Assembly (NCBI GenBank): GCA_973895155.1
Contig: OZ316894.1
Span: 6,968,234-7,032,233 of the forward strand
Origin: Marsupella aquatica
Lineage: Eukaryota; Plantae; Marchantiophyta
Direction: 5' to 3'
DNA: 64,000 bases
Shown here: piece by piece, positions 1 through 64,000 of the stretch
Layout of the letters: every line of letters begins with the position of its first letter
Numbering within the stretch: position 1 is the stretch's first letter
Position numbers and translations under genes: made by a program
The notes under the pieces: model-generated
Seen by the model: only the letters and a program-made list of their open reading frames with translations
What the model was told of the DNA's origin: nothing
The model's database searches: none

Positions 1-301
1 CCTGGTTAACTGGAACCTGAATTTAGGAGGTGAAAACAAGAGCATTCAAATTCCAGCCTCAAATACTTTTTATTACCTATTGGCCCAATGCATGTTGAGG
101 TGAGGCGTATAAGTACCTTTGGTGCCATACTTGTGCCACACCTGGTTGAGCTGGAGGTTGAACTGGAATTTAGGTAAACAAAATCATTCAATTCCAGTAG
201 CAAACATTTTTTTGGCTACCTGCCCCAAGGCAAAGTGCAGGTGATGCAAGGCCGCAAACAATTTTATTATCTACCTGAGTTGAGCGATGGCGGCTCCCTG
301 C

Positions 302-419
302 TGGTAATCACACATCAAAATGTGGTTGCATTCATTGATTGAAAGGAAAAAACTAGGATTATCAAGGTATGCAAGGGTGTCGTACATAGTATATGTCATA
401 TTTTGATGTGCAGTTACCA
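302..419. repeat. ~118 bp foldback/MITE-like repeat, copy 1
   Basis: Ends TGGTAA..CACATCAAAAT / ATTTTGATGTG..TTACCA are inverted; a close inverted copy lies at 11754-11864. Confidence 0.6.
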
Positions 420-1333
420 AGACCCATGGCGGCTGTGGCGTCCGGCGTCCGGGCACGATCGTGCGACCCCTCTGAAGGGAGTACATTAAACAAATTCTCA
501 ATTTTTTCTCTCCCTTTTTTGGGGGGCCCTCCCTCATGCCCTCCCTTCCTCTCCCTCCCTCCCCTTCTCTCCTTCTGCCCTCCCCCTTGCTCTGGATCAC
601 GCGCGCATGAGCAGCGAAAGGCCCGTAAATCACACTCCCGAAGTGGGCTCCCTCTGCTCTCCGCTTTCCCCATGCGCTAGTCTGTAGGGGACCCTTGGAC
701 CGGGTTATTGAAATGAATTTAGAAAAACCTCAAATTACACGAGAAACAGTGAGGGACTAACAATTAAAGGGTGTTGAGGATTTAAGCTTGCAGTAGTGAC
801 TGTCGAATCAGACTCTATTAACAAGAAAACTCATGCGGGCTGCGAACATTTAGACAAAATGCGACCCATTCTCAGTCTCAAAGTATAAAGGGACCATTGA
901 TATAAGAAACTACTCAAGACGAATGACAGTGCTGAACTTTCACAAAAAAAGCTCTTAGAGCCTCCGCTGTTAGGCACTTTCCATAATTTGATGCCTTTGC
1001 TACGTGTGCTTCTCACTGGAGACCAACGAGTAATGAGATCTCCTGAAACCATCCTTTTGGGACACCCATACTATTGCAGCTTACTCTTTAATCTATTTGC
1101 CAACTGTGGACTTCATATAGCACTTAGCTGTTGGGTTGGCACTAATTGCCATGAAAAATATGACGTTAAATGAATTGTACAATCCACCTAGCAACACTCA
1201 GTCCTGATCAGCAAGCTTGGACATATTTACACACTACTGGTGATCTTTACTGAACTTTGTACAATTCGCTACTGTTTGACTCTGAATTTTGAGCTCTTGT
1301 TTTTAGTCAACGGATCAAGACCAATCGTCATAT

Positions 1334-2194
1334 TCATGAAGACTTCTTTTTCTTCATTTTCTTCTTGCCTTTGGCCTTCAAAGTCGTTGGCTGATCAGCA
1401 GTCAGCAACTTGGAAACTTTTTTCTTCAATTTCTTATTCGGACCACTGGTGCCACTACCATGCTTTAATTTCTTGCTGATGATGTCGTCCTGGTCCTGCC
1501 ACAAACGTCAAGGTTTTAGTTTCTTATCTGTTTAATTACTATCTACGACCTGTAAACTTTACTACTCCGGCATGACCAGGAAACTTTATGTGCTGTACTA
1601 CTGCACTAACCACGAGCCCTCATAATGAGCAGATGGGCTATAAAGAGCACTTACGAATAGCGAACAGGTAACAGAAGGAAATCAAATGTCGACACCTACA
1701 ATTTATGGAGAAGAAAAGAATGTTCCACCAACTGCCCGGTACAAAGGTCTGGTCCTCATCACCGGCAGATAAACAAGCTAACGGATCATTGCCAATTCAT
1801 ATAACCTTGGCCATTGCTGAAGGCTACGAGTACACCTGCTGAAGTGGACTAGAGAACTATTATCGAATTCAGTCTTCAGATAGACTAACGGGAAAATATT
1901 AAGACAATCCACCTCATCCGTATCAGAGAAGGAATTAACGTGTCGCACTTTTGCAACTGCAACAGAGCGCCCTTTGGCATTCTCCACCGCACGTTCAACC
2001 AAAGCTGGATCCAAGGAGGCAGCCCCATCCTCTGCAAGCTTTCTCTTCAAAAATTTGGCTAGCGCGGCCGCCTTGTTTGTAGCCAATGCCCCTCCTGGAT
2101 GTGCCAACCTACAATCCCAACAGAAGTAACAGTCCGTTATTGCTGGCAGCAAAAACACCATATACTTAGTTCCAGTTACGAGTGTCGAGAACAT
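1334..2194 (-). CDS. Small plant protein of unknown function with Lys-rich C-terminus (3 exons: 2194-2166, 2108-1913, 1495-1334)
   Basis: GT-AG introns join MFSTLVTGTK-LAHPGGALATNKAAALAKFLKRKL...SDTDE-DQDDIISKKLK...KKKKSS* in frame. The HPGGALATNKAAALAKFL motif resembles a conserved uncharacterised plant family (recognised from memory). Confidence 0.7.
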
Positions 2195-3999
2195 TACAAA
2201 AAGGTGTCACTCCAAACACGGAATAAACTTGCGACTCGAAAATTCCGACGACGAACACCCAGAAAAATCTCGTTGCTATTTTCTTCTTCTTTCAATCCGT
2301 CTAGGTTCTCTGCGCAAATCTCTAGGTTTCACCTTCTCTTCGACACAGGACGCTATTAGCAGATACCAGTTCTTCTTCTTCTGGAGTGCTTTCCCTAACT
2401 GAGCTTCATAAGATCAATACGCAATAACAACTGTACGCTTGCATACAGACTTCTTCAAAGCCCTTGATCTCCAGCTTCACCAACTCTTCCTAGTCTTAAT
2501 TAGGGTTCCAACTTGCTTGCCCCTCCCAACCACTATCTATCCCTAATTTCCCAATTCATTTCTTCACTGTCTACCTGCAATGTATCAGGCTCCACATCTC
2601 AGTTTCTTACAAGACTTCATGCTGTCTCAGTTCGTCTCAGGTGTATGTTAAACAATTGTCCGAGTTGTCATTCAACTGCGAAGAAGCGTGAAATCTGAAG
2701 CATTTCCTCTCTCGATAATCACAGGCAGCCTAATAATTCTTTCGCAAATCTCTCACGTATATCGCAATGCGGGTTAGAACTAGACCTAAAATTGATTGTG
2801 AGTGCATCCGTCTCTGCATATCCGTCGCCGCCTGTAGAATTCATTGCAGACCGAGAGGCGGAAGTTAAGCGGCCAAGGAATACGACAGACCCTAATGATT
2901 AATAAAAGCTTCCAAGTCTTTGCATTTATATTATTTTTGGAACGGAAACATCAAATTTTTATTGCCATCTGTGCAATCTGCACGATCAATCTGCCAGATA
3001 CAACAGTTCTTCGATAAGACCTAACTTAATAAGCTCTATGCTTTATAGCTCCTACAGGGACAACAGTCCGACCAAGTTCAAAATTTCCAATGGAGATACT
3101 CAGGTTCGTTATTTCTGCTCCTCATTCACATCTTTGGCCTGCTGAGAATTTTAGGGTTTAACTCTTGCATCATCGTTGCCCAACAATCCACTCACTTGAA
3201 GAAACTCACCTACAACGGCGCTCTGGAGGTTTAGGTGCCGGTGCAGAGTGAAACCGGCTGGCGCGCAGGGCCGCCCGCTCTTCATCTGTGAGAGATTCCA
3301 GCTCCTGAGCCACAGCGGAAAGACTCACTCGGCTGCTCATGTGGGCCGACTCCGATACTTGTCAGGCAGACGAGGGCATGCGGTTCCGTCTCGAAGCTCA
3401 AAGTAAACGCTCGTTCGAAACCTCACCTGCCAGTGCTAGATTAGGAGACCCCACCTCGGATCAAATCCTCATGGCCAGCCTCCACTCAATTACTCCTCTG
3501 TCTACTTCTCTCCTCAGATTCAGGCCCAAAACCCTCGACAAATTCCACCTTCAATTTTTCTAGCCAAGAAGCAGAGAGCTGATTCCAATCCCTACTGATG
3601 GAATCATGGAGCTCGATAAATGCCAAGTTCAGAAGCTGCCCAGCGAGGCATCTTGCTGGAATCCATCCAGGTACCAACCCTGACCTGATTCATTTGTGAT
3701 CCTGTGATCTACTTCTCATCTCCTTCCTTCAAACAAATTTGGGCACTTCAGAGTTTCAAGACCCAAGAGGAGAATTGAGTTCCGGCACAGTGAGTTCCGT
3801 TGTATCTCCCCACCAGCAAGACGAAGTGCAGCACCACACCCTGGAGTGTGTCCAGTAGATTCTACAACGGCAAGATAGAGTGGAGCCTTTTGACATCGAG
3901 AGTCTTCAATCTATTCTGTCTACTTTCTACATATTGTGAATTTTTCTACAGCCTCTACATGAAATTAAACATTGAATTTATCTGCAGCCAACTACAGAC

Positions 4000-4360
4000 A
4001 TTAAACATTATTATACCCTTTCTAGCCAAAAACAAAAGGTCCAAAGCAGTTAATCCTGGTCCTTTATCGAAAACTAATCTTTTTGGCACCATCAGATCAC
4101 CTACAGTCACCCTCTCCTATCTCAAATGTGTACCCAAGCTGCCTAACATTCTACATCAAGATTAAACACTATTATACCCTATATAGGCTAAAAAGGAGTC
4201 CATAGCAATAGCTAATCCTGGTCCTTCATCAAAAACTAATTATTTTGGCACCATCAGATCACCTCTACACTCTCCTATCTCAAATGTCTACCCAAGCTGC
4301 CCGACATTCTACATCAAATCAAACACTGTTGTACCCTATTTAGCCCAAAAAAAAAGCATT
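4000..4360. repeat. ~160 bp tandem repeat (2 full copies plus a third interrupted by an LTR, resuming ~4697-4780)
   Basis: The block TTTTGGCACCATCA..TCAC..CTATCTCAAATGT.TACCCAAGCTGCC recurs at ~4081, ~4243 and ~4722. Confidence 0.7.
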
Positions 4361-4365
4361 CATAT

Positions 4366-4685
4366 TGTTAAGTAAAACAACTATTATTCATAAGACCCCC
4401 CAAATACACAAGAAGTTGATACGTGGTTCACCTCACTCTAGGCTACATCTCTAGGAATACACAAAAGAGTTTTATTGAACTCTATGTCTGTCAACCATAC
4501 CAAGTCTTTACCCACTAAGTTTGTCTTATCTTCCAAATTTTGTAACAATAAGCCTAAGTTCCATTCATTAATTAAATACTACTAGACAGTGTAAGTAATA
4601 GTTACACATCTACCTAAGGTCTTGACTATGGCTAGACTAACTGTAATAACATAGTAACTCTAGACCTAAGAATAAATGCCTAATA
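4366..4685 (-). mobile_element. Degenerate solo copia LTR (same superfamily as the LTRs at 6052, 23966, 32347)
   Basis: Reverse complement contains GAGGTGAACCACGTATC and TAGAGTTCAATAAAACTCTTTTGTGT, and starts TATTAGGCATTTATTCTTAGGTCTAGAGTTA like the 6052 LTR. TSD degenerate. Confidence 0.7.
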
Positions 4686-5090
4686 GATAGCTTAATCATA
4701 GCATTCATCAAAAACTTATTTTTTTGGCACCATCAAGTTACCTAGACACTCTTCTATCTCAAATGTGTACCCAAGCTGCCAATTAAAATTAAGTCAAACT
4801 TAGCACAAAAATGGTTCCTCCTACCGTGACACCATGCATGTTGGACTCCACAATGAGGTGACTGCTATCGCCCGTCTTGCATCCCCATGCTCTAACCCTT
4901 ACCTCCGATAATGATACCTTAACAACAACATTAGTGACCAAAGTGATAAATTTTTTGTGGCATTGAACATCAAAGTAGGTACACCGTAATCTCTTCAGTG
5001 TTAATTAATTTATTGTTTACTAAAGTATTTTTTTGCACATTCAATGGCAATTTTTTTTAATGATATGAACTAAGCATTGAATCCTAAATG

Positions 5091-5396
5091 CTCGGGGGCC
5101 TCAATCCAAGGGGTGTCCCATATCACGCTCGAAGTTTTGGGGGAATAAACACCCTAAAATTTAAGTCAATAAAGTTTTTTTATGAATTTTTCTACCCCTA
5201 ACTTAATAGAATATTCCAAGAATATTTCCGTATTTGATTTTAAAAAACCCTATGATTCTTATAATTCTCAAAATTGGATTAAAATAACCCTAATGTTATT
5301 CAACAAAAATTCAAAAGTATTTCACTAAACCCAATAAAAAAACCCTATACTTATTTGCGCGTGATGGGTCGGAAGAAAATAAGCGAGTACCCCGGG
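5091..5396. mobile_element. MITE, ~306 bp, 8-bp TSD
   Basis: Termini CTCGGGG...CCCCGGG; perfect TSD CCTAAATG (5083-5090 / 5397-5404); homologous inverted copy at 31463-31758. Confidence 0.8.
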
Positions 5397-6051
5397 CCTA
5401 AATGCAACAAGTAACGGCTTTTGTGAAACAACCTCTTTATGCAACAAAATGTTTATGCAACAATTTCTTTTACATAATAACATTTTTACTCCACAACATC
5501 TTTTTCACAAAGACATTTTTCTCTTGTTTTGCATCATTCTTTTACACAGAGCAATGGCACTTGTGTCTCCAATGGCTTATTTATATGGTCACTAGCTTAA
5601 TACCTGTGGGTTGTGCAAAGATGTCTTGCGTGAAAGATGTCATTGCGTAAAATATGACTTACTCGACTTAATCCCTAATCTTGCGAACACCAGAGGTGAA
5701 GGTCAGTTCAGGCTACTGGTAAACTACACGTCAAATACCAACAACATCATGTGTCAAGTGGCAGGTGTCCACACATTGGACAGATTTTCCTATCTTACTT
5801 ATAACTAAAGCCCAAAGGGGAAACTAGAGTTAAGGTACGTACCTAGGCTTCTAGTGTGAAGCCTCTAGACCGTGACTCTAGGGCCCCATCAAAGTATATG
5901 TGCATGTAAAGAAGATGTGCATAATTATAATTATCTGATGGTATATTATGCATGATAAGAATAATTAATTTGTTATCATTTCATTGATATATAAAGAGTG
6001 GGAATAAGGATTGATGTCAATTTTTTGCTTCCCGACCATCTTACAATAAAA

Positions 6052-6390
6052 TGTTAGGATTTACTCTTAGGTCTAGAGTTACAACTGTACCGCAGTTAGG
6101 GCTAACCGTAGTCGCAGACTAGGTTAGGCTAGTCATGTTGCATACACTATACCCAAGCGATGTTTGCTTGGATAGTAGGAACTCAGGCTCATTGTTACGG
6201 AACCAGTTGAGAGATAAGGAGAGCTTGTGTTGTGGATGTTTGGTATGGCCGGTCGACCTAGAATGCAATAAAGCTCTTGTGTGTTCCCGTGGATGTAGCC
6301 TCATGTGTGAACTGCGTATCTCTCAGCGTCGACTCTTGAGCGTTGGATAGTTCATGGGTTTGCCGTTGCAATTTTCATCTATGCTCAACA
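6052..6390 (+). mobile_element. Solo copia LTR
   Basis: TG...CA ends, 5-bp TSD TAAAA on both sides, 3' two-thirds closely similar to the LTRs of the two full-length copia elements; no PBS or PPT adjacent. Confidence 0.9.
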
Positions 6391-6778
6391 TAAAAAACAC
6401 CAACAGAAGTCTACTTTTGAGAGCCTAGGTCTAGAGTGAAGTCTCTCGACCATAACTCCATGGTCATCATGTGCATTGGAAAACTCATGACTACGATGTA
6501 TTTCAACTAGTACATGCAAGGTTTTTGTGACAATTTCTAAGAAATACATTCAAAAAATGGGCATTATGGCCCCACCACAACATATGTGCATAGAAATTAA
6601 GAAGAATGTGTATTCAAAGAGGGATGTGCCTAGAAAGGAGAATGGTATATTAATATATGACTATTAAAATGATATGTTGTTTATCATTTCATTAACTTTC
6701 CAAGAATATGAATAGAGAATATATTTTGGTAACAATTTTATTGTCCTCTCCCCTATAATTCACGTTCAAAGAACGGGT

Positions 6779-6906
6779 AGTCGGGGCTAGTTGCTTTGGC
6801 GGTTGCTTCAAAGTGAGAACTTACTGGTTGAGTGACACTGACAGTCGGGGCTAGTTGCTTTGGCGGTTGCTTCAAAGTGAGAACTTACTGGTTGAGTGAC
6901 ACTGAC
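6779..6906. repeat. Perfect 64-bp tandem duplication
   Basis: AGTCGGGGCTAGTTGCTTTGGCGG...GAGTGACACTGAC occurs twice back to back. Confidence 0.9.
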
Positions 6907-8206
6907 AGTTGATTGATTCACTCTGTCCCTCAGAAACCAGAAGTAACTCATGATGAAAAGTTTATTACTAATCTCTTCCCCTTAGGAAATCTCCATATCA
7001 CATTGTTGATCAAGAGTTGTGTCGGACCAGGCAAAGAATCTCTGTATGACATTCATCAATCCAAAACTTGTAAACACTTTTTCCATTCGATGAAGTCAGT
7101 ACACAAAGATTAGGTTGTAAGGAACAATTCAACGCGTCGTCAGCATATGGCACTTGAATGCTTTGATAGCAAGGTTATCTTACATTCATTCCAGGTCGAT
7201 CCAGAAAATATTTTTCAATATAGCTCAGATTTTGAATGTGGCTCAGTCATGCAGTATTCAACCATCTTACGAAAAGTCACCAGTTTAGAAATGAAATTGC
7301 TAATGAATGTCATCGTCATGCATACAATTAGTACATGCCCATTATTTTGAAATTCAACAGTCTACACAATAGTAGATAAATAATCTAAGGTCCCGGGTTT
7401 CAGCTCTACTATAGGGACTCTACTTCACTCTTGTTACTTCCAACTATGGGTGCCCATGCCCTCCCCCTTTAAATTGAGGAGCTAGTACATGATTCAGCTA
7501 AGGTAACGATCAAGAAATGTTACCCTAATTTGAGGAGTACATAATTCAGCTAAGGTAACGATCAATAAATTTTATCACGAGTCATTGAACGTGCTTATGA
7601 GTCTATGAATGTCTGAACAATATTTCAATCACGCACTGCCCAATTAATCTAATCAACCACTATCTGGACATAATGAATAACATATCCTGATGGACTCTCA
7701 ATAACGGCGCCTTCCCTCACATTCCGCCGCCACGCCCAACCAACCTTGCTTGCACAGGTCGAACTGTCTAAATCTGAACTTCAGGTAATTAAATACGACT
7801 GCTCGATTGGAAAGGATGGCGCTGTTTGAAGACCATCGTCCTACTTGACTGCCTTGCTACGGTACAAAGAGTGGGCTATCGATGCTGAAATCGCAATCCG
7901 GTGCACGGCAAACACTACATTGAAGCCGAATGATGATTCGGCGCTCGTCGACACCAATGCAACTAGATTGCACCTCACTTGTATCGTGGACTTCCATCCA
8001 TCGTCGGAAGGCACTGCTCCTCTGCAGACAGAACTCACTACCCGCGGACGCCTCCATTCATGGCACAGAGAGCCAACTTCCTGTAGGTTTATTGGGCAGT
8101 CCATGGTTGAAAAGAAGCTAACGGGGTCCTGTGAAAGTACGAATTCGAAACCACTTGTACAGTGAGAGATTAGTAAGGGGAACTTCTATATTAAACATGT
8201 ATCAAT

Positions 8207-10067
8207 TCAATCGTAAATCTCGGTAGAAAGCCTGGGGGACACGATCAGTTGGAGAGGTTCTGTTTTGATCATGGTGAGGCCAAACGTCTCGCTCATGTCT
8301 AACTCTTCCGGATTTTGCCAGGACGGTAAGCTGAAGTCGAAGCTGTGGAAGAGGCGACCTAGGGTCAACTGAACAACAGTCATTGCCAAAGAGATTCCGG
8401 GGCACATGCGCCGCCCGGACCCGAAGGGAAGAAACCTGAAGTCCTGACCCTTGATTGGCGCCTTGCTTCCGATGAACCGCTCCGGATTAAATTCTAGAGG
8501 ATTCTCCCACTCAGCCGGGTCTCTCCCAATCGCCCACACGTTCACGTAGACGCGAGTTTTAGCCGGAATTTTGTAGCTTAACAATTGGCACGGTTCAATT
8601 GACTCGTGGGGGATGAGCAGGGGTGCAGGCGGGTGGAGACGGAGTGTCTCCTTCACTACAGCCTCTAGGTAAGGAAGATGAGCAAGATCAACTTCTTCGA
8701 TTCTCCGAGCTATCCCCACGTAGCTATCGATCTCAGCATGAATCTTGGCCATAACTGTAGGTCTTCTCACCAGTTCCGCCAGTGCCCACTCCAATGTGCT
8801 CGACGAAGTATCTATTCCCGCTGACAGAATGTCCTGTTCGGACAAAGCACGAGCAAATGTAAGCTAATTGAATCTCGAACACCAACTGACTTGCTGAATG
8901 CATTATGACAAGAAAGCTACCAACCAATAACAATTTCAAACTATTTAGACAACAGTTGCACTTTCGAAACTACTTAAATCATGACCTTCAATATCCAGGG
9001 CAATGGATAGTTTGGGAAATAGAATAGAGCGAGGGAAGTACGAACCACAACTGAATGTGACAAAAGTCTGCAGCAAATCGACATGGACGACTCACCATCA
9101 TTGTGGACGTAACAGTTTGCATGCTTAGCTTGCAATTCTTTTCGTTAGGAACGGAGAGCAAGACGTCGAGAAGATCCTTCCGAGCATTGCTATCAGATAA
9201 ACCTAGTTTCCGCTTGTTCTCTACCTGCTTGAGAACGAAATCGTCAAACGCATTCACGACATTTTTAAGGCGCCGCTCATAGCCCTGTAAGTCCAACCAC
9301 CTGAGTCGAGGGAAGTAATCTCCCAGGTTGTTAACCACACCACTCAAGCAAAACACTTCCTTCACAACGCCCATGAAATCCCACAGCTCCTCTTCATCTT
9401 CAGGATGCTCGGAAGCCCAATGAATCATCTTCTTCCCCATCGACATCAGTGAGATGATGTTGAGCATCAAATAACCGAGCTTAATGCTAATGACAATCGG
9501 TTTCCCAGCTTCAGACTCTTTCCGAATATTCTTTACGAGTGAAGATACCTCCACATCCCTCATATTTGCAAACGACTCTACCCTTTTCGAAGAAAACAGC
9601 TCCAACATGCACAGCTTCCGCATATGCCGCCAATGTGGACCGTACGGTGCACCAACAAGATCCTGAAAGCCGTGGGTGAGAATCTCTATAGCTGCCCCGT
9701 GACTGGGGCGGGAAGCGAAAGTCTTGTCATGAGTCTTCAGAACGAGTTTGGCCATGCTCGCCGAGCTAACAACGATAGCGTGGGTACTGGCAAGGCGAAG
9801 GTGGACGAGTGGGCCATACTTGAGAGAAAGTGCGTGCAAGTCAATGTGCGGATTAGCCTTAAGGAGGTGAAGGTGTCCTAGAATAGGCAATGCTGGAGGC
9901 GCTGGTGGCCAGCTGCAGCTTGACTTGAAGATCACATTGTGCTTAAGGCATATGAACGAGTAGAGCTCGTATAAGAGAAGACCTGCAGCTGAACATGCCG
10001 TGAGTACAGCTGCGATCAAGAGAAGGTGGCTCTGGGTGAATAGCCAAGCGCTGGAGCTTGGGTCCAT
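8207..10067 (-). CDS. Cytochrome P450, CYP71 clan (A-type); exons 10067-9096 and 8833-8207, ~532 aa
   Basis: N-terminal TM helix, PPAPPALPILGHLHLL hinge, AGIDTSS I-helix, ETLR, PERF and FGSGRRMCPG haem motif. One phase-0 GT-AG intron at the conserved A-type position (TSTMM|DILSAG). Confidence 0.96.
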
Positions 10068-11753
10068 GACTTCTCGAGCTGGGTTCTCACCTCAGGTCAG
10101 TGTGATATCACCGATAGTGCTCCCTCGCATGAGATCGCCCGTGTGTGCAGCTGTTACGCTTGGTTTCTGATCACCTCCAGAGTGATATCGTCTAGCTCTG
10201 AAGAATTGCGAACTTGCAGGCCTCTTCGTAAGGTGCCTCTCCCTGGCCTATTTCACAAAGCCGAGGTAGTTCAATTCATCGTAGATAGCTAGAAAGACTT
10301 CTTAACCAAGCGGAGGTAGTTCAATTCATCGTAGATACCTAGAAACACTGCTTGCAACCACAGGACTGTCTGTGACTAGCGAGCTACAAACATAACCCCG
10401 TTTTGTGTTAGACTTCCAACACGAGAGTTTTGCTCCCTCCGATCTAGGTTTCCAAGCTGCAGCCTCCCATCCAGTGTCCTAGCTGCCCGCTCAGATCCAG
10501 GTGTCCTGTCGTCCCAATGCAGATCAATTCAGAAGTCAGACAGTAGACTTATTTCCCTTCACATCAGGTAGCATTACCTGACCGTTGCGTTTTACAGTCA
10601 AGAGCTCCCTACATATCCACACGAGAGACGACTCCACGCTAACGAGGAGTTGCTGAGCTTCATCAGAGAGAACAGGTGTTCATGCAGATCAGTAAGCTAG
10701 AGACGAATTGTACAGAAATGTCAGTTTTTCATGACCTTCGAAGAAACAAGTGGGAGTTGAAATGCGCAGCATTACCGGGTATATCCAGTTCAGGCTCTCA
10801 AGTGAGTATATAGTCTGGAGGAAAGGGATTGAAGACTGATAGCTAGCTACCTCGGACCAAGTGAGTCTGGAGAACTGCGAAGACTGATAACTCGCTAGCA
10901 CATGAAACCGAGTAAAGTTGGCAATCTTACAGCTGAATTTACACACACATTAATGATACCGATTGTAATAACTATAACAGCAGCTAGGAAGTGGGGCGAG
11001 CTGGAAGAATGTAATCCATGCATGTCGCATGATACATGGCGTGTGGTTATGATTATGAACGGCGATGGAAGATCATCCTGTTCAGTCCGGGCTTGGCAGA
11101 ATGACCGTCAACAGGAGTTGACCTGTTTGACATGCAATGCAGCACAGCATAGCTAATAATTAGCCCGTCTACTGTGACATTGGAACCCAGTAAGCTCGGC
11201 TGGATTGTTGAGTTTAAACTGCGCATTGATCTCACTGATACTAACCTACTGGCTGCATATATAACGGACTCAGTCGCAGCTGGCATTGCCTGGTTACGTA
11301 GTTTGTGCCGGTCATATTATTTGCTTTGTGGCGTGCACACCAAGCCAGGTACGCCTTCGCGTTTTTATTATCCTCTCCTGCTGCTGGTGCAAAATGTACA
11401 CCAGCTCTGAAGTATGGATGGCCTTGGGTAGTTGGGTGGCATCATCCACGGGCCTTCGGAATTGAACTCCCCAACTAACGTAAACCAAATGAATACTTTC
11501 GCTCATTCGCTGGCATCTGTCAGGGGCGAAGAACGCACGCACCACGATTGCAATCACATCTCCAACCAACGCAAACACCCTATCCTCGCCCGGTCATTCC
11601 CTCCACTCATGCGGAAATTTGTCTCGTGCCTTCCAAGCCCCGGCCCTGGGAACGTAATCTACTTTTACGGATCTCAAGGGTGTAGGAAGAACGTGAAGTT
11701 AGTCTTGAACGGCTGAACCCCAAGAGACACAAAGCAGACCCTAGAATTCCTCG

Positions 11754-11864
11754 TGCACATCAAAATATGACATATACTATGTGCACCCTGCATACCGTGA
11801 TAATCCTAGTTTTTTTCTTTTAATCAATGAACGCAGTCACATTTTGATGTGTGATTACCAGCAG
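11754..11864. repeat. Foldback/MITE-like repeat, copy 2 (inverted relative to 298-412)
   Basis: TGCACATCAAAATATGACATATACTATGT...CACATTTTGATGTGTGATTACCAGCAG is the near reverse complement of 298-412. Confidence 0.7.
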
Positions 11865-14569
11865 ATAACTATAGTAATGTTCATCAATTGATGGGAAGAT
11901 GGAAATGTACCCGCCCCGGCCAGCAAGAATCTCTGCTTGGGAATGAAGCCCCCGTACAGATTTATGGAGGAGAGCTCTGATTTTTTGAGGCTGCTCACTG
12001 ACAGTAATTAGTTGTTGAATTCAATTGACAAATCATCCAAGTTGTCGCAGAGATTAATGACACTGCGTACTCCAGTACTCCACGCTACAATACGAGTAGC
12101 CGACTGCATGATATGTCTCGTGTGGTACTTATCGAGCAGTTCCGCACGATCGAACCACCCGATCAATCTAGAAAAAACGACATGAAGCACTCTCGACCGG
12201 CCCCTTGACTTTTGGCTGAGCTCGAGCCTTCCAGCGGAATGGATTCGGGAGAACGGTACCTTTGCAACTAAATCGCCAAAATCAACTTTTAGAAATTAAA
12301 GAAAATCTTCCACGAATGTGCCCTGTTGGTACTGCTAGTACACAGCTGCGTCACGTTATTGCACCTCAGGTGTTGTACAAATTGAGTGAGCCTGAACACG
12401 TTGTCTTCAACAGTGTGTTCAGGAAATAAAGTTGCTGCACAAACTACAGTAGTGAAGGGTCATGTTATATTCTTTTTGAGAATATATATATATTTATTTG
12501 TTTATTTTTACATTTATAGCAATTTTTACCTAGCCAAACAATCCATCCGGCCTTCAGATTCAGCCAAATATGTCCATCGTCCTTCTGAAAATCAGAAATG
12601 TGAATCAATCATAGCCTTTCAACAATAAACTGTTTTTCTGAATCACATTCATTCATACCCTCTTTCAGTTGCCTTTCCCCGAGGTGCCCTTAGCCTAGCT
12701 ACCCAAACCTGCCCAGGATGAAAATTTTTAATTAAAACAAATAAAATTTAATGATTACAATTGAAACCCAAAACATTAAATATTTTGAAAAAAACACTTG
12801 AATATGAATAGAATGTATAAAATATTTATTTCCTTGATAATTAAAAAATAAATAAAAGAGGAAAAATGAAACCAAAATATTCACTCCTTTCAGGCAATTG
12901 TGCTTGGACTCTGCAGTGCTTTCTTGTCTCACCTCCATTTCCTTGCCTCTCCTTCGTATCTTTGCCTTGTTTAAACATATTTCCCTCTATTCGACATCTT
13001 TGTTCACCCTGACATCTTTGCCTCGACTTGACATCTAAACTAGCCTCGACATTCATATTTTCCTTGGCTTCAAAGTCTTGTCACACCCGGACATCCTGGT
13101 CTTGTCTTGGCATAATAGTTAGGGTGTACTGTATGACTCTATACTATGATAAACATAACTATTCATAATACACCTTATTAGTCTAGTACATGATATATTG
13201 TTACATTTTGATTTTCAATTATGGAACCATATTTTGGCTCTAAGCAAGTAGGCTTCATATTAAAGTGCCATTGTCTATACCAAAACCTGGTTTCACCAAG
13301 TTTCACCATTTTTAATATCTTATTCCTGGAATTGTGGAGCACCATTCACTTTAGAGGAGAAAAAGTGAAAAATCTTGGACACTTTTATATGGACAGTGTT
13401 GATTTGAGATCCACTGTAGACGAGAACCGGAGACCAAGCATCAACGTACTAGAGAAAACCTTCGTAATAAACAACTTCGAATATGATTTTCTCTCCCTGC
13501 ATATATTCGTATTCTTCTCTCTGTCCTGATTTGGAGAATTTATAGGTTAACTCGCACACTTTGGCAGTGCTGCTGGCCTTTATTAGTGATTAGTGTACCG
13601 TTAGTGATTAGTGCGACTGAACTGTAAGAGCATAAGACATAAGACTGAGATTTACTAGTCCGACTGTTACAGGCCACTTACTGGTACTTGAGTAGCTCAC
13701 CGGCAATACAGTTGATTTCAGTCAACCCAGTCCTCATGTGGCAGGTTTCTGGAAGCAGGCTAGCACGATTCGACATTTCAACAATTCAATGATGTGTTTG
13801 TTTAGTTGTGTATTTATTGCTTGAAAGGAAGCACAGAGGAGACGGCTTCTCACAAATTGCGTTAAGCATTCCAACAAAAATCCTAGCAGTTTAGGCATAC
13901 CTTAGACGGGAGCATGAACTTAAATGAGATTCACTCACTTCCTTAGATACACACGTGCCACACAGTACAAGTTTCAACATACAACAAATCTCAAAGAAGT
14001 TGTTTGCATCATGCCCAGCCCTTAAGCACAGCCTGTACCGAATATGAACGGAAGGTTGTGGTCTTGTTTTGACCACGAAATGTTTTATTTATCCGGTTCC
14101 AAATATCAATAAACATTTAGTGATCCCATCATGTTTGGAACACTAAATTAATGCGCATCTTACCTAGATTGCAGAATCGGCACATGATGTCACCCAAGAT
14201 GAAGTCACTCACAACCATATATTATGAAGGTTGATCTCTTGACTAGAATTCCATACAGTAGAGCTTCGTTAAGGTCTAATCTAAATGACCTTGGATTGCA
14301 ACTATTATCTCCTAATCTCCTATGTTAGGATGAGTATGCTATATGGTGAATGCACATTTCAGATTTTGTCTTATTCATATTTTTGTGTCATGTATTTTTA
14401 TTTCAATCTGCCTTATCAAGGCGCAGCCTTTGTATTCTATATATTTTTAATTAATTTTTAGACCCCTTTAGTTTTAGGTATTCTAGAGTGTTTTGAACTT
14501 ATTTTGGCAACCCCCTTTCACAATATGTGTTTTCTTAGAGATGAAACCAAAGGCTCCACCACCACGAGT

Positions 14570-14778
14570 GAGATAAATGATACTGAAGAACATGAATGCA
14601 TAGCCTCTTAAGTTTTCCTCATGTTTTTCTTTTCTAGGTTTATAGTTTTTATTGAAAGGAGTGTCATTCATAATGAGAGAAATGATGCTGAAGAACATGA
14701 ATGCATAGTCTCTTAAGTTCTCCTCATGTTTTTCTTTCTTAGGTTTATGGTTTTTATTGAAAAGAGTGTCATTTATAA
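14570..14778. repeat. ~105 bp imperfect tandem duplication
   Basis: AAATGAT.CTGAAGAACATGAATGCATAG.CTCTTAAGTT...GAGTGTCATT occurs twice. Confidence 0.75.
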
Positions 14779-14789
14779 GGCACCCTGAG

Positions 14790-15785
14790 GAGATATATGC
14801 TTGATGGGCCCCCTGGTGAACCTTTCTTACCTGATGGGCCCCTAGGTAACTTTTTTTACCAAGTAGGACCCCTCTTAATGACCAGTACACCTGTTCTTGT
14901 GTGGTGCCTACACCTGTCCTTGTGTGGTGCCTACTATGTATGGTGACTTCAAGAAAACTGCACAGTTGAACCGTGCGGTCGATTTTACATGGTCGACCGA
15001 GAAACCACAGAGATTATTCGGGAGAAACCGTGAAAAGCGACTGCCGCTGTCGAAAGTGCGATTTGAAGACAATATGCATTATGTCTTCGGATTCACTGGG
15101 TTAATGCTTGAAGACACAATGAATTATGTCTCCGGGTTCAAATTTTTACCGTATCGTGGGGTAGTTATTAGGTATGTTTTTCACGTTGCACACATGGGTT
15201 TTTCATGATGTTTTCATGCACGACTGTCAGCGTCAGTGTGGGGTACCTCCAAATGTCCACAAAGAATATTCAAGTTCAATGTTCATAATTTGCCTACTGT
15301 CGCCACAACAAAAATTGATAAATGATTGACAATTGCGCTCAAAAATGGTAATATTCCCTGTGCAATGCATACAAACAATTTTAAAGAAGACAGACCCAAA
15401 GGTGTCGGGGTACACCCTAAACCCTAAACCTTGAAACACAGGAAAATATAATCCATTGAGTCTTCAGGCATTAACCCATTGAATCCGAAGACATAATGCA
15501 TATTGTCTTCAAATCGCAGTTTCGACAGCGGCAGTCGCTTTTCGCGGTTTCTCCCGAATCATCTCCGTGGTTTCTTGGTTGACCATGCAAGGTTGACCGC
15601 ACGGTTCAACTGTGCAGTTTGCTTGGAGTCACCATACATAGTAGGCACCACACAAGGACAAGTGTAGGCACCACACAAGAACAGGTGTACTGGTCATTAA
15701 GAGGGGTCCTACTTGGTAAAAAAAGTTACCTAGGGGCCCATCAGGTAAGAAAGGTTCACCAGGGGGCCCATCAAACATATATCTT
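14790..15785. mobile_element. Non-autonomous MULE-type foldback element (~1 kb, ~335 bp TIRs)
   Basis: 14790-~15128 is the reverse complement of ~15448-15785; perfect 9-bp TSD CACCCTGAG (14781-14789 / 15786-15794). Confidence 0.9.
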
Positions 15786-18270
15786 CACCCTGAGTTAAGT
15801 GCACATATCGTAACATCGTTTGACTGTACTTTTTCTTGGTCATTGTGCTTTTCTTGGTAGACACTTTATTTATATAAGAGCACTTCTATGCTCTTATATT
15901 TTATTTACTTTAAGATCACTACAAGACAAAAAAAATAAAGCATGTTTGAGGATGAACATGTTATATATGCTATATATAGTTGCAATGACCTTGGACAAGC
16001 GCGGATAATTGGGTTGCTATCTCCCAATTATGGATTGCAACTATTATCTCCTATCTCCTATGTTCATATATAGTCGCAACAGGTTCAACTTATACAATTC
16101 AGTTAGAAGGATTGGATGAACCAGGGAATTGAGTTATTCTCGGAAAGGGAACAAAATATCCAGTAGGCTTCTTGGCCCGTGAAACAGTTCGTGACAATAA
16201 TAATGACATAAAGTTCACATATAACGGCCTTTGGAATTGAAGCAAATAATTTTACTCGAACGCTCTCCAAATGTGCCTGGTACGGTCCACTAACTCATTC
16301 TGCCGTAGGCTGCAGTATTATGTGTTTGGCACGGACGATGGTTTACTTTTCGGAACAGAATGTTAGTGGTGAAACCCTAAACTTTCATTACCTGCTATTC
16401 TGCGATTTGTCCGTCCTTCTGACATTCTGAACTCTTGAATGAATCTTGTTTTCATGAATGAATGCCAAAATTCTTGGTGAATGTTCAACAATCAAATCTG
16501 AGTCCTACTGTCAAAACGAGCTGACAGTAAATGGCACTAAATTTGCAATACGTATGAAGTCATCACACTGCACGAAGCCTTTATTGCTGACAAGGTTGGG
16601 CTGTAGATTGATCCATCAGCTAAGGTTACTGATATGTCCACTCGGTTTCAATTAATCTTGGAAGTTTTTCGTTATTTGCTTTCTCGTCTGTGCGCTTATT
16701 CGTTCGCGTTCCCCTTTCCCGCTTTTTAGATTTTAAGAGAATTTTGAAACTTCAGGCGAATGAATTGAAGTCCTGGTCCCTCTCAGTGACCTATACTGTT
16801 GTAGCAATCCTGATCAATTCGTTTTCTTGCAAAAATGGTCAACGAAAGCTTTAATGGGGCCCTTGCACAAAAACCGTAAGGAGGCCCTTTCTTTTGAAAA
16901 GGACATTCCTGCCGCTCTAAATCTTGAAGTGCTCCATAGTCAACCAGCCTAGCACTCTGCAACTCGAATGTCCCTACCTTCCTTCTCGTAGTGATTCTAC
17001 AACAGGGCGTCTCCAAATTTTCCCTCACGCATTTTTTCAGTCAGTTGCTGCGCAAAATTCCAATCGAGCTTCACCAAAACCTAACTTCCAGGAAAATCAA
17101 CCCACAGAGTTTTCGGTTTGAGACGGTCACAACTCCCGCCCACAGATTGAGTCAACATCAGTAGGGCACCGACGATTTTTGAACGGTGCCGATGCATGTG
17201 GGTGGACCAATTTTTGGTGCAGATGCTGGTGCCCTGACTATACAAGTTAGTGCTTGGGGGGACTGCAGATTTTATCCCGTGACCCAATTGCATTCTGACA
17301 GTCTCCTAGCATAGAAATACATTGGGCCCTCTCAAACACGTAAAATTGTGCACCAAAGATTGTGGTCATGGACGATGTTAGAATTCATATGTATCTAGAG
17401 TCCCTTTCACGACCTCCGCCTGTATAAATCAGCGAGACAGATCAAAACTAAAAAGTGGTCTGATGAACATCTTCTCCTCTCATAACATTGGGGTACGAAG
17501 GTAATGAGCTCAATATCAGGGGGAAATATGCCTAACTATTGAATGGAAGTTACATCGATTGCGCAGGCGTGGAGAGTGGGCGGGCGCACTCGATTCATTA
17601 CTCTTGTATATTCAGCGTCAATCTAGCTCTAAAACGGCAGCGGAAATAGACATTATGAAACTGGCCATTATACCACCTACTCCAATGCTCCATCTTTTCT
17701 GTCTGGAGCAGTTATTCAATGTCCTGCCGTTATTGACTCCCAATTCTCTTTTGGCTTTTACCCGGTTGACCGAATGACTGTATGATCTCATCAGCAAGGA
17801 AAGTGGAAACGGATATAGATGAAAAGGACTATTCGTGCAGTGGCTTTTTGGGCTGACTGATGAGTGCAAAATCAATTTGATGTTTTCATCAACGTTCAGA
17901 GTAGGGTACGATCGCAGAGTCCTAAGGCAGTGTCGGACACCCGCAAAATGGGAGTCTGGAATCGTGAAATTCAGAAATTGGGATTGGTGTTGGCAACAGT
18001 AGTACATGCGGTACATTTTTATTCAGTGCACGGTTTCCTCTCACGGTCAGCCTGCCAACCATCCTTTCCACGAAGGCCATAGTTGTCAACGCAGCCATAG
18101 TACCGTCCGAGTAATTCAATCGCGTTGTAAGGATTTGCACAGTCGGAGTACGTCTACCTCCAAGCGATCACCATTCTTTGCATTGTGAATTTTATTTTTG
18201 TGACGGGGTTAGGTTTATGGGGTTGACTCACCCCCGGACTCACCAGTCGAGATGAGACTCACGATTGAAT

Positions 18271-18433
18271 TACGTATAGGGTAATGCAGGTCTGGGCGCA
18301 GGGTTACTAGGCTGTAACCCTGCATCCGGAATATGAAAAGAAACTGACCGGCGGCAGCCGGGAAGCTTCTTTGAAAAATCCGGGAGCAGGTTACAACCTA
18401 TAACCCCAGCCTTGCCCTGCATTAGCATACGTA
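18271..18433. mobile_element. Small degenerate foldback element, possibly a TA-target (Stowaway-like) MITE
   Basis: TACGTAT..TAATGCAGG..GGGTTA.TAGG.TGTAACC pairs imperfectly with GGTTACAACCTATAACCC..CCTGCATTA..ATACGTA. Confidence 0.45.
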
Positions 18434-19355
18434 ACTCCTGTCCGGAAAGAGGTTACCGACTCAACTTTTCAGGACACCAGATTATGACTATAGCAGGCCC
18501 CTGTAGAAATGGTTACACACCGGTAACCTCTTCTCCTGACAGGATTTACGATGCAGAAGCGATGATCCGGTATGGCGGGCTTTTAATTCAACTTATTTGA
18601 CAGTTTCGATGTCTCCATATCGAAACTTTGTATCAATATATTTAGCGCTATTCCAAATATAGATGCACATTAATGAGGCGAGAGGGAGGGTTTATAGGGT
18701 ATTACAGTGTCGAATGTCGCGGTTACATCACTTCACGGTTTTGGGCAGTCCGTACACTATTCGGGCAGCATGTCCCTTATCGGCCATGGCACTCCCGCAC
18801 CTGTCCCCAAAGCATGCCCCAAACTGTCCCTATTGAAATGAAAACCTGTCCCGGGCCCGCACCCCCGATTGCACCGGCGCTAAAATCCCCCTCTCGGGTC
18901 GCCTGGATTTACACTCCGTCGCGATGTATGCAAAAGGGACTGTATTCCCTAAATTTTGTAATGCACTTTAATCCCTATGTACGCATTCAAATCAGGAATA
19001 CTGTTTCAAAATCTTTAGGGAGCGGGACGGAGACTCGATTCGCATGTCTGAACTCCTGCAAGGGAATGTTGTGAGACACTCTGCACATTCTCTGCCACAA
19101 CAGCGTGTACTGAGGAGTGGAATGGAATGGAATGTCACCCGATGATTCCCGATGTGCCAAAATCAATCATTCGTGTGGTAACAGCGTGCTAATATGTGAC
19201 CACTTGAGGTGCATGCGATGTATTCGAGTTCCGTGTTAGAAGTGTTGCACCTGGCTGGACATTGTAACTTGGTTGTGTGAAGGCGCCACGGCTTATGCCA
19301 ATGTCCAATCCATTCAGCACAAGAGAGGAGCAACAGGGAGAATAGTGCAACAAAC

Positions 19356-21660
19356 ATGTGGCTGGTTCACAGAATGGACAGTATAGATGAAAATCACATT
19401 TCCAGCGCGGATGGAGTTGAACCGGATGCTCTGGATCGAGTCTTAGAGCATCTACGTGACCTTACTATCCAGGACCTGGAGGTTCGCAATGATACCGTGC
19501 CACCAGTAAGTCCATCCATGCGGAAAAGCCACTCTGAATATTTGAAATGTGACAAAATTCACAATCCGCGGCTTGGTGAATTTGAACTGAATGCTCTTGA
19601 ATGGTTTGGTTCGAAGTCTGATTATGCTTGGATCCTAGAGGGAAGGCTGAAAGATTTCATTTGGGGTGAAAATATGCGCGACAATTTCCATACACAGTTC
19701 ACTACCCGGTAGATGGTGGAGAACTGCATCTATAAGACAGGTCCTTTGGTGAAGACAACTACATTATATTGTTGTTGTTATGGGCCTGAGGATTATTGCG
19801 GCTGGAAATCGAGCAAGGTACCAGACACACTCAAATGCAAGGAAACGGGAATCTTTCTCAAGAGAAAAACTCTAACAGTGAACCCTTTTTTTCTCATAAT
19901 CTTAATGTTTGCATCAGGAGAACGAGCTATTTCCAGATGTATCTCCAAATTCAACTCAACCTCCTCTTTGATTCTTGCAGGAATGTCTGTACGCCGTGGC
20001 TGCAGATGCTCATTCACCTCCACAAAATATGAGGACCGGCCTGGGGCTATGCTGATCAAATGGATCCGGAAAGATCATTTGGACAGGGCTGGTAATATCT
20101 GTCACGGCCTGAAAGACCCCACAGCCTTTCAATGCAATGCACATATTGCTCCAAGAATCTCATTGAAGCTAAGGACAAAAATTGAACGATACCTGCGGGC
20201 AAGCTTGACTGCCAGGGCAATTGTTGATGCACATTTTGAGGAAATCCTTACTAGGTGGCGTAAGGACCACCCAGCTGAGGATGCCGATTTCATCATGTCC
20301 ACAGACATGCAACTCACTCCTAGGGATGTCCAAACAGTGAGGGATTGTATGCGACGGCGTGAACCCGACTACTGCTCAGACGAAGCGCAAGCGACAAAAC
20401 TATGGGTGCTTCAAAATGAAGAACAAGTTCTCTTGTATCAGCCGCAGGTCAAAGCACACAACCAGCCTTTCATTCTTATGTGGTTGTCTCCTTGGCAACA
20501 AAAGAAGTTAGCCCAACTTGGGCATGGGGGGCCAGTAGCATTTGATGCCACTTTTGGCACCAATCACCTTGGGGTAAGTACTGTTGTGCCAGAACTAAGT
20601 CTTTCATACCCTGTTCCTGCCATGGAAATCGATGGACTCGAGCTAACCCGGCTGTGGACAATTTCTTTGTTTTGCAGTTTCCCTTTTACATAGTTGTTGT
20701 CTTTGACAAATTCCAGAATGCCATCCCCGTTGCTTTTGCCCTTATGCAATCGTACAAAGCTGCACTTGTGGGCCGAACCCTAAATGCCCTGAAGGATCGT
20801 GTCAATGCCAAGAGGGGTGAGCTAAATCTCATCCTCCCCTGGAAGCCAAACTGTTGGATCATTGATGTGGCGGATGAGGAGCAGGCAGCAATCAGGTATA
20901 TAGACGTGCAAAAGCTGTACGAGTCCTTGAAACATTCCCAGGCAAATCAAAGACTATCAGCACTTCAATAAATTAAAGTTCTCTAAGATATGGAATGTGT
21001 GAATGTTTGCTGTAGGCAGGTATTCCCAGAAGTACATATTACTTTTTGCACATGGCACGTTCGAAGGGCCTGGACAAAGAACATAATCTCGAAAGTCTTT
21101 TGCCCATTTGCCAAAGCACAGATTAATGCAGAATTGGGTGCAATCATGTACTCAAACGGTCCCAGTATGTTCACACTCCTCCACCTCTTTTCAGATCCTG
21201 CAACAAGTCAGTCCACCTCCGTAGTCAGCGCTAAGTCTAACATGAAATTACGTGCCCTGCAGATTTGACTGAAGAGACTGAAGCCTTTATGGATCGGTGG
21301 AGAAACAGTCAACCCGGATTTGTTGTTTATTACAAGCGAGAATGGCACAACAAAGTATGTAGCTGGGCAGTTAAATTACAGGGCTACAACCACGCCAATC
21401 AGACAACAAATGGGGGTATCGAGCGTTGGCATCACACTTTGAAGATGGAGTTGAAGGCAGGTCGCTACAGCATTGCCGGACGCTCCATTCCTTGGCTTCT
21501 TGGGCGAGTAAGAGTGCTGGAAAATTACTATTGGTGCATTTTGGCTGACAAATTCCAGGGCCGCATTCGAAATAAGACCATTGAAGGGCATGTGCACAAG
21601 TCCCTACAACGGGCCAAGGCTATCCCAGATGATAGCGTGACCACTTTTCATTGTGGTGAG
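19356..21660 (+). pseudogene. MULE DDE transposase, 5' part (multi-exon), interrupted at 21660
   Basis: Motifs AFDATFGTN, PVAFAL, WIIDVADEEQAAI, VFPEVHITFCTWHVRRAW and TTNGGIERWHHTLK; GT-AG introns; in-frame TAG at 19710-19712. Confidence 0.9.
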
Positions 21661-21969
21661 AACACGATTTCGGACCGACCGAGAAGTGTGACACACTTCT
21701 TGTTTAGCCCGATTCCATTTTTTAAGGCAATGCAATCTCCAATAAAACTGCCAAAAAATCAAAAAAACATGAGTTGCCTACATTGCATCGCCGCGGGAAT
21801 GCAGGGAGCGATACGTGCATCGGGTTTTACATTCAGTCTGTGAAAAAGTCCGAACTGCGAGTAACTTGGTCCAAAACCACGTAATCGAGGGTCGACCACG
21901 CACTAACCCGGGTTAAGGCGGAAAGTAACCATGGTTAAGGGGGAAAGTTACCATGGTTAGAGCATCCCC

Positions 21970-21977
21970 TATATAAA
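21970..21977 (+). promoter_or_regulatory. Candidate TATA box reading into the Sola-like element from the left end
   Basis: CCCCTATATAAAGAG upstream of the plus-strand cargo ORFs; motif only. Confidence 0.3.
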
Positions 21978-22276
21978 GAGGAGCGGGTTGCCCATAAAAA
22001 GTTTATTTTTGCCAGAGCGAACAACACCTCACTCAAAGTGAATATTGAACTCCTATCAAGTCTTGCATTCCTCCCAAGAGACTTGACTCTTTCTCCAGAG
22101 AACCCAATAAATTTATCGGAACTACCATTCCAGTCAAGTATCATCCATGTAAGGTTGACTTGTCATTTGGTGTCAATGTCCTGATCCGAGAGGACTGCGA
22201 TAAATTTATCGCAGTTTGCATTCCTCTGTTGCATTCCTTTGATCCAGTGCGCATTCATTCCATAAATTATATTCAA

Positions 22277-22500
22277 AGTCCAATAAATTTATCGGAGTAT
22301 CCATTCCTATCATTGATTGAAGATTGCTTGAGACTCCGATAAATTTATCGGAGTTTCCATTCCTATGATTGATTGAAGATTGCCTGAGACTTCGATAAAT
22401 TTATCAAAGTTTCCATTCCTGTGATTGATTGAAGATTGCTTGAGACTCCGATAAATTTATCGGAGTTTCCATTCCTATGATTGATTGAAGATTGCTTGAG
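22277..22500. repeat. 4 x 56-bp tandem repeat, each unit carrying the palindrome CCGATAAATTTATCGG or a variant
   Basis: Palindrome starts at 22280, 22336, 22392 and 22448, a 56-bp period. Confidence 0.9.
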
Positions 22501-23243
22501 TGTGTGAGGGAGTCATGTCTTCAAGATGAATGCGAGGTGCGATAAAGTTATCGCACCCTCCTGTGAGACTCATCTTCCTTTGTTTTGTTTGGAGACTCAT
22601 CTTCCTCTATGATGTCGCAGTGCTGCAAGGTTTAGGAGGCACAACGAAAGGTCGATTGCACTTGGTGGATCAAAGGTATAGTGACAAATAGCTGTCTTAA
22701 TTCAAAATCGTGTCAAACGTGCATGCCGGTTGTACAAGAAACTCATGCAACGTAAAGTTCTCCCCATTGGTGTAGGAGTGTTGTGGATGGGTGGTACTGA
22801 TCCCGGAGATAGGCAGAATCCTCTCCGGATTGAGTTCTGCGGAATGAATGGTGCAGGAGTTCCAATCCGTTCGAGGTTGATGTTAATAGCGTGTCTCAAT
22901 TCTTTGGAGTTTTCTTGTAACTATTGTTGTCGTCGTCTTGACAACAAGTACCATAAATTGGCATACTTATGTTGTCAGATTTGGAACGAGGACCCTTGGG
23001 TCAACCTTTCATGATGAGTGTTGTGACCTTCACATTGTGGCGCATTTTGTAAGGACACATTTAAGTAAACAAGTCCTACCCATGTGCAGCGAATACAATA
23101 TGGTCCGAGTCCTAATCTTTAAACTATCATGCAGGGTTGGTACTGTGGATATCTTCGATTACACTTGGTGATGAAGGTACTTTTATTGGTGGTTTTGGTA
23201 GCTCTGCTTCATTGCTGCGTCGGAGAACCTAATCGTTGCTAAG

Positions 23244-23759
23244 ATGGCATCTGTATTAGCCCACGAGCGTAGGAAATATATTCAAGGAAAAGTGCCTAGT
23301 GTGAAATGTGGAAGTCTGTTGAATGGACTTCCTGATCAACTTGTTGAATCTCACATTTGGCCTCTCTTGGCGTTGTCTTGCACACAAGATGAACACCTTG
23401 GCCTTGACCTAAAACTTTTACCCGAAGAACGACTGGCTCGAATGAGAACAATCATTTGTCTTGGAGCCATCTTGAAGAAATGGAACCATCTTGTTGTTGG
23501 TACACAATTTTGGGCTTTACTGAAATATGCAGTCTATGAGATTAATGACATAAACCAAATGCTCGCAAGCATTCCTAATGCCGACCTTCTCTCAAACCTA
23601 CATATTGCTAGGGTCTTCCGAGAGGAAACTCATTTCCTCCCTCCCATAGATATGCTTGGGTGCTTCTCGTATGACCGATTAGATGCGTTTCTTAGAGTTT
23701 GGGTGAATCTTGGAGAAAGCGGGAAGCGGACAATTCTTGCATGGCATGGACAAGTCTGA
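23244..23759 (+). CDS. F-box-like protein (transposon cargo), 171 aa
   Basis: LLNGLPDQLVESHIWPLL...IICLGAILKKWNHLV fits the F-box consensus LP-E-L-I...L-VCK-W with an insertion; intact ATG-to-stop ORF. Confidence 0.55.
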   Translation: MASVLAHERRKYIQGKVPSVKCGSLLNGLPDQLVESHIWPLLALSCTQDEHLGLDLKLLPEERLARMRTIICLGAILKKWNHLVVGTQFWALLKYAVYEINDINQMLASIPNADLLSNLHIARVFREETHFLPPIDMLGCFSYDRLDAFLRVWVNLGESGKRTILAWHGQV

Positions 23760-24003
23760 GCGGATGAGGCATTGCTGCAAACATCCGATAAATTTATCGC
23801 ACTCCTCATTCCTCTGGTCGATTTAGTAGTCAATTGTTTTGGGTGCTCTAAGGTTTGCTCAAGAAGAGCTTGTAAAAAAACACTTTGAATGTAAATGACC
23901 CTGCCTCGCCTGACTTCGGGTTGTGTGGTCCAGAGTGTAGTTTTTTGCGCCTCTACGGATGATTATGTTGGGTATTTACTCTTACGTCTAGGTTAGGTAT
24001 GAC

Positions 24004-24127
24004 GTGGTTGGTACAACAACGCGGGTTGGTACAACTACGTGGTTAGGTACAACTACGTGATTAGGTACAACTATGTGGTTAGGTACAACTACGTGATTAG
24101 GTACAACTATGTGGTTAGGTACAACTA
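24004..24127 (+). repeat. ~7 x 18-bp tandem repeat in the U3 region of LTR A (also ~30078-30201)
   Basis: Unit GTGGTTAGGTACAACTAC and variants. Confidence 0.85.
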
Positions 24128-25540
24128 AGTTGCACACTATATCATAAGAGGCATGTGTGCTTGGAGAGGTAGAACCAAGGCTCATTGTTATGGAGCCACT
24201 TGAGAGATAGGGAGAGCTTACACTGTGGAGACTCGGTATAGCCGACGGGCTTAGAGTTCAGTAAAGCTCTCTTGTGTGTTCCCGTGGACGTAGCCTCAAG
24301 GAGGTGAACCACGTATCTCTTGTGTCGACTATTGTGCGTTGGATGGTTCATGGGCTTGCCGTTGCGATCGTCGTCTATGCTCAACAATTGGTATCAGAGC
24401 ATGCTTGGGAGGTGACGTTTGTTCGTGACGGGATTTCATGATGGTTTTTCCAGCGTTGAGTGTTGGTGGATTTTCCAGAGTTCCATCGCATGGAACTTGG
24501 AGTTTATGGGCTCAACGGATAGATCAGGGCAAGAGCTTTCTAACGGTGTGAAGAAATCGTTGAACGGAGCTCGTGGTGCAGAGAGATCTAAGTTTTTGTC
24601 GTTCTGGATTTTGTGAAGAAAGTTGGCAATCGACTCAGAGGGAGAAGCGTCAAGTGTTTTGACTCAACGGAGAGATTGAGGCAAGACGATTGTTTTTGAG
24701 TCCGGGATTGGCTCTTTGATGCAAAGAGGAAGGCTAAGCAAAATCAATTACCTTGTTGGACTTGGTGACGACACCAAGTGCAATTGATCAACATTCGTTG
24801 TTGACAAGGTACCATTTTTTTCTCTTTGAAAAACTGATTCGAAATTGGCTATGGCAATTGAGAGAAATCTGTCATCTTTACCAATTTTTTTCTCCCTCGT
24901 TCTTTCCTCGTTTTGGGTGCTTCTTATATCGATCTTCATCACCTCGGAGTCTAGTTTCCAAATCTGAAATCGGATCTTGATTTAGTCAAAACTCGAGTGA
25001 GATATCTTGCGTTTGGTGTCGAGGGGTACATTCTGCCGTGTGTATTTTCTGCGCGCGCGACCAGATTTCGACGACGAAGGGTGGTAGGGGGTTTTGGGGG
25101 TTCGAGGACACATGTCAGCCCCTCGATTGTTCTTCCAAAATTCCCACAGGGCCTGTACAAGGGTCATAGAATATTCCAAAAAACCAGAGAGCTATTTTTT
25201 GACCGTCCGACAAAGATTTCATCCGCCGAACGGTAACTTTTTTGGTTATTTTTTGGCGAGGTCGTAGCCATTGAAGTTGGCAATGCAGCGCACCAATCAC
25301 ATCGCAATTCCGACAACGGGTTGTACTTGGTATTTCGGTTATTCCCTGAGGTGGTCAAAACGGGGGAGTTTCCCAAGGTTTTACCCACCTCGACCAAAAT
25401 TTGAATAACTTTTCCGTCAAATTTCGATTTTGATTTCGGTTTTCAGTATTGGACTCCTAGCTTTGTGGGCTACGCGGCGGTGTTGAGTTTCGAGTTTTTT
25501 GAGAAGTTGTGAAAAACAACATTTTTTGTGACTTTCTCAT

Positions 25541-28500
25541 ATGAGTGATTCGGAGGAGTTTTTCGAAGACGTGGAACTTGAAGCACGAGGGTCACCGCGG
25601 AGGTTTCAGGGGCAGAGAGAGGAGCAGGAGGAAGAGCACGTGACACCGATACCATCACCGGTGCGGCGTGTGGTGGAGGAAGCAGTACTACTACCGGAGC
25701 TCACGGTAAAGAAGAAGATGGGGACTTTCAAGCTTGGGGGACCCAAGTATGAAGTGACAAAGTATGATGGGCGCTCTGACTACTTGCTATGGGAGAAGCA
25801 GGTGAAGGGAGTGCTTTATGCGTCAGGGATGGGCCAACTGCTGAGCCCTCGTGAAGACGATGTTGATGAGAAACAATGGGACCGCATGCAGGAGCAGGGA
25901 GTGTGGTGTGTTACACTCTATCTCATGCCTCCCATCATCAAGCAGTTGGGTGCACATAAGGATTGCATGTCCTTGTTTGCGGAATTGCAGAGCAAGTATC
26001 ACCGCAAGGAGTTGTCGAACCGGCTCTACACTTCCTACAAACTGATGAGTTTCAGGATGAAGGAATCTGGTATGAAGTTGCAAGACCATGTGGATGCTTT
26101 CAACGACATGGTTGTTGACTTGGAAAACCTTGGGGAGACTTTGAATGATGAGACAAAGGCTCTGCAGCTTCTTAGTTCATTGTCTCCATCTTACCAGTCC
26201 CTATCACGAGTGTTGTTGCATCGTGATAGGGATACCATTTCATAGAATGACGTGGTAAGTTCTCTGCTTAGTGATGATCTTCAGCAGAAGATGCACATCA
26301 CGTCACAGCCTTCATCATCTGGTGCTGCCCTCAATGTTAACCGTGGGAGGAGTATGCAGCGACCAACTGGGGACCGTAGAACCCAGTTTAGATCTAAATC
26401 CAGATCTAAGTCCAAGGGTAAATCCCCTCAGAGGAGGCAGGTGACATGTTGGAAGTGCAACCAAGTTGAACACTTCAAGCAAGACTGTAAGGGAAAGGCA
26501 GCGGAAACTTCATCGGCAAATGTGGCTAGGGCTGATGGAGAAGCTGATTTACTCAATGATGAGTATGTTTTATGAAGCCGGGGGTATGCCCTGTGCACGT
26601 CATCTAGGAGAGCAGATGATGTGTGGATTCTTGATTGTGCTTGCTCTTTTCATATTTGTTACATTCGTGAGTTTTTCAGTTCTTACTCTATTTCAAACGG
26701 TTTAGTTCTGATGGGAAATGATCACTCCTGTCAAATTGAGGGAATTGGGTCTGTGAAGATTCAAATGTTTGATGGCGCTGTGCGCACAGTATCCGGAGTC
26801 AGGTATGTACCTGGCATGCGTAAGAATCTGATTTCACTCGGTGTGTTGGATTCAAATGGTCATCAATGGAGCGTTATTGATGGTGAACTTCAAGTCAGGT
26901 CGGGAGAGACAGTGATTTTGAAGGGGAGTAGACAAAAGAATTTGTATGTGTTACAGGGCAATACTGTATGTGGAGAGGCCAATGTAACCAAGTCTCACGA
27001 GGAGATGACTCAACTGTGGCATTCACGGCTAGGCCACATGAGTGAGAAGGGTTTGGCTATCTTACGGAAGAATGGACTCATTTCTGATTTGCAATCTTGT
27101 AAATTAGAGTTTTGTGAGCATTGCATTCTTGGAAAGCAGCATCGTCGTGCTTTTGGTGTTGGAACTCATCGTTCCAAAGCGGTTCTTGAGTACATACATA
27201 GTGACGTGTGGGGTCCATCCCCGACTCCCTCACACTCTGGAAAGTTGTACTATGTATCATTTATTGATGATTACTCAAGATTTTGTGTGGATTTATTTCA
27301 TGACGCATAAGTCTGATGTCTTGTCCATTTTTAAGAAGTGGAAGGCCCAGGTGGAGAATCAGACTGGAAACACGATCAAGTGTTTGGATACAAGGGTGAA
27401 GAGTCTGAGGTCAGACAACGGCGGGGAGTACACTTCAATGGAATTTGAAGAGTGTTGTTCAGAACAGGGGATAACTCGCCATCTCACCACAGTTTATACT
27501 CCGCAGCAGAATGGTGTCGCTGAGAGGCTCAATCGGACACTGTTGGAGCGGTCACGGAGTATGTTGAGCCAATCAGGTTTACCACAAGAATTTTGGGCAG
27601 AAGCTGTCAATACCGCAGCTTATTTGGTAAATCTTTCTCCTTCTAGTGCTATCAATTTCAAAACGCCGTTTGAGATGCGCTATAAGCGGCAAGCAGACTA
27701 TCATGGCTTGGTAGTTTTTGGAAGTGATGCATATGCTCTCACACCAAAGCAGAATAGGACCAAGTTGGATCCTACCTCCAGGAAATGTGTTTTTCTTGGG
27801 TACCAGAGTGGTGTGAAAGCCTATAGGCTATGGGATCCTATTGCCTGTAAGCTCGTTGTCAGTAGGGATGTTTCCTTCAATGAATCCAGATTATTGAAGG
27901 AGGGGGAGAATACTCAGGTCTCCCGTACTGACAAAGGAAAATCTCCTATCCCGGATCTCGTTGAGGGGGAGATTGGTTATGAGGTGCATGACCGGAGAGA
28001 AGGAGTTGCTCCAATTATGGAGCTGGTTCCTGTGCCAGAGGAACCAGAGGAGTTTGTTGATGCTGGTGAGCAGCAAGTGGATGCTGTTGAGCTTCAAATT
28101 GTACCAGCACACGCAGATCAACCGGAGTCATCGGCTAGAAGAACATCTGGTCGCACTGTACGCGCTCCACCAAGGTATGGACAGTGGGTTGATTCATCTC
28201 AACTGCAAGAGGATGATTTTACAGCTGATGATGAGGGTGATGCGTTAATTTTGGAAGAAGGAGAACCTTCTTCATTTCATGAGGCAAGTGCTTCAAAGGA
28301 GAAGCAGAAGTGGACTGCAGCAATGCAAACGGAGATGCAGTCACTAAAGGACAACAAAACTTGGGAGCTTGTTAAGCTGCCTAAGGGTCAGCAAGTGGTG
28401 GACAGCAAGTGGATTTACAAGCTAAAGGATAATTCCATAGGAGGTGGATCGAAGGTCTACAAGGCTAGATTGGTAGCAAAGGGATTCACACAAGATAAAG

Positions 28501-29849
28501 GTGTGGATTACAATGAGGTCTTCTCACCAGTTGCTAAGTACTCTACAATACGACTATTGTGTGTACTTGTTGTAATGTTTGGTCTGCTCCTAGATCAGAT
28601 GGATGTTGTCACAGCTTTCCTCTATGGCACATTGGAAGAGGTGATCTTCATGAGACAACCGCTAGGTTTTGTGAAGAGAGGACAGGAGGAATTGGTTTGC
28701 AGATTGTTGAAATCCTTGTATGGGTTGAAGCAATCACCAAGACAGTGGAACAAGCGGTTTGACGATTGGATTCGGTCACAAGGTTTTCACAGAAGTGTAT
28801 TTGACCCTTGTGTGTATTTGAAACCGGTGAAGAATGTTGTCTTTGGGTTCATTGTTTTAGTACTTTATGTGGATGACATGCTAATTGCAGCCAAGGATAG
28901 GTCTGAGATTGTTAAGCTCAAGGCACTGCTTAGTGCAGAGTTTAAGATGAAGGACTTAGGGCCAGCTAAGAGGATTTTGGGTATGGAGATCACTAGGGAC
29001 TTGGAGGCTGGCAAGCTATGGTTGATGCAGAGCAGCTATGCGAGGAAGGTAATTGCAAGGTTCAACATGGAGAATAGCAAGCCAGTAAGTACCCCGTTGG
29101 CTCCACACTTCAAGTTATCATCAGCGTTCTGTCCTACGGATGACACAGAGAAGGGGTTGATGTCAAAGGTTCCATATGACAAGGCAGTGGGGAGTCTCAT
29201 GTATTTGATGACTTGCACTAGACCTGATCTTGCCATGGCTATGGGCAAGGTGAGCAGGTACATGTCGAATCCAGGGAAGGTACACTGGGAAGCAGTGAAG
29301 TGGATTATCAGGTACTTGAAGGGTACCGTGGATCATGGTCTTTTATTTGATGCGAATGCAAAGAATGCTAGATCATTGATTGGCTATGTAGATTCTGACT
29401 ATGGACAAGATTTGGACCGAAGAAGATCAACAACAGGATACGTGTTCACACTTGGCGGTGGATGCATAAGTTGGAGGTCTACTTTGCAGAAGTGTATTGC
29501 TCAGTCTACTACAGAAGCGGAGTATGTTGCAGCTGCGGAAGCAGCAAAGGAAGCGATTTGGTTGGATAGACTTATCACTGAAATGGGATTGCCACAGGGG
29601 AATGTGAAGCTCCATTGTGATAGTCAAAGTGCGCTCCACCTTGCTGTGAACCAGGTGATGGACAGCAGAGTGAAGCACATTGACGTCAGGTACCATTTTA
29701 TCAGGCAGGCTGTGTCTGATAATTTGTTTGAGCTAGTCAAGATTGATGGTAAACTCAACCCGGCTGACGCATTTACCAAAGTGATTCCTTTGGAGAGTTT
29801 CTCTAGACACCGTGACGTATTGCAGGTTTTGCAATTGCATCACAAGTAG
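25541..29849 (+). pseudogene. gag-pol: Copia A gag-pol
   Basis: Zn knuckle CWKCNQVEHFKQDC, protease WILDCACSFH, GAG-pre-integrase LWHSRLGH, integrase LRSDNGGEY, RT LYVDDML, RNase H KHIDVRYHF. TAG at 26243, TGA at 26573, frameshift near 27283. Confidence 0.93.
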
Positions 29850-30589
29850 AGTTTTCTTAAACATTCATTGTAATTACTGATATATGCTCTTCCTCATTCC
29901 TATGTATTAGGCTACGGCTTAGTTCTGGTTTGCTCTAGTTAGAGAGGGAAACCGGTTTGGTTCTGTCCAGAACTTCCCGCTGAGGGATCATATACATTGG
30001 CAGTATTACTCTCCCCTAGACCAGAGTCAAGGGGAAGATTGTTGGGTATTTACTCTTACGTCTAGGTTAGGTATGACGTGGTTGGTACAACAACGTGGGT
30101 TGGTACAACTACGTGGTTAGGTACAACTACGTGATTAGGTACAACTATGTGGTTAGGTACAACTACGTGATTAGGTACAACTATGTGGTTAGGTACAACT
30201 AAGTTGCACACTATATCATAAGAGGCATGTGTGCTTGGAGAGGTAGAACCAAGGCTCATTGTTATGGAGCCACTTGAGAGATAGGGAGAGCTTACACTGT
30301 GGAGACTCGGTATAGCCGACGGGCTTAGAGTTCAGTAAAGCTCTCTTGTGTGTTCCCGTGGACGTAGCCTCAAGGAGGTGAACCACGTATCTCTTGTGTC
30401 GACTATTGTGCGTTGGATGGTTCATGGGCTTGCCGTTGCGATCGTCGTCTATGCTCAACAGATTAGCTGACAAGTGCATTGGCTTCACAGCCCGTTATAC
30501 AAGGTACTATAAAGTTGAATGAAACTTGTAGAATTGTAATGAGTATGTTCTCCAAAATGTATTCCTGATTTCTATTCGCTGATCAGGTC

Positions 30590-31066
30590 ATGCTCGAGCG
30601 ACGCATTTTTGTACCCTTCGTGGATCCTCCGGAATGGGGGAATGGCGCCCTGATGGACCAGCTAAGGAAGCTGGATGAATCACTAATTTTAAAGATTTTC
30701 AAGCTGGTAGCAAAAGCATTTTATAATAACGCATATCACTTCTACGTAGACCAGGTAGGGGGAGAAATTTATATCCGGTGGGATAGATATGCTGCATTTC
30801 CTAGAAGTATTATCCTGCTTTTTCTTAAAACCGATGTAGTAAAACGTTTTATACTGCACTGCTGTCATGTTGTGAAGGGCAATCCTGCCTATGAACCAGA
30901 ATTCTATGCCCACAACAGACGTAGAGCATTCGATGAGATTCAGGATGTGATTGACCAGTTGGACAATCCTCTTGCTACCGAGTTTTTGATTGACACTGGT
31001 GGGAAGTTATATTCGTATAGGACTCGTCAACTCCCCCTAGGCCTCTTTGTCCATTATTTAGGTTAA
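30590..31066 (+). CDS. Hypothetical 158-aa protein (Sola-like element cargo)
   Basis: Clean ATG ORF with globular-like composition inside the element; no family recognised. Confidence 0.45.
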   Translation: MLERRIFVPFVDPPEWGNGALMDQLRKLDESLILKIFKLVAKAFYNNAYHFYVDQVGGEIYIRWDRYAAFPRSIILLFLKTDVVKRFILHCCHVVKGNPAYEPEFYAHNRRRAFDEIQDVIDQLDNPLATEFLIDTGGKLYSYRTRQLPLGLFVHYLG

Positions 31067-31462
31067 CTTATGTACCTTGTTTATGGACAAATGTCCTTGA
31101 CAATGGTGAGATGTGTCAGTATTGCACAAATGCCTGTTGTGATGTTCCGTCACGCCGCTATTCAGTAGCTGTAGTTAATCTTGAGACCGGTGCCACAGAT
31201 TTTCATTGGTTGTGGGCCTATGATCATAGGATCACTCATATACCCCAATGGCCCAAGAAGCTAATCTCTCGCTTTGTTGTAGCGCAATTTGATCTTGGGT
31301 GGGATGATTGATTAGGCACATTATCACATGTACACTCGGTCGTCAATTTAAAGAAGGCTCACTTTTTGTTTGGACCACTTTTGCGATAATTTTATCGGTG
31401 TTGGTCTCATTTTCAAATGTTGACTGTACGTACGATAATGTAATCTCGACCGTCAATTTACA

Positions 31463-31758
31463 CTTGGGGGTTTCACTTCCACAAAAATGGCATATCACGT
31501 GCAACGAAGAATAGGGTCATTTTATTGGTTCTAAGGGAAGACTTAAGAATTTTTGTAGAAGAACAATAGGGTCTTTTAAATTCAATTTTGAGACTTATAA
31601 GAACATTAGGGTCTTTTTAATCCAATTTTTAGAATATTCCAAGAATATTCCAACTTTATAGGGGTTAAAAAATAATGTTTTTTCTTACATTTTAGGGGGT
31701 CCGAGGCCTAAAAACGTCGCAGGCGATGGGGAGGTCCCCATATAGTGAGACCCCCGAG
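31463..31758. mobile_element. MITE (same family as 5091-5396) nested in the Sola-like element
   Basis: Termini CTTGGGGG...CCCCCGAG; TSD AATTTACA / AATTTATA; reverse complement aligns by eye with 5091-5396 along its length. Confidence 0.75.
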
Positions 31759-32346
31759 AATTTATATCGTGCTCATATTTTTTTGCGATAATTTTATCGG
31801 AGTTAGTATCGCTCGTGGAATGACCTAATGCTTGTACGTGAATGAGGACTTTCTGAATTCATTGTATCGATGTTTGCATGCCAGTTTTTGCTTTTTGGGT
31901 TTGTCAGAGCAATAAATTTATCGCTTCTTGCATTCAGATTTGCAGACTTTGTCATCATGGGTCCTAGTGGGAAGAGTGGATCTGCCGAGGCTGAAAGTCT
32001 CATGACAAGCCTCACGAACGCGATTTGGACAAGCGAAGACATTTGTGAAGAGGTCAAGTTCATCAAGAAACCGTGATTCTTCCGCGACGCCAGGTTACAA
32101 TCCAAGGATATGGCAGACTGTGAGTCTCCTATCCTTTGGGTCCAGATGCAAAAACCCGCAAAGGTTACTCTCTCGTTTGGCCCCGTTGTTGGTGTGGCAA
32201 TCTGTGAGTACTTGATTAGCCAAGGAGAGGCAAAAGTGTTGAAAGAGGGTCTGAGTTTCTTGACAATGTGTGGAGGCAAGGGATTCACCTCTATCATTGT
32301 CACCATGGAGAACTTTCTTGAGAAATCCCTTGAGAGTTACCCTGAA

Positions 32347-35300
32347 TGTTAGATATTGCTCTAGTCTTGTGACTCTTGTGCTAACCACAGTTAGGCTAAC
32401 TCGGGTTAGAACCTAGCTAAGGTTAGCGGTAGTGCTGTTGTGCATATAGCCAGGGCTGATGCCAGACCCTGGTGGAACTTAGGCTCATTGTTACGGAGCT
32501 AGTTGAGAGATAGGGAAAGCTTGTGCTGTGGATGCTTGGTATGGCCGGTCGGCCTAAAGTGCAGTAAAGCTCTTGTGTGTTCCCGTGGACGTAGCCTCAT
32601 GTGGAGATGAACCACGTATCTCTCTGTGTCGACTATTGTGCGTTGGATGGTTCATGGGCTTGCCGTTGCGAATGTCGTCTATGCTCAACAAGTGATATCA
32701 GAGCATGCCTGGGAAGTGACGAGGTTTTTTCGTGACAGGTTTTTTCCAGCGTTCATTGTCGATGGTACATTCAGAGTTTCATCGCATGAAACTCGATTGT
32801 GTGTGGCTGAGCGGATAGGTTAGTGAGAGGGCATTCTAACGGTGGTTAGAGCTTGCTGATCGGTATCCGTGGTGCGGAGGAATTGAAGTTTGCATCATTT
32901 AGGGTTTATTCGTGTTCGACGGTATTTTGGGGGAGAAACCAGAGATCGTTTCTTCAACGGTGTGAGCTGTGCGGTGTGCGGGGCATCGCATGTGATAGTT
33001 CAAGTTGAAGGTTGGAGCGTGCTGGTCGTTTTGGTATCTAGTTTGCTGACGTTTGCAGAACGAGTGCGTCGTGACGAGTGAATTAGGCGTTCTGGTTTTT
33101 TGACAAGCTATGGTGCTTGTTTTTCCCTGAACCGGATTACTCGTCGTGACGCTTGACTCGGAGGAAGAAACGTGAAGTGCTGAGGCTCAACGGAGAGATC
33201 GTGGCGAGACGATCGTTTTGAGTCCGGGATTGGCACTTGACGCGGAGTGAAGGCGACGCAACAAAAGTTCTTTCTCTGGTGGAGCTTCAGACGTGCCGGT
33301 GCAATTTGGAAACATTTTCATGTTGGTGGTCATCACTTTTCTCATTGGAAACCAAAGCGGAGGTGGCTGAGGTTTGTAACACGGCCTTTGTGTCATTTTG
33401 GGCACATTTTTAAGGTTAGTTTAGGGCATTTTTTGCCCCAATACGGCCCCAATACCCGACAAACCAGGTTCGCCATACGCCCCGGCGCGCACACCGGCCT
33501 CCCACACCCCTTTAAGTGTGAAAACGTGCTTTTGAGGGCCCAAATACGGCCAAAAATGCCCATATACGGCCCAAAAACACGAAAATACGCGCGATTTGAC
33601 CCCTTTAAACCCGTTTTTCACGTTTGTTGTTGTTTATACGCAATTCTGGCCGCGAATACGCGCGCCTTTGCCAGGGGCTTTAAGACCCCTTTAGAGTGTG
33701 TTTTTCTGAATTTTTTTCTCTCCTCCTCCTCATTGGTTGTGCCTCATCCCGGGCCCTGTGACCCTCCGTTTTAACCGCTCTGACAGGGGGAACGGCCCCC
33801 TGTGAGCCCTGTTGGACTGTGCAGGAATATTCCCAAAAAACAGAGAGCTGTTTTTGGCCGTCACACAAAGATTCCATCCGCCGCACGGTAACTTTTTTGG
33901 TTCTTTTTTGGTGAGGACGTTGCCACTGGAGTTAGCAACGCGGCGCACCGATCACATCGCGATTCCAACGACAGGTTGTACTTGGTATTTCGCTTATTCT
34001 CCGAGGTGGTCAAAACGGAGGAGTTTCCCAAGGTTTTACCCACCCCGACCAAAATTTGAATAACTTTTCCGTCAAATTTTGATTTTGATTTTGGATTTTA
34101 GTATTGGAATCCTAGCTTCGTGGGCTACGCGGCGGTGTTGAGTTTTGAGTTTTATGAGAAGTTTTGAAAAAAGACGTTTTTTCGTGATTGTTTCATATGA
34201 GTGACTCGGAGGATACTGGAAGAATTGGCGTCGATGGAGCTTCAGGATCACGACGGTCAGACGGAGAGTTTGAGGAGGAGCTGCTACCGTTTGAGGAGGA
34301 ACTTATAACACCGGTACGATCACCGGTGCGGCGTGCAGTGGAGGAAGCTGTGTTACTACCAGAGCTGTCGGTAGTAGGGAAGAAGAGGGAGATGGCTAGA
34401 TTTGGAGGAGTGAAGTTTGAGGTGGAGAAGTACGATGGTTGTACTGATTACTTGCTTTGGGAGAAGCAAGTGAAGGGTGTTCTACGAGCCATGGGCTTAG
34501 CTCATCTGCTTTCATCGCGAGAGCAGTATGATGGAGAGGAGGAGATTTCAGTGAGGCAATGGAGACAGGAGCAGGTGATTGCTGTCAATGTAGTGATGCT
34601 ATATCTCAAGCCGCACATCATCAAGCAGCTGGATGATTATGCGGATTGCGCGTCACTGTTCAAGGCTCTAAGAGAGAAGTACTACCGGGAAGATGTGTCA
34701 GACCGGCTGTACAAGAAGTCTCTCTTGATGAGCCTCAGACTCAAGGAAGGGAGCAAGATGCAGGATCACCTGGATGAGTTTAATAGTCTAGCGGTTGATC
34801 TGTCAAACCTGGGAAAAGGAGTTGAAGATGAGGATAAGGCCTTGCTTCTGCTAAGCTCCTTACCGCCATCATATCAGGGCTTGAAACAGGTGCTCTTGTA
34901 CAGAGATCTGAAGTCCATTTTGTATAATGAGATGGTAAGCTCTTTACTGTCTGATGATGCTCAGAAGAAGCTGGGTCAATCACAGACAGCATCTTCTTCT
35001 GGCACTGCGCTCAATGTGAACAAGGGAAGAGCAACGCAGCGCACAAATGGGCAAAACAGGTTTAGATCTACATCACGGGGGAGATCTAAATCGAGGAAAA
35101 TCGCAAGAGAGGAAGCCTCTTGCATGTTGGAATTGTGGCAAGCCAGACCACATGAAAAGGGATTGTCGAGTAAAGGTCCCTACTGCCTCTGCTAACGCAG
35201 CATCGAGCTCGCATGAGGTAGATTTATTCGATGATGATGACATATTGTGATGTCAAGGTTATGCTCTCAACGTAGTGTCAAATCCAGGTAGTGATGACTG

Positions 35301-38300
35301 GATTCTAGATAGTGCATGTACTTTTCACATTTGCTCTAGAAGAGATTGTTTCAGTTCTTACACGGTTTCCAACGGGTCAGTGTTGATGAGAAATGGAATC
35401 CCATGTCAAGTTGTTGGACTTGGATCTGTAAGATTTCAGATATTTGATGGTGTTGTGAGAACATTGAGGAATGTGAGACATATTCCCAGCATGATGAAAA
35501 ATCTCATTTCACTTGGAGTTTTAGAGACAAATGGCCATCAGTGGAGTTCTGCTAATGGTGTCCTTCAGGTTTTAACTAGTACTAAAGTTGTATTGAAGGG
35601 AAAGAGACATTGCAATCTATACATTATGGAGGGCAGTGTAGTCTATGATGAAGCCAATGTAACCTTATCTCATGAGGAGACGGCCCGGCTGTGGCACTTC
35701 CGTTTGGGCCACATGAGTGAAAAAGGTTTGGTTATTCTTCAGAAGAAAGGATTAGTTTCTAATTTGCAATCTTGTAAGTTGGAATTTTGTGAGCACTGTG
35801 TGCTAGGGAAGCAGCACAGGAAACCCTTCAGAGTTGGAACTCACACCAACAAGGAGGTACTTGAGTATGTACATAGTGATGTGTGGGGTCTCGCCCCTAC
35901 TCCCTCACATTCTGGATGGTTATACTATGTCACGTTCATTGACGATTACTCAAGGTATGTGTGGATATACTTTCTACACAATAAGTCTGATGTTTTTGCC
36001 ACTTTTAAGGAGTGGAAAGCCCAAGTTGAAAATCAGACTGGTAATAAGGTGAGATATCTTTGATCGGATAATGGCGGTGCATACAGTTCTGGTGAATTTG
36101 GAACGTATTGTAAGGAGCAGGGGATTACCCGCCATCTCACAACAAGCTATACTCCTCAGCAGAATGGTGTTTCTGAGAGACTCAACCGAACACTATTGGA
36201 CTGCTCGAGGAGTATGTTGAGTCAATCATGCTTACCACATGAGTTTTGGGCTGAAGCTGTCAACATTGTAGCTTATTTGGTAAATTTTTCTCCATCCAGT
36301 TCTATTGGATTCAAGGCGCCATTTGAAATGAGGTACGTGCGTCTAGCAGATTACTCACATCTGAGGATTTTTGGATGTGATGCTTATGTGCTTACACCTT
36401 CCCAGCTTCGATCCAAGCTGGAGTCCAAGTCAAAGAAGTGCATTTTCCTTGGTTATCAGAAAGGTGTGAAGGGTTATAGGTTATGGGATCCAGTAACCTG
36501 TAAGCTAATTGTCAATAGAGATATGTCTTTTAATGAATCCAGATCATCAAAGGAGGGGGAGAGTTCTCAGGACTCCCATACTGACAAGGGGAAATCTCCC
36601 ATCCCGGACCGGGTTGAGGGGGAGATTAGTCATGATGTAGTTCATGACAGGAGAGATGGAGAAGCTCCGGGCTTGGAGCTGGTTCCTATGATGGAACAAG
36701 AGGAGCAAATTGTTGCTGGGGTACCTCAAATTCAACCAGCAGCAGCAACAGATCAGCCTGAGTCATCTATTAGAAGAACTTCCAATCGTTCTACTAGAGC
36801 TCCTACCAGGTATGGTCAATGGGCAAACTCATCTAAGCTAGATGATATTGACATTGCACCTGATGAAGATGATATGGCTTTGATCTTGGAAGAAGGAGAG
36901 CCTTCTTTGTATAGTGAGGTTTGTGCTTCAGAGCAGAAGCATGAGTGGAATGCAGCAATGCAGAGGGAGTTGCAATCTTTGAGTGACAACAAGACATGGA
37001 AGCTGATGGAGCTTCCAAGAGGTCAACAAGTGGTGGACAGCAAGTGGATTTACAAGTTGAAGGACAGTCCTTCAGAGGGTGGAGATAAGATCTACAAGGC
37101 AAGGCTTGTTGCCTAGGGGTTCACTCAGGAGAAAGGAGTGGATTACAATGAGGTCTTTTCACCGGTGGCTAAGTATTCCACAATTCGGATCTTGTGTCAG
37201 CTTGTTGTGTTTTTTAATCCGGTGATGGATCAGATGGATGTTGTTACTGCTTTTCTCTATGGCAACTTGGAAGAGATGATCTTCATGAGACAGCCACTAG
37301 GCTTTATGAAGAAGGGCCAAGAGAACTTAGTTTGCAGATTGCTCAAATCCTTGTATGGATTGAAGCAGTCTCCTAGACAGTGGAACAAGCGGTTTGATGA
37401 TTTCATGCTTGCTCAAGGTTTTACAAGGATGGTGTATGATCCTTGCGTGTATACGAAATCAGTCAAGCATGATGTATTTGGTTTCATCATTCTGGTGATC
37501 TATGTGGATGACATGCTAATTGTGGCTAAAGATCAATCTGAGGTTGACAGTCTCAAGGCGAAATTGAGCGCTGAATTCAGGATGAAGGATCTTGGTAAGG
37601 CCAAGAGGATCTTAGGGATGGAGATTTTTAGGAACTCTAAGACTGGACAGTTGTGCTTGAGTCAAGGCCAGTATGCGAGGAAAGTACTTGCACGATTCAA
37701 CATGGAGAACTGTAAGCCAGTGAGTATTCCTTTAGCTTCACATTTCAAGTTATCATCGGCTTTCTCTCCTACGGATGCTGTGGAGAAAGGTTTGATGGCT
37801 AAGATTGCTTATGAGAAGGCAGTAGGCAGTCTAATGTATTTGATGACTTGTACTAGGCCTGACTTGGCCCTAGCGATGGGCAAGGTTAGCAGATTCATGT
37901 CAAATCCAGGGAAGGTACATTGGGAAGCTGTGAAATGGATTCTCAGGTATGTGAAGGGAACATAGGACTATGGATTACTATTTGATAACAGATCAAATAG
38001 AACGTTAGTTGGCTATGTAGATTCTGACTATGAAGGCTGTCTGGATACAAGGAGATCTACAACTGGGTTTGTATACACTCTTGGAGGAGGATGTATCAGT
38101 TGGAAATCTACCTTGCAGAAGTGCATATCTCAGTCTACTACAGAAGCAGAGTATGTTGCAGCAGCAAAAGCAGCAAAGGAAGCAATTTGGTTGGATAAGT
38201 TGATCGTGGAGATGGGTTTAGAGCATGGAAAAATGACTATAAACTATGATAGTCAAAGTGCTCTTCACTTGGCTGCTAACCAGTTGATGGATAGCAGGGT

Positions 38301-39020
38301 GAAGCACATTGATATCAGGTACCATTTTATCAGGCAAACAATGTCTGATAAAACTTTTGAGCTAGTCAAGATTGATGGAAAGCTCAATCCCGCTGATGCT
38401 TTTACCAAAGTGATTCCTTTGGAGAGTTTCTCAAGACACCGTGCTACTTTGTAGGTTTTGCAGTTGTAGTGCAAGTAGAGTTATTTAGCAATGTGTGACT
38501 GTTTGTATATGGATTACTCATTCCAGTTAGGCTACGGCTTAGTTCTAGTTAACCCTTAGTTAACCCTTGTGGTTTTTAGGGGGAGACCTGGTTTGGTGAT
38601 TGTCTAGAACTTCCCGCTGAGGATTCCATATGGTAGCATTTAGTCCAGTCCCCAACACAAGAGTCAAGGGGGAGTTTGTTAGATATTGCTCTAGTCTTGT
38701 GACTCTTGTGCTAACCACAGTTAGGCTAACTCGGGTTAGGACCTAGCTAAGGTTAGCGGTAGTGCTGTTGTGCATATAGCCAGGGCTGATGCCAGACCCT
38801 GGTGGAACTTAGGCTCATTGTTACGGAGCTAGTTGAGAGATAGGGAGAGCTTGTGTTGTGGATGCTTGGTATGGTCGGTCGGCCTAGAGTGCAGTAAAGC
38901 TCTTGTGTGTTCCCGTGGACGTAGCCTCATGTGGAGGTGAACCACGTATCTCTCTGTGTTGACTATTGTGCGTTGGATGGTTCATGGGCTTGCCGTTGCG
39001 AATGTCGTCTATGCTCAGCA
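32347..39020 (+). mobile_element. Full-length Ty1/copia LTR retrotransposon B (older)
   Basis: 344-bp LTRs 32347-32690 and 38677-39020 (8 mismatches seen, all transitions), TSD CTGAA, mutated PBS TGATATCAGAGC, PPT AAGGGGGAG. Confidence 0.97.
34197..38454 (+). pseudogene. gag-pol: Copia B gag-pol
   Basis: CWNCGKPDHMKRDC, WILDSACTFH, LWHFRLGH, YVDDML, KHIDIRYHF; stops at 35248, 36061, 37114 and 37963, frameshift near 35100. Confidence 0.93.
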
Positions 39021-40419
39021 CTGAAGATGCGGTTGTCGCGGAAGTTAGGTCAGCAAAAGTAATGAATCTTATGGGCCCAGCTTGAGTGTGCCAGTTTGTC
39101 CAAGATCTGGTTCTGGAGTCAGCGTTAAGAGAAAGAGAATAAGCTGGAGTTTATCCACAGCCCCGGAAGGAGTGGAAGCCCCGATCGATATGGAGCCTCC
39201 GATGCTTGATGAGCGTTTGCCTCATTCAGATATACAAGCCGAGGTTTGATCGGTAAGTGCTACCAAACTTTGATTTTCTATTGACAAAAGAGGATTCCGA
39301 TAAAAATCTCGCTGTTTCTTTTGCAATCTAATTTCAAATGGCATTTTCTAGATTGATGAAGAGGAGGAGACTGCTCTTTCAATGTATGAGACTGACGCCA
39401 TCAAAGCGGAGGTCAGTCTGCTGATGCAACGAAGGGTTCAAACGACAACTGTCCTCTTGCATGTCGACAATTTAATTTTTGATGAAGCTGGAGAGAAGTC
39501 AACTTTGATCAGACCAGTGGACAAATTGCATGTGGAGAATATCAAGATTCTTCTAAGGAAAAACCCCACTAACTTCAGCGCACCGTTTGTGCTGTGTGTG
39601 GATCCGGAGGATTGTCCCACAATCGAGGATTGGGACATTCTAAAGTCCAGAGTATGGAAGTATAGAATTATTGGAGGAAATCATGGTGCTTGGGCAAAGG
39701 CCGAGTTGTATAACATGTATGGGAAGCAGATTTATGGTGAGCTGGAAGCTTGGGTATACGCAGGACTTACCAAGTCGGAGGTCCGGAAGTTGGGCTTCCA
39801 GCACAATTATGACCAGGAGTATAGGAAGAACATGACTCAAATCGATAGAGTTCGTGCGTGCCACAATATCTTTGTTGAAATGGATGTAGGATCAAACAAG
39901 GATGTTCGCGAAGCTTGTTGTCAGGAATGTATGCTGCAATACACTCCCGGTGTTTGTGACAGCATGGCCAAACATGACCCAACATTCCAGATTGCTTTTC
40001 GAACGGGTGAAATTTGGGATCTTCAGGAGAAAGTTTTCCAGATGTGGGAGAAGGGGACTGTCTTGGATCGTGGCAACAACAAATGCAAAGGGAAAGGTTA
40101 AACCTTTAACGCTAAAAGAGATTAAAATGAATAGACTTGCAGGTGACCCAATTTAAATACTTTTCGAGGTCTTCAAGGACAGTCAACTAAGGAGCATGTT
40201 AAGCGGCTCTTGAATAGGGTCATTGGGAAAGTGATCACCTTGGATCAAATGCACAAGGAAGGGGAAAAGTTGAAAAAACTTTCCAAGGTGAAGAAATTAT
40301 TCTTGCAAATATCTGGGCAGCCCGACTGGGCAACGTGCAGAGAAATGTTTCCAAATGAGACAGATGTTTCCGTCCTGGGAACATGGGCAGAGAAGTTGAG
40401 CGAAGCGGTAAGCACCCGT

Positions 40420-40575
40420 CTCTCCCCGAGATTTTTATCGGCCTTGCCATTCCATTAGTAGATTTTTGCATTCCTCGTTCCATTCAAAAATCATTGCGAG
40501 ATTTTTATCGGCCTTGCCATTCCATCAGTACATTTTTGCATAACTCGTTTCATTCCCGAGATTTTTAACGACTTT
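40420..40575. repeat. Intronic tandem repeat (2-3 units, 60-70 bp) carrying palindrome variant CCGAGATTTTTATCGG
   Basis: Variant copies at 40426, 40496 and 40556 within the MTase-gene intron. Confidence 0.75.
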
Positions 40576-42189
40576 CGTATTCGTTAAGCAATTTCATTCT
40601 GATTGGAATTATGTGCGACCTTTGATACAGCTGAAGATTGGGTCGAAACGGAAAAATAAAGTTGTTCCGCCTGTGCAATATAATTTGGCGGGGGAGGTTA
40701 TTGTTCCCTCCGCTGACATCCCGTATGTGTTCAAGAATTTTGTGCTTGCTACAATTGATCGGTACAACCGGCTCCAGGCGCTAAGCGAGGACGCACGAGA
40801 AGCCGCGGAGCAAAATGGAAAAATGCTGACGGAGATTCTTTCTCTTACTATCTCCATGTTGGGGATGTTCGAATTTTGGATACTTTTGTGGAGGCAAAAC
40901 CTTACACTCTTACCGTCGCCGACATTCCGTATGGTTTTAATGCACTTGGTTCGGAGTTTGATGAAGTGTCCTTCCCGGAAAAGGACGTTGTAGATATGGT
41001 GAGAAGTTTTTTGAACATGACAGCTCCTAAGCAGTGGAGGTTTGTTGTGATCCATTCATTACAGCAAACAAATATGGTCATGTCTGCGCTCGAGATTGTG
41101 TGCAACTGTGGGGTTGAGTCTGGAATTTGGGAGAAGACCAACATTCATGAGCGTCCCGCCGGTGCTCGATTGGCGTGGGGTTTTCAAAAACTGGTCGATG
41201 GGATTCTACAGCGAGGAAGGCATCCGGAACATGAACATGTACAATTTCCAACCGGATGAGTCTCGCATCAATATCATCAAGGTTCCATGTGTAACCAAAA
41301 AGTCTGTTGATCCGTTGGGCTATGTTGTGAACCCATACCAAAAGCCTGTTGGTTTGGGTGCTTGGTTCGTTACTCATTTCTCGGAGAAAAATGACTGGGT
41401 TATGGATCTTTGCTGCGGAACCGGATCCATGTTAGCAGCGGCTCTTCTCAATTCTCGCCAGGGTTGTGCGGTCGATAAAAGTGCTGCGCAGATTGATTTT
41501 GTGAGACATCGGATTATGACTCTAGAGTCAAACTGGAATTTATATGATGAAGCACAGATTGAAGGGCAAGGCGGCGAAGGTCTAGAGATTCAACCACCGA
41601 TTAGAGGCCAATTGGGAACATTGGGGACTTTGACTTTCACTGTTGAAGTCGTGAAGGAGGTCGAGAATGAAGAAGAAGCCGAAGAACCTCCCAGAATGCC
41701 TAACGAGGATGATCTCAATGACATGTTACTGGATTAGGAAATTGTTATCTGGTTGTATGATAGTTAGGTTAGGTTAGTTTAGGTTATGTTAGATTATGTC
41801 AGTCCCACTTCTCAATATTCAGAGAATGGAGTGTGATAAATTTATCGCAATTATGTTTGAACCCGATAAATTTATCGGACATTGCATTATACTCCCTTGT
41901 TTGTCATGGTGTTCTAGCTGGGGACTTATCGGACTTTGCATTCCACGCTCTAGCTATTCCACTCCCTTATTTGTCACGATGTTCTAGTTGGGGGAATGGA
42001 GTTGTCGATAATATTATCGAAGTTTGCATTCCACGCTCTAGCTAGTTAGTCATTACAATCAATTAAAAAAAAGATATAATTATAGCTTCGGAGAACAACA
42101 TACTTAGTCCCAGATGTTCACGACTGCGACCATCCTCATGGGAATGATAACCAGCTTAACGATAACCATTATAACTTAAAACCTTTACA

Positions 42190-45100
42190 CTAGCTTCTAC
42201 TATCAACGACTACAGTGTCCATCATTGCATTTTGAATGATTCGTCTTGTTTGTACAGGGAGAGTACTATTTGCCAATAACGCAAAGTTATACGCATAAAC
42301 TGTAGTTTCTGCTAGGGACAGTTCATCCTCCAGTACTTTGTTAGACGAAGCCTCTTTCTCCGGATAATATCTGCCTTCAATTGCAGACTCCTCTTCCGAA
42401 TCCATTGCATACCAAGTGATTTTAATTTGCTCGGGGATGTTGTTAATTTTTGTGAGAATCTCAGTCACTTTTGCCATCCAGAATGGTCTTCCCTTTGGAT
42501 CCTGATGGGCTGCTACACATATCATTGAAAATTTAGTATTCACCTCTAGATCCTTGAAGTCTTCAATTTCCGTGACTTTTCTCCAACTTCCGGAATACAT
42601 GACTGTCCTCACACCCGCTATTTTATCAACCAAGATAGGTTCCATTGCTGCTTTCATAGGATTGGTCGTAGGTTCTCTCTGTACATTTACCTTGGGCCAA
42701 CTCCAATCAAAACTCCATTGTGCAGGTTCAGGTGGTGCTGAATCACTTCTTTTTGTTTGTCCAAAAAACGACCCCACCATAGCCGATCTTTGTCGTCAAA
42801 GTAATTGAATCCATCTTCAATTGCTCTCCGATACTTTTGAAGAGTCAAAAAATGATTTTGCGCCGCCCGCTCGTCTTGTTCCTCAATACCATTCTCTTGA
42901 TCATCATTGTCTCCTGTTGCTCCCGTGGCCGACTTCAATGCAATTTGTGGTGCGACCCACATTCCAGATGAAGGAATGTATCGAACAAATTCCACGGGCT
43001 CCCCCAATCTGTTGTCATGGAAAGATGTTTGGCATGGAAGACAGATAGAGCACTCCCATCTTCGAGTACTCTGGTAATCCAAAATTGTTTCTGAGCACTT
43101 ATGTCGTGGAGACTACACAGAACTTGACCATCCATATCCTTGTCATTTGCTTGATCCTTGTCAGACACAAATTTTTTGAAATCGGCAACCTCATCGACAA
43201 AAAATATTTTTGCCGTAGGATTGTAGGATTCCTCTATGATTGCGGAAAGAGTGTCCAATCGAAAAGCTTTTTGCTTGTTCAATTTTGAAGAAAACTTGCT
43301 AAACATTTGATCAATTTGGTCATGGGTGTGCCCAACCAACAGAAAACCAACCTTTATTTTTTGGAAAACACCTATCTCCACCAACATGTTCAAATATGCC
43401 ATAAGATATTTATTCTTGTTTTTCCGAGCAGTGTTATCAAGCTGGAGGTAAAGCACTGGAGGGAGCGGACCTTCCCAGGTATTCAGAATATGCTGAATAA
43501 CGTGGATGGTCAGGTTGCTATCATTGTGAATATTTGGATAGTTCAAAAAAATATTTGAACTCAATTGTTTGTTGAAGATCAAACAACCCACTATGTGTAC
43601 AGGGATAAAATACTTCTCATCCATATTCTTTGGACACCGAATGAAATGAGGTAACTCTCTCTTCTTTTGATCCATTCCATCAATACAGATGCCCAAATAT
43701 TTCTCTGGACTCTTGTAACATTTGCTCCGGTGCTTTGCTAACTTCTCCCTCTCCACTGCCTTCCGATGTTTGTTTAGCAATGTTGAGAATTTTCCTACAA
43801 TAATAAAAACGTTTAGAACTTTGCTGGCCTGACAGCGATAAATTTATTGGGTTCAGTATTCAAACACTTGATTTGATAACCATAATGTTAAACCGTGACA
43901 CCGATAAATTTATCGGGATAAGTATTCAAACAATATATTCACACATTACCAAAGAAGAAGCATGGGAATACTCAACCCGATAAAATTATCGGGGATAAGT
44001 ATTCAAACTGTTCAAACGATATATTCACACACATTACCAAAGAAGAAGCATGGAAATACTCAACCCGATAAAATTATCGGGAGTAACACACGGGTTTAGA
44101 AACTTACTCTTTTCTACTTCGAGTGTTGCCTTATCACGAAGTGCTTTGAATTCAGTACACGGGGCGTAAGTGGAGAAACGACTCCTTTTGGGGATGCGCA
44201 CGCGAGGAAACTCTTTGTTCCAAATGCGAACAAACCACAAATATGTCACGCCTTGTTCTTGGCGCATTAGAGTTTCAGACTGGAAGGCGTCAAAAACTTC
44301 TGTTTTTGTCCAATTGTCAGGTAAATGAAAGATATCCTTGTTGGGGAGACTCTCTACATTTGTGGTAAAAAAATCATCCAGCCACTGAACAAGACCAAGA
44401 TGTGCGGTCGATTTTTCTCTACAAAATGTATCGATCTGTATCCAAGAAAACATGTTCTTCAAGATTTTTTGGAGACGATTATTTCCTAGGAAAAATAATT
44501 TCTTAAAACCACTCCGACAAAAGGATCTACCGCTAACTGAGTAACCACTTGCACCGACATGCCCACCCTTCACACATCCTCTTAGAAGTACGTTCTTCTC
44601 TTGGTAGGATAGCCCATAGTAATATGTGCGTTGTTTCATCACATCCAGCAGACCCAAATTCCTCAGACAAAAATTATCACAACATGGATACTTATAAATT
44701 TCTTTCATTTTGTTTCTATTCAATTTATCATTTATCACATTGTCTTTCCTAGTAATTCGATCTCTATCTTTTTTACTAGGCTCATTTGACTTCTCTATAG
44801 ACTGAAATCCGATGAGAACATTGGCATTTTCCTCTCCTTTTGGTACCTTGCGAATAGGTGCATCACTCTCTGCTGAGCTACCATCCTCCACAGATCTCCT
44901 TGACGCATTTAGAGGGGCACTGAAAAGGTGACTAAAACTATTCCCTTCTACAGCTCCTTCTAAACATTCAGACACAACTTGTGCTATGATATCGGATTCT
45001 CTATCTCCTTCCTGATCTTTGTCCTCTGATCCACTTGACTCATCTGAAAACACAATTGGACTCCGTGGCTCTCTATACATAACCCGAACACCACTAAGAC

Positions 45101-45653
45101 CTCTCCTCGACACTTGGAGCCTGGAACCAATCACAGTCCGCCCTGGAGAACTTGGAGAATCTGGAACTCTGAACGGTGAACTATTCACACGTGCAGTATC
45201 AACAACTCCGCGAGCTGCAGGAAAATTGAGCACTTGTTGACCATGATTCCCACGGACCATTCGAGAAAGGGCCAAGTCTGGACTCGCAATCCAATTCCCT
45301 CGGTTGCTCGCACGTCCAGTCCAGGCAATGCAAAGACCGATCGCCATATCGGTCTTTGTATTTCTACCTCCTGATTCTCACCCGGAGACTGAAAAATTTG
45401 TCGTTGAATGTGGCGACTTGAATGCTGAGTGCAATACGCGTATCGGTCGCCGGATAGCCTCTCCATAACCCGGGATGGATGGCCTGAAGCGACGTCTTGG
45501 ACCTAAACCTGGGATTGTAATTTTCTCATTCCTTGGCGATGGAATGCTCAAGAGACGATGCTTCTCAGGTTTACTAGGCGACACATAGTAAGAACTGGGC
45601 TCAGGACCAGAACTTGCATCAGAATCTGAATTAGCGTTAGAAAATTTGGGCAC
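42190..45653 (-). pseudogene. Sola-like DDD transposase (exon ~45650-44108, intron 44107-43795, exon 43794-42190 with frameshifts)
   Basis: Cys-rich N-part CCDNFC...GRSFCRSGF; catalytic-like CIDGMDQ, LYLQLDNTARKNKN and FLLVGHTHDQIDQMFS. Splice EK|RKFSTLL is in frame; in-frame TGA at 45378. Confidence 0.82.
43835..44085. repeat. Intronic repeats in the transposase gene carrying 4 palindrome copies
   Basis: Palindromes at 43835, 43901, 43977 and 44065; duplicated ATATTCACAC(AC)ATTACCAAAGAAGAAGCATGG.AATACTCAACCCGATAAAATTATCGGG. Confidence 0.8.
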
Positions 45654-45909
45654 TATTTGTGTGAGAGAGGTAGAGCTTTAAGTATGCACTTGGCAAACAG
45701 CGAGCGACAACATTAGGAGAGGATTCAACTGAACTTGAAGGTGAATCTATGTCTGATTGAGACATGGCTATCTAAGACACTATGGGGCTTTGCATTCCTC
45801 CCTCAATCAGGGAAAACAAATGGCTCAACCGACAAAATGTTGCTCCAAGAACACAACTCCCGAAACTCTACTCTAGATAATGACGCCAAAAACTTATCGG
45901 CGGTGACCC

Positions 45910-45916
45910 TTTTATA
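45910..45916 (-). promoter_or_regulatory. Candidate TATA box for the Sola-like transposase
   Basis: CACTATAAAAGG on the minus strand ~260 bp upstream of the transposase ORF; motif only. Confidence 0.3.
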
Positions 45917-46823
45917 GTGTCTGTTGAGGGGTTGGCCCACGTGGCCACTTTTGATTCGCCGTCTCGCTAAACGACAAAATAGCAGAGAAGGGTATATTTC
46001 TTGGATTTCCAATTTGATTCTTACACGTGCATCATGGAGAAATTATGTAGTTTTGAAATTTAAGCGATAAATCTATCTCATGTTGGTATTGCAAAAAGTG
46101 TTTCCTTCATATGGAAAGTTGCAATTTTGAAATTGCAGCGATAAATCTATTTGATGTTGGTATTGCAAAAAGTGTTTTCTTAATATGGATAGTTGCAATT
46201 TTGAAATTTAACCGATGAACCAAAGGATCTTAGTATTGTCGGCAAGTATTTTTGCCGTTCGAAGTTGCCACGATAATTTTATCGGATTGTGCATTGTTGT
46301 TGAGACAACGGCATGTTGACTATGCATATATGTGGTTACTATGGTCAATTGCGGAGGTAACTGAAAGGTAAATTTGACAAACTGTGCGGTAATTTCTTAT
46401 CGACTGTGATGTAAAATAGTTACGATAAATAACCAAAAACTGGGGAAATTGAGATTCGGTCGGAACTTTCATGGTTGAAATCCGAAGTCCGATACAGGTA
46501 TCGGACTTTGTTTGAAAAGTGGATATAGATTCTAGATAAGACGTTTCATATATCTTCGGAGAGCGTGAATATGAGGTTCTGGCAAACATTTTTTGGATCT
46601 AATTTTTCCTTGATAAATTGAATGTTTGTGACCATTAATTTCAGTGGTTCGGACCATTCCTGAATTTCTTGATTCAATCCAAACTCCGATATAGATTACA
46701 TTATTTCCCCAAAAACCTGTTTTAAATAAAAAAATTCACCAATTTTGTGAGATTCGGCGGAAAATGAAAACACACTTCTCATTTGCGGAAATAGTTCTCG
46801 TTCAGTCGGAAATTGTGTTTGAG

Positions 46824-48087
46824 GCAAGCTGCGCATCAGTTTGAAGCACGTCATCCAACTATTTGGGTGTGGGTCCCAAGGAACATGTAGTGACAGACTG
46901 GGACAGGGACAGCTGCTCGTGTACATGTGGATACTCGCTTCAGGGCAATGCCTGCAAACATCAGGTAAAACGCTTACCTTACCAATGACATCAATGTAAA
47001 TGGCCGCTTCTATTTGAGCTGCACCATCTCATGCACGACAACACCTCTTTGTGTGCAGATAAAAGTTCTGCTGCTTACACAGAAGATGTCAGAATTGGAA
47101 ATTTTGCATCAGCTAGGAACAAAGTTTGGTTCATTTTCCGGTGGTCTAGACCACCATTTCAATGTGAATAAAGGAGAGATTCCGCCACTGCCCATTGAGG
47201 TAGGCAATATCTCCTTCACATATGACAATGAGGATTTTTGGGAGCCAGGCCACCCGGATGTGACGGAGGAAATTGAGGTTTCACCGCAGTTTGAGGAATT
47301 TGAAGTACTCGTTAAGAGATGTTACAACTCCATCTCGTACCACCCAACCCTCTGTAAGCAAGCTCTAGCTGAGTTGAAGCATTGGGTGGAATCCTGCTTG
47401 AAGAGGGAGGCACAACAGAACATGGGAAAGCTAGAGCGAGAAGCAGGCCATGATAAACTCAGCCCTGTCAAAGGCACTGATAGAGCGACAGTCAGGAAAC
47501 AAGGTTGGGTTGACAAAATGATGGGTGCTAAAAGGACACAAAAACGGAAAGGGAAGGCCAATGATACAACCAACAAAGAGAACGTCACCCCATATCCACA
47601 AGGTGACTTGCGCAATTTAGTGTCAGGAGCAAATGCACCTGAGAAAATCCAGATCAAAAGAAAGGAAAAGCAACCATCATTTTAGGGCAGATTCGACAAG
47701 GAGTCTATAGACGCGCTTGCAGACATGTCTCATGCACTCACAGACCACATTTACAACGAGAAACCAATTGGGAGAGCCCTGACCAAGCGCTTGCGTAAAA
47801 GTGCGCTCACCACATCGTCCAAGAGTGGCCGGACCGTCAAAACAAGAGTCGCCCCACCATTTGAAATGGAGTCGGTACTGACCGACGCCTCAGAATCAAG
47901 CGTGCTCAAGTCTCCTCTCACGCAGACGACAATGGGCATGCTTGGAAATATACACATAGGGTCGAGCCAGGCGTGGGCAATGTCACCCAATTTCAGCGAC
48001 ATTTTGAAAGCTTTTTCTGCAGGAGTAGGGTCCACCGTGGGTCGGCCAGGTGTAGTTGGGCATGTAGTGTCCATTGCGGACGACTAG
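46824..48087 (+). pseudogene. MULE transposase, 3' part with SWIM zinc finger
   Basis: After the TSD the frame reads ASCASV*STSS...DSCSCTCGYSLQGNACKHQ, then intron 46965-47058, then IKVLLL. In-frame TAG at 47683 followed by an ORF to 48087. Confidence 0.85.
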
Positions 48088-48639
48088 TGAACTTTGCGCC
48101 AAGCGCTGGATGTATTTTACTGCGCGTCGGTGCTAAAAGGATATATTTTACTATCTTTGCGCTTTTGGCATGCAACGCCATTTTAATGACATCACATTCA
48201 GCGCATGTGTTCCATGGTTGTAATTGCCTTATTACATATGACGTTGCCTCAAGATATGTGTTGACATTGTAACGCCAGCATGGCATGGGACTGAGAATAG
48301 AATGACATGGTGTGAACTATATATTCAATATATTGCAATGGAAACCGCAATGCCACAGTAAATAATGAAAATTTGTAACTATTTGGATATCATTGTCAAT
48401 GGACCCACAATGCAAAATGTCAATCTGGAGTAGTGAAGGCTGACTTCCAACACTCAAAAGTAACCATTCGTCTAAATGGTCGCCTCCAATTCATTAAGGA
48501 CGTCAGTAAGCATAACAAAATATCCTGGCTCATGCCGAGCAAAGCAAGGTGGCCTCCAAATATTACAATTACTAACCCAACACGTATTATGTCTGGGAAA
48601 CTACACATGACAAAGTGCATCGTTTGGTTTTAGACTCAG

Positions 48640-51095
48640 GTCCGTCGTCGGGCACTACGGACTGTCCAAACTGTCTAGCAAATTCTGAACATCATCAATT
48701 GCACTTAGTTGACGCTGCTGTGATCCGGTCCATGAGTTCCATAAGTGACTGTGGTGCAGTGGGTCGTAGGTCCTCGCCACCCGAAGTGCCGCCCATGGAA
48801 TTGGCCTGAGGTGACTGCTGTCCCACTTGGTGCATTTGGATAGTAGTTCGCACATGAATGGCATCCACTTCCTCCATAGGAGTTGGTTCAACAAAGTTTG
48901 GCTGCACCCATGGCTGGGATGGTCCAGCTTCACCAGGCAGGCATGGAAGTGGCGACACTAGTTCACCCTCCATAGGAAGAAGTGGTCCATTTTCAGATGG
49001 CGTAAGTGCTACCAACTCTGGGTCCGCTGGACTGTTGGGGTTCTCCAACACAATCTGTGGGCGTATCTCTCAGAAAATTTCTTCCACATCAGCGTCAAGG
49101 CAAAGACGCTCGTCCTTCTCTTCAGCATCAGACTCTGATATTGGCTCCTCATCTGATGTGTCCGTCCACACTGCCTCCAGTTGGACCTGTGCATGCAACA
49201 TTGAAAGTTTCCTCATTGAAATTTTGCCACCAATGTGCATGACCCTAAAATGTTGTTTACCTTCATGGTAACGTACCTGCTTCAGTGCTTCCTCGCTTGT
49301 GCATGAGTTCACCTTCTTGTACATTGCCACAATGTTAGGTGTGTAAGTGTCAATTGCCTTTTGTTTGCGGTCGGCCTTCCATTGTTTGTACATATTATCA
49401 CCCAATGTCTGATACCGTGGCCATCCATGTTTGTCATCCCAAAGAAGGTAGTCTTGTTTTGTACCCATCCAGTTGAGGGCTTGGTCACAAAGCAGTTGGC
49501 GCTGGACTGCCATGGCATCACATGTGGACTTCAATGGCTTTGAATGAGCTACCCAATGGCTCAAAGAAAGTTGACAACACCGAGGCTGTTCTGGTGAGGC
49601 GCTGAATGTCAGATTTGTCTAAATGAGCGTATGTACCATTGGCAATTTCAGAAAGGGCACGGTCCACCCATGAACAGACATATGACGTGTGCGGGCATTG
49701 GGAGAGCAATGCCTGCAAGCAAGCCCAATCGCGATCATGTATCAGACTATCCCATGCACTGAAGCCAAGTGTAGGCATGATGTACTTGAAGAAAATAATG
49801 AAAATTGGTTCAGATTCAACAGGTTGGGGGGTTCGTGCTCGGTTTTCCTCGAAGCATGTCACAAAGTGGCGTTGGGTACTTGACCTACATAAACATGGAC
49901 AATTTTATTAGTGTATGCATTGGGAGCGCACTCAAAAGTAACCATGTAGCAAGTCCACCCATCCAATTGACAGAGGTATGATCTGTTGCAAACTCACTTG
50001 ACTTGTCTCTTTGCAATGCTCCATCGTTGTCGCAGGGTTGCCCTTACATTGCAGTATTGCGGTGAGGAAACATCTCCTGGCTGCTTCCTTCTAGCAGCAT
50101 TCCTGGCTTCACGTTGCGCTTGGGCAACAGGATCATTTGTATATAGTGCTGGTGGGGTACCTTGGCTGATGAGGCCATGCTTCTTGAAAACATGGCAGCC
50201 ATACGTGCGGTGGGTCTTGAAAACCACATTCTTACATGGCAACATCTTACAGACTGCTCCGCCCCCATACACAAAATAATGAACTCCTTCTTTCGCGTGG
50301 GTTTTGACATGTGACTCCTGTATGGAACATCAGAGAACAAGTGTGAGGAAAGCCCATGTATAAGTATACAATGACATATAAAAACAAGAATTGGAGGCGC
50401 TGATGAGGGGGCAGATCCATTCTTACAATTTTGCAGTTTTTGCATGGCTTGGGTAAAGCTGCACATTTGCAAAACTTGATAGGCTTGGGCACACGTGAAC
50501 TCAATTGGAAAGAGTCCAAGTCCACTTGACATTTACTGTCTTTGCGGCTGCGTGTCTTTTGGGTGTCACGTTCAGACTCAGCTGGATTGCCTGAACCTTT
50601 GCTACATTCAGGTACAACATTTCAATATTGCCCCAAGCTTCTCGACTGCTCTCTATATTGAACCCCCACCTTTGCTTTTCGTGGAGTAAACCTGGTGGGA
50701 GGCGCTGGTTCTCCACCGTTGGATTTTCTTTTTGTGCCACATGAAGCAAGGACCATAGGAACGGAGGGACCCGACTCTACTTTCGTGAGGACCACATCAT
50801 CAACTTCTGTCAGTGGGCTGGGTCACCCCACTTGGCGAATGCGGCTTGGGCACATACGGTCGTGGAGAGGGCAGAGCCAACACAGGAGTGAGTAGACAAG
50901 GTGCGTTGGGAAGAGGGGGCGGATGACTTGGCCGGGGACTTGGCACATCCTTACGGGCTGGTGGTGGTGGCAGAGCAAGAACCGAAGGGTTGGGTTCAGG
51001 CATGGGGCTGACATCTAAGATAGGACTCTGCATGTCAGTTGGGTGGGGGCACGGAGTGGAAGACCTCCACATAGCCAATCTTTTGTTGGCAACCT
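48640..51095 (-). pseudogene. MULE accessory gene of unknown function, convergent with the transposase (fragmented, multi-exon)
   Basis: Successive minus-strand ORF pieces (Pro-rich 51078-50800, Cys/His 50272-49994, helical 49862-49070, acidic/Pro-rich tail) with plausible splice sites, inside the MULE TIRs. Confidence 0.5.
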
Positions 51096-51731
51096 GACAA
51101 TAATTGACGATGACAAAGTGAGTTACAAAGCGAGTGACAGAGTGAGTTACAGTAACAGAAAATGATTAACATTGTAAACTCATAGAAGTTATTTACTTAA
51201 TACGAGAAATCCCTAATCTGGATGAACACTGTAATTCCTGCCATAATCATGCACATTGTAATAAAACACTACTCTAAGACATGTAAATTGTGGCAAGGGA
51301 AGTACCTAATTCTTTGTTTGCGCCATAAACCCTGTCACCTGCAAGTGATTTCATGCAACCATAGTACGTGCTTAGTAAAATTCAGGAAATGAATAACAAT
51401 GTACGTTCCAGTTATTCAATTTTGCATGGAGTCGAACAATGATGGTATACAGTTCCAGGCAAATACATATGTGCCAGACAATTGATTCATGGCAAAACCG
51501 AGTGAGTTCTAGGCTTACAATAAAATGTAAGGAATGCAGCAAAAGCGGATGAAAGGAACGGTGAACAGTATGCAGGACACCATGTTTGAGATAAATATTT
51601 GTATGCTGCAAATAGGTATACAATAGTCCTGCCACTTGAACAATGAGTGTTCATTCAGGAGCTTGCCAGAGACAAAGTTCCTTCGAAAAGGAAGTTCCTT
51701 CCAAAACGACTAAGTTAATCAAACGCTAAAC

Positions 51732-52643
51732 TCATTCTAGAACTACCGGTTGCGCCCAGAGTACACATCCAATGATGAAAGTTCTGAAAACTTCTGCTAG
51801 GCGTCGGACAATGGATGACATTGTGCCTTGGGTTTCTGAAAAGTCATCATCGTCACCGCCTTCCTCCTGTACCGCCTGTGAGGAGTCTCCTGTGGTTGAA
51901 GTCAGTGTGGTGCGCGATGTTGCCTGGGTTTTGCTTATAGGTGATTGTGCGATCACCATGGATGGGTAACTGTTGTTTTTTGTTGCAGGGGAGGAATATA
52001 CAACTCCCGAAGCAAGTGGAACAAAGCTGGGGCCATTGGAACATGGTAAACGTGGAGGGTGTGCCCTGCGTGGAGCTCTGGAGCTGAGTGGTGTCACAGG
52101 CACTGTAGGGGTTTGATTTTGAGTCCAAAGACAGGATTGTGGCAGGGTACTGGTTGATGCTACAAGGTCCAACTCATTGATGGACAGTATACCACGATTC
52201 ATCCAAAAAACAACATTGCAAAGGGGCGCACCCTTCACCGCATCATGGATTAACTGGAACTGATCCAGTGGATCCATACAGGCTAATGTAGTTGCGGACA
52301 GGCCCAACAAATTTTGTGCTACATCCCAAATAGCGGCCCGCAAAGCTGGCTTCCCGTAGTCTAGTGAACCATCGGTTAACAACAACTCGAACTGGAAGAA
52401 CTCGCTATATGTCCCATTCTGCAATGCATCATGCTCGCAATGCTTCTGCCTTGGACCTTCTATTGAAATTTTGCACTTGAACCCTCTTGGAATGACCTCT
52501 GTACAACCTCAATATAGGAACTTTTTTGGAAAAGGATTTGGGGCAATGAAATTGAAAACAACGACACTACATGGACCTATGTACTACCCTGTCTCCTCCC
52601 TCATCACAGCTGCTTGCACATCAAACAGAGTTGGCATCGACAT
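51732..52643 (-). pseudogene. RPA1 C-terminal-like OB-fold/Zn-ribbon protein (MULE cargo)
   Basis: Hand translation from ATG 52643: ...FLY*GCTEVIPRGFKC...KHCEH...FQFELLLTDGS...AAIWDVAQNLLGLSATTL, matching the Rep_fac-A_C pattern; two in-frame stops. Confidence 0.6.
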
Positions 52644-53338
52644 TGAATTTCTCTTACCGGTTCGTGCTATGAACCCTTCAGATGAGACTTGAAAATGCCT
52701 AGTTCTTTGCGCAATTCAGACAGCGTTTAAGTGAATACTAACTCACCCTGCAAAAATACCTGAACATTGGAAGCGCATCGTGAGGGAATGGTTTGTAATG
52801 CAAACACTAACCAGATGCGCATGGACCTCGAATGTCGGCTGCCAAAACGTTGATTTGCAGAGTATGCAATAGGGCTTGCACTATATCCTCAAAAAGGGTC
52901 GCGCGGGAAGGAATGTTCTGGACTCCAATTGCCTTCTTAGGTATTGCATCCCTTCAACTCGTACCCCTGGAATACAGTCCCTTTTGCATACATCGTGACG
53001 GAGTGTAAATCCAGGCGACCCGAGAGGGGGATTTAGCGTCAGTGCAATCGGGGGTGCGGGCTCGGGACGGGTTTTCATTTCAATAGGGACAGTTTGGGGC
53101 ATGCTTTGGGGACAGGTGCGGGAGTGCCATGGCAGATAAAGGACATGCTGCCCGAATAGTGTACGGACTGCCCAAAACGTGAAGTGATGTAACCGCGACA
53201 TTCGACACTGTAATACCCTGTAAACCCTCCCTCTCGCCTCATTAATGTGCATCGATATTTGGAATCGCGCTGAATATCAATATTGTCGTCTCATAAACAG
53301 ACAAGCCTGCAGCGAATTTGGAGAGCTGTCTAAGAACA

Positions 53339-53525
53339 GTAGCTCAAGCTGCGTCTCGTCCCAGGAGCTCTGCTGCGCTTCCCTTCCCTTTTCCTTTTAT
53401 TGTCTTTGGGGCGCTTGTCCAAGTACAATAGCTCAAGCTGCGTCTCATCCTAGGAGCTCTGCTGCTCTTCCTTTCCCTTCCCTTCCCTTTTCCTTTTATT
53501 GGGATGCTTTGTCTTTGGGACCCTA
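53339..53525. repeat. ~90 bp imperfect tandem duplication, pyrimidine-rich
   Basis: TAGCTCAAGCTGCGTCTC.TCC.AGGAGCTCTGCTGC...CCTTCCCTTTTCCTTTTATT occurs twice. Confidence 0.7.
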
Positions 53526-54853
53526 TCTCCAGGATTGGCGTTGTTGTTTTGTTTGCACTGCTATATATATTAGGGACTCTTTTTTTCTCGACTAAGGATT
53601 TTTCCTTGCTTTCTTTCTTTTTGGTATCCTGCCTATTGGTTCCTCCTGTGTCCCTGTTTGGTGGTACTTTAGCCCCTTCGTCTCTTCACTTGGGGATTTG
53701 GCGCTTTTGTTTTGTGCGAACAAGCTTTTCTTTTTTCCTTTCCTCCTTCCCTTTATTGGGTCTCCTGGCTTTTGGTCGGTTCAGGTTTGGCCTTTTGGTT
53801 CTTTGGTAACGTTATATAATTATATCTTTGTCTAGTGTTTTCTTTGTATTGCACTAGTATGAAGGGTGGTCAATGCCCCTTCATCTTTGCCCCCATCTGT
53901 GTTGTTGGTATTCACTCAATGCTATCTTTCTTAGTTTGGTCTTTATCTACAGTAGAGTTACGGTCTTCTAGAGGCTTCACTCTATAAATCTAGACCCCAA
54001 TTCTAGCTTATGTTTGCAATTTATAAGTACAATTTCAAGGAATCATGTTCAAATTTCAAGGCCAAGAAGGCTCTGACTAAGCTATGATAACATATTAGGT
54101 TGAAACTTATAGTCAAGCCAATGCAACCCAACAATAAATTCTACTCCGGCCTCTACTCAAGTGAGGTCTTCTATTATAGGAATTAAGGACAAAACAGACT
54201 GACTTTGAAGACAACTAAAAACAGCTGCTGTACTGAAGGTAGTATGCTCAATACAATCTTGGAGGCCGTTGGACCATCTGGGAGTGATCCTCTGAGCTCC
54301 TGGATAACCTCCAAGGTTGTTGCACCATTGGTTATGCAAATTTCACCAAGAGGGTTACTTTTTGACTCAGCAATGACTCAACAAATGAGTCAGAGTCAAG
54401 AGACATATTGAGCATATGGAGGTCTGTAGGAACATCAAAATACTGTTGAGCTTGGGCACATTGCGCGGGACATTGCGTTATGGAATGGCTGTAAGTTCAA
54501 ATTTTCAGGAGTTCTCAAATGTCATGCAAGTGGCAAAAGTAGTTTCCTTGGAGACTGGCAGTGCCAAGTTTGAATTTTTGTCTGAAATTTTGACACACAC
54601 ATGTATATGCACCATGACTTACCATTGTGTGAGTGTGTATCCTCTCTATAGACATATATCAACCTTCCCAGTCTTTTTCAAACTGCTCATGGAGTTTCTC
54701 GGAAATCTGGTCTTAAGTTTTAACACTACATTAAGTGCACTATTATGCCACCTTCCATCCCATAGCCAAGAGGGCAATAGCCCTCCAACCTCCAGCCTAT
54801 AACCCCATGTATAACGAACCACCCTCCAGCCCATTGTCATCCACCCTCTAGTC

Positions 54854-55015
54854 TGTTCAACAAAGACAACTTTTGCAACGGCATGCCCTTGTCCCTATCC
54901 ATGTCCGAACATCCAACAAACAAGTAGTTGACACCAATAGATAAGTGGTTCAATTGTGACCTCAAATGAAACTATGTACATGGGAACAAACAAGAGCTTT
55001 ACTGTAATCTACAGT
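54854..55015 (-). mobile_element. Diverged copia LTR fragment (R/U5 part); far boundary not resolved
   Basis: Reverse complement reads CAGTAAAGCTCTTGTTTGTTCCC...GAACCACTTATC...GTTGGATG...GCATGCCGTTGCAAAAGTTGTCTTTGTTGAACA, similar to the 3' ends of the other LTRs. Confidence 0.6.
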
Positions 55016-58000
55016 AGGCTATGAGTCGTGTACATACACATCACTACATAACATACATCGCATCACAGAGTCACATCCAATCATAGGCACAAGCAAACAT
55101 AAGAGAATGAGATACAAGTGAAACTCATGTCCACAGATGTCCAAAACACACAAGAATCAACAAGAATCAAACTCATATCGGTGTTCGGCATAATTGCAAT
55201 ACCCAGACTGACACGTCCCAATTCTGAAGATATATTACAGTGAATTATACCAGGCCTCACTAGTGTAGACTCTTGCTATATCTGCCTATATACCGGCCTA
55301 GCTAGCAGTTATAGATTTTGCAATACTTGCTAGTTTGCACAGGCTATACCTTCATATATCAAGGGATGTATAAAGTATGCCATACAGGTATTGGTATACA
55401 AAAATTCAAGACAAAAGAAACTTAGTTAGTATAAGGGTTTTGGGAGGGTGCAGGGCGAGGCGCCTCTCTCCCTAGCTTTGCTTTAATTGCTTATCTTGGC
55501 TTGGCAATATACAGAGGCAGTGGCACACGACTATATGTACATGGCAGCTTGCCTTTGTTGGTCTGGCAGCTTGTCATCTTGCTTTCCAGCTAATTATGTG
55601 CTAACTAATAATAGACAATTAATACACTTCAACTTCAGTTTCATATATATCTGAAGAGGTGCATCTCTTTCCCAACAGACACCGTGCATTATCAACTATC
55701 TCACTAGCCTATCTGAAGAGATCATCCAATGAAGATTATTCCCAATCCATGGACAACGTTGGATTCTCTGTGTCATTGGCATTTCAATGGGAGGGTACTC
55801 TTTCATGAGTCAACTTGGGAATTCTCAGTTTAGGGTAACACTAAATTATAGTTTATAGAGTCAATTCAGCTATGACTCTCTGAAACTTTAGAAATAATTG
55901 GAGGGTAAACCTGATCATCACCCTCACTTAAGGTATGTCAAAGTAAGTCAAGACATTGACCAGGTTTGGAATGTAGTCACCACTCTCACATTCATTCTTA
56001 ATACCATGCATGCATGGCCATTGACCATTACTCGTGACAATCCTTTGACTTTTAAGTAGATGTATATTAGATGTTTTATCCCAGGCGAGCTGATTTTAAT
56101 TTCCACATTGGTAGAGCTCTACAGATGTGAGAATCCTAACTACGAGACTCATATTCTGCACAGTTGAAGTTGCTTCAAGTGGGTTTTTAGGGTCATTGGA
56201 GCATTAATTTTTGTTTGAGAAATAAAGCTTGAATGATATATTCTCTTATGACAGACTTGAGTTTAGTATAAAGCTGCCACAACTTCCCAAGATAAATTAT
56301 TCTAGGTCTATATATTCTTATGGCAATGGAGTTCAAGGGAAGTAGAATAATGCCCATAATCATTATGGCATTCTGAAATGGAGGACATTTGCGCAATCTA
56401 AATAGTGTTTGCAAATGGCTTAGGCAAATGAATGGTCCAAAGTTGCCCAGACTACCTATGGCCAAATGCCAATGAAGATTGACTGAAGTTAGGGGACAGC
56501 TGGTTTCTCATCTAAAAGGTAATGTTACAATATTCGCAAAGGATTTTCTCTTATTCTGCCATTGCCCCTAAATGGAGCTTCTTCTTTTGTCCTTATCCCT
56601 TGATTGGCTCCACTCAGTTTAGAGAATATAAAACTAAGCTAGTGTTGAAAAGCAATTTGTTTTCTGTGCAAACATACAAGTCAACACCAGAGCACAAGAT
56701 GGCAATTCATGGAACCGTTCATAACTCTAAATCAAGTCATCATAGTTTTGGTCATTCTCAGTCTTATATAGAATGCTCACATCACAACTTTGTCCCTGTA
56801 CTTTGTTAATCCAGTTCTCTTGTGAAGCCTTGTGCACACCCACTCTTACGCACTTGCCTGGCTAAGAGTCAACATGGATAATCTCAGAGCCCATTTCAAA
56901 AGCCTAGGGCTGGGAAGTAATGAGCTTTTGCCACCAGGCCAAGAGTGTCATGAGAATATATAAAGAGTTTTTCACCATTTTCAGACTTGAAAAGTGTTTC
57001 AGTTCAATAAGCTGATGAGACAAACGTATGACATCAAGATAGGCCAATGTTATGTTTTGGGTTGGTAGTGTTGCTAACAAATTCTTTAATTCCCTGTGAA
57101 GCATAACCATATGACTCAATTATATCATCACTTTGACCAAACTAAATGTGTTGGTATCTATAATTGTAACCAAGTTGAGTAGTTGACAGATATGCATCAC
57201 AAATAATGAGCCAAGGATTCTCAATCAGAAAAGGTTAACTTGAGAGCTATCATTATTGGCCTCACATAACAGTCTAGGCATTGCCATTCTGGTAGCCCTC
57301 CTGGAAGAAGTGTCTTTCAGAACACTTCCTGCCTCATATCGTGGATGGCAGGGGACCACGATAATTAATTATCTAAAAGTGCATAATATGACTGACTTAT
57401 TCATTGAATCATTATCACAATGTACTACGGATAAATCCAGAGCAACAATATTATGCACTTTTCCGATTATAATCTGATATCAAGTTCTCTTGTCTCTATT
57501 AATTTCAGTATTTTCCATCAACATGCTTCAATTCCCCTTTGTTTTCTCCTAACCACAAAGGTGTAACATATACAGAAAGAGAGACTCAGAGAGACTCCAA
57601 AGAATTGCAGTTTTTTCTTATATTAGTGTGGCCATTATTCTAGGATGAAAAGACAATCTGCAAAGCGAGGCTGGGATTGGAGAGATTATTTAGACATGGG
57701 CCAAGGCTCTTCTTTCTGAGGGTGTCTTCAAACTCAAGCTCAAGAACAAATGCTAAAACCTTGGTAGAATGCTTGAGAGAAAATTGTAGAAATAAATTGA
57801 AAAGAGTCTCTTGTAAAATAAACATTTTCTAGAAATACCAGTGAGAAAGTTCTTGAGTTTCTCTTCCGGTCTGGACCAACAAGGATACCAGAAGAAATCA
57901 AGAAAAATCATTGAAACTAAGGTAGGGCTTCCTTAACTGGGAATTACTTTGCGAGTTGACCTCAGGACAAAGTGGGAAATCAAATTATTTCATCTGCACA

Positions 58001-58809
58001 AATGTAGAATGTGAAGTTTGAGAGCAATCTATTTAATCTAAGAGCAAAGCAAGAAAGAGACAGTTATCAAAATCTGCATTCTACTTTTTAATTGTCATTT
58101 ACATTGTGGCATTCACAGTTGCCACAATGTAAATCATGAACATACTTTGCCTTCTTCATTTTTCATTTAATTACTATGTTCCCACTTTTCAATTGTCAGT
58201 TAAATTAGCAAGTAGTTCTGGTTAGCTTGGAATGACGGAATGGAAGATTCACGATTTTCTTGTTTTCTCTCTCCTCTTAGATTTGGATTGGCATTGTAGT
58301 AAAATGTTCCTGCCATTTGAGGATAAGGCAAGGAATGAGAATAGCCTAAATAGAGTTTGAAATACCCACGTAACATTCCCAGATTTTAGTATTCAAGAAT
58401 TGAACCCTTTGAAATGTTGTCCTCAACACATATTTCAAACTGACAGTAAAACCTGGTTGCACGGTTGATTGGTAATTGAACATGTCCAACTTGTTGATTT
58501 GTCAATACTTTGTATCTAAAGTACATTTGGCTGCAGTTGCAGGTTTCCAACAACAAATATTCACAAAAATATGTCTAGATCTTGCAAGCTAGTAAATATA
58601 ATCATTTAAAGGAACTATTAAGAAGTTTGATGAAAATTTTAATAATAAGGTTTGTGCAAATGAATTGTTTGAACCTGAAATTTATGTGCATCTCACACCA
58701 GTCTAATGTCTGTGTCTGTCATCCACATGGAGTTACTCTCGTTTTTTATCATGACATGGTATATTCAATTTTACTTGAGGTTTCCAAGCTATGTGTAGGA
58801 ACAAAAATC

Positions 58810-60006
58810 ATGGAAGAGCCAGCAAAACTTGAGGAACCATTTAAGCCTAGTCCCGAGTCAGTGAACGTTGGCCCCCAAGTGTCACCAGAATCAAGCACCA
58901 CCAATGCCCCGAATGAATCTCCCATAATTGAAGATGCATCTCACAATGCCACACATCCTCCTGGATCTGAAACTATCTCTCTAGACACTCCCAAACAATG
59001 TGGATCTGGTGCTGATTGCCAAGATTCAAAGGTTGATAAGTCTCTTGACGGGGGTGGTCAATCTATAGATCATCCCCCTATAGATGCTGCCATACCATCC
59101 CAATCAGGTTGTGAGTTAGGTGCTGTGCAAGTTGCTCAATCAAATGCTACCATGGATTCTCCTAGTTGTCCCCGACCATTAGAAGCTTGCCCTATTGAGT
59201 CATTAGAACCTTCCAAGTCCGGACCGGATGCTGAGACTTTAAGTTCCACCAAGCCTATCAAGGTAGGGGTTGAGTCCCACGAGCCTTTGGAGATATTAAG
59301 GATTGAGGCCCGCAAGCCTACAGAGACAGAGACTGAGTCCCCCATGTCTTCCCAGCATTCTGCAGAATTAGGCAGTGAATCCCCCAAAGCTTCCACATTG
59401 ACTTCAGAATCAGGAGTTGAATCCCCCAAATCCCCTTATCCTTTGGAGTCTAGTCCTGAGTCCCCCAAATCGATTGCTTCCAACGAGTCCGGAGAATCTG
59501 CTGCATCAGAATCTAGCCAATCTCAGAAATCTGGATCATCTTCCGATTTTGTACGGAGGAAGTCAAAGTTGATGGAAAGCTACTCCATCAGAAGGCCATC
59601 CAAATTGAACCAGTTAGAAACCCAGCTTGAACTTGTTGCAAGTGAGAGAGAGAAGGACATAATTGTGAAACAAGAATACAAGGTGCAGGAGGAATCCCTT
59701 AAGGAGAAACGGGAGTCGATCATTAAAGAAATGCATAAGGAGGAGAGAAAAGCAAAAATGGAGAAGAAAGCATCATTTAGGGCAGGGACAAGTTTAAGGG
59801 TTGATTTGAATGCCTCAAGGAGAGATTCAAGGAAAGATGATCTAAATAGGAAAAAGGAGGAAGATGAGAGAAATAAACAACTCATTTTGCAGAGGGCTAG
59901 AGATGAGAAAAATCTTCGAAAGTCTATTTATCAGAGCAGTAGCAAGACTCCTTCCGCGGCTTCTTCACAAAGTTCTCCTAGCCCACCACCAGAACAGAAA
60001 GATTAG
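58810..60006 (+). CDS. Ser/Pro/Glu-rich disordered protein with charged coiled-coil C-terminus
   Basis: ~400-codon open frame from ATG 58810 (MEEPAKLEEP), ESPK repeats, E/K/R-rich helix; may have upstream exons. Confidence 0.7.
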   Translation: MEEPAKLEEPFKPSPESVNVGPQVSPESSTTNAPNESPIIEDASHNATHPPGSETISLDTPKQCGSGADCQDSKVDKSLDGGGQSIDHPPIDAAIPSQSGCELGAVQVAQSNATMDSPSCPRPLEACPIESLEPSKSGPDAETLSSTKPIKVGVESHEPLEILRIEARKPTETETESPMSSQHSAELGSESPKASTLTSESGVESPKSPYPLESSPESPKSIASNESGESAASESSQSQKSGSSSDFVRRKSKLMESYSIRRPSKLNQLETQLELVASEREKDIIVKQEYKVQEESLKEKRESIIKEMHKEERKAKMEKKASFRAGTSLRVDLNASRRDSRKDDLNRKKEEDERNKQLILQRARDEKNLRKSIYQSSSKTPSAASSQSSPSPPPEQKD

Positions 60007-61703
60007 CAACTTACTGGAATAAATAGTGTGGGTGTCTTGCATTGTTTTTATAACTTGAAATCAATATCAGCTAGGTATTGAAGTGCGTACAGATGCATTT
60101 TCAGGGCAACCAGTCATAAGCCTGAAAAGTGGCATCTGGTGTATTTAATTTATTCATTATCAAACACGTCAATCCAAAATGCAAAACCCACATCAAGAGG
60201 AAATTTGAATTAAAGAGGTGAATTTAGTGAAGACTAGGTAAGAATGCGGCAAATGCTAATGTCAAACAATTTTTTTTCCATATTAAAAAATTAAAAAATA
60301 TATTCATGTTATAGATATCAGTATCCTGTTCAAGTTTTGCTAGAATTTAACATTTTGCAATATTACGAACATTATGGTAAGTGTATTCAAGTTAATTATA
60401 TAGGAAGCTATTACGATTATGCATAGTTAGCTCTGCAAGGTATTATTTATTAAATTTTATCCCTATTTAAAGACATTTAAGCCTACATTCAAAGCGAGAA
60501 GAAACAACCTTGCATTAACCACCAGAAAATTTCTAAGAAATCTTACTAAACTGGATTCCAAATTGTCACTTGCCTTGAAAATGAGATCTGGTTAAGGATT
60601 GTCAAGGTTTAATCATAGTAGTTGACGCTTTCAAACTGAGATAAAAATCATGAGGAACCAACGATCACACATAATTATATTCAAGCAATTTACATAACAC
60701 GTTCGTCAGAAATAGTTATCTTTAATTTCCATTCTCATACACTAGAATGAAAATGGTAATTAATTTGTAGTTACAACTCCTTGCTGGCGTTATAAGCTTG
60801 TGATTTCTTGCAGTGGGGTGGAAAGCCACGTGAGCTGGCATGATTGTCAATGGTTGAAATGATTACACAATCTCATAGGATCTCTTAAGTGATCATAAGC
60901 TAGGCTGGCATTGAGGGTGATATATCGCCATTGATCACTTGTGAACAAGAGCAATGATCTGTGAAATTTGAGCTATATCAAGAGATCATCAAGAGCTGCA
61001 TCAAGAGGATCCTCTACTACTTAGGTCTCAAATTGGAACTCAGGCAATCTGTATCACTCCAGGCAATTAGACACCCAATGGTTGAAATTGAACATCAACA
61101 TATTGAAGGCACCACTGCAGTTCACCCAGGAACTAAGGATAGTTTGTTTTAAGAAGAAACATTTAAATGTCAAGATATAATCTCATACACTACCTTGATC
61201 TCACTAGATGTTGTCTGGACTCTCTAGAAGTCTGTGTTGCAAAACGAGATGTCAACAAGTTGGACGCAAAAGACACACTAGCCCACTTTTGTTCTTGAGC
61301 CTTGTCCTCAAGAATATGTGCTTGCCAAATGCAATAACTAAACAGTGGATGTTCACAGAATGAGATCCATTTGGACGATCAATTGGAAGTGTGCCTCAGA
61401 TCCGGAGCAAGGCAAGACATCATGCCAAAATGCAGATTGTTAGCATGTTTAAATGATCTGATCATGTGACATGCCAAGAAGTTAAGAATTCTTTGATTGT
61501 ATATGATTATGTTGAAGAACAGAAAATTGAATCTTGTGATTTGAACCAATGGTGTGACACATAATCAACCCCATATTCAACAGTTCCATGAAGCTAGAGA
61601 ACTTCAAAGTGGTCACTAATTAGGTCCTCATGACTTGCAAGACAGATTGCACAAAGTGCACCCTATGTGAGATCCATTTTGCAAGAGACTATGGGCTTTG
61701 ACA

Positions 61704-63950
61704 ATGTGGGCACCACATCCTCGGGGGAGGATCATTAGACGTCCTCAGCCTGATTTCTCTCATCGTCGATCACGTATACAACGTAAACCAGCCCCACAAG
61801 TGATTTTAGACTCAGTGCCAGACCCAAGATGCAATTATAAATATTTTGGCATCCATCGATCAGACATCACCGATCATCTCAAGATCATTGTTCCTAGTCA
61901 TGCCTTCCACCCATCTCTTGTAGGAGCACTCCCTCCGCCAGTAAGAGGTAGGGGTCCTTGTTCTGTGAAAGGGAAAAGACGTCCGGAGACTGCCCCAGCA
62001 TCAACTGTATGGTTTGGAAGAACTTGCTCAGATGTATCTGATTGGCTTCGCTACAGACCACCTGCACACTTGGGCTTAGATCCAGACAACAAGCCTCTAC
62101 CATCCTATCCAACTTCATCCTCCCTTGTCACAGATCCTAAGTGGCAAACAAAGGAGTTCCCCGCCTTGCCTAATGTTCTATGGCATTGGTGGAAAGAGCG
62201 CCCTAGCAGTGTACCACTTGCCACAAAACCCCAACAGGTGAAGTTTGATACTCTGGTGGAGGCCTTGAAGGACCGAGTTGTGAGACCCTCGGGGCCTTAT
62301 ACTCCTCCCACCTCAGCTCCTCCTACAACAGCCCCCACCCCAAGGAGTCGGGCACAAACTCCTCGGGATGTGGTCCCAACATCCAATGGAGAAGCACATC
62401 AAAGTAGGGCTCAAACACCTCAATTGCAAGGAGCACAAACTCCTAGGAATCTGGTTGCAACATTCAATGGAGAAGCACATCAAAGTAGGGCTCAAACACC
62501 TCAAATGGAAGGGGCCCAAACCCCTCAAAATGTGGTCCCCACATCCAATGGAGAAACACATCAAAGTAGGGCTCAAACACCTCAAGTGCAAGGGGCACAA
62601 ACTCCTAGGAATGTGGTCCCAACAGCCAATGGAGAAACACATCAAAGCAGGGCTCAAACACCCCGACTGCAAGGCCCTGGAGATCAACTTGATCTAAAGT
62701 CATGGGAGGAATTTCCAATTCGACCTGCTTCAGTATCAAGCTCAACATTTGCTTCTCGCCCGTCTTCAGCAGCTCATGGGGCAACTACAAATCTCCCAAC
62801 ATCTACACCTCGGGGTAAGAGTGGCCCAATAGATGGTTCTCCCAGACTTTCATTAGCTCCAAGACATCACTCTGCTGGAGAGAGTCCAAGATCTCCAAAT
62901 CCTCTTGGTAAGATGGAATGAAATGTCCTTTTTTCATTGACAACAAGATGTGATAACTTTCATTCAATGAATTTGTATAATATCAAACTTGAAGCACTTC
63001 CCCATATGTAGGGTTCAAAAACAGCTACATATTTTTGGTGTCATCATGCAACTAAGTGACTCTGGATCACACAAATATATGCACCAATTAACTAGGCTAG
63101 AACTAGATACTGTAGTCTCGTTTACCCACCCTTACAATGTATGCAGGGCATTGACTTGTGGTGATGATAAGCATCTGTCAATTCCAGGACAAGCAATCTC
63201 CAATTCACAATAAACTGATATAGTTACTTCAACAGATACTTTAGAATTGGATTGCATCAAGATTTTCAGTAATTGTTCAAGTATTTGGTTTTGGTCAATT
63301 TTCCATGAAGTTATTTTGCATGCAATATTATTTCATCTTTCTCATGATTCTTTAATATGATTGTGTTGTCTCAACTAGGATATGGGTGTGAGAACTCTAG
63401 AGACACACCAAGGTCTGGTTATGGTACTAGAGGCGTGGGAACATCAGCACTTTCTTTGGATGTTAGATCACCTCAAGTGGAGGTACAAAACTGTGCATGT
63501 GATCGCACTTCACCATCACAAGTCCCAATCCCAAGGCTCAATTTTCAGGCAACTGGGGAGACCTCACTAACACCAAGTAAGCCATCAACCCCAACAGTTT
63601 CCTGTGGCAAGCCCCCTCCCTCACCCAGACCATCACACCCTAACCCTCCTCATGTCCCTAGACAAGCCATTCCTCGCAAGACTTGTGGGAGGCACCATGC
63701 TGCAGTTCCTTCAGGTCTTTATGTCCAAGGGCAAGGGCATGGGTCCAGCAATAGAGGGGTGGAAAGAAAGACACCTAGGGCAGAGATTGCAAGAGCAAGT
63801 CAAGGATTGACTGTGGACAATATGAGGCGAATGAGCCCAGATTCCTTTGCCACAAAAATAGTTTGGGCAGAGAAACTAAAGACACAGGGACAAGGATTGC
63901 CATGGCCATTTGAGGAGAAGAAAGCAATAAAGACTGTGAAGGTGTTCTAG
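61704..63950 (+). CDS. Pro/Arg/Thr-rich protein with 27-aa repeats (exons 61704-62907, 63379-63950)
   Basis: Long ORFs joined in frame by a phase-1 GT-AG intron (PL G|GYGCEN). Confidence 0.7.
62352..62675 (+). repeat. 4 x 81-bp coding tandem repeat (AQTPRNVVPTSNGExHQSRAQTPQxQG)
   Basis: CATCAAAG at 62397, 62478, 62559 and 62640. Confidence 0.9.
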
Positions 63951-64000
63951 ATAGTGTGATGCAGTGTAGTCTGAGACAAGCTAACGTTCTCGCCATATTG

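Follow-up and report, generated by a model that had tools for sequence, protein, structure and literature searches.

Structure of the locus

The window analysed here, the whole 64,000-nucleotide stretch of Marsupella aquatica DNA (contig OZ316894.1), contains a DNA transposon that occupies 25.2 kb as found (Table 1). Its terminal inverted repeats (TIRs) are flanked by identical target-site duplications (TSDs), and it splits the open reading frame (ORF) of another transposase. When the element and one TGAG are removed, the same frame continues with one stop and runs into a Cys/His motif, which we take to be SWIM-like. Because the rejoined ORF keeps its frame, the boundaries are fixed independently, and the TIR- and TSD-bounded element described in an earlier sequence-only reading of this DNA is confirmed. 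Two nested Copia LTR retrotransposons, both young insertions with coding regions interrupted by stops, make up 13.2 kb, leaving an element of about 12 kb. These two insertions were absent from the earlier description.

Table 1. Features of the element and its insertions (positions in the window).
Feature	Position	Strand	Remarks
Left TSD, TGAG	21657..21660	.	4 bp; host ORF in frame across site
Left TIR, starts AACAC	21661..21685	+	25 bp; 21/25 match right end
Left cluster of CGAK-N6-MTCG sites	21809..22553	.	includes 56-bp tandem array, 4 copies, 22279-22500
Open 171-aa ORF	23244..23759	+	F-box resemblance by eye only; no homolog found
Copia LTR retrotransposon 1	23966..30460	+	LTRs differ at 1/421 bases; TSD GATTA
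Open 158-aa ORF	30590..31066	+	family unassigned
66-aa ORF	31111-31311		follows 158-aa ORF
Putative exon 1, first part (conserved N-terminal domain)	31957..32346	+	one stop; cut by Copia 2
Copia LTR retrotransposon 2	32347..39020	+	LTRs differ at 7/341 bases; TSD CTGAA
Putative exon 1, second part	39026..39252	+	broken; GT at 39253
Putative exon 2, ParB/Srx-like domain (R...GGNH...HN motifs) and helical, possibly HTH-like region	39352..40407	+	
Putative intron 2	40408..40630	+	position common to 5 relatives; 3 sites (2 exact, 1 mismatched)
Putative exon 3, beta-class amino-methyltransferase (DIPY ... QKP ... DLCCGTG)	40631..41737	+	
Spacer between convergent genes, with sites	41738..42189	.	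452 bp; 320-473 bp in four linked relatives
DUF7869 DDD-type transposase (IDGMDQ, QLDN, GHTHDQID)	42190..45377	-	start not fixed
Right non-coding region	45885..46503	.	further sites and 74-bp tandem repeat
Right TIR, ends GTGTT	46795..46819	-	25 bp; 21/25 match left end
Right TSD, TGAG	46820..46823	.	same 4 bp as left side

The transposase gene, on the minus strand, matches DUF7869 (E 6e-50), which we equate with Sola1 as an assumption, and carries three acidic motifs. It is frameshifted near 43000 and 42726, and a putative intron at about 43795-44107 holds four copies of the repeated site described below. The element is likely a Sola1-type cut-and-paste transposon. Its TSD has the same length, 4 bp, as that of Sola1-1_Ec32, and in this single comparison the first three of five terminal bases are common to the two elements (AACAC...GTGTT versus AACCG...CGGTT).

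Convergent with the transposase lies a methylase gene that appears to consist of three exons, encoding an N-terminal domain, a ParB-like domain and a beta-class amino-methyltransferase; its putative splicing rests on GT/AG sites at positions matching those in relatives. The first part of exon 1 shows 33% identity to two related loci (L001 and L003) at the same position, and in another relative (P0103) the exon-1 domain and the start of the ParB-like domain share a single ORF. Intron 1 would be 99 bp long, with one site inside (39298). Exon 2 carries four stops near 40100-40150, and exon 3 is frameshifted near 40820 and 41188. The element is thus genuine, but the copy in the window is dead, with both its transposase and its methylase genes broken by frameshifts and stops.

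The sequence-only reading also listed two or three small cargo ORFs, one of them F-box-like. The 171-aa and 158-aa ORFs are indeed open, and the ORF at 31957-32346 is likely methylase exon 1 rather than cargo. The F-box claim found no support: the 171-aa ORF gave no Pfam, PHROG or PDB match (Pfam and PDB to E 10), and no homolog was found.

Domains of the methylase protein

In the frameshifted window copy the N6_N4_Mtase match (E 4e-5) falls below the cut-off, and in one relative (P0002) it lies above. A model built from the methylase relatives matches beta-class DNA amino-methyltransferases, CcrM being the best (E 9e-13), with M.BceJIV, M.RsrI and N4CMT also among the fold matches; PDB sequence searches gave nothing significant. 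Motif IV precedes motif I, the beta-class order found also in CcrM, M.BceJIV and M.RsrI. The catalytic and SAM-binding motifs are kept in all 11 close relatives, motif IV reading D-[IV]-P-Y in each, and every member of the wider family that has motif IV reads D-[IVFLA]-P-[YH]. The protein is predicted to be a beta-class DNA amino-methyltransferase, carrying out SAM-dependent A-N6 or C-N4 methylation.

The ParB identity of the exon-2 domain is weakly supported. Its profile alignment to ParB is collinear over 95 columns, with a probability of 0.34% and E 0.18, barely above 30 shuffles, and two canonical ParB proteins went undetected by a plain HMM of the family. In the Atlas its neighbours are DUF3723 (0.94) and a cluster in which 35% of the members carry ParB_N (0.93); the structure model is of low confidence (pLDDT 43), and neither fold search was informative. 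The arginine of the GxxR P-motif of ParB CTPase clamps is mostly missing, and the residue after GxH is instead S in 25, T in 11, G in 9 and R in 2 of 61 matches. Of the arrangement first proposed, a DDD transposase convergent with a spliced ParB-like/methyltransferase gene, the convergence, the DUF7869 assignment and the methyltransferase therefore stand, with the ParB part weak and the splicing putative.

Relatives, linkage and selection

A HMMER search with the ParB-like exon gave 119 matches, and a word-based search of longer proteins gave nothing; the name Ectocarpus was absent among 20 of the 119. Some distant members lacked a methylase match: N6_N4_Mtase was found in 8 of the 47 family members scanned, many of which are partial gene calls. 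No close prokaryotic or viral relative of the protein was found: methylase patterns matched nothing related in viral contigs and only one 42-codon stretch in prokaryote genomes (L008, of the same kind, was dropped from the counts), and the ParB-like profile matched none of 151 bacterial genomes of one phylum, in a search run without a positive control. A tree grouped 16 close rows with support of 99/99; it has long branches and only two outgroups, and no origin is claimed from it. The family is likely a land-plant one.

A convergent transposase follows the methylase at four of seven metagenome methylase loci (L002, L003, L005 and L006). The sequences of L001 and L004 end 305-360 bp past the methylase, and in the distant L007 no transposase was seen in the 506 bp available. 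L001-L006 belong to a single metagenome record series, with 2-5 kb each and no visible TIRs. Both genes are under purifying selection, with dN/dS of about 0.09 for the methylase (dN 0.068, dS 0.74 between L004 and L005) and 0.08 for the transposase (dN 0.087, dS 1.04 between L002 and L006). Synonymous positions are mostly saturated among the six close relatives, pS being 0.72-0.84 against pN of 0.13-0.26 in the other 14 of 15 methylase pairs. The two genes rank the four linked loci alike, L002 and L006 being closest and the window farthest. Recurrent linkage of methyltransferase and transposase and constraint on the methyltransferase, which the sequence-only reading had named as checks, were thus both found.

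A repeated site in non-coding DNA

The palindrome reported earlier as present in more than 20 copies does reach 27 copies within four mismatches (20 within three), all inside the element and none in the rest of the window. It is one form of CGAK-N6-MTCG-N8-ATT, a site present in the window and in all six close relatives. Counts of the exact core are 19 for the 12-kb element and 11, 6, 20, 5, 6 and 3 for L001-L006, whereas shuffled sequence gave means of 0.11-0.35; these counts are not independent, because the sites are often tandem copies. In the window's other 38.8 kb the core was seen a single time, and the Copias contain none. ATT stands eight bases beyond the core in 63 of 70 cases, versus 4% by chance, and the spacer of the site is lineage-specific. 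With coding limits drawn by hand, 68 of 70 cores are non-coding, although coding sequence makes up 66% of the DNA; the introns of both genes, whose positions are conserved, carry sites. The distant L007 has a single core, within coding sequence.

The methylase could be a passenger captured once, and the palindromes by-products of local tandem duplication; the window copy is broken, and some sites do lie in tandem arrays. This view is largely refuted by the linkage at four diverged loci, by a site shared by six of six close relatives with mostly saturated synonymous positions and by a dN/dS of about 0.09, and we regard it as highly improbable. Moreover, in each of the four sequencing runs, two frameshifts of the window copy are absent from the greater part of the contig depth; this depth cannot rank genes and was not taken as copy number.

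The non-coding placement of the sites bears out the VANDAL-like layout suggested by the sequence-only reading. In VANDAL21, the targets of VANC21 likewise lie in introns (PMC5735166). VANDALs as described there also pair an accessory gene with short motifs, different from family to family, that have multiplied in their non-coding DNA (introns, intergenic and terminal parts), often as tandem repeats. The VANC motifs are asymmetric, span 8-9 bases and lead to 5mC loss (PMC5735166). The present site, in contrast, is bipartite and symmetric, and the accessory protein has a methyltransferase fold. VANDALs are Mutator-type elements, whereas the present transposase is DUF7869 with a 4-bp TSD.

Candidate readers of the site

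The reading we prefer is that the accessory protein likely binds CGAK-N6-MTCG-N8-ATT sites in the non-coding DNA of its own element and likely methylates them, producing a private self-mark; our confidence in it is a little above even. Since the sites accompany the transposase just as they accompany the methylase, the present data cannot tell which protein reads them. The transposase might bind the site as an internal enhancer or activator. The methylase would then be retained for some other function: it could mark the ends or the target DNA, or act on host DNA at low specificity. Sites and transposase are inherited together, one site stands 148 bp from one end and another 330 bp from the other, and plant transposases can be sequence-specific activators, the AtMu1 transposase activating cognate copies in the account given (10.64898/2026.08.24.746577). 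No core lies in the TIRs, however, sites spread beyond the ends over the introns of both genes, and selection on the methylase would be left unexplained; we judge binding by the transposase unlikely.

Alternatively, the accessory protein may act as VANC does: by occupying the site or recruiting other factors it would counter host silencing through 5mC or chromatin, and its methylase fold would serve mainly to bind DNA. The VANDAL-like layout with spacer drift per lineage (PMC5735166) is consistent with this. Each half-site contains a CG. Of 22 rows with a single mismatch (some counted twice), 9 show CG-to-CA/TG changes, as 5mC decay would produce. Among Atlas clusters that have a named family, those closest to the exon-1 domain are of SRA-type 5mC readers (0.86-0.89; recognition 1816), a lead only. 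Pfam found no SRA/DUF3427 domain in it, and hhalign against 13 DUF3427 tails gave 11.2 with shuffles up to 26 (the window row being partly out of frame), so that the SRA lead gained no support; the exon-1 profile did not score the N-termini of two relatives (P0033 and P0039). Retention of the catalytic and SAM-binding motifs in 11 of 11 close relatives argues against a purely binding role, as does the same cargo in Ectocarpus, where 5mC is described as negligible (PMC12477816). A VANC-like role seems quite unlikely. Of the self-marking or anti-silencing module proposed from sequence, linkage, selection and site layout were upheld, and 'anti-silencing' is less safe than 'self-marking' because of this negligible 5mC in Ectocarpus.

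A further explanation is that no element protein reads the site, which would be a host transcription-factor site or an RNA or single-stranded DNA hairpin aiding splicing or expression. In favour of this, the two arms of the site can base-pair in L001, L004 and L005, with pairing over about 16 bases and a loop of 6, and sites lie within introns and untranslated regions. Across the 70 sites, however, pairing falls to 18-36 in mid-arm whereas CGA and ATT keep a constant spacing; of the 63 sites with a tail, 43 have it on one side only. Sites are also found in either orientation and in the stretches between genes, and the host DNA of the window holds no cluster. Such a role is, in our estimate, very doubtful.

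Returning to the self-mark, it is the accessory protein rather than the transposase that would read the site. A dimer is its probable form, given the two-fold symmetry of the core and the fact that beta-class enzymes often dimerise. Because motif IV begins with Asp, the mark would be N6-methyladenine rather than N4-methylcytosine, most simply on the A of CGA in each of the two symmetric half-sites. Either the mark itself or the protein bound there may keep the element expressed or time its transposition. We do not favour a ParB-like sliding clamp driven by CTP, although it is conceivable, since S, T or G stands where the P-motif has its arginine.

Comparison with known systems and significance

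The element is not the new system first supposed, since its gene pairing and the self-modification idea are in print for Sola1-1_Ec32 of the brown alga Ectocarpus: a ParB-like and N4/N6 methyltransferase gene lies opposite in strand to the transposase, and modification of its own transposon was proposed in 2025 (PMC12477816). The same strand arrangement holds for the window and four of seven metagenome loci. The likeness drawn here is one of gene content and arrangement. Sola1-1_Ec32, with a 282-bp imperfect TIR and a length of 21.5 kb, differs from the present element (25-bp TIR, about 12 kb), which likely belongs to a land plant rather than to an alga with negligible 5mC. For Sola1-1_Ec32 the text cited reports no target site or selection test, and 'palindrom' occurs 0 times in the main text (PMC12477816). 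What is new here is the likely land-plant family, the evidence of selection and the candidate target site.

Fusions of a ParB fold to N6_N4_Mtase are described as common in phages (10.1101/2025.10.10.680097). The present protein differs from bacterial and phage beta-class enzymes in its identity of about 20% or less, its putative splicing and the missing P-motif arginine. Marchantia DN4MT1 and bdelloid N4CMT are likewise beta-class amino-methyltransferases of bacterial origin in eukaryotes, but they are described as host genes with an SPPY motif that make 4mC, whereas the present family has D-x-P-Y and a ParB-like partner and lies inside a transposon. SPPY is absent from the family, and the link to these enzymes suggested earlier was not found. 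Another eukaryotic N6A-methyltransferase with an N-terminal ParB-type module is the second family of ParB-HTH 'chlorophyte-type Dam' (Group 2), reported from chlorophytes and chytrids only; the window enzyme, by contrast, is circularly permuted (beta class) and matches none of the six Group-1 clades as described (PMC4738411).

The 2025 proposal of self-modifying ParB-like/methyltransferase accessory proteins gave, in the text cited, no target (PMC12477816). The present family supplies a candidate, a defined non-coding site kept across lineages beside a methylase under purifying selection, which makes self-marking testable by direct experiment. If self-marking is true, a eukaryotic DNA transposon would run a sequence-specific amino-methylation system. 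Such a system might generate 6mA or 4mC locally in non-flowering plants, where amino-methylating enzymes are described as few (PMC4738411). It could in that case also serve as an orthogonal epigenetic writer that comes with naturally occurring specificity variants.

A fuller read-write enzyme, with SRA-like 5mC sensing, ParB-like loading, beta-class 6mA writing, private codes and wide spread, seems improbable as a whole. It would imply a private adenine-methylation code for each element lineage, the spacer drifting like restriction-modification specificity, and a module spread through charophytes, liverworts, ferns, Ginkgo, some animals and an amoebozoan. The ParB-like module of such an enzyme would load on a symmetric site of roughly 38 bp.

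Relation to a known element

The module described here is a variant of a kind already reported, and not the new system that a sequence-only reading had proposed, since the same gene combination is published for the Ectocarpus element Sola1-1_Ec32. In the part of PMC12477816 that describes it, this element has a length of 21.5 kb and carries on the opposite strand a gene for a 1104-aa protein with ParB-like and N4/N6 methyltransferase domains; its best match is Sola1-1_PPa_tp (PMC12477816 supplement). Its termini (AACCG-CGGTT) and 4-bp TSD fit the ends of the window element (PMC12477816), a likeness that concerns the published description and the ends. The terms "palindrom", "4mC" and "6mA" do not occur in the main text of PMC12477816, and neither a land-plant case nor a target site was found in the literature covered, most subscription journals and Repbase lying outside that coverage. 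The value of the Marsupella element is a conserved candidate target site, by which the published idea of self-modification becomes directly testable.

Boundaries, nesting and state of the copy

The proposed position of the element holds: its 25-bp terminal inverted repeats match at 21 of 25 positions and TGAG flanks each side. Excision in silico of the element and one TGAG joins the left-hand ORF to a Cys/His motif on the right in a single reading frame that has one stop, and this restored frame supports the boundaries and the 4-bp duplication independently of the inverted repeats. The interrupted ORF, which looks Mutator-like by its motifs, gave no match in a Pfam search. It is enclosed by 311-bp inverted repeats, so that a larger element with a broken transposase-like ORF hosts the Sola1-like element, making three nesting levels with the two Copia LTR elements inside. 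The Copias occupy 13.2 of the 25.2 kb; their few LTR differences and their own 5-bp duplications identify them as later arrivals, and without them the element is ~12 kb. The Copias, a two-exon P450 gene and the named relatives of the accessory protein point to a land-plant host. Both of its genes are broken in the window copy. Most contig depth in all four runs is without the frameshifts at 41188 and 42726, indicating that other copies lack these two lesions; the exceptions are X5 at 42726 (19 of 12,633), and X1 at 42726 together with X6 at 41188, where the fraction is roughly one half.

Features in and around the element (positions in the window)
Feature	Position	Strand	Remarks
Larger host element	18638-53277		311-bp inverted repeats at 18638-18948 and 52969-53277, 96% alike
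Sola1-like element	21661-46819		
Copia 1	23966-30460		LTRs differ at 1 of 421 bases; 18-bp tandem repeat (7 copies) in both (24002-24127, 30076-30201)
Copia 2	32347-39020		LTRs differ at 7 of 341 bases; 18-bp repeat absent
Solo-LTR-like copy	6160-6390		80-87% alike to LTRs of both Copias
Repeated stretch, ~125 bp	31494-31620		80% alike, inverted, to 5240-5365 outside the element; either a short repeat that inserted or a piece of captured DNA
Two-exon cytochrome P450 gene	8210-10091	-	Pfam p450, E 2e-66 and 4e-31; flanking 79-115-bp inverted repeats (298-412, 11754-11864); perhaps cargo of a further TIR element
Fold-back element, 994 bp	14791-15784		MITE-like; 337-bp arms, 95% complementary; CCCTGAG-like sequence on both flanks
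Long low-complexity ORF	58579-60003	+	No family match
Long low-complexity ORF	61671-62918	+	No family match; 81-bp tandem repeat (4 copies)

Transposase and accessory gene

The minus-strand gene matches DUF7869 (Pfam, E 6e-50) and shows three acidic motifs typical of DDD-type transposases. The convergent plus-strand gene has three inferred exons, with intron 2 at the same position in five relatives. Exon 3 is a predicted amino-methyltransferase: all 11 relatives (56-69% identity) retain the motifs D-[IV]-P-Y and QKP and the loop for SAM binding, arranged as in the beta class, and a model made from them matches CcrM, M.BceJIV, M.RsrI and rotifer N4CMT. Exon 2 likely encodes a ParB-like domain. 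A profile search found 119 relatives with a conserved R, GGxH, HN pattern that is collinear with the ParB motifs, at a profile alignment probability of just 0.34%; 45 of 61 matches have S, T or G in place of the ParB P-motif arginine. Its neighbors in the ESM Atlas are DUF3723 and a part-ParB_N cluster, and the metagenome locus L003 has an HTH_ParB Pfam match below the cut-off.

One of the ORFs first regarded as small cargo is likely exon 1 of the methylase gene: L001 and L003 have it too, upstream of the methylase, and in the protein relative P0103 a single frame runs from the end of the exon-1 domain into the ParB-like domain. The nearest named Atlas clusters of this domain are SRA-type 5mC readers (<0.9, low recognition), an assignment to which a profile test gave no support and which serves as a lead. 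The suggested F-box-like cargo protein had no homolog and no Pfam or PDB match, leaving it unsupported.

Recurrence and selection

A metagenome scan for the methylase yielded eight loci, of which seven were kept (L008, with a 42-codon match, was left out). A convergent transposase follows the methylase in four of the seven (L002, L003, L005, L006), so that the linkage recurs; L001 and L004 stop within 305-360 bp of the methylase stop codon, and the distant L007 has no transposase within 506 bp. Because all seven loci belong to a single series of records and are not long enough to display TIRs, they represent separate element lineages, not separate hosts. The closest methylase pair has a dN/dS of 0.09, and the transposase gives a similar 0.08, which upholds purifying selection on the methylase; the remaining 14 of 15 methylase pairs are almost saturated at synonymous positions. 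Identity ranks of the two proteins are concordant over the four linked loci. Judged from these sequences, the module is real, recurring and selected.

A repeated candidate site and its possible role

The 16-bp palindrome noticed earlier is confirmed (20 copies with ≤3 mismatches, 27 with ≤4, all inside the element) and represents one variant of a more general site. Exact matches to the core CGA[GT]-N6-[AC]TCG number 19 in the element and 11, 6, 20, 5, 6, and 3 in L001-L006; shuffle means are 0.11-0.35 (maximum 2). As the pattern was defined after inspection of the loci, this comparison is somewhat flattering, but every locus shows an excess of over twentyfold. The rest of the window has a single core beyond the element's ends and the Copias have none; L007 has one. 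ATT lies eight bases beyond the core in 63 of 70 cases (4% expected by chance), in 20 of them on both sides. The six-base spacer is uniform within a lineage and varies among lineages, consisting of A and T only in the window, following a GTTTGG type in L003 and being rich in A and C in the other five. A host-factor site or a hairpin is a rival, if improbable, explanation of such repeats. While coding sequence, with hand-drawn limits, makes up 66% of the DNA, 68 of the 70 cores are non-coding, and the persistence of a non-coding site past synonymous saturation points to selection for contact with a protein.

The sites are spread over the introns of the transposase and the accessory gene, the stretch that separates the two, and the DNA close to either end. 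Either element protein may be the reader. The transposase is a real rival, though less likely than not, and plant transposases can act as sequence-specific activators (10.64898/2026.08.24.746577). In the simplest reading, which joins the three conserved parts and has a little better than an even chance, the accessory protein binds and methylates the site, marking the element as self. It would bind the symmetric site and then methylate it, most likely at adenine in view of the Asp in motif IV; the mark would tag the element as self, and the tag would keep the element expressed or time its movement. Binding by the accessory protein without catalysis is a further rival, less probable than reading by the transposase, and a purely anti-5mC role is weakened by the negligible 5mC in Ectocarpus, host of a like element (PMC12477816).

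In L007 (367-1480), a distant methylase relative (38-40%) has an intron that carries another kind of 16-bp palindrome and lacks the CGAK core; this may represent a separate lineage that has its own site.

Wider distribution of the ParB-like domain

Twenty of the 119 ParB-like matches were traced to their entries: Chara braunii (6), Riccia sorocarpa (3), Adiantum nelumboides (2), Ginkgo, Haliotis, Ptychodera, and Clastostelium (1 each), with five entries lacking a name. An N6_N4_Mtase match is also present in 8 of 47 relatives scanned. In four abalone species (P0067, P0142-P0144) the domain lies in a 543-548-aa protein, >90% conserved, with a Tudor-like match at the C-terminus and no methylase match, possibly a domesticated copy. 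Proteins of the hemichordate Ptychodera (P0135) and the amoebozoan Clastostelium (P0113) have a methylase-like C-terminal region whose motifs look degenerate. The share of Chara among these twenty matches suggests an expansion of the family there, and one Chara gene model (P0025, 1825 aa) has two ParB-like/methylase units in tandem.

Follow-up and report, generated by a model that had tools for sequence, protein, structure and literature searches.

The 64,000-nucleotide stretch of Marsupella aquatica contig OZ316894.1 analysed here (the window) contains a DNA transposon whose own non-coding DNA carries one short palindrome again and again, which raises the question of what these sites are for and what, if anything, reads them. 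The transposon spans 21661-46819, ends in AACAC...GTGTT and has the 4-bp target site duplication (TSD) TGAG at both sides. Its terminal inverted repeats (TIRs) lie at 21661-21686 (forward strand; imperfect, with the same AACAC end in relatives) and 46794-46819 (reverse strand), and on these features it is a cut-and-paste TIR DNA transposon. It is inserted into the transposase gene of a host MULE-like element with long TIRs (18638-53277); the MULE frame runs on across the insertion site, and a CxCx9CxH motif, which we take to be SWIM-like, resumes beyond it. Contig depth steps and loose ends occur at both transposon ends (21661 and 46819, where a contig of run X2 also stops), and the depth steps mark the element as multi-copy. 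Two forward-strand copia LTR retrotransposons are nested within it, at 23966-30460 (TSD GATTA; empty site in other copies) and 32347-39020 (TSD CTGAA; empty-site joint 32341 to 39021), and once they are subtracted about 12 kb of the transposon's own DNA remains. Orphan ORFs in the left arm (23202-23756, forward strand, and, beyond the first copia, 30569-31063 and 31021-31308) could be assigned to no family and had no matches in related loci.

The initial annotation had counted more than 20 palindromes in this element, and a scan of the window bears this out: the core CGATAAATTTATCG is matched with up to two mismatches 20 times against 0.17 expected, always in the transposon's own DNA. The core as originally written does recur, but exact copies number only six (0.00 expected; all in the element's own DNA), and the C or G proposed to flank it is not fixed among copies. 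Twenty-four of the 25 start coordinates first listed, each of which is that of the flanking base, match at three or fewer mismatches, and the remaining one (40556) has four. At this looser threshold 27 of the 30 matches belong to the element's own DNA, and the other three lie outside it at 4944, 18634 and 38193, the last within a copia. The first copia has no motif copies and the second none at two or fewer mismatches. Coding DNA holds none of the 25 listed copies, though 55% of the element is called coding; the copies form nine clusters, and the confinement to non-coding DNA has P ~7e-4 if clusters are independent.

Seven copies, including a 56-bp tandem array, occupy 22105-22553 behind a TATA-like box near 21969, a region that includes the 22-bp perfect palindrome noted previously (22194-22215), which is real. 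A lone exact copy (23786-23799) directly follows the orphan ORF 23202-23756, and three more within 31384-31923 (at 31384, 31786 and 31910) precede the predicted start of a gene for a ParB-fold/methyltransferase fusion (ParB-MTase). Introns predicted for that gene contain a variant copy (39298-39311) and three CGAGA-type variants (40427-40570, intron ~40408-40630). Further copies lie in the spacer that separates the converging 3' ends of the two genes (41834-42019), with four more in the transposase intron at ~43795-44107 (43836-44079) and three upstream of the transposase (46065-46284). At 46073, 46147 and 46151 other genomic copies of the element match the consensus; across 22090-22560, none of the six variants among those listed falls within a core, which is not significant. 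The asymmetric variant CGAGAT/TTATCG accounts for three copies. Palindromes are carried by tandem units of 56, 88 and 74 bp, in line with the earlier claim of at least three units, and further short repeats occur in the MTase intron and 3' spacer; these units are not wholly unrelated, as had been supposed, because many carry the same outer (G/C)ATT box ~8 bp beyond the core.

Comparison with 80 metagenome relatives shows that relatives bear palindromes of their own, specific to each clade. Named relatives also exist in Chara, Riccia and Adiantum. A palindrome is present in 15 of 17 loci having the ParB-MTase gene; in the two exceptions (L034 and L050) the palindrome region is rearranged or deleted. 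The transposases of L001, L002 and L059 are ~69% identical to that of the window, with saturated dS, and these loci carry CGA(G/T)AC-N2-GTATCG in the same slots as the window: all three have it in the 3' spacer, L001 and L002 also in the transposase intron, and L059 also in the MTase intron. Apart from one 22-bp motif match, blastn over these slots found no alignable flank. Other clades use CGATR-N5-YATCG, CATGA-N4-TCATG or TCATT-N4/5-AATGA, and motif class follows the transposase tree (a quick tree with long-branch warnings, from which L070 was omitted as too short). That relatives retain the motif in matching non-coding slots between unalignable flanks, and that it changes from clade to clade, supports the proposal that it is selected rather than passively duplicated. 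Single sites occur in L009 and L007, and in L008 two of seven sites lie inside the transposase ORF. A dyad repeat in L049/L079 was dropped as a coding repeat, and dyads flanking L028 and GTTA repeats of L037/L041 proved to be other repeats; L052/L053 are one folded-back contig. Many contigs break at palindrome arrays.

Symmetry alone might be what matters: the palindromes might fold into hairpins or cruciforms, as RNA or as single-stranded DNA, or be symmetric products of template switching and repeat turnover, no protein being dedicated to binding them as double strands. A variable, loop-like centre, arms of 15-20 bp in L009, L032, L040 and L068, and the contig breaks fit such structures, and co-variation is seen at the pair bordering the core (15/24 against 9.6, p 0.018) and, in the sister clade, at the next pair outward (12/16, p 0.009), both p values being uncorrected. 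However, pairing past two positions beyond the core is at chance level in the window, single copies exist outside any repeat, and there was no Rfam match. Moreover, the window shares with L001, L002 and L059 the CGA-A core letters, the non-pairing CGAGA variant and an outer A box although synonymous sites are saturated between them, which points to sequence readout. We consider the structural explanation improbable.

If the sequence is read, the reader could be a recruited host transcription or chromatin factor, with neither element protein binding, and the clusters near promoters and in introns would suit this. Yet the pattern occurs 17 times in the element and not once across the remaining 52 kb of the window, and subtypes vary among element clades from the same metagenome series, with the spacing moving from 14 to 15 bp. 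These differences between clades are more easily explained by an element-encoded partner, and a host factor appears very improbable.

One candidate partner is the product of the ParB-MTase gene (31955-41737, forward strand), which is split by the second copia and has exon borders placed from splice signals and homology; this copy is interrupted by a stop in the 5' part and, near 41188, by a frameshift. The description of this gene as ParB-like holds for its N-terminal fold. A full HMMER search with the ParB ORF found 119 relatives; a word-index search with the same ORF among longer proteins gave no matches, and the ParB alignment yielded no usable pattern. Foldseek matched the region to Noc and ParB (E 1.7e-4), and fold comparison (VIA) with the ParB N-terminal fold gave Z 10.6 and rmsd 2.1 over 95 aligned residues; sulfiredoxin is also similar (Z up to 9.2). 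The element protein has a ParB/Srx N-terminal nucleotide-binding fold, in which the box I arginine and a later asparagine are mostly retained and the arginine of GxxR is replaced: the window and plant-type relatives read GGNHG or GGSHS, and only rare rows, P0068 among them, retain the arginine. The helices that follow are colinear and show, by eye, an RAL..KD..L likeness to Noc, and one row aligns 156 residues at rmsd 8.8. Taken alone, this helical region gave no match to a ParB DNA-binding domain, its highest Z (3.4) being to unrelated folds, an HMM built from it did not find ParB, and hhalign against the ParB DNA-binding domain gave a non-significant probability of 3-4% with a template of only three sequences.

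The C-terminal part is a beta-class amino-methyltransferase with a CcrM/MboII-like fold. Motif IV (ADIPYG) precedes motif I (DLCCGTG), as in the beta class; PF01555 matches this part; the fold of relative P0017 resembles CcrM with Z 24.2; and bdelloid N4CMT is among the structure matches. Matches to P0017 in phage records are confined to the MTase part. The DIPY and SAM-binding motifs are conserved, and the gene is under strong purifying selection (dN/dS 0.02-0.03 where measurable, dS being saturated elsewhere). The aspartate in motif IV suggests 6mA as the product.

The other candidate is the transposase, encoded by a DUF7869 DDE-type gene with one intron (42190-45377, reverse strand; PF25273, E 6e-50; 5' end not fixed) that in this copy has a frameshift near 42726. 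Its motifs IDGMDQ, QLDNT and GHTHDQIDQ include conserved acidic motifs with a presumed catalytic role, and the DN..NKN..GH..D arrangement together with the 4-bp TSD may resemble the Sola superfamily. No relative of the transposase was found in the PDB or in viral contigs, and exact palindrome motifs in viral contigs, at one site per locus among those listed, are consistent with chance. The palindromes might be internal transposase sites, serving autoregulation, trans-activation of the AtMu1/TnpA kind or end looping, with ParB-MTase as cargo acting elsewhere. The co-change of motif class with the transposase tree fits the transposase as well as it fits ParB-MTase, because both genes travel together, and arrays lie within transposase introns and upstream of the transposase (window, L068). 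Loci L071, L075 and L076 have repeated non-coding motifs with no ParB-MTase on the contig, and L006 begins with the 15-bp palindrome; L006 belongs to a low-GC clade in which no ParB-MTase was detected among 15 loci that do not reach the left end, its own left end being outside the contig. The relatives yielded no complete element that lacks the gene. Transposases can also activate cognate copies, as excerpts of bioRxiv 10.64898/2026.08.24.746577 describe for AtMu1 and TnpA. However, those excerpts have TnpA and the AtMu1 transposase binding termini or TIRs, whereas in five complete relatives (L009, L028, L032, L036 and L068) the distance from the sites to the nearest element end is 2.6-3.7 kb. 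Of 21 termini, 20 score no better than shuffled sequence for cognate half-sites; one L028 terminus holds a perfect half-site. In the divergent-gene clade, moreover, the array adjoins the 5' end of ParB-MTase, and in L028 and L032 it is within a predicted 5' intron of that gene. (L032 has AACAC...GTGTT TIRs with a 4-bp TSD, as in the window; the L009, L028, L050 and L068 contigs have TIRs and no matching TSD.) The palindromes share with the Spm TnpA and AtMu1 systems the clustered, family-specific motifs, bound there and probably here by an element-encoded protein, and differ in being interior, with TIRs that lack the half-site. We regard binding by the transposase, the main rival reading, as rather unlikely.

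We lean, with modest confidence, towards the palindromes being the cognate sites of ParB-MTase, in a self-marking or anti-silencing system that would work like VANDAL/VANC. A ParB-MTase dimer probably binds the clade-specific palindromes in introns and spacers, either through the helices that follow the ParB fold or through the MTase acting on a GAT-N6/7-ATC dyad. The palindromes would then be docking sites that let the enzyme mark the element as self, with methylation at or around them, likely of N6-adenine, that may help keep the element transcribed or control its own pair of genes. The literature searched describes no such system.

The family-specific motifs in non-coding tandem repeats are VANDAL/VANC-like. 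Excerpts of PMC5735166 describe, for these Arabidopsis MULEs, short element-specific motifs that have built up into tandem repeats within introns and between genes and that differ from family to family, an accessory gene beside the transposase, and binding of the accessory VANC21 to introns as well as to intergenic tandem repeats. The VANC motifs span 8-9 bp, in contrast to the 14-16 bp dyad here, and VANC causes 5mC loss, whereas the ParB-fold/amino-MTase could write a mark itself. The gene pairs also differ: a MULE transposase with a VANC protein there, a DUF7869 transposase with ParB-MTase here. ParB and Noc, according to excerpts of PMC7383237, bind palindromes as dimers, and the element resembles ParB-parS and Noc-NBS in its ParB N-terminal fold followed by helices and in multi-copy palindromic sites whose sequence shifts between subfamilies. 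Unlike ParB-parS, the element has lost the GxxR arginine, has a C-terminal MTase fusion and has no ParA: in four complete relatives (L009, L028, L032, L036) no long ORF points to a third gene beside transposase and ParB-MTase, and no ParA family was found among the window's element ORFs. The palindrome is also unlike the parS consensus.

The beta-class fold is shared with the eukaryotic amino-MTases of prokaryotic origin treated in PMC4738411, excerpts of which report that phage loci contain MTases linked to ParB and that Dam-type enzymes of chlorophytes and chytrids include a ParB-HTH fusion. That fusion, by contrast, involves a group-2 MTase, and section 8 of that paper describes no group-1 clade as ParB-fused or borne by a TIR transposon. 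The DIPY motif here also contrasts with TSPPY of Marchantia DN4MT1, as given in excerpts of a preprint. In the Atlas, the ParB-like region looks most like DUF3723 (score 0.95), a lead without an alignment. In excerpts of bioRxiv 10.1101/2021.12.13.472469 DUF3723 is an accessory gene of fungal Starships, likewise cargo of eukaryotic mobile elements; Starships use tyrosine recombinases, unlike the element here, and neither an MTase fusion nor a palindrome is described there for DUF3723. A broader proposal, which we hold possible but doubtful, is that a widespread eukaryotic transposon family has repurposed a ParB/parS-type load-and-spread module joined to an adenine MTase: it would load at element-specific palindromes, spread, and write a private 6mA (or 4mC) self mark against host 5mC silencing, site and protein co-diversifying between clades, with DUF3723 perhaps an MTase-less cousin.

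If the palindromes are ParB-MTase sites, plants and other eukaryotes would possess a DNA methylation writer that is encoded by a transposon and targeted by sequence, and bacterial parts would have supplied a second way to VANC-like self-recognition. Such a writer would also be a concrete source of localized 6mA or 4mC in such genomes, the palindrome arrays being the place to look. An intact gene and a known site are naturally paired in L009, L032, L036, L059 and L068, which provide direct test systems and might give compact site-targeted methylation tools.

The palindromes lie in a TIR DNA transposon at 21661-46819 of the window, which starts with AACAC, ends with GTGTT and is flanked on both sides by TGAG. 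Its insertion splits a MULE transposase, the frame of which resumes beyond the insertion site. In public contig sets the contig depth, which is no measure of copy number, rises more than 10-fold at the left end of the element (from 1,081 to 14,753 in the set X1) and drops past the right end, and these steps indicate that the element belongs to a repeat family. Empty sites for both nested copias are present in the same sets. The minus strand carries a DUF7869 transposase gene with named relatives in Adiantum and Riccia. The window copy is decayed, having frameshifts near 41188 and 42726 that are absent from other copies and a copia within the plus-strand ParB-methyltransferase fusion gene (ParB-MTase).

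The 14-bp core CGATAAATTTATCG is present in 6 exact copies in the window against 0.00 by chance, and in 20 copies at up to 2 mismatches against 0.17. Of the 25 sites listed in the initial annotation, 24 have at most 3 mismatches to this core and the remaining one has 4. The annotation had further placed the sites in the element alone, in its interior, and in non-coding DNA and introns, all of which held: a looser pattern gave 17 matches in the element's 12 kb and none in the other 52 kb, the sites closest to the element ends are at 445 and 548 bp with the majority far inside, and, on inferred exon borders, no site falls inside the 55% coding fraction, the 25 forming 9 clusters in introns, upstream regions and spacers. 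Degenerate positions 46073, 46147 and 46151 carry the consensus base in most other genomic copies, and several mismatches are CG-to-TG/CA changes. Summed contig depth is ~80,000-107,000 at 46050-46160 against ~4,000-5,000 across the MTase gene, which may reflect many non-autonomous derivatives retaining the sites, or repeat multi-mapping.

Relatives were taken from one metagenome scan (the best 80 of 209 confirmed loci), with ParB-MTase identified in 16 loci by HMM and in L008 through a tblastn match to a homolog's N-terminus. De novo searches recovered repeated, clade-specific palindromes: CGA(G/T)AC-N2-GTATCG in the sister clade, CGATR-N5-YATCG, with subtypes, in a 44-locus clade, CATGA-N4-TCATG in L008 and TCATT-N4/5-AATGA in a distant clade. 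These classes track the transposase in a quick tree. At least one match to the four patterns occurs in 40 of the 80 loci, a few being single chance-level matches, and many of the 80 contigs end at palindrome arrays or span coding DNA only; of the 17 loci with ParB-MTase, 15 carry their own palindrome. The proposal that the sites are under selection finds its strongest support in the sister clade, where sites occupy the window's slots (transposase intron, 3' spacer, MTase intron) although only coding DNA can be aligned, and where the window's asymmetric CGAGA variant recurs, as does an A-rich box lying 9-11 bp beyond the core. We conclude that the palindrome set is a real, family-wide feature.

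The plus-strand fusion has 119 relatives in a 50%-cluster library. Among the named ones are proteins of Chara and Riccia, of which several have an N6/N4 MTase domain, as well as animal proteins that have none. Such MTase-less animal relatives of the ParB-like domain (P0046, P0201-P0203, P0068) include a 543-548 aa version in four abalone species, possibly domesticated, with a weak Tudor-like match. The ParB-like ORF of the window is modelled with confidence (pLDDT 88.7), and its predicted structure matches Noc and ParB (Z 10.6 across 95 N-terminal-domain residues), followed by sulfiredoxin and serine kinases (Z up to 9.2-9.5). The helices after the ParB fold are colinear with the ParB DNA-binding domain and look Noc-like on visual comparison; none of the tests run confirmed homology to that domain. 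The C-terminal part of relative P0017 has a CcrM-like beta-class MTase fold by structure comparison, both the window and the loci inspected keep DIPY and the SAM-binding motif, and dN/dS is 0.02-0.03 wherever dS could be measured. In the Atlas, the ParB-like region (39352-40407; homolog P0002) most closely resembles fungal DUF3723 clusters (score 0.95), which suggests that DUF3723 is a ParB-like protein; DUF3723 is an accessory gene of Starship elements (10.1101/2021.12.13.472469).

No third gene was seen in four complete relatives (L009, L028, L032, L036), so the window's orphan left-arm ORFs appear dispensable. These ORFs (23202-23756 and 30569-31308) occur in other genomic copies, and have no Pfam family and no match among the 80 related loci. 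Sites lie 2.6-3.7 kb from the ends in five complete relatives (those four and L068); L050 has lost the region that would hold them. Beta-class MTases act as dimers. A ParB-fold protein is a natural dyad binder (PMC7383237), and tandem motifs in introns of the element interior are typical of accessory VANC proteins (PMC5735166). Together with the termini discussed below, these points favour ParB-MTase, and we consider it somewhat better than even that this protein binds the palindromes. Binding by the transposase is unlikely, though it deserves weight: the two genes co-segregate, arrays are present in transposase introns too, L006 shows a palindrome on a contig that lacks ParB-MTase, and repeated motifs of other kinds occur in L071, L075 and L076, all four being incomplete elements. 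Against it, in 20 of 21 element termini cognate half-sites scored like shuffled sequence, whereas published transposase and TnpA binding is terminal (10.64898/2026.08.24.746577). Hairpins or neutral turnover are an improbable explanation of the palindromes, a host factor acting there slightly more so, and the remaining other causes are the least probable. In L076, a distantly related DUF7869 element whose contig lacks ParB-MTase, an asymmetric TTTGATCAGCCG-like motif is dispersed in non-coding DNA (72-429 and 4110-5671).

If ParB-MTase is the binder, a dimer would dock on the dyad, using either the post-ParB helices or MTase recognition of GAT-N6/7-ATC, and would methylate the element. Arrays in introns and beside the gene's own 5' end suggest feedback on transcription, and tandem expansion might allow site and protein to drift jointly, as proposed for VANC. 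The CG-to-TG/CA mismatches would fit 5mC on silenced copies, with a possible contest between two marks. ParB-like sliding could be envisaged, but is doubtful since the protein lacks the GxxR arginine.

By analogy the element may work like VANDAL/VANC, yet it is no member of that system; although its protein shows a ParB fold, it fails those ParABS tests that were feasible. No description of the element and its sites was found in searches on ParB/methyltransferase transposons, transposon-encoded adenine methyltransferase, Sola, Chara N4-methylcytosine and DUF7869, covering mostly non-subscription literature (the PMC4738411 supplement may list the protein family), nor one of the element in the accessible parts of PMC4738411, 10.1101/2021.02.12.428880, PMC5735166, PMC5751038, 10.1101/2021.12.13.472469, PMC7383237 and 10.64898/2026.08.24.746577.

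At the C-terminus of the transposase (42193-42795, minus strand) lies a conserved segment, PFW-AKV...ITWY, present in relatives too, which has no family match and which we take to resemble a chromatin-reader barrel. Within the element, 31455-31778 has high depth and an inverted match near 5264 (5264-5300); other copies have different letters there, which makes a separate small insertion probable. Elsewhere the window holds a further copia LTR family copy (6178-6421), an intron-containing host cytochrome P450 gene (8207-10091, minus strand) and a MITE-like element (14791-15784) with 337-bp inverted arms that are 95% complementary.

Follow-up and report, generated by a model that had tools for sequence, protein, structure and literature searches.

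A ParB–methyltransferase fusion gene carried by a palindrome-bearing DUF7869 transposon of Marsupella aquatica

Described counterparts and the carrier transposon

In the red alga Bostrychia, Plavaka elements are described in which a ParB gene lies beside inverted repeats proposed as self-binding sites (10.1101/2025.02.11.637652). Like the PAG2 and PAG3 genes of that description, the locus reported here, found in a window of 64,000 nucleotides of Marsupella aquatica contig OZ316894.1 (the whole stretch of DNA analysed), combines a PF01555 methylase with a ParB-like domain on a DNA transposon, and 7BNR, the best match given for the Bostrychia ParB-like protein, ranks second for the present ParB domain. 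According to the same description, the Bostrychia methyltransferase (MTase) has SET as its fusion partner and ParB has a 2OG oxygenase, in separate genes, whereas here both parts form one chain; the carriers there are EnSpm/Plavaka elements with repeat arrays beside PAG3, whereas here a DUF7869 element of streptophytes carries a 38-bp site that is dispersed along it and conserved from family to family, the likeness being one of description only.

In Arabidopsis VANDAL elements, VANC21 motifs are described in introns, intergenic and terminal regions of their own element (PMC5735166). The present candidate system resembles this account in its TE-encoded accessory protein, the non-coding placement of its motif and motif variation by family (PMC5735166). 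VANC is described as causing 5mC loss, not as a methyltransferase, and rides Mutator elements (PMC5735166), whereas the cargo here would write a prokaryote-type mark and its motif keeps a conserved frame in which spacers vary.

MpDN4MT1 of Marchantia (10.1101/2021.02.12.428880) and bdelloid N4CMT (PMC8885841) are likewise reported as eukaryotic beta-class amino-MTases of prokaryotic origin; as described, they are host genes with an SPPY motif that write 4mC, whereas the present enzyme is a transposon gene with a D-type motif. N4CMT has a chromodomain (PMC8885841) and DN4MT1, likened here by its description, no extra domain (10.1101/2021.02.12.428880). DAM-bearing DIRS and LTR retrotransposons also carry, by their description, a prokaryote-like adenine MTase (an activity predicted here) proposed to promote permissive chromatin, but of another family (NPP motif, DAM type) and without ParB, and DAM-LTRs are reported absent from streptophytes (10.64898/2026.05.21.726589). 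Phage ParB-N6N4 fusions and ParB/Noc/KorB proteins share the domain pairing, a ParB fold followed by a helical region, a predicted N-terminal dimer and a palindromic site, but identity is only 10–20%, and the P-motif GGNH(S/G/T) without arginine, an extra N-terminal exon and the eukaryotic transposon context set the present gene apart.

The Marsupella transposon spans 21661..46819 (25,159 bp, or 11,980 bp minus two nested Copia elements). Its TIRs are 21/26 identical and abut a TGAG TSD at both ends (left TSD and TIR at 21657..21686, forward strand; right TIR and TSD at 46794..46823, reverse strand), and its excision in silico restores the interrupted frame of a host MULE transposase. The latter belongs to an outer element at 18640..53275 (forward strand, ~310-bp TIRs, 8-bp TSD candidate), which we take to be Mutator-like from its TIR, TSD and SWIM-motif features and whose transposase is split by the inner transposon. 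Both nested Copia elements are on the forward strand, one within exon 1 of the ParB–MTase gene (32347..39020, TSD CTGAA, LTRs 336/345 identical), the second at 23966..30460 (TSD GATTA, LTRs 419/422 identical). Two further forward-strand ORFs, at 23202..23759 (without Pfam match) and 30569..31066 (without significant Pfam match), may be additional cargo. The transposon is multi-copy, with 882–2,530 contigs per run at 80–100% likeness in all four runs of two studies, and shows everything expected of a TIR cut-and-paste transposon, namely TIRs, TSD, a transposase gene and multiple copies. The ParB–MTase gene is an accessory gene of this multi-copy DUF7869 element and not a host gene among TEs; an initial annotation, made from the sequence alone, had recognised the TE context but read the gene as nested in plant TEs, when it is the transposon's own. 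The element's coding parts have CpG observed/expected ratios of 0.57–0.92, compared with 0.38–0.48 for Copia and 0.54 for the Mutator transposase, values too mixed to be of use.

The DUF7869 transposase gene (42190..45377, reverse strand; Pfam PF25273, E 6e-50) is convergent with the MTase gene, is broken and has a probable intron at 43795–44107. The same transposase lies tail-to-tail with the MTase in four of six related loci (L002, L003, L004, L006), the other two stopping short of its position. It has no sequence match in the PDB, and no relatives were found in viral contigs. The acidic residues of IDGMD, LDNT and GHTHDQID form a candidate triad and may be catalytic. These motifs presumably resemble those of Sola transposases, a likeness of motifs and description only. 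Sola transposons are described with a 4-bp TSD and short TIRs, non-flowering plants included (PMC10741241); the present element agrees in its 4-bp TSD (TGAG, from one insertion only), short TIR, size in range and three candidate aspartates, and differs in its methyltransferase cargo, none being mentioned in the Sola descriptions (PMC10741241). The termini of CMC/CMCT elements (EnSpm, Chapaev, Plavaka) are described as mostly 5'-CA..TG-3' (PMC12730594), whereas here, given the TGAG duplication, the ends read AACAC..GTGTT.

The ParB–methyltransferase gene and its relatives

The gene has three exons on the forward strand (31957–41737), with its ATG at 31957. The 5' part of exon 1 (31957..32346) encodes a conserved N-terminal domain with one in-frame stop and is 33–34% identical to the first exons of L001 (E 4e-19) and L002 (E 1e-17), where this domain has no Pfam match; the degenerate 3' part (39026..39252) ends at a GT donor at 39253. 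Exon 2 (39352..40407) follows a GT-AG intron (39253–39351) and encodes a ParB-like nucleotide-binding fold, with GGNH at 39673–39684, and a helical DNA-binding-like region. Exon 3 (40631..41737), encoding a beta-class N6/N4 DNA methyltransferase with an acidic tail, follows a second GT-AG intron (40408..40630) whose position is identical in all five related loci that span it. The annotated gene, 39352..41737, was thus rightly placed but started too late, the ATG lying ~7.4 kb upstream in an exon split by Copia; it has the two GT-AG introns given above, and a GT..AG near 40098–40143 need not be an intron, the relative P0015 aligning straight across it. This copy is a dead pseudogene, with Copia in exon 1 and four frame-breaking indels, two in exon 2 (~40065, 14 nt missing; 40148, 1 missing) and two in exon 3 (~40814, 1 missing; 41188, 1 extra). 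At all four the alternative state is present in other copies, and the exons of L002 are naturally intact.

The ParB-like N-terminal domain that had been claimed has no Pfam or PHROGs match and was recovered by fold. The models were built from the relatives P0015 (55% identical) and P0001 (78% identical within the searched stretch) instead of this copy. Foldseek assigned a ParB fold to the model of P0015 (pLDDT 87) with E 5e-6, and a relative's model superposed on the ParB nucleotide-binding domain with Z 11.3 (rmsd 2.2, 99 aligned residues). The helical region (residues 137–291) matches Spo0J-parS with Z 5.9 (rmsd 4.4, 98 aligned), middling for a helical domain and within the range attainable by a common helix arrangement. 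A homodimer of P0015 is also predicted, with a score of 0.49 against 0.00 for the best control, although the predictor may here be reproducing ParB dimers already solved; at least 75% of contacts are common to the runs, and pLDDT is at least 73. Among test cases, 21 of 30 solved homopairs but 0 of 23 single chains attain the pass mark. Of the 42 rows, 39 keep G109, 39 keep H111 and 40 keep N152. The arginine of the P-motif GxxR, which marks the canonical ParB CTPase clamp, is missing family-wide (R in 2/42 rows), which bears out the doubt already raised about CTPase activity and makes nucleotide-gated sliding doubtful. The absence of this arginine from GGNHGAWA had been correctly noted, but the W is specific to this copy: a C at 39691, giving Arg instead, makes up the majority of contig depth in three of four runs.

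In the methyltransferase exon, catalytic motif IV (TLTVADIPYG, 40921–40932), QKP (41339–41347) and motif I (DLCCGTGS, 41405–41428) follow one another in the beta arrangement, at the place and in the order first reported. A second DIPY at 40715 was discarded as the catalytic motif, being missing from relatives. Against Pfam N6_N4_Mtase (PF01555, cut-off 26.7 bits), the HMM search suggested at the outset leaves the last fragment of this copy below the cut-off (24.1 bits, E 4e-5) and all three intact relatives scanned above it (32–35 bits). The model fold is nearest to CcrM (Z 22.6, rmsd 3.5, 230 aligned residues), in keeping with the beta-class amino-MTase call, with bdelloid N4CMT close behind (Z 20.3). 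MT-A70 enzymes give Z ~13, so that the phrase "unrelated to MT-A70" overstated the case: they share the permuted fold, at a greater distance. A small-molecule MTase, hinted at by the weak matches that alone came from a single-sequence PDB search with the MTase fragment, was set aside since beta-class DNA MTases head the results of both profile and fold searches.

The N6/N4 domain family is described as having switched repeatedly between 6mA and 4mC (PMC8885841), and the self-targeting proposed below could leave 4mC, for instance on the CG of CGA/TCG in the palindrome, whose invariant core contains two CpGs, and so block host 5mC. Both characterised eukaryotic beta-class enzymes, N4CMT and DN4MT1, are reported to write 4mC (PMC8885841, 10.1101/2021.02.12.428880), and N4CMT is the best PDB sequence match, albeit weakly (E 0.013). 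However, these two enzymes are reported with SPPY (PMC8885841, 10.1101/2021.02.12.428880), whereas motif IV starts with D in 50 of 50 motifs and never with S or N (62 profile-matching stored proteins), canonical DPPY occurs in two distant fused relatives (P0084, P0091), and the top fold matches are 6mA enzymes. DIPY is nearer to DPPY than to SPPY, as first noted; the D-type motif favours 6mA as the product, and we regard a 4mC mark as improbable.

The motif is nevertheless non-canonical (DIPY/DFPY/DAPY in the family), and DIPY in place of DPPY, together with the missing GxxR arginine, could mean reduced catalysis and nucleotide binding. The MTase domain might even be a catalytically weak or dead DNA-binding scaffold in a protein that only binds or spreads: several relatives do without it, among them Haliotis (ParB-like with Tudor) and Branchiostoma, and the DAMs of DIRS elements are described as probably inactive (PMC4738411). 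Conservation of motif I, QKP and D-x-P-Y in 12/12 close relatives that span them, with a dN/dS of 0.12, makes such a scaffold very unlikely. Synonymous sites are mostly saturated among the six related loci (L001–L006); dN/dS is 0.12 for the MTase exon and 0.07 for the ParB exon (L004/L005), and 0.09 for the transposase (L003/L006). The ParB and MTase parts are therefore both under purifying selection (dN/dS 0.07–0.12).

A full HMMER scan retrieved 119 homologues of the ParB region, 14 of which also fit the MTase profile, so that the two domains do belong to one polypeptide, as had been proposed; Chara, Riccia, Adiantum and Ginkgo have such fusions in one chain. A word-indexed search for longer proteins, with the ParB ORF as query, gave no match. 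A midpoint-rooted tree of the ParB domain, built from 41 of the 42 rows after removal of a short one, places this copy in a well-supported clade of relatives among land-plant sequences, deep nodes being weak. The domains are of prokaryote type and phage ParB-N6N4 fusions are described as common (10.1101/2025.10.10.680097), which might suggest bacterial or phage contamination, or else a domesticated single-copy host gene like DN4MT1. However, phage matches are 23–31% identical and cover part of the MTase only (best 15 of 268), and the ParB part has no phage match. The search for a close relative among prokaryotes was negative, their genomes giving only segments of 41–64 residues (five loci), and no MTase relatives were found in viral contigs. 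The conserved spliceosomal introns, the nested Copia, the outer Mutator element and the broken frame within TIRs refute both origins for this copy, which we consider scarcely credible, and uphold the original argument against contamination.

A palindrome dispersed through the transposon

The domain calls of the initial annotation were borne out, but it had overlooked a conserved transposon-wide 38-bp palindrome, AATR-N7-CGAK-N6-MTCG-N7-YATT. The transposon holds 19 cores, CGA-N8-TCG (21809..46503), starting at 21809, 22198, 22337, 22449, 22540, 23786, 31384, 31786, 39298, 40427, 40497, 41864, 42006, 43902, 43978, 44066, 45338, 46271 and 46490, against one in the other 52 kb of the window. The AATR arm lies 7 nt away in 15 of them; this combination occurs neither in 30 shuffles nor in the other 52 kb, whereas each of L001–L006 has 2–19 copies and 16 loci with weak MTase hits none. 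Of 75 sites, 61 have the arm at spacer 7, and no other spacer occurs more than six times. Since bare cores exceed shuffle level in some GC-rich bacterial loci (6–10 vs 2–4), only core plus arm is diagnostic. The full motif also occurs once in each of 23 viral loci, which we attribute to chance given their lack of homology to the family. Some palindromes of this element have undergone CG-to-TG/CA changes, which indicates that its protection from 5mC was incomplete in this copy.

Coding blocks span 56% of the transposon, yet 18 of 19 cores lie outside them. Palindromes occupy both introns of the MTase gene, the second holding those at 40427 and 40497, and the space between the convergent genes, in the window as in relatives. 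The motif could alternatively comprise transposase-binding or enhancer repeats, comparable with the subterminal repeats of CACTA or hAT, the ParB–MTase being an active cargo enzyme directed at something else, for example insertion sites or the DNA of excised elements. Near-perfect copies do lie ~150 and 330 bp from the transposon ends (21809, 46490), transposases are reported as possible sequence-specific activators of their own copies (10.64898/2026.08.24.746577), and in the loci compared the motif always accompanies both genes. Most palindromes are nonetheless deep inside the element, and the cargo has the fold of ParB proteins, which read palindromes; we thus hold transposase repeats to be a less likely explanation, though the foremost competitor, and suggest that the ParB–MTase rather than the transposase reads the motif.

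Proposed function and implications

Taken together, our results make it reasonably likely that the accessory ParB–MTase binds the palindromes of its own element as a dimer and methylates adenine at these places, so as to mark the element as self or to counter its silencing. A ParB-like dimer would load onto palindromes scattered through its own transposon, and the loaded enzyme would write 6mA on that element, the mark presumably helping to keep it active; adenine as the methylated base and this purpose are both inferred. More speculatively, the inner 14–16-bp palindrome, which is parS-sized, might serve for loading, and methylation might fall on the outer GAATR arms. These arms resemble GANTC, the target of CcrM. 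We entertain more tentatively a broader reading, in which eukaryotic DNA transposons of one widespread family would use a miniature ParB-parS system of bacterial type, fused to a CcrM-like enzyme; the dimer would load on the conserved 38-bp palindrome, spread from it and leave sequence-specific 6mA on its own element. Against adenine methylation stand the reports that retrotransposon DAMs failed to produce 6mA in E. coli and that abundant 6mA is lacking in streptophytes (10.64898/2026.05.21.726589).

Enzymatic DNA 6mA in multicellular eukaryotes is contested, and transposon resistance to silencing is known from few cases. The family offers a candidate writer that is subject to purifying selection, a binding site predicted in precise terms and, in L002, naturally intact exons, and it extends the red-algal idea of ParB/methylase cargo to streptophytes, in fused form. 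If the broader reading is true, the family would provide a targetable adenine writer, and land plants and perhaps some animals, lineages thought to have lost this mark, would have a real and local source of it.

The ParB-methyltransferase gene and its family

The initial annotation placed an intron-containing gene for a ParB protein fused to a beta-class DNA methyltransferase (MTase) at 39352-41737. The motifs on which it relied are all present, with GGNH (the ParB P-motif) at 39673, motif IV within TLTVADIPYG at 40921, QKP at 41339 and DLCCGTGS (motif I) at 41405. The start has to be revised: the gene is longer than annotated and runs on the forward strand from 31957 to 41737, in three exons separated by introns at 39253-39351 and 40408-40630, exon 2 encoding the ParB part and exon 3 the MTase. 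Exon 1, which shares 33-34% identity with its counterpart in two related loci, is interrupted by a Copia element flanked by a CTGAA duplication, and the position of intron 2 is conserved in all five related loci spanning it. The indels near 40065, 40148, 40814 and 41188 are absent from other copies (contigs from four public runs), in which the Trp of GGNHGAWA is mostly Arg; the window copy is a pseudogene.

With the ParB-region ORF as query, a full HMMER scan returned 119 proteins, 14 of which also fit the MTase profile, so that the proposed fusion exists as one chain. Names were looked up for 20 of them, and the 13 named relatives come from Chara braunii (four), Riccia sorocarpa (two), Adiantum nelumboides (two) and, one each, Ginkgo, Branchiostoma, Ptychodera, Haliotis and Clastostelium. 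Pfam N6_N4_Mtase, suggested as a check on the assignment, passed its cut-off in proteins from Chara, Riccia, Adiantum and Ginkgo (one each), was weak in the Ptychodera protein and had no match in the Branchiostoma and Haliotis proteins. The best 15 of 268 phage matches were 23-31% identical over part of the MTase, the ParB part had no phage match, and prokaryotic genomes gave short matching segments only. In the cluster of the Haliotis protein P0059 (four species), the family ParB-like domain is fused to a Tudor-like domain without the MTase; this cluster is more than 90% conserved among abalone species, and its gene is possibly domesticated.

Predicted folds and selection

The model made for P0015, a relative with an intact exon 2 (pLDDT 87), resembles the structures of ParB, Noc and KorB, with a Foldseek E of 5e-6, Z 11.3 and an rmsd of 2.2 across 99 residues; the match of its helical second part to Spo0J-parS is no more than moderate (Z 5.9). 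Prediction supports a homodimer formed through the N-terminal domain (0.49 vs 0.00 for the best control; contact agreement at least 75%, pLDDT at least 73). Of 30 solved homopairs 21 attain the mark applied to this score, as do 0 of 23 single chains; the result may reflect the predictor's familiarity with ParB structures. The absence of the GxxR arginine holds family-wide, the residue occurring in only 2 of 42 alignment rows; tested ParB folds require this residue for nucleotide binding (10.1101/2025.10.10.680097).

The exon 3 model, from relative P0001 (pLDDT 82), agrees with the beta-class assignment: its best match is CcrM (Z 22.6, rmsd 3.5, 230 aligned), followed by M.BceJIV, bdelloid N4CMT (Z 20.3) and M.MboII; MT-A70 proteins score lower, at about Z 13. 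Motif IV begins with D in 50 of the 50 motifs found, a set containing near-duplicates. A 4mC mark, as the N4CMT match would allow, is improbable in our estimate. The closest pairs gave dN/dS values of 0.12 for the MTase, 0.07 for the ParB part and 0.09 for the transposase, which shows purifying selection (synonymous sites are saturated in most other pairs, and the ORFs, taken stop to stop, possibly include a few intron codons). Beside these values, and despite the non-canonical DIPY, an MTase acting as a non-catalytic scaffold appears very improbable.

The carrier transposon and its surroundings

The gene lies in a DNA transposon at 21661-46819 with terminal inverted repeats of 26 bp (21 identical) and a TGAG duplication. 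Excising it in silico restores the frame of the surrounding Mutator-like transposase, with one stop just beyond the join. Once two Copia inserts are subtracted, the element measures 11,980 bp; both inserts are recent (LTR pairs 419/422 and 336/345 identical). A DUF7869 transposase gene (42190-45377, reverse strand; E 6e-50) is convergent with the MTase gene, tail to tail. Metagenome searches returned 17 loci, six close relatives (57-66% identity) and 11 weak short hits; the convergent pair recurs in four of the six, and the remaining two stop short of that region. The stretch is covered by 882-2,530 contigs of varied likeness per run in all four runs (two studies, two organisms), which indicates a multi-copy family, contig number not being copy number. 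Contamination or a host gene, the readings that bacterial-type motifs in a plant might invite, can practically be dismissed for this copy beside these boundaries and the conserved introns. The 4-bp duplication and three candidate aspartates make Sola, going by its published description, a candidate superfamily (PMC10741241).

The transposase also has a conserved end domain with an FWLAKV-type motif (42190-42795, reverse strand; 966-1480 in related locus L006), which had no Pfam match and which we take to resemble Tudor/PWWP readers. Two unassigned ORFs (23202-23759 and 30569-31066) flank the first Copia insert and are possibly a third cargo gene. The whole nest is enclosed by a 34.6-kb Mutator-like element (18640-53275; terminal inverted repeats of about 310 bp, candidate 8-bp duplication), whose right part (about 48000-52800, reverse strand) has several ORFs without Pfam match, possibly accessory genes. 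Elsewhere, 79-nt inverted repeats (91%) and a perfect 29-nt pair surround 11.5 kb at 298-11864, where no symmetric target site duplication was found; this segment contains a two-exon gene at 8207-10091 (reverse strand) that appears intact and was identified by eye as a cytochrome P450. A MITE-like 1-kb element occupies 14790-15785 (337-nt inverted arms, 95%; candidate 9-bp duplication), and 58579-64000 holds low-complexity plant-type ORFs, probably host genes, with an 81-bp tandem repeat at 62350-62673.

A palindrome dispersed through the element and its possible role

With up to two mismatches, CGATAAATTTATCG has 20 matches against 0.17 expected, every one within the element and none in the Copia inserts. 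Every related locus carries a repeat of its own at the same non-coding positions, and all share with the window element the frame AATR-N7-CGAK-N6-MTCG-N7-YATT. The CGA-to-TCG spacer of 8 occurs 19 times in the element (any other spacer at most twice), and the outer arm lies 7 nt from the core in 61 of 75 sites. The element has 15 occurrences of core plus arm and the other 52 kb none; there are 2-19 per locus in the six close relatives and 0 in 16 weak-hit loci, and none arose when the element or the close relatives were shuffled. Eighteen of 19 sites are non-coding, located near both ends, upstream of the ParB-MTase gene and in both its introns, as well as in the gap separating the convergent genes and in what is probably an intron of the transposase gene. 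Since the spacing is conserved across families with mostly saturated synonymous sites, the palindrome is a candidate protein-binding site for a symmetric dimer. Its reader could be the transposase, which is encoded in the same element; with a ParB fold predicted for the MTase protein, we regard this as rather unlikely.

Transposons carrying such modification genes are already in print. In Bostrychia, Plavaka transposons encode PF01555-SET and ParB-oxygenase proteins on separate genes, with inverted repeats alongside, and modification of their own sequence was proposed (10.1101/2025.02.11.637652); VANC proteins recognise motifs in the non-coding DNA of the elements that encode them (PMC5735166), DAM enzymes are encoded on retrotransposons (10.64898/2026.05.21.726589) and TET/JBP genes are carried by fungal DNA transposons (PMC12730594). 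In the consulted part of a survey of eukaryotic N6A-MTases, clades linked to ParB are listed for haptophytes, chlorophytes and chytrids, and no clade there corresponds to the present family (PMC4738411). Among the literature matches listed, with Repbase and most subscription journals outside their scope, there was no fused ParB-beta-MTase on streptophyte DUF7869 elements; the matches listed also held no description of the palindrome, and the Bostrychia supplementary accessory-gene table may bear on novelty.

Counting against self-marking, the reading we favour, are the non-canonical DIPY, CpG decay in some palindrome copies and the negative E. coli assay of retrotransposon DAMs (10.64898/2026.05.21.726589). 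We nevertheless lean slightly towards self-marking: a ParB-fold dimer would bind the palindromes spread through its own element, and the MTase part would then mark the element's DNA, probably with 6mA, so that the element may stay transcribable or be flagged as self.
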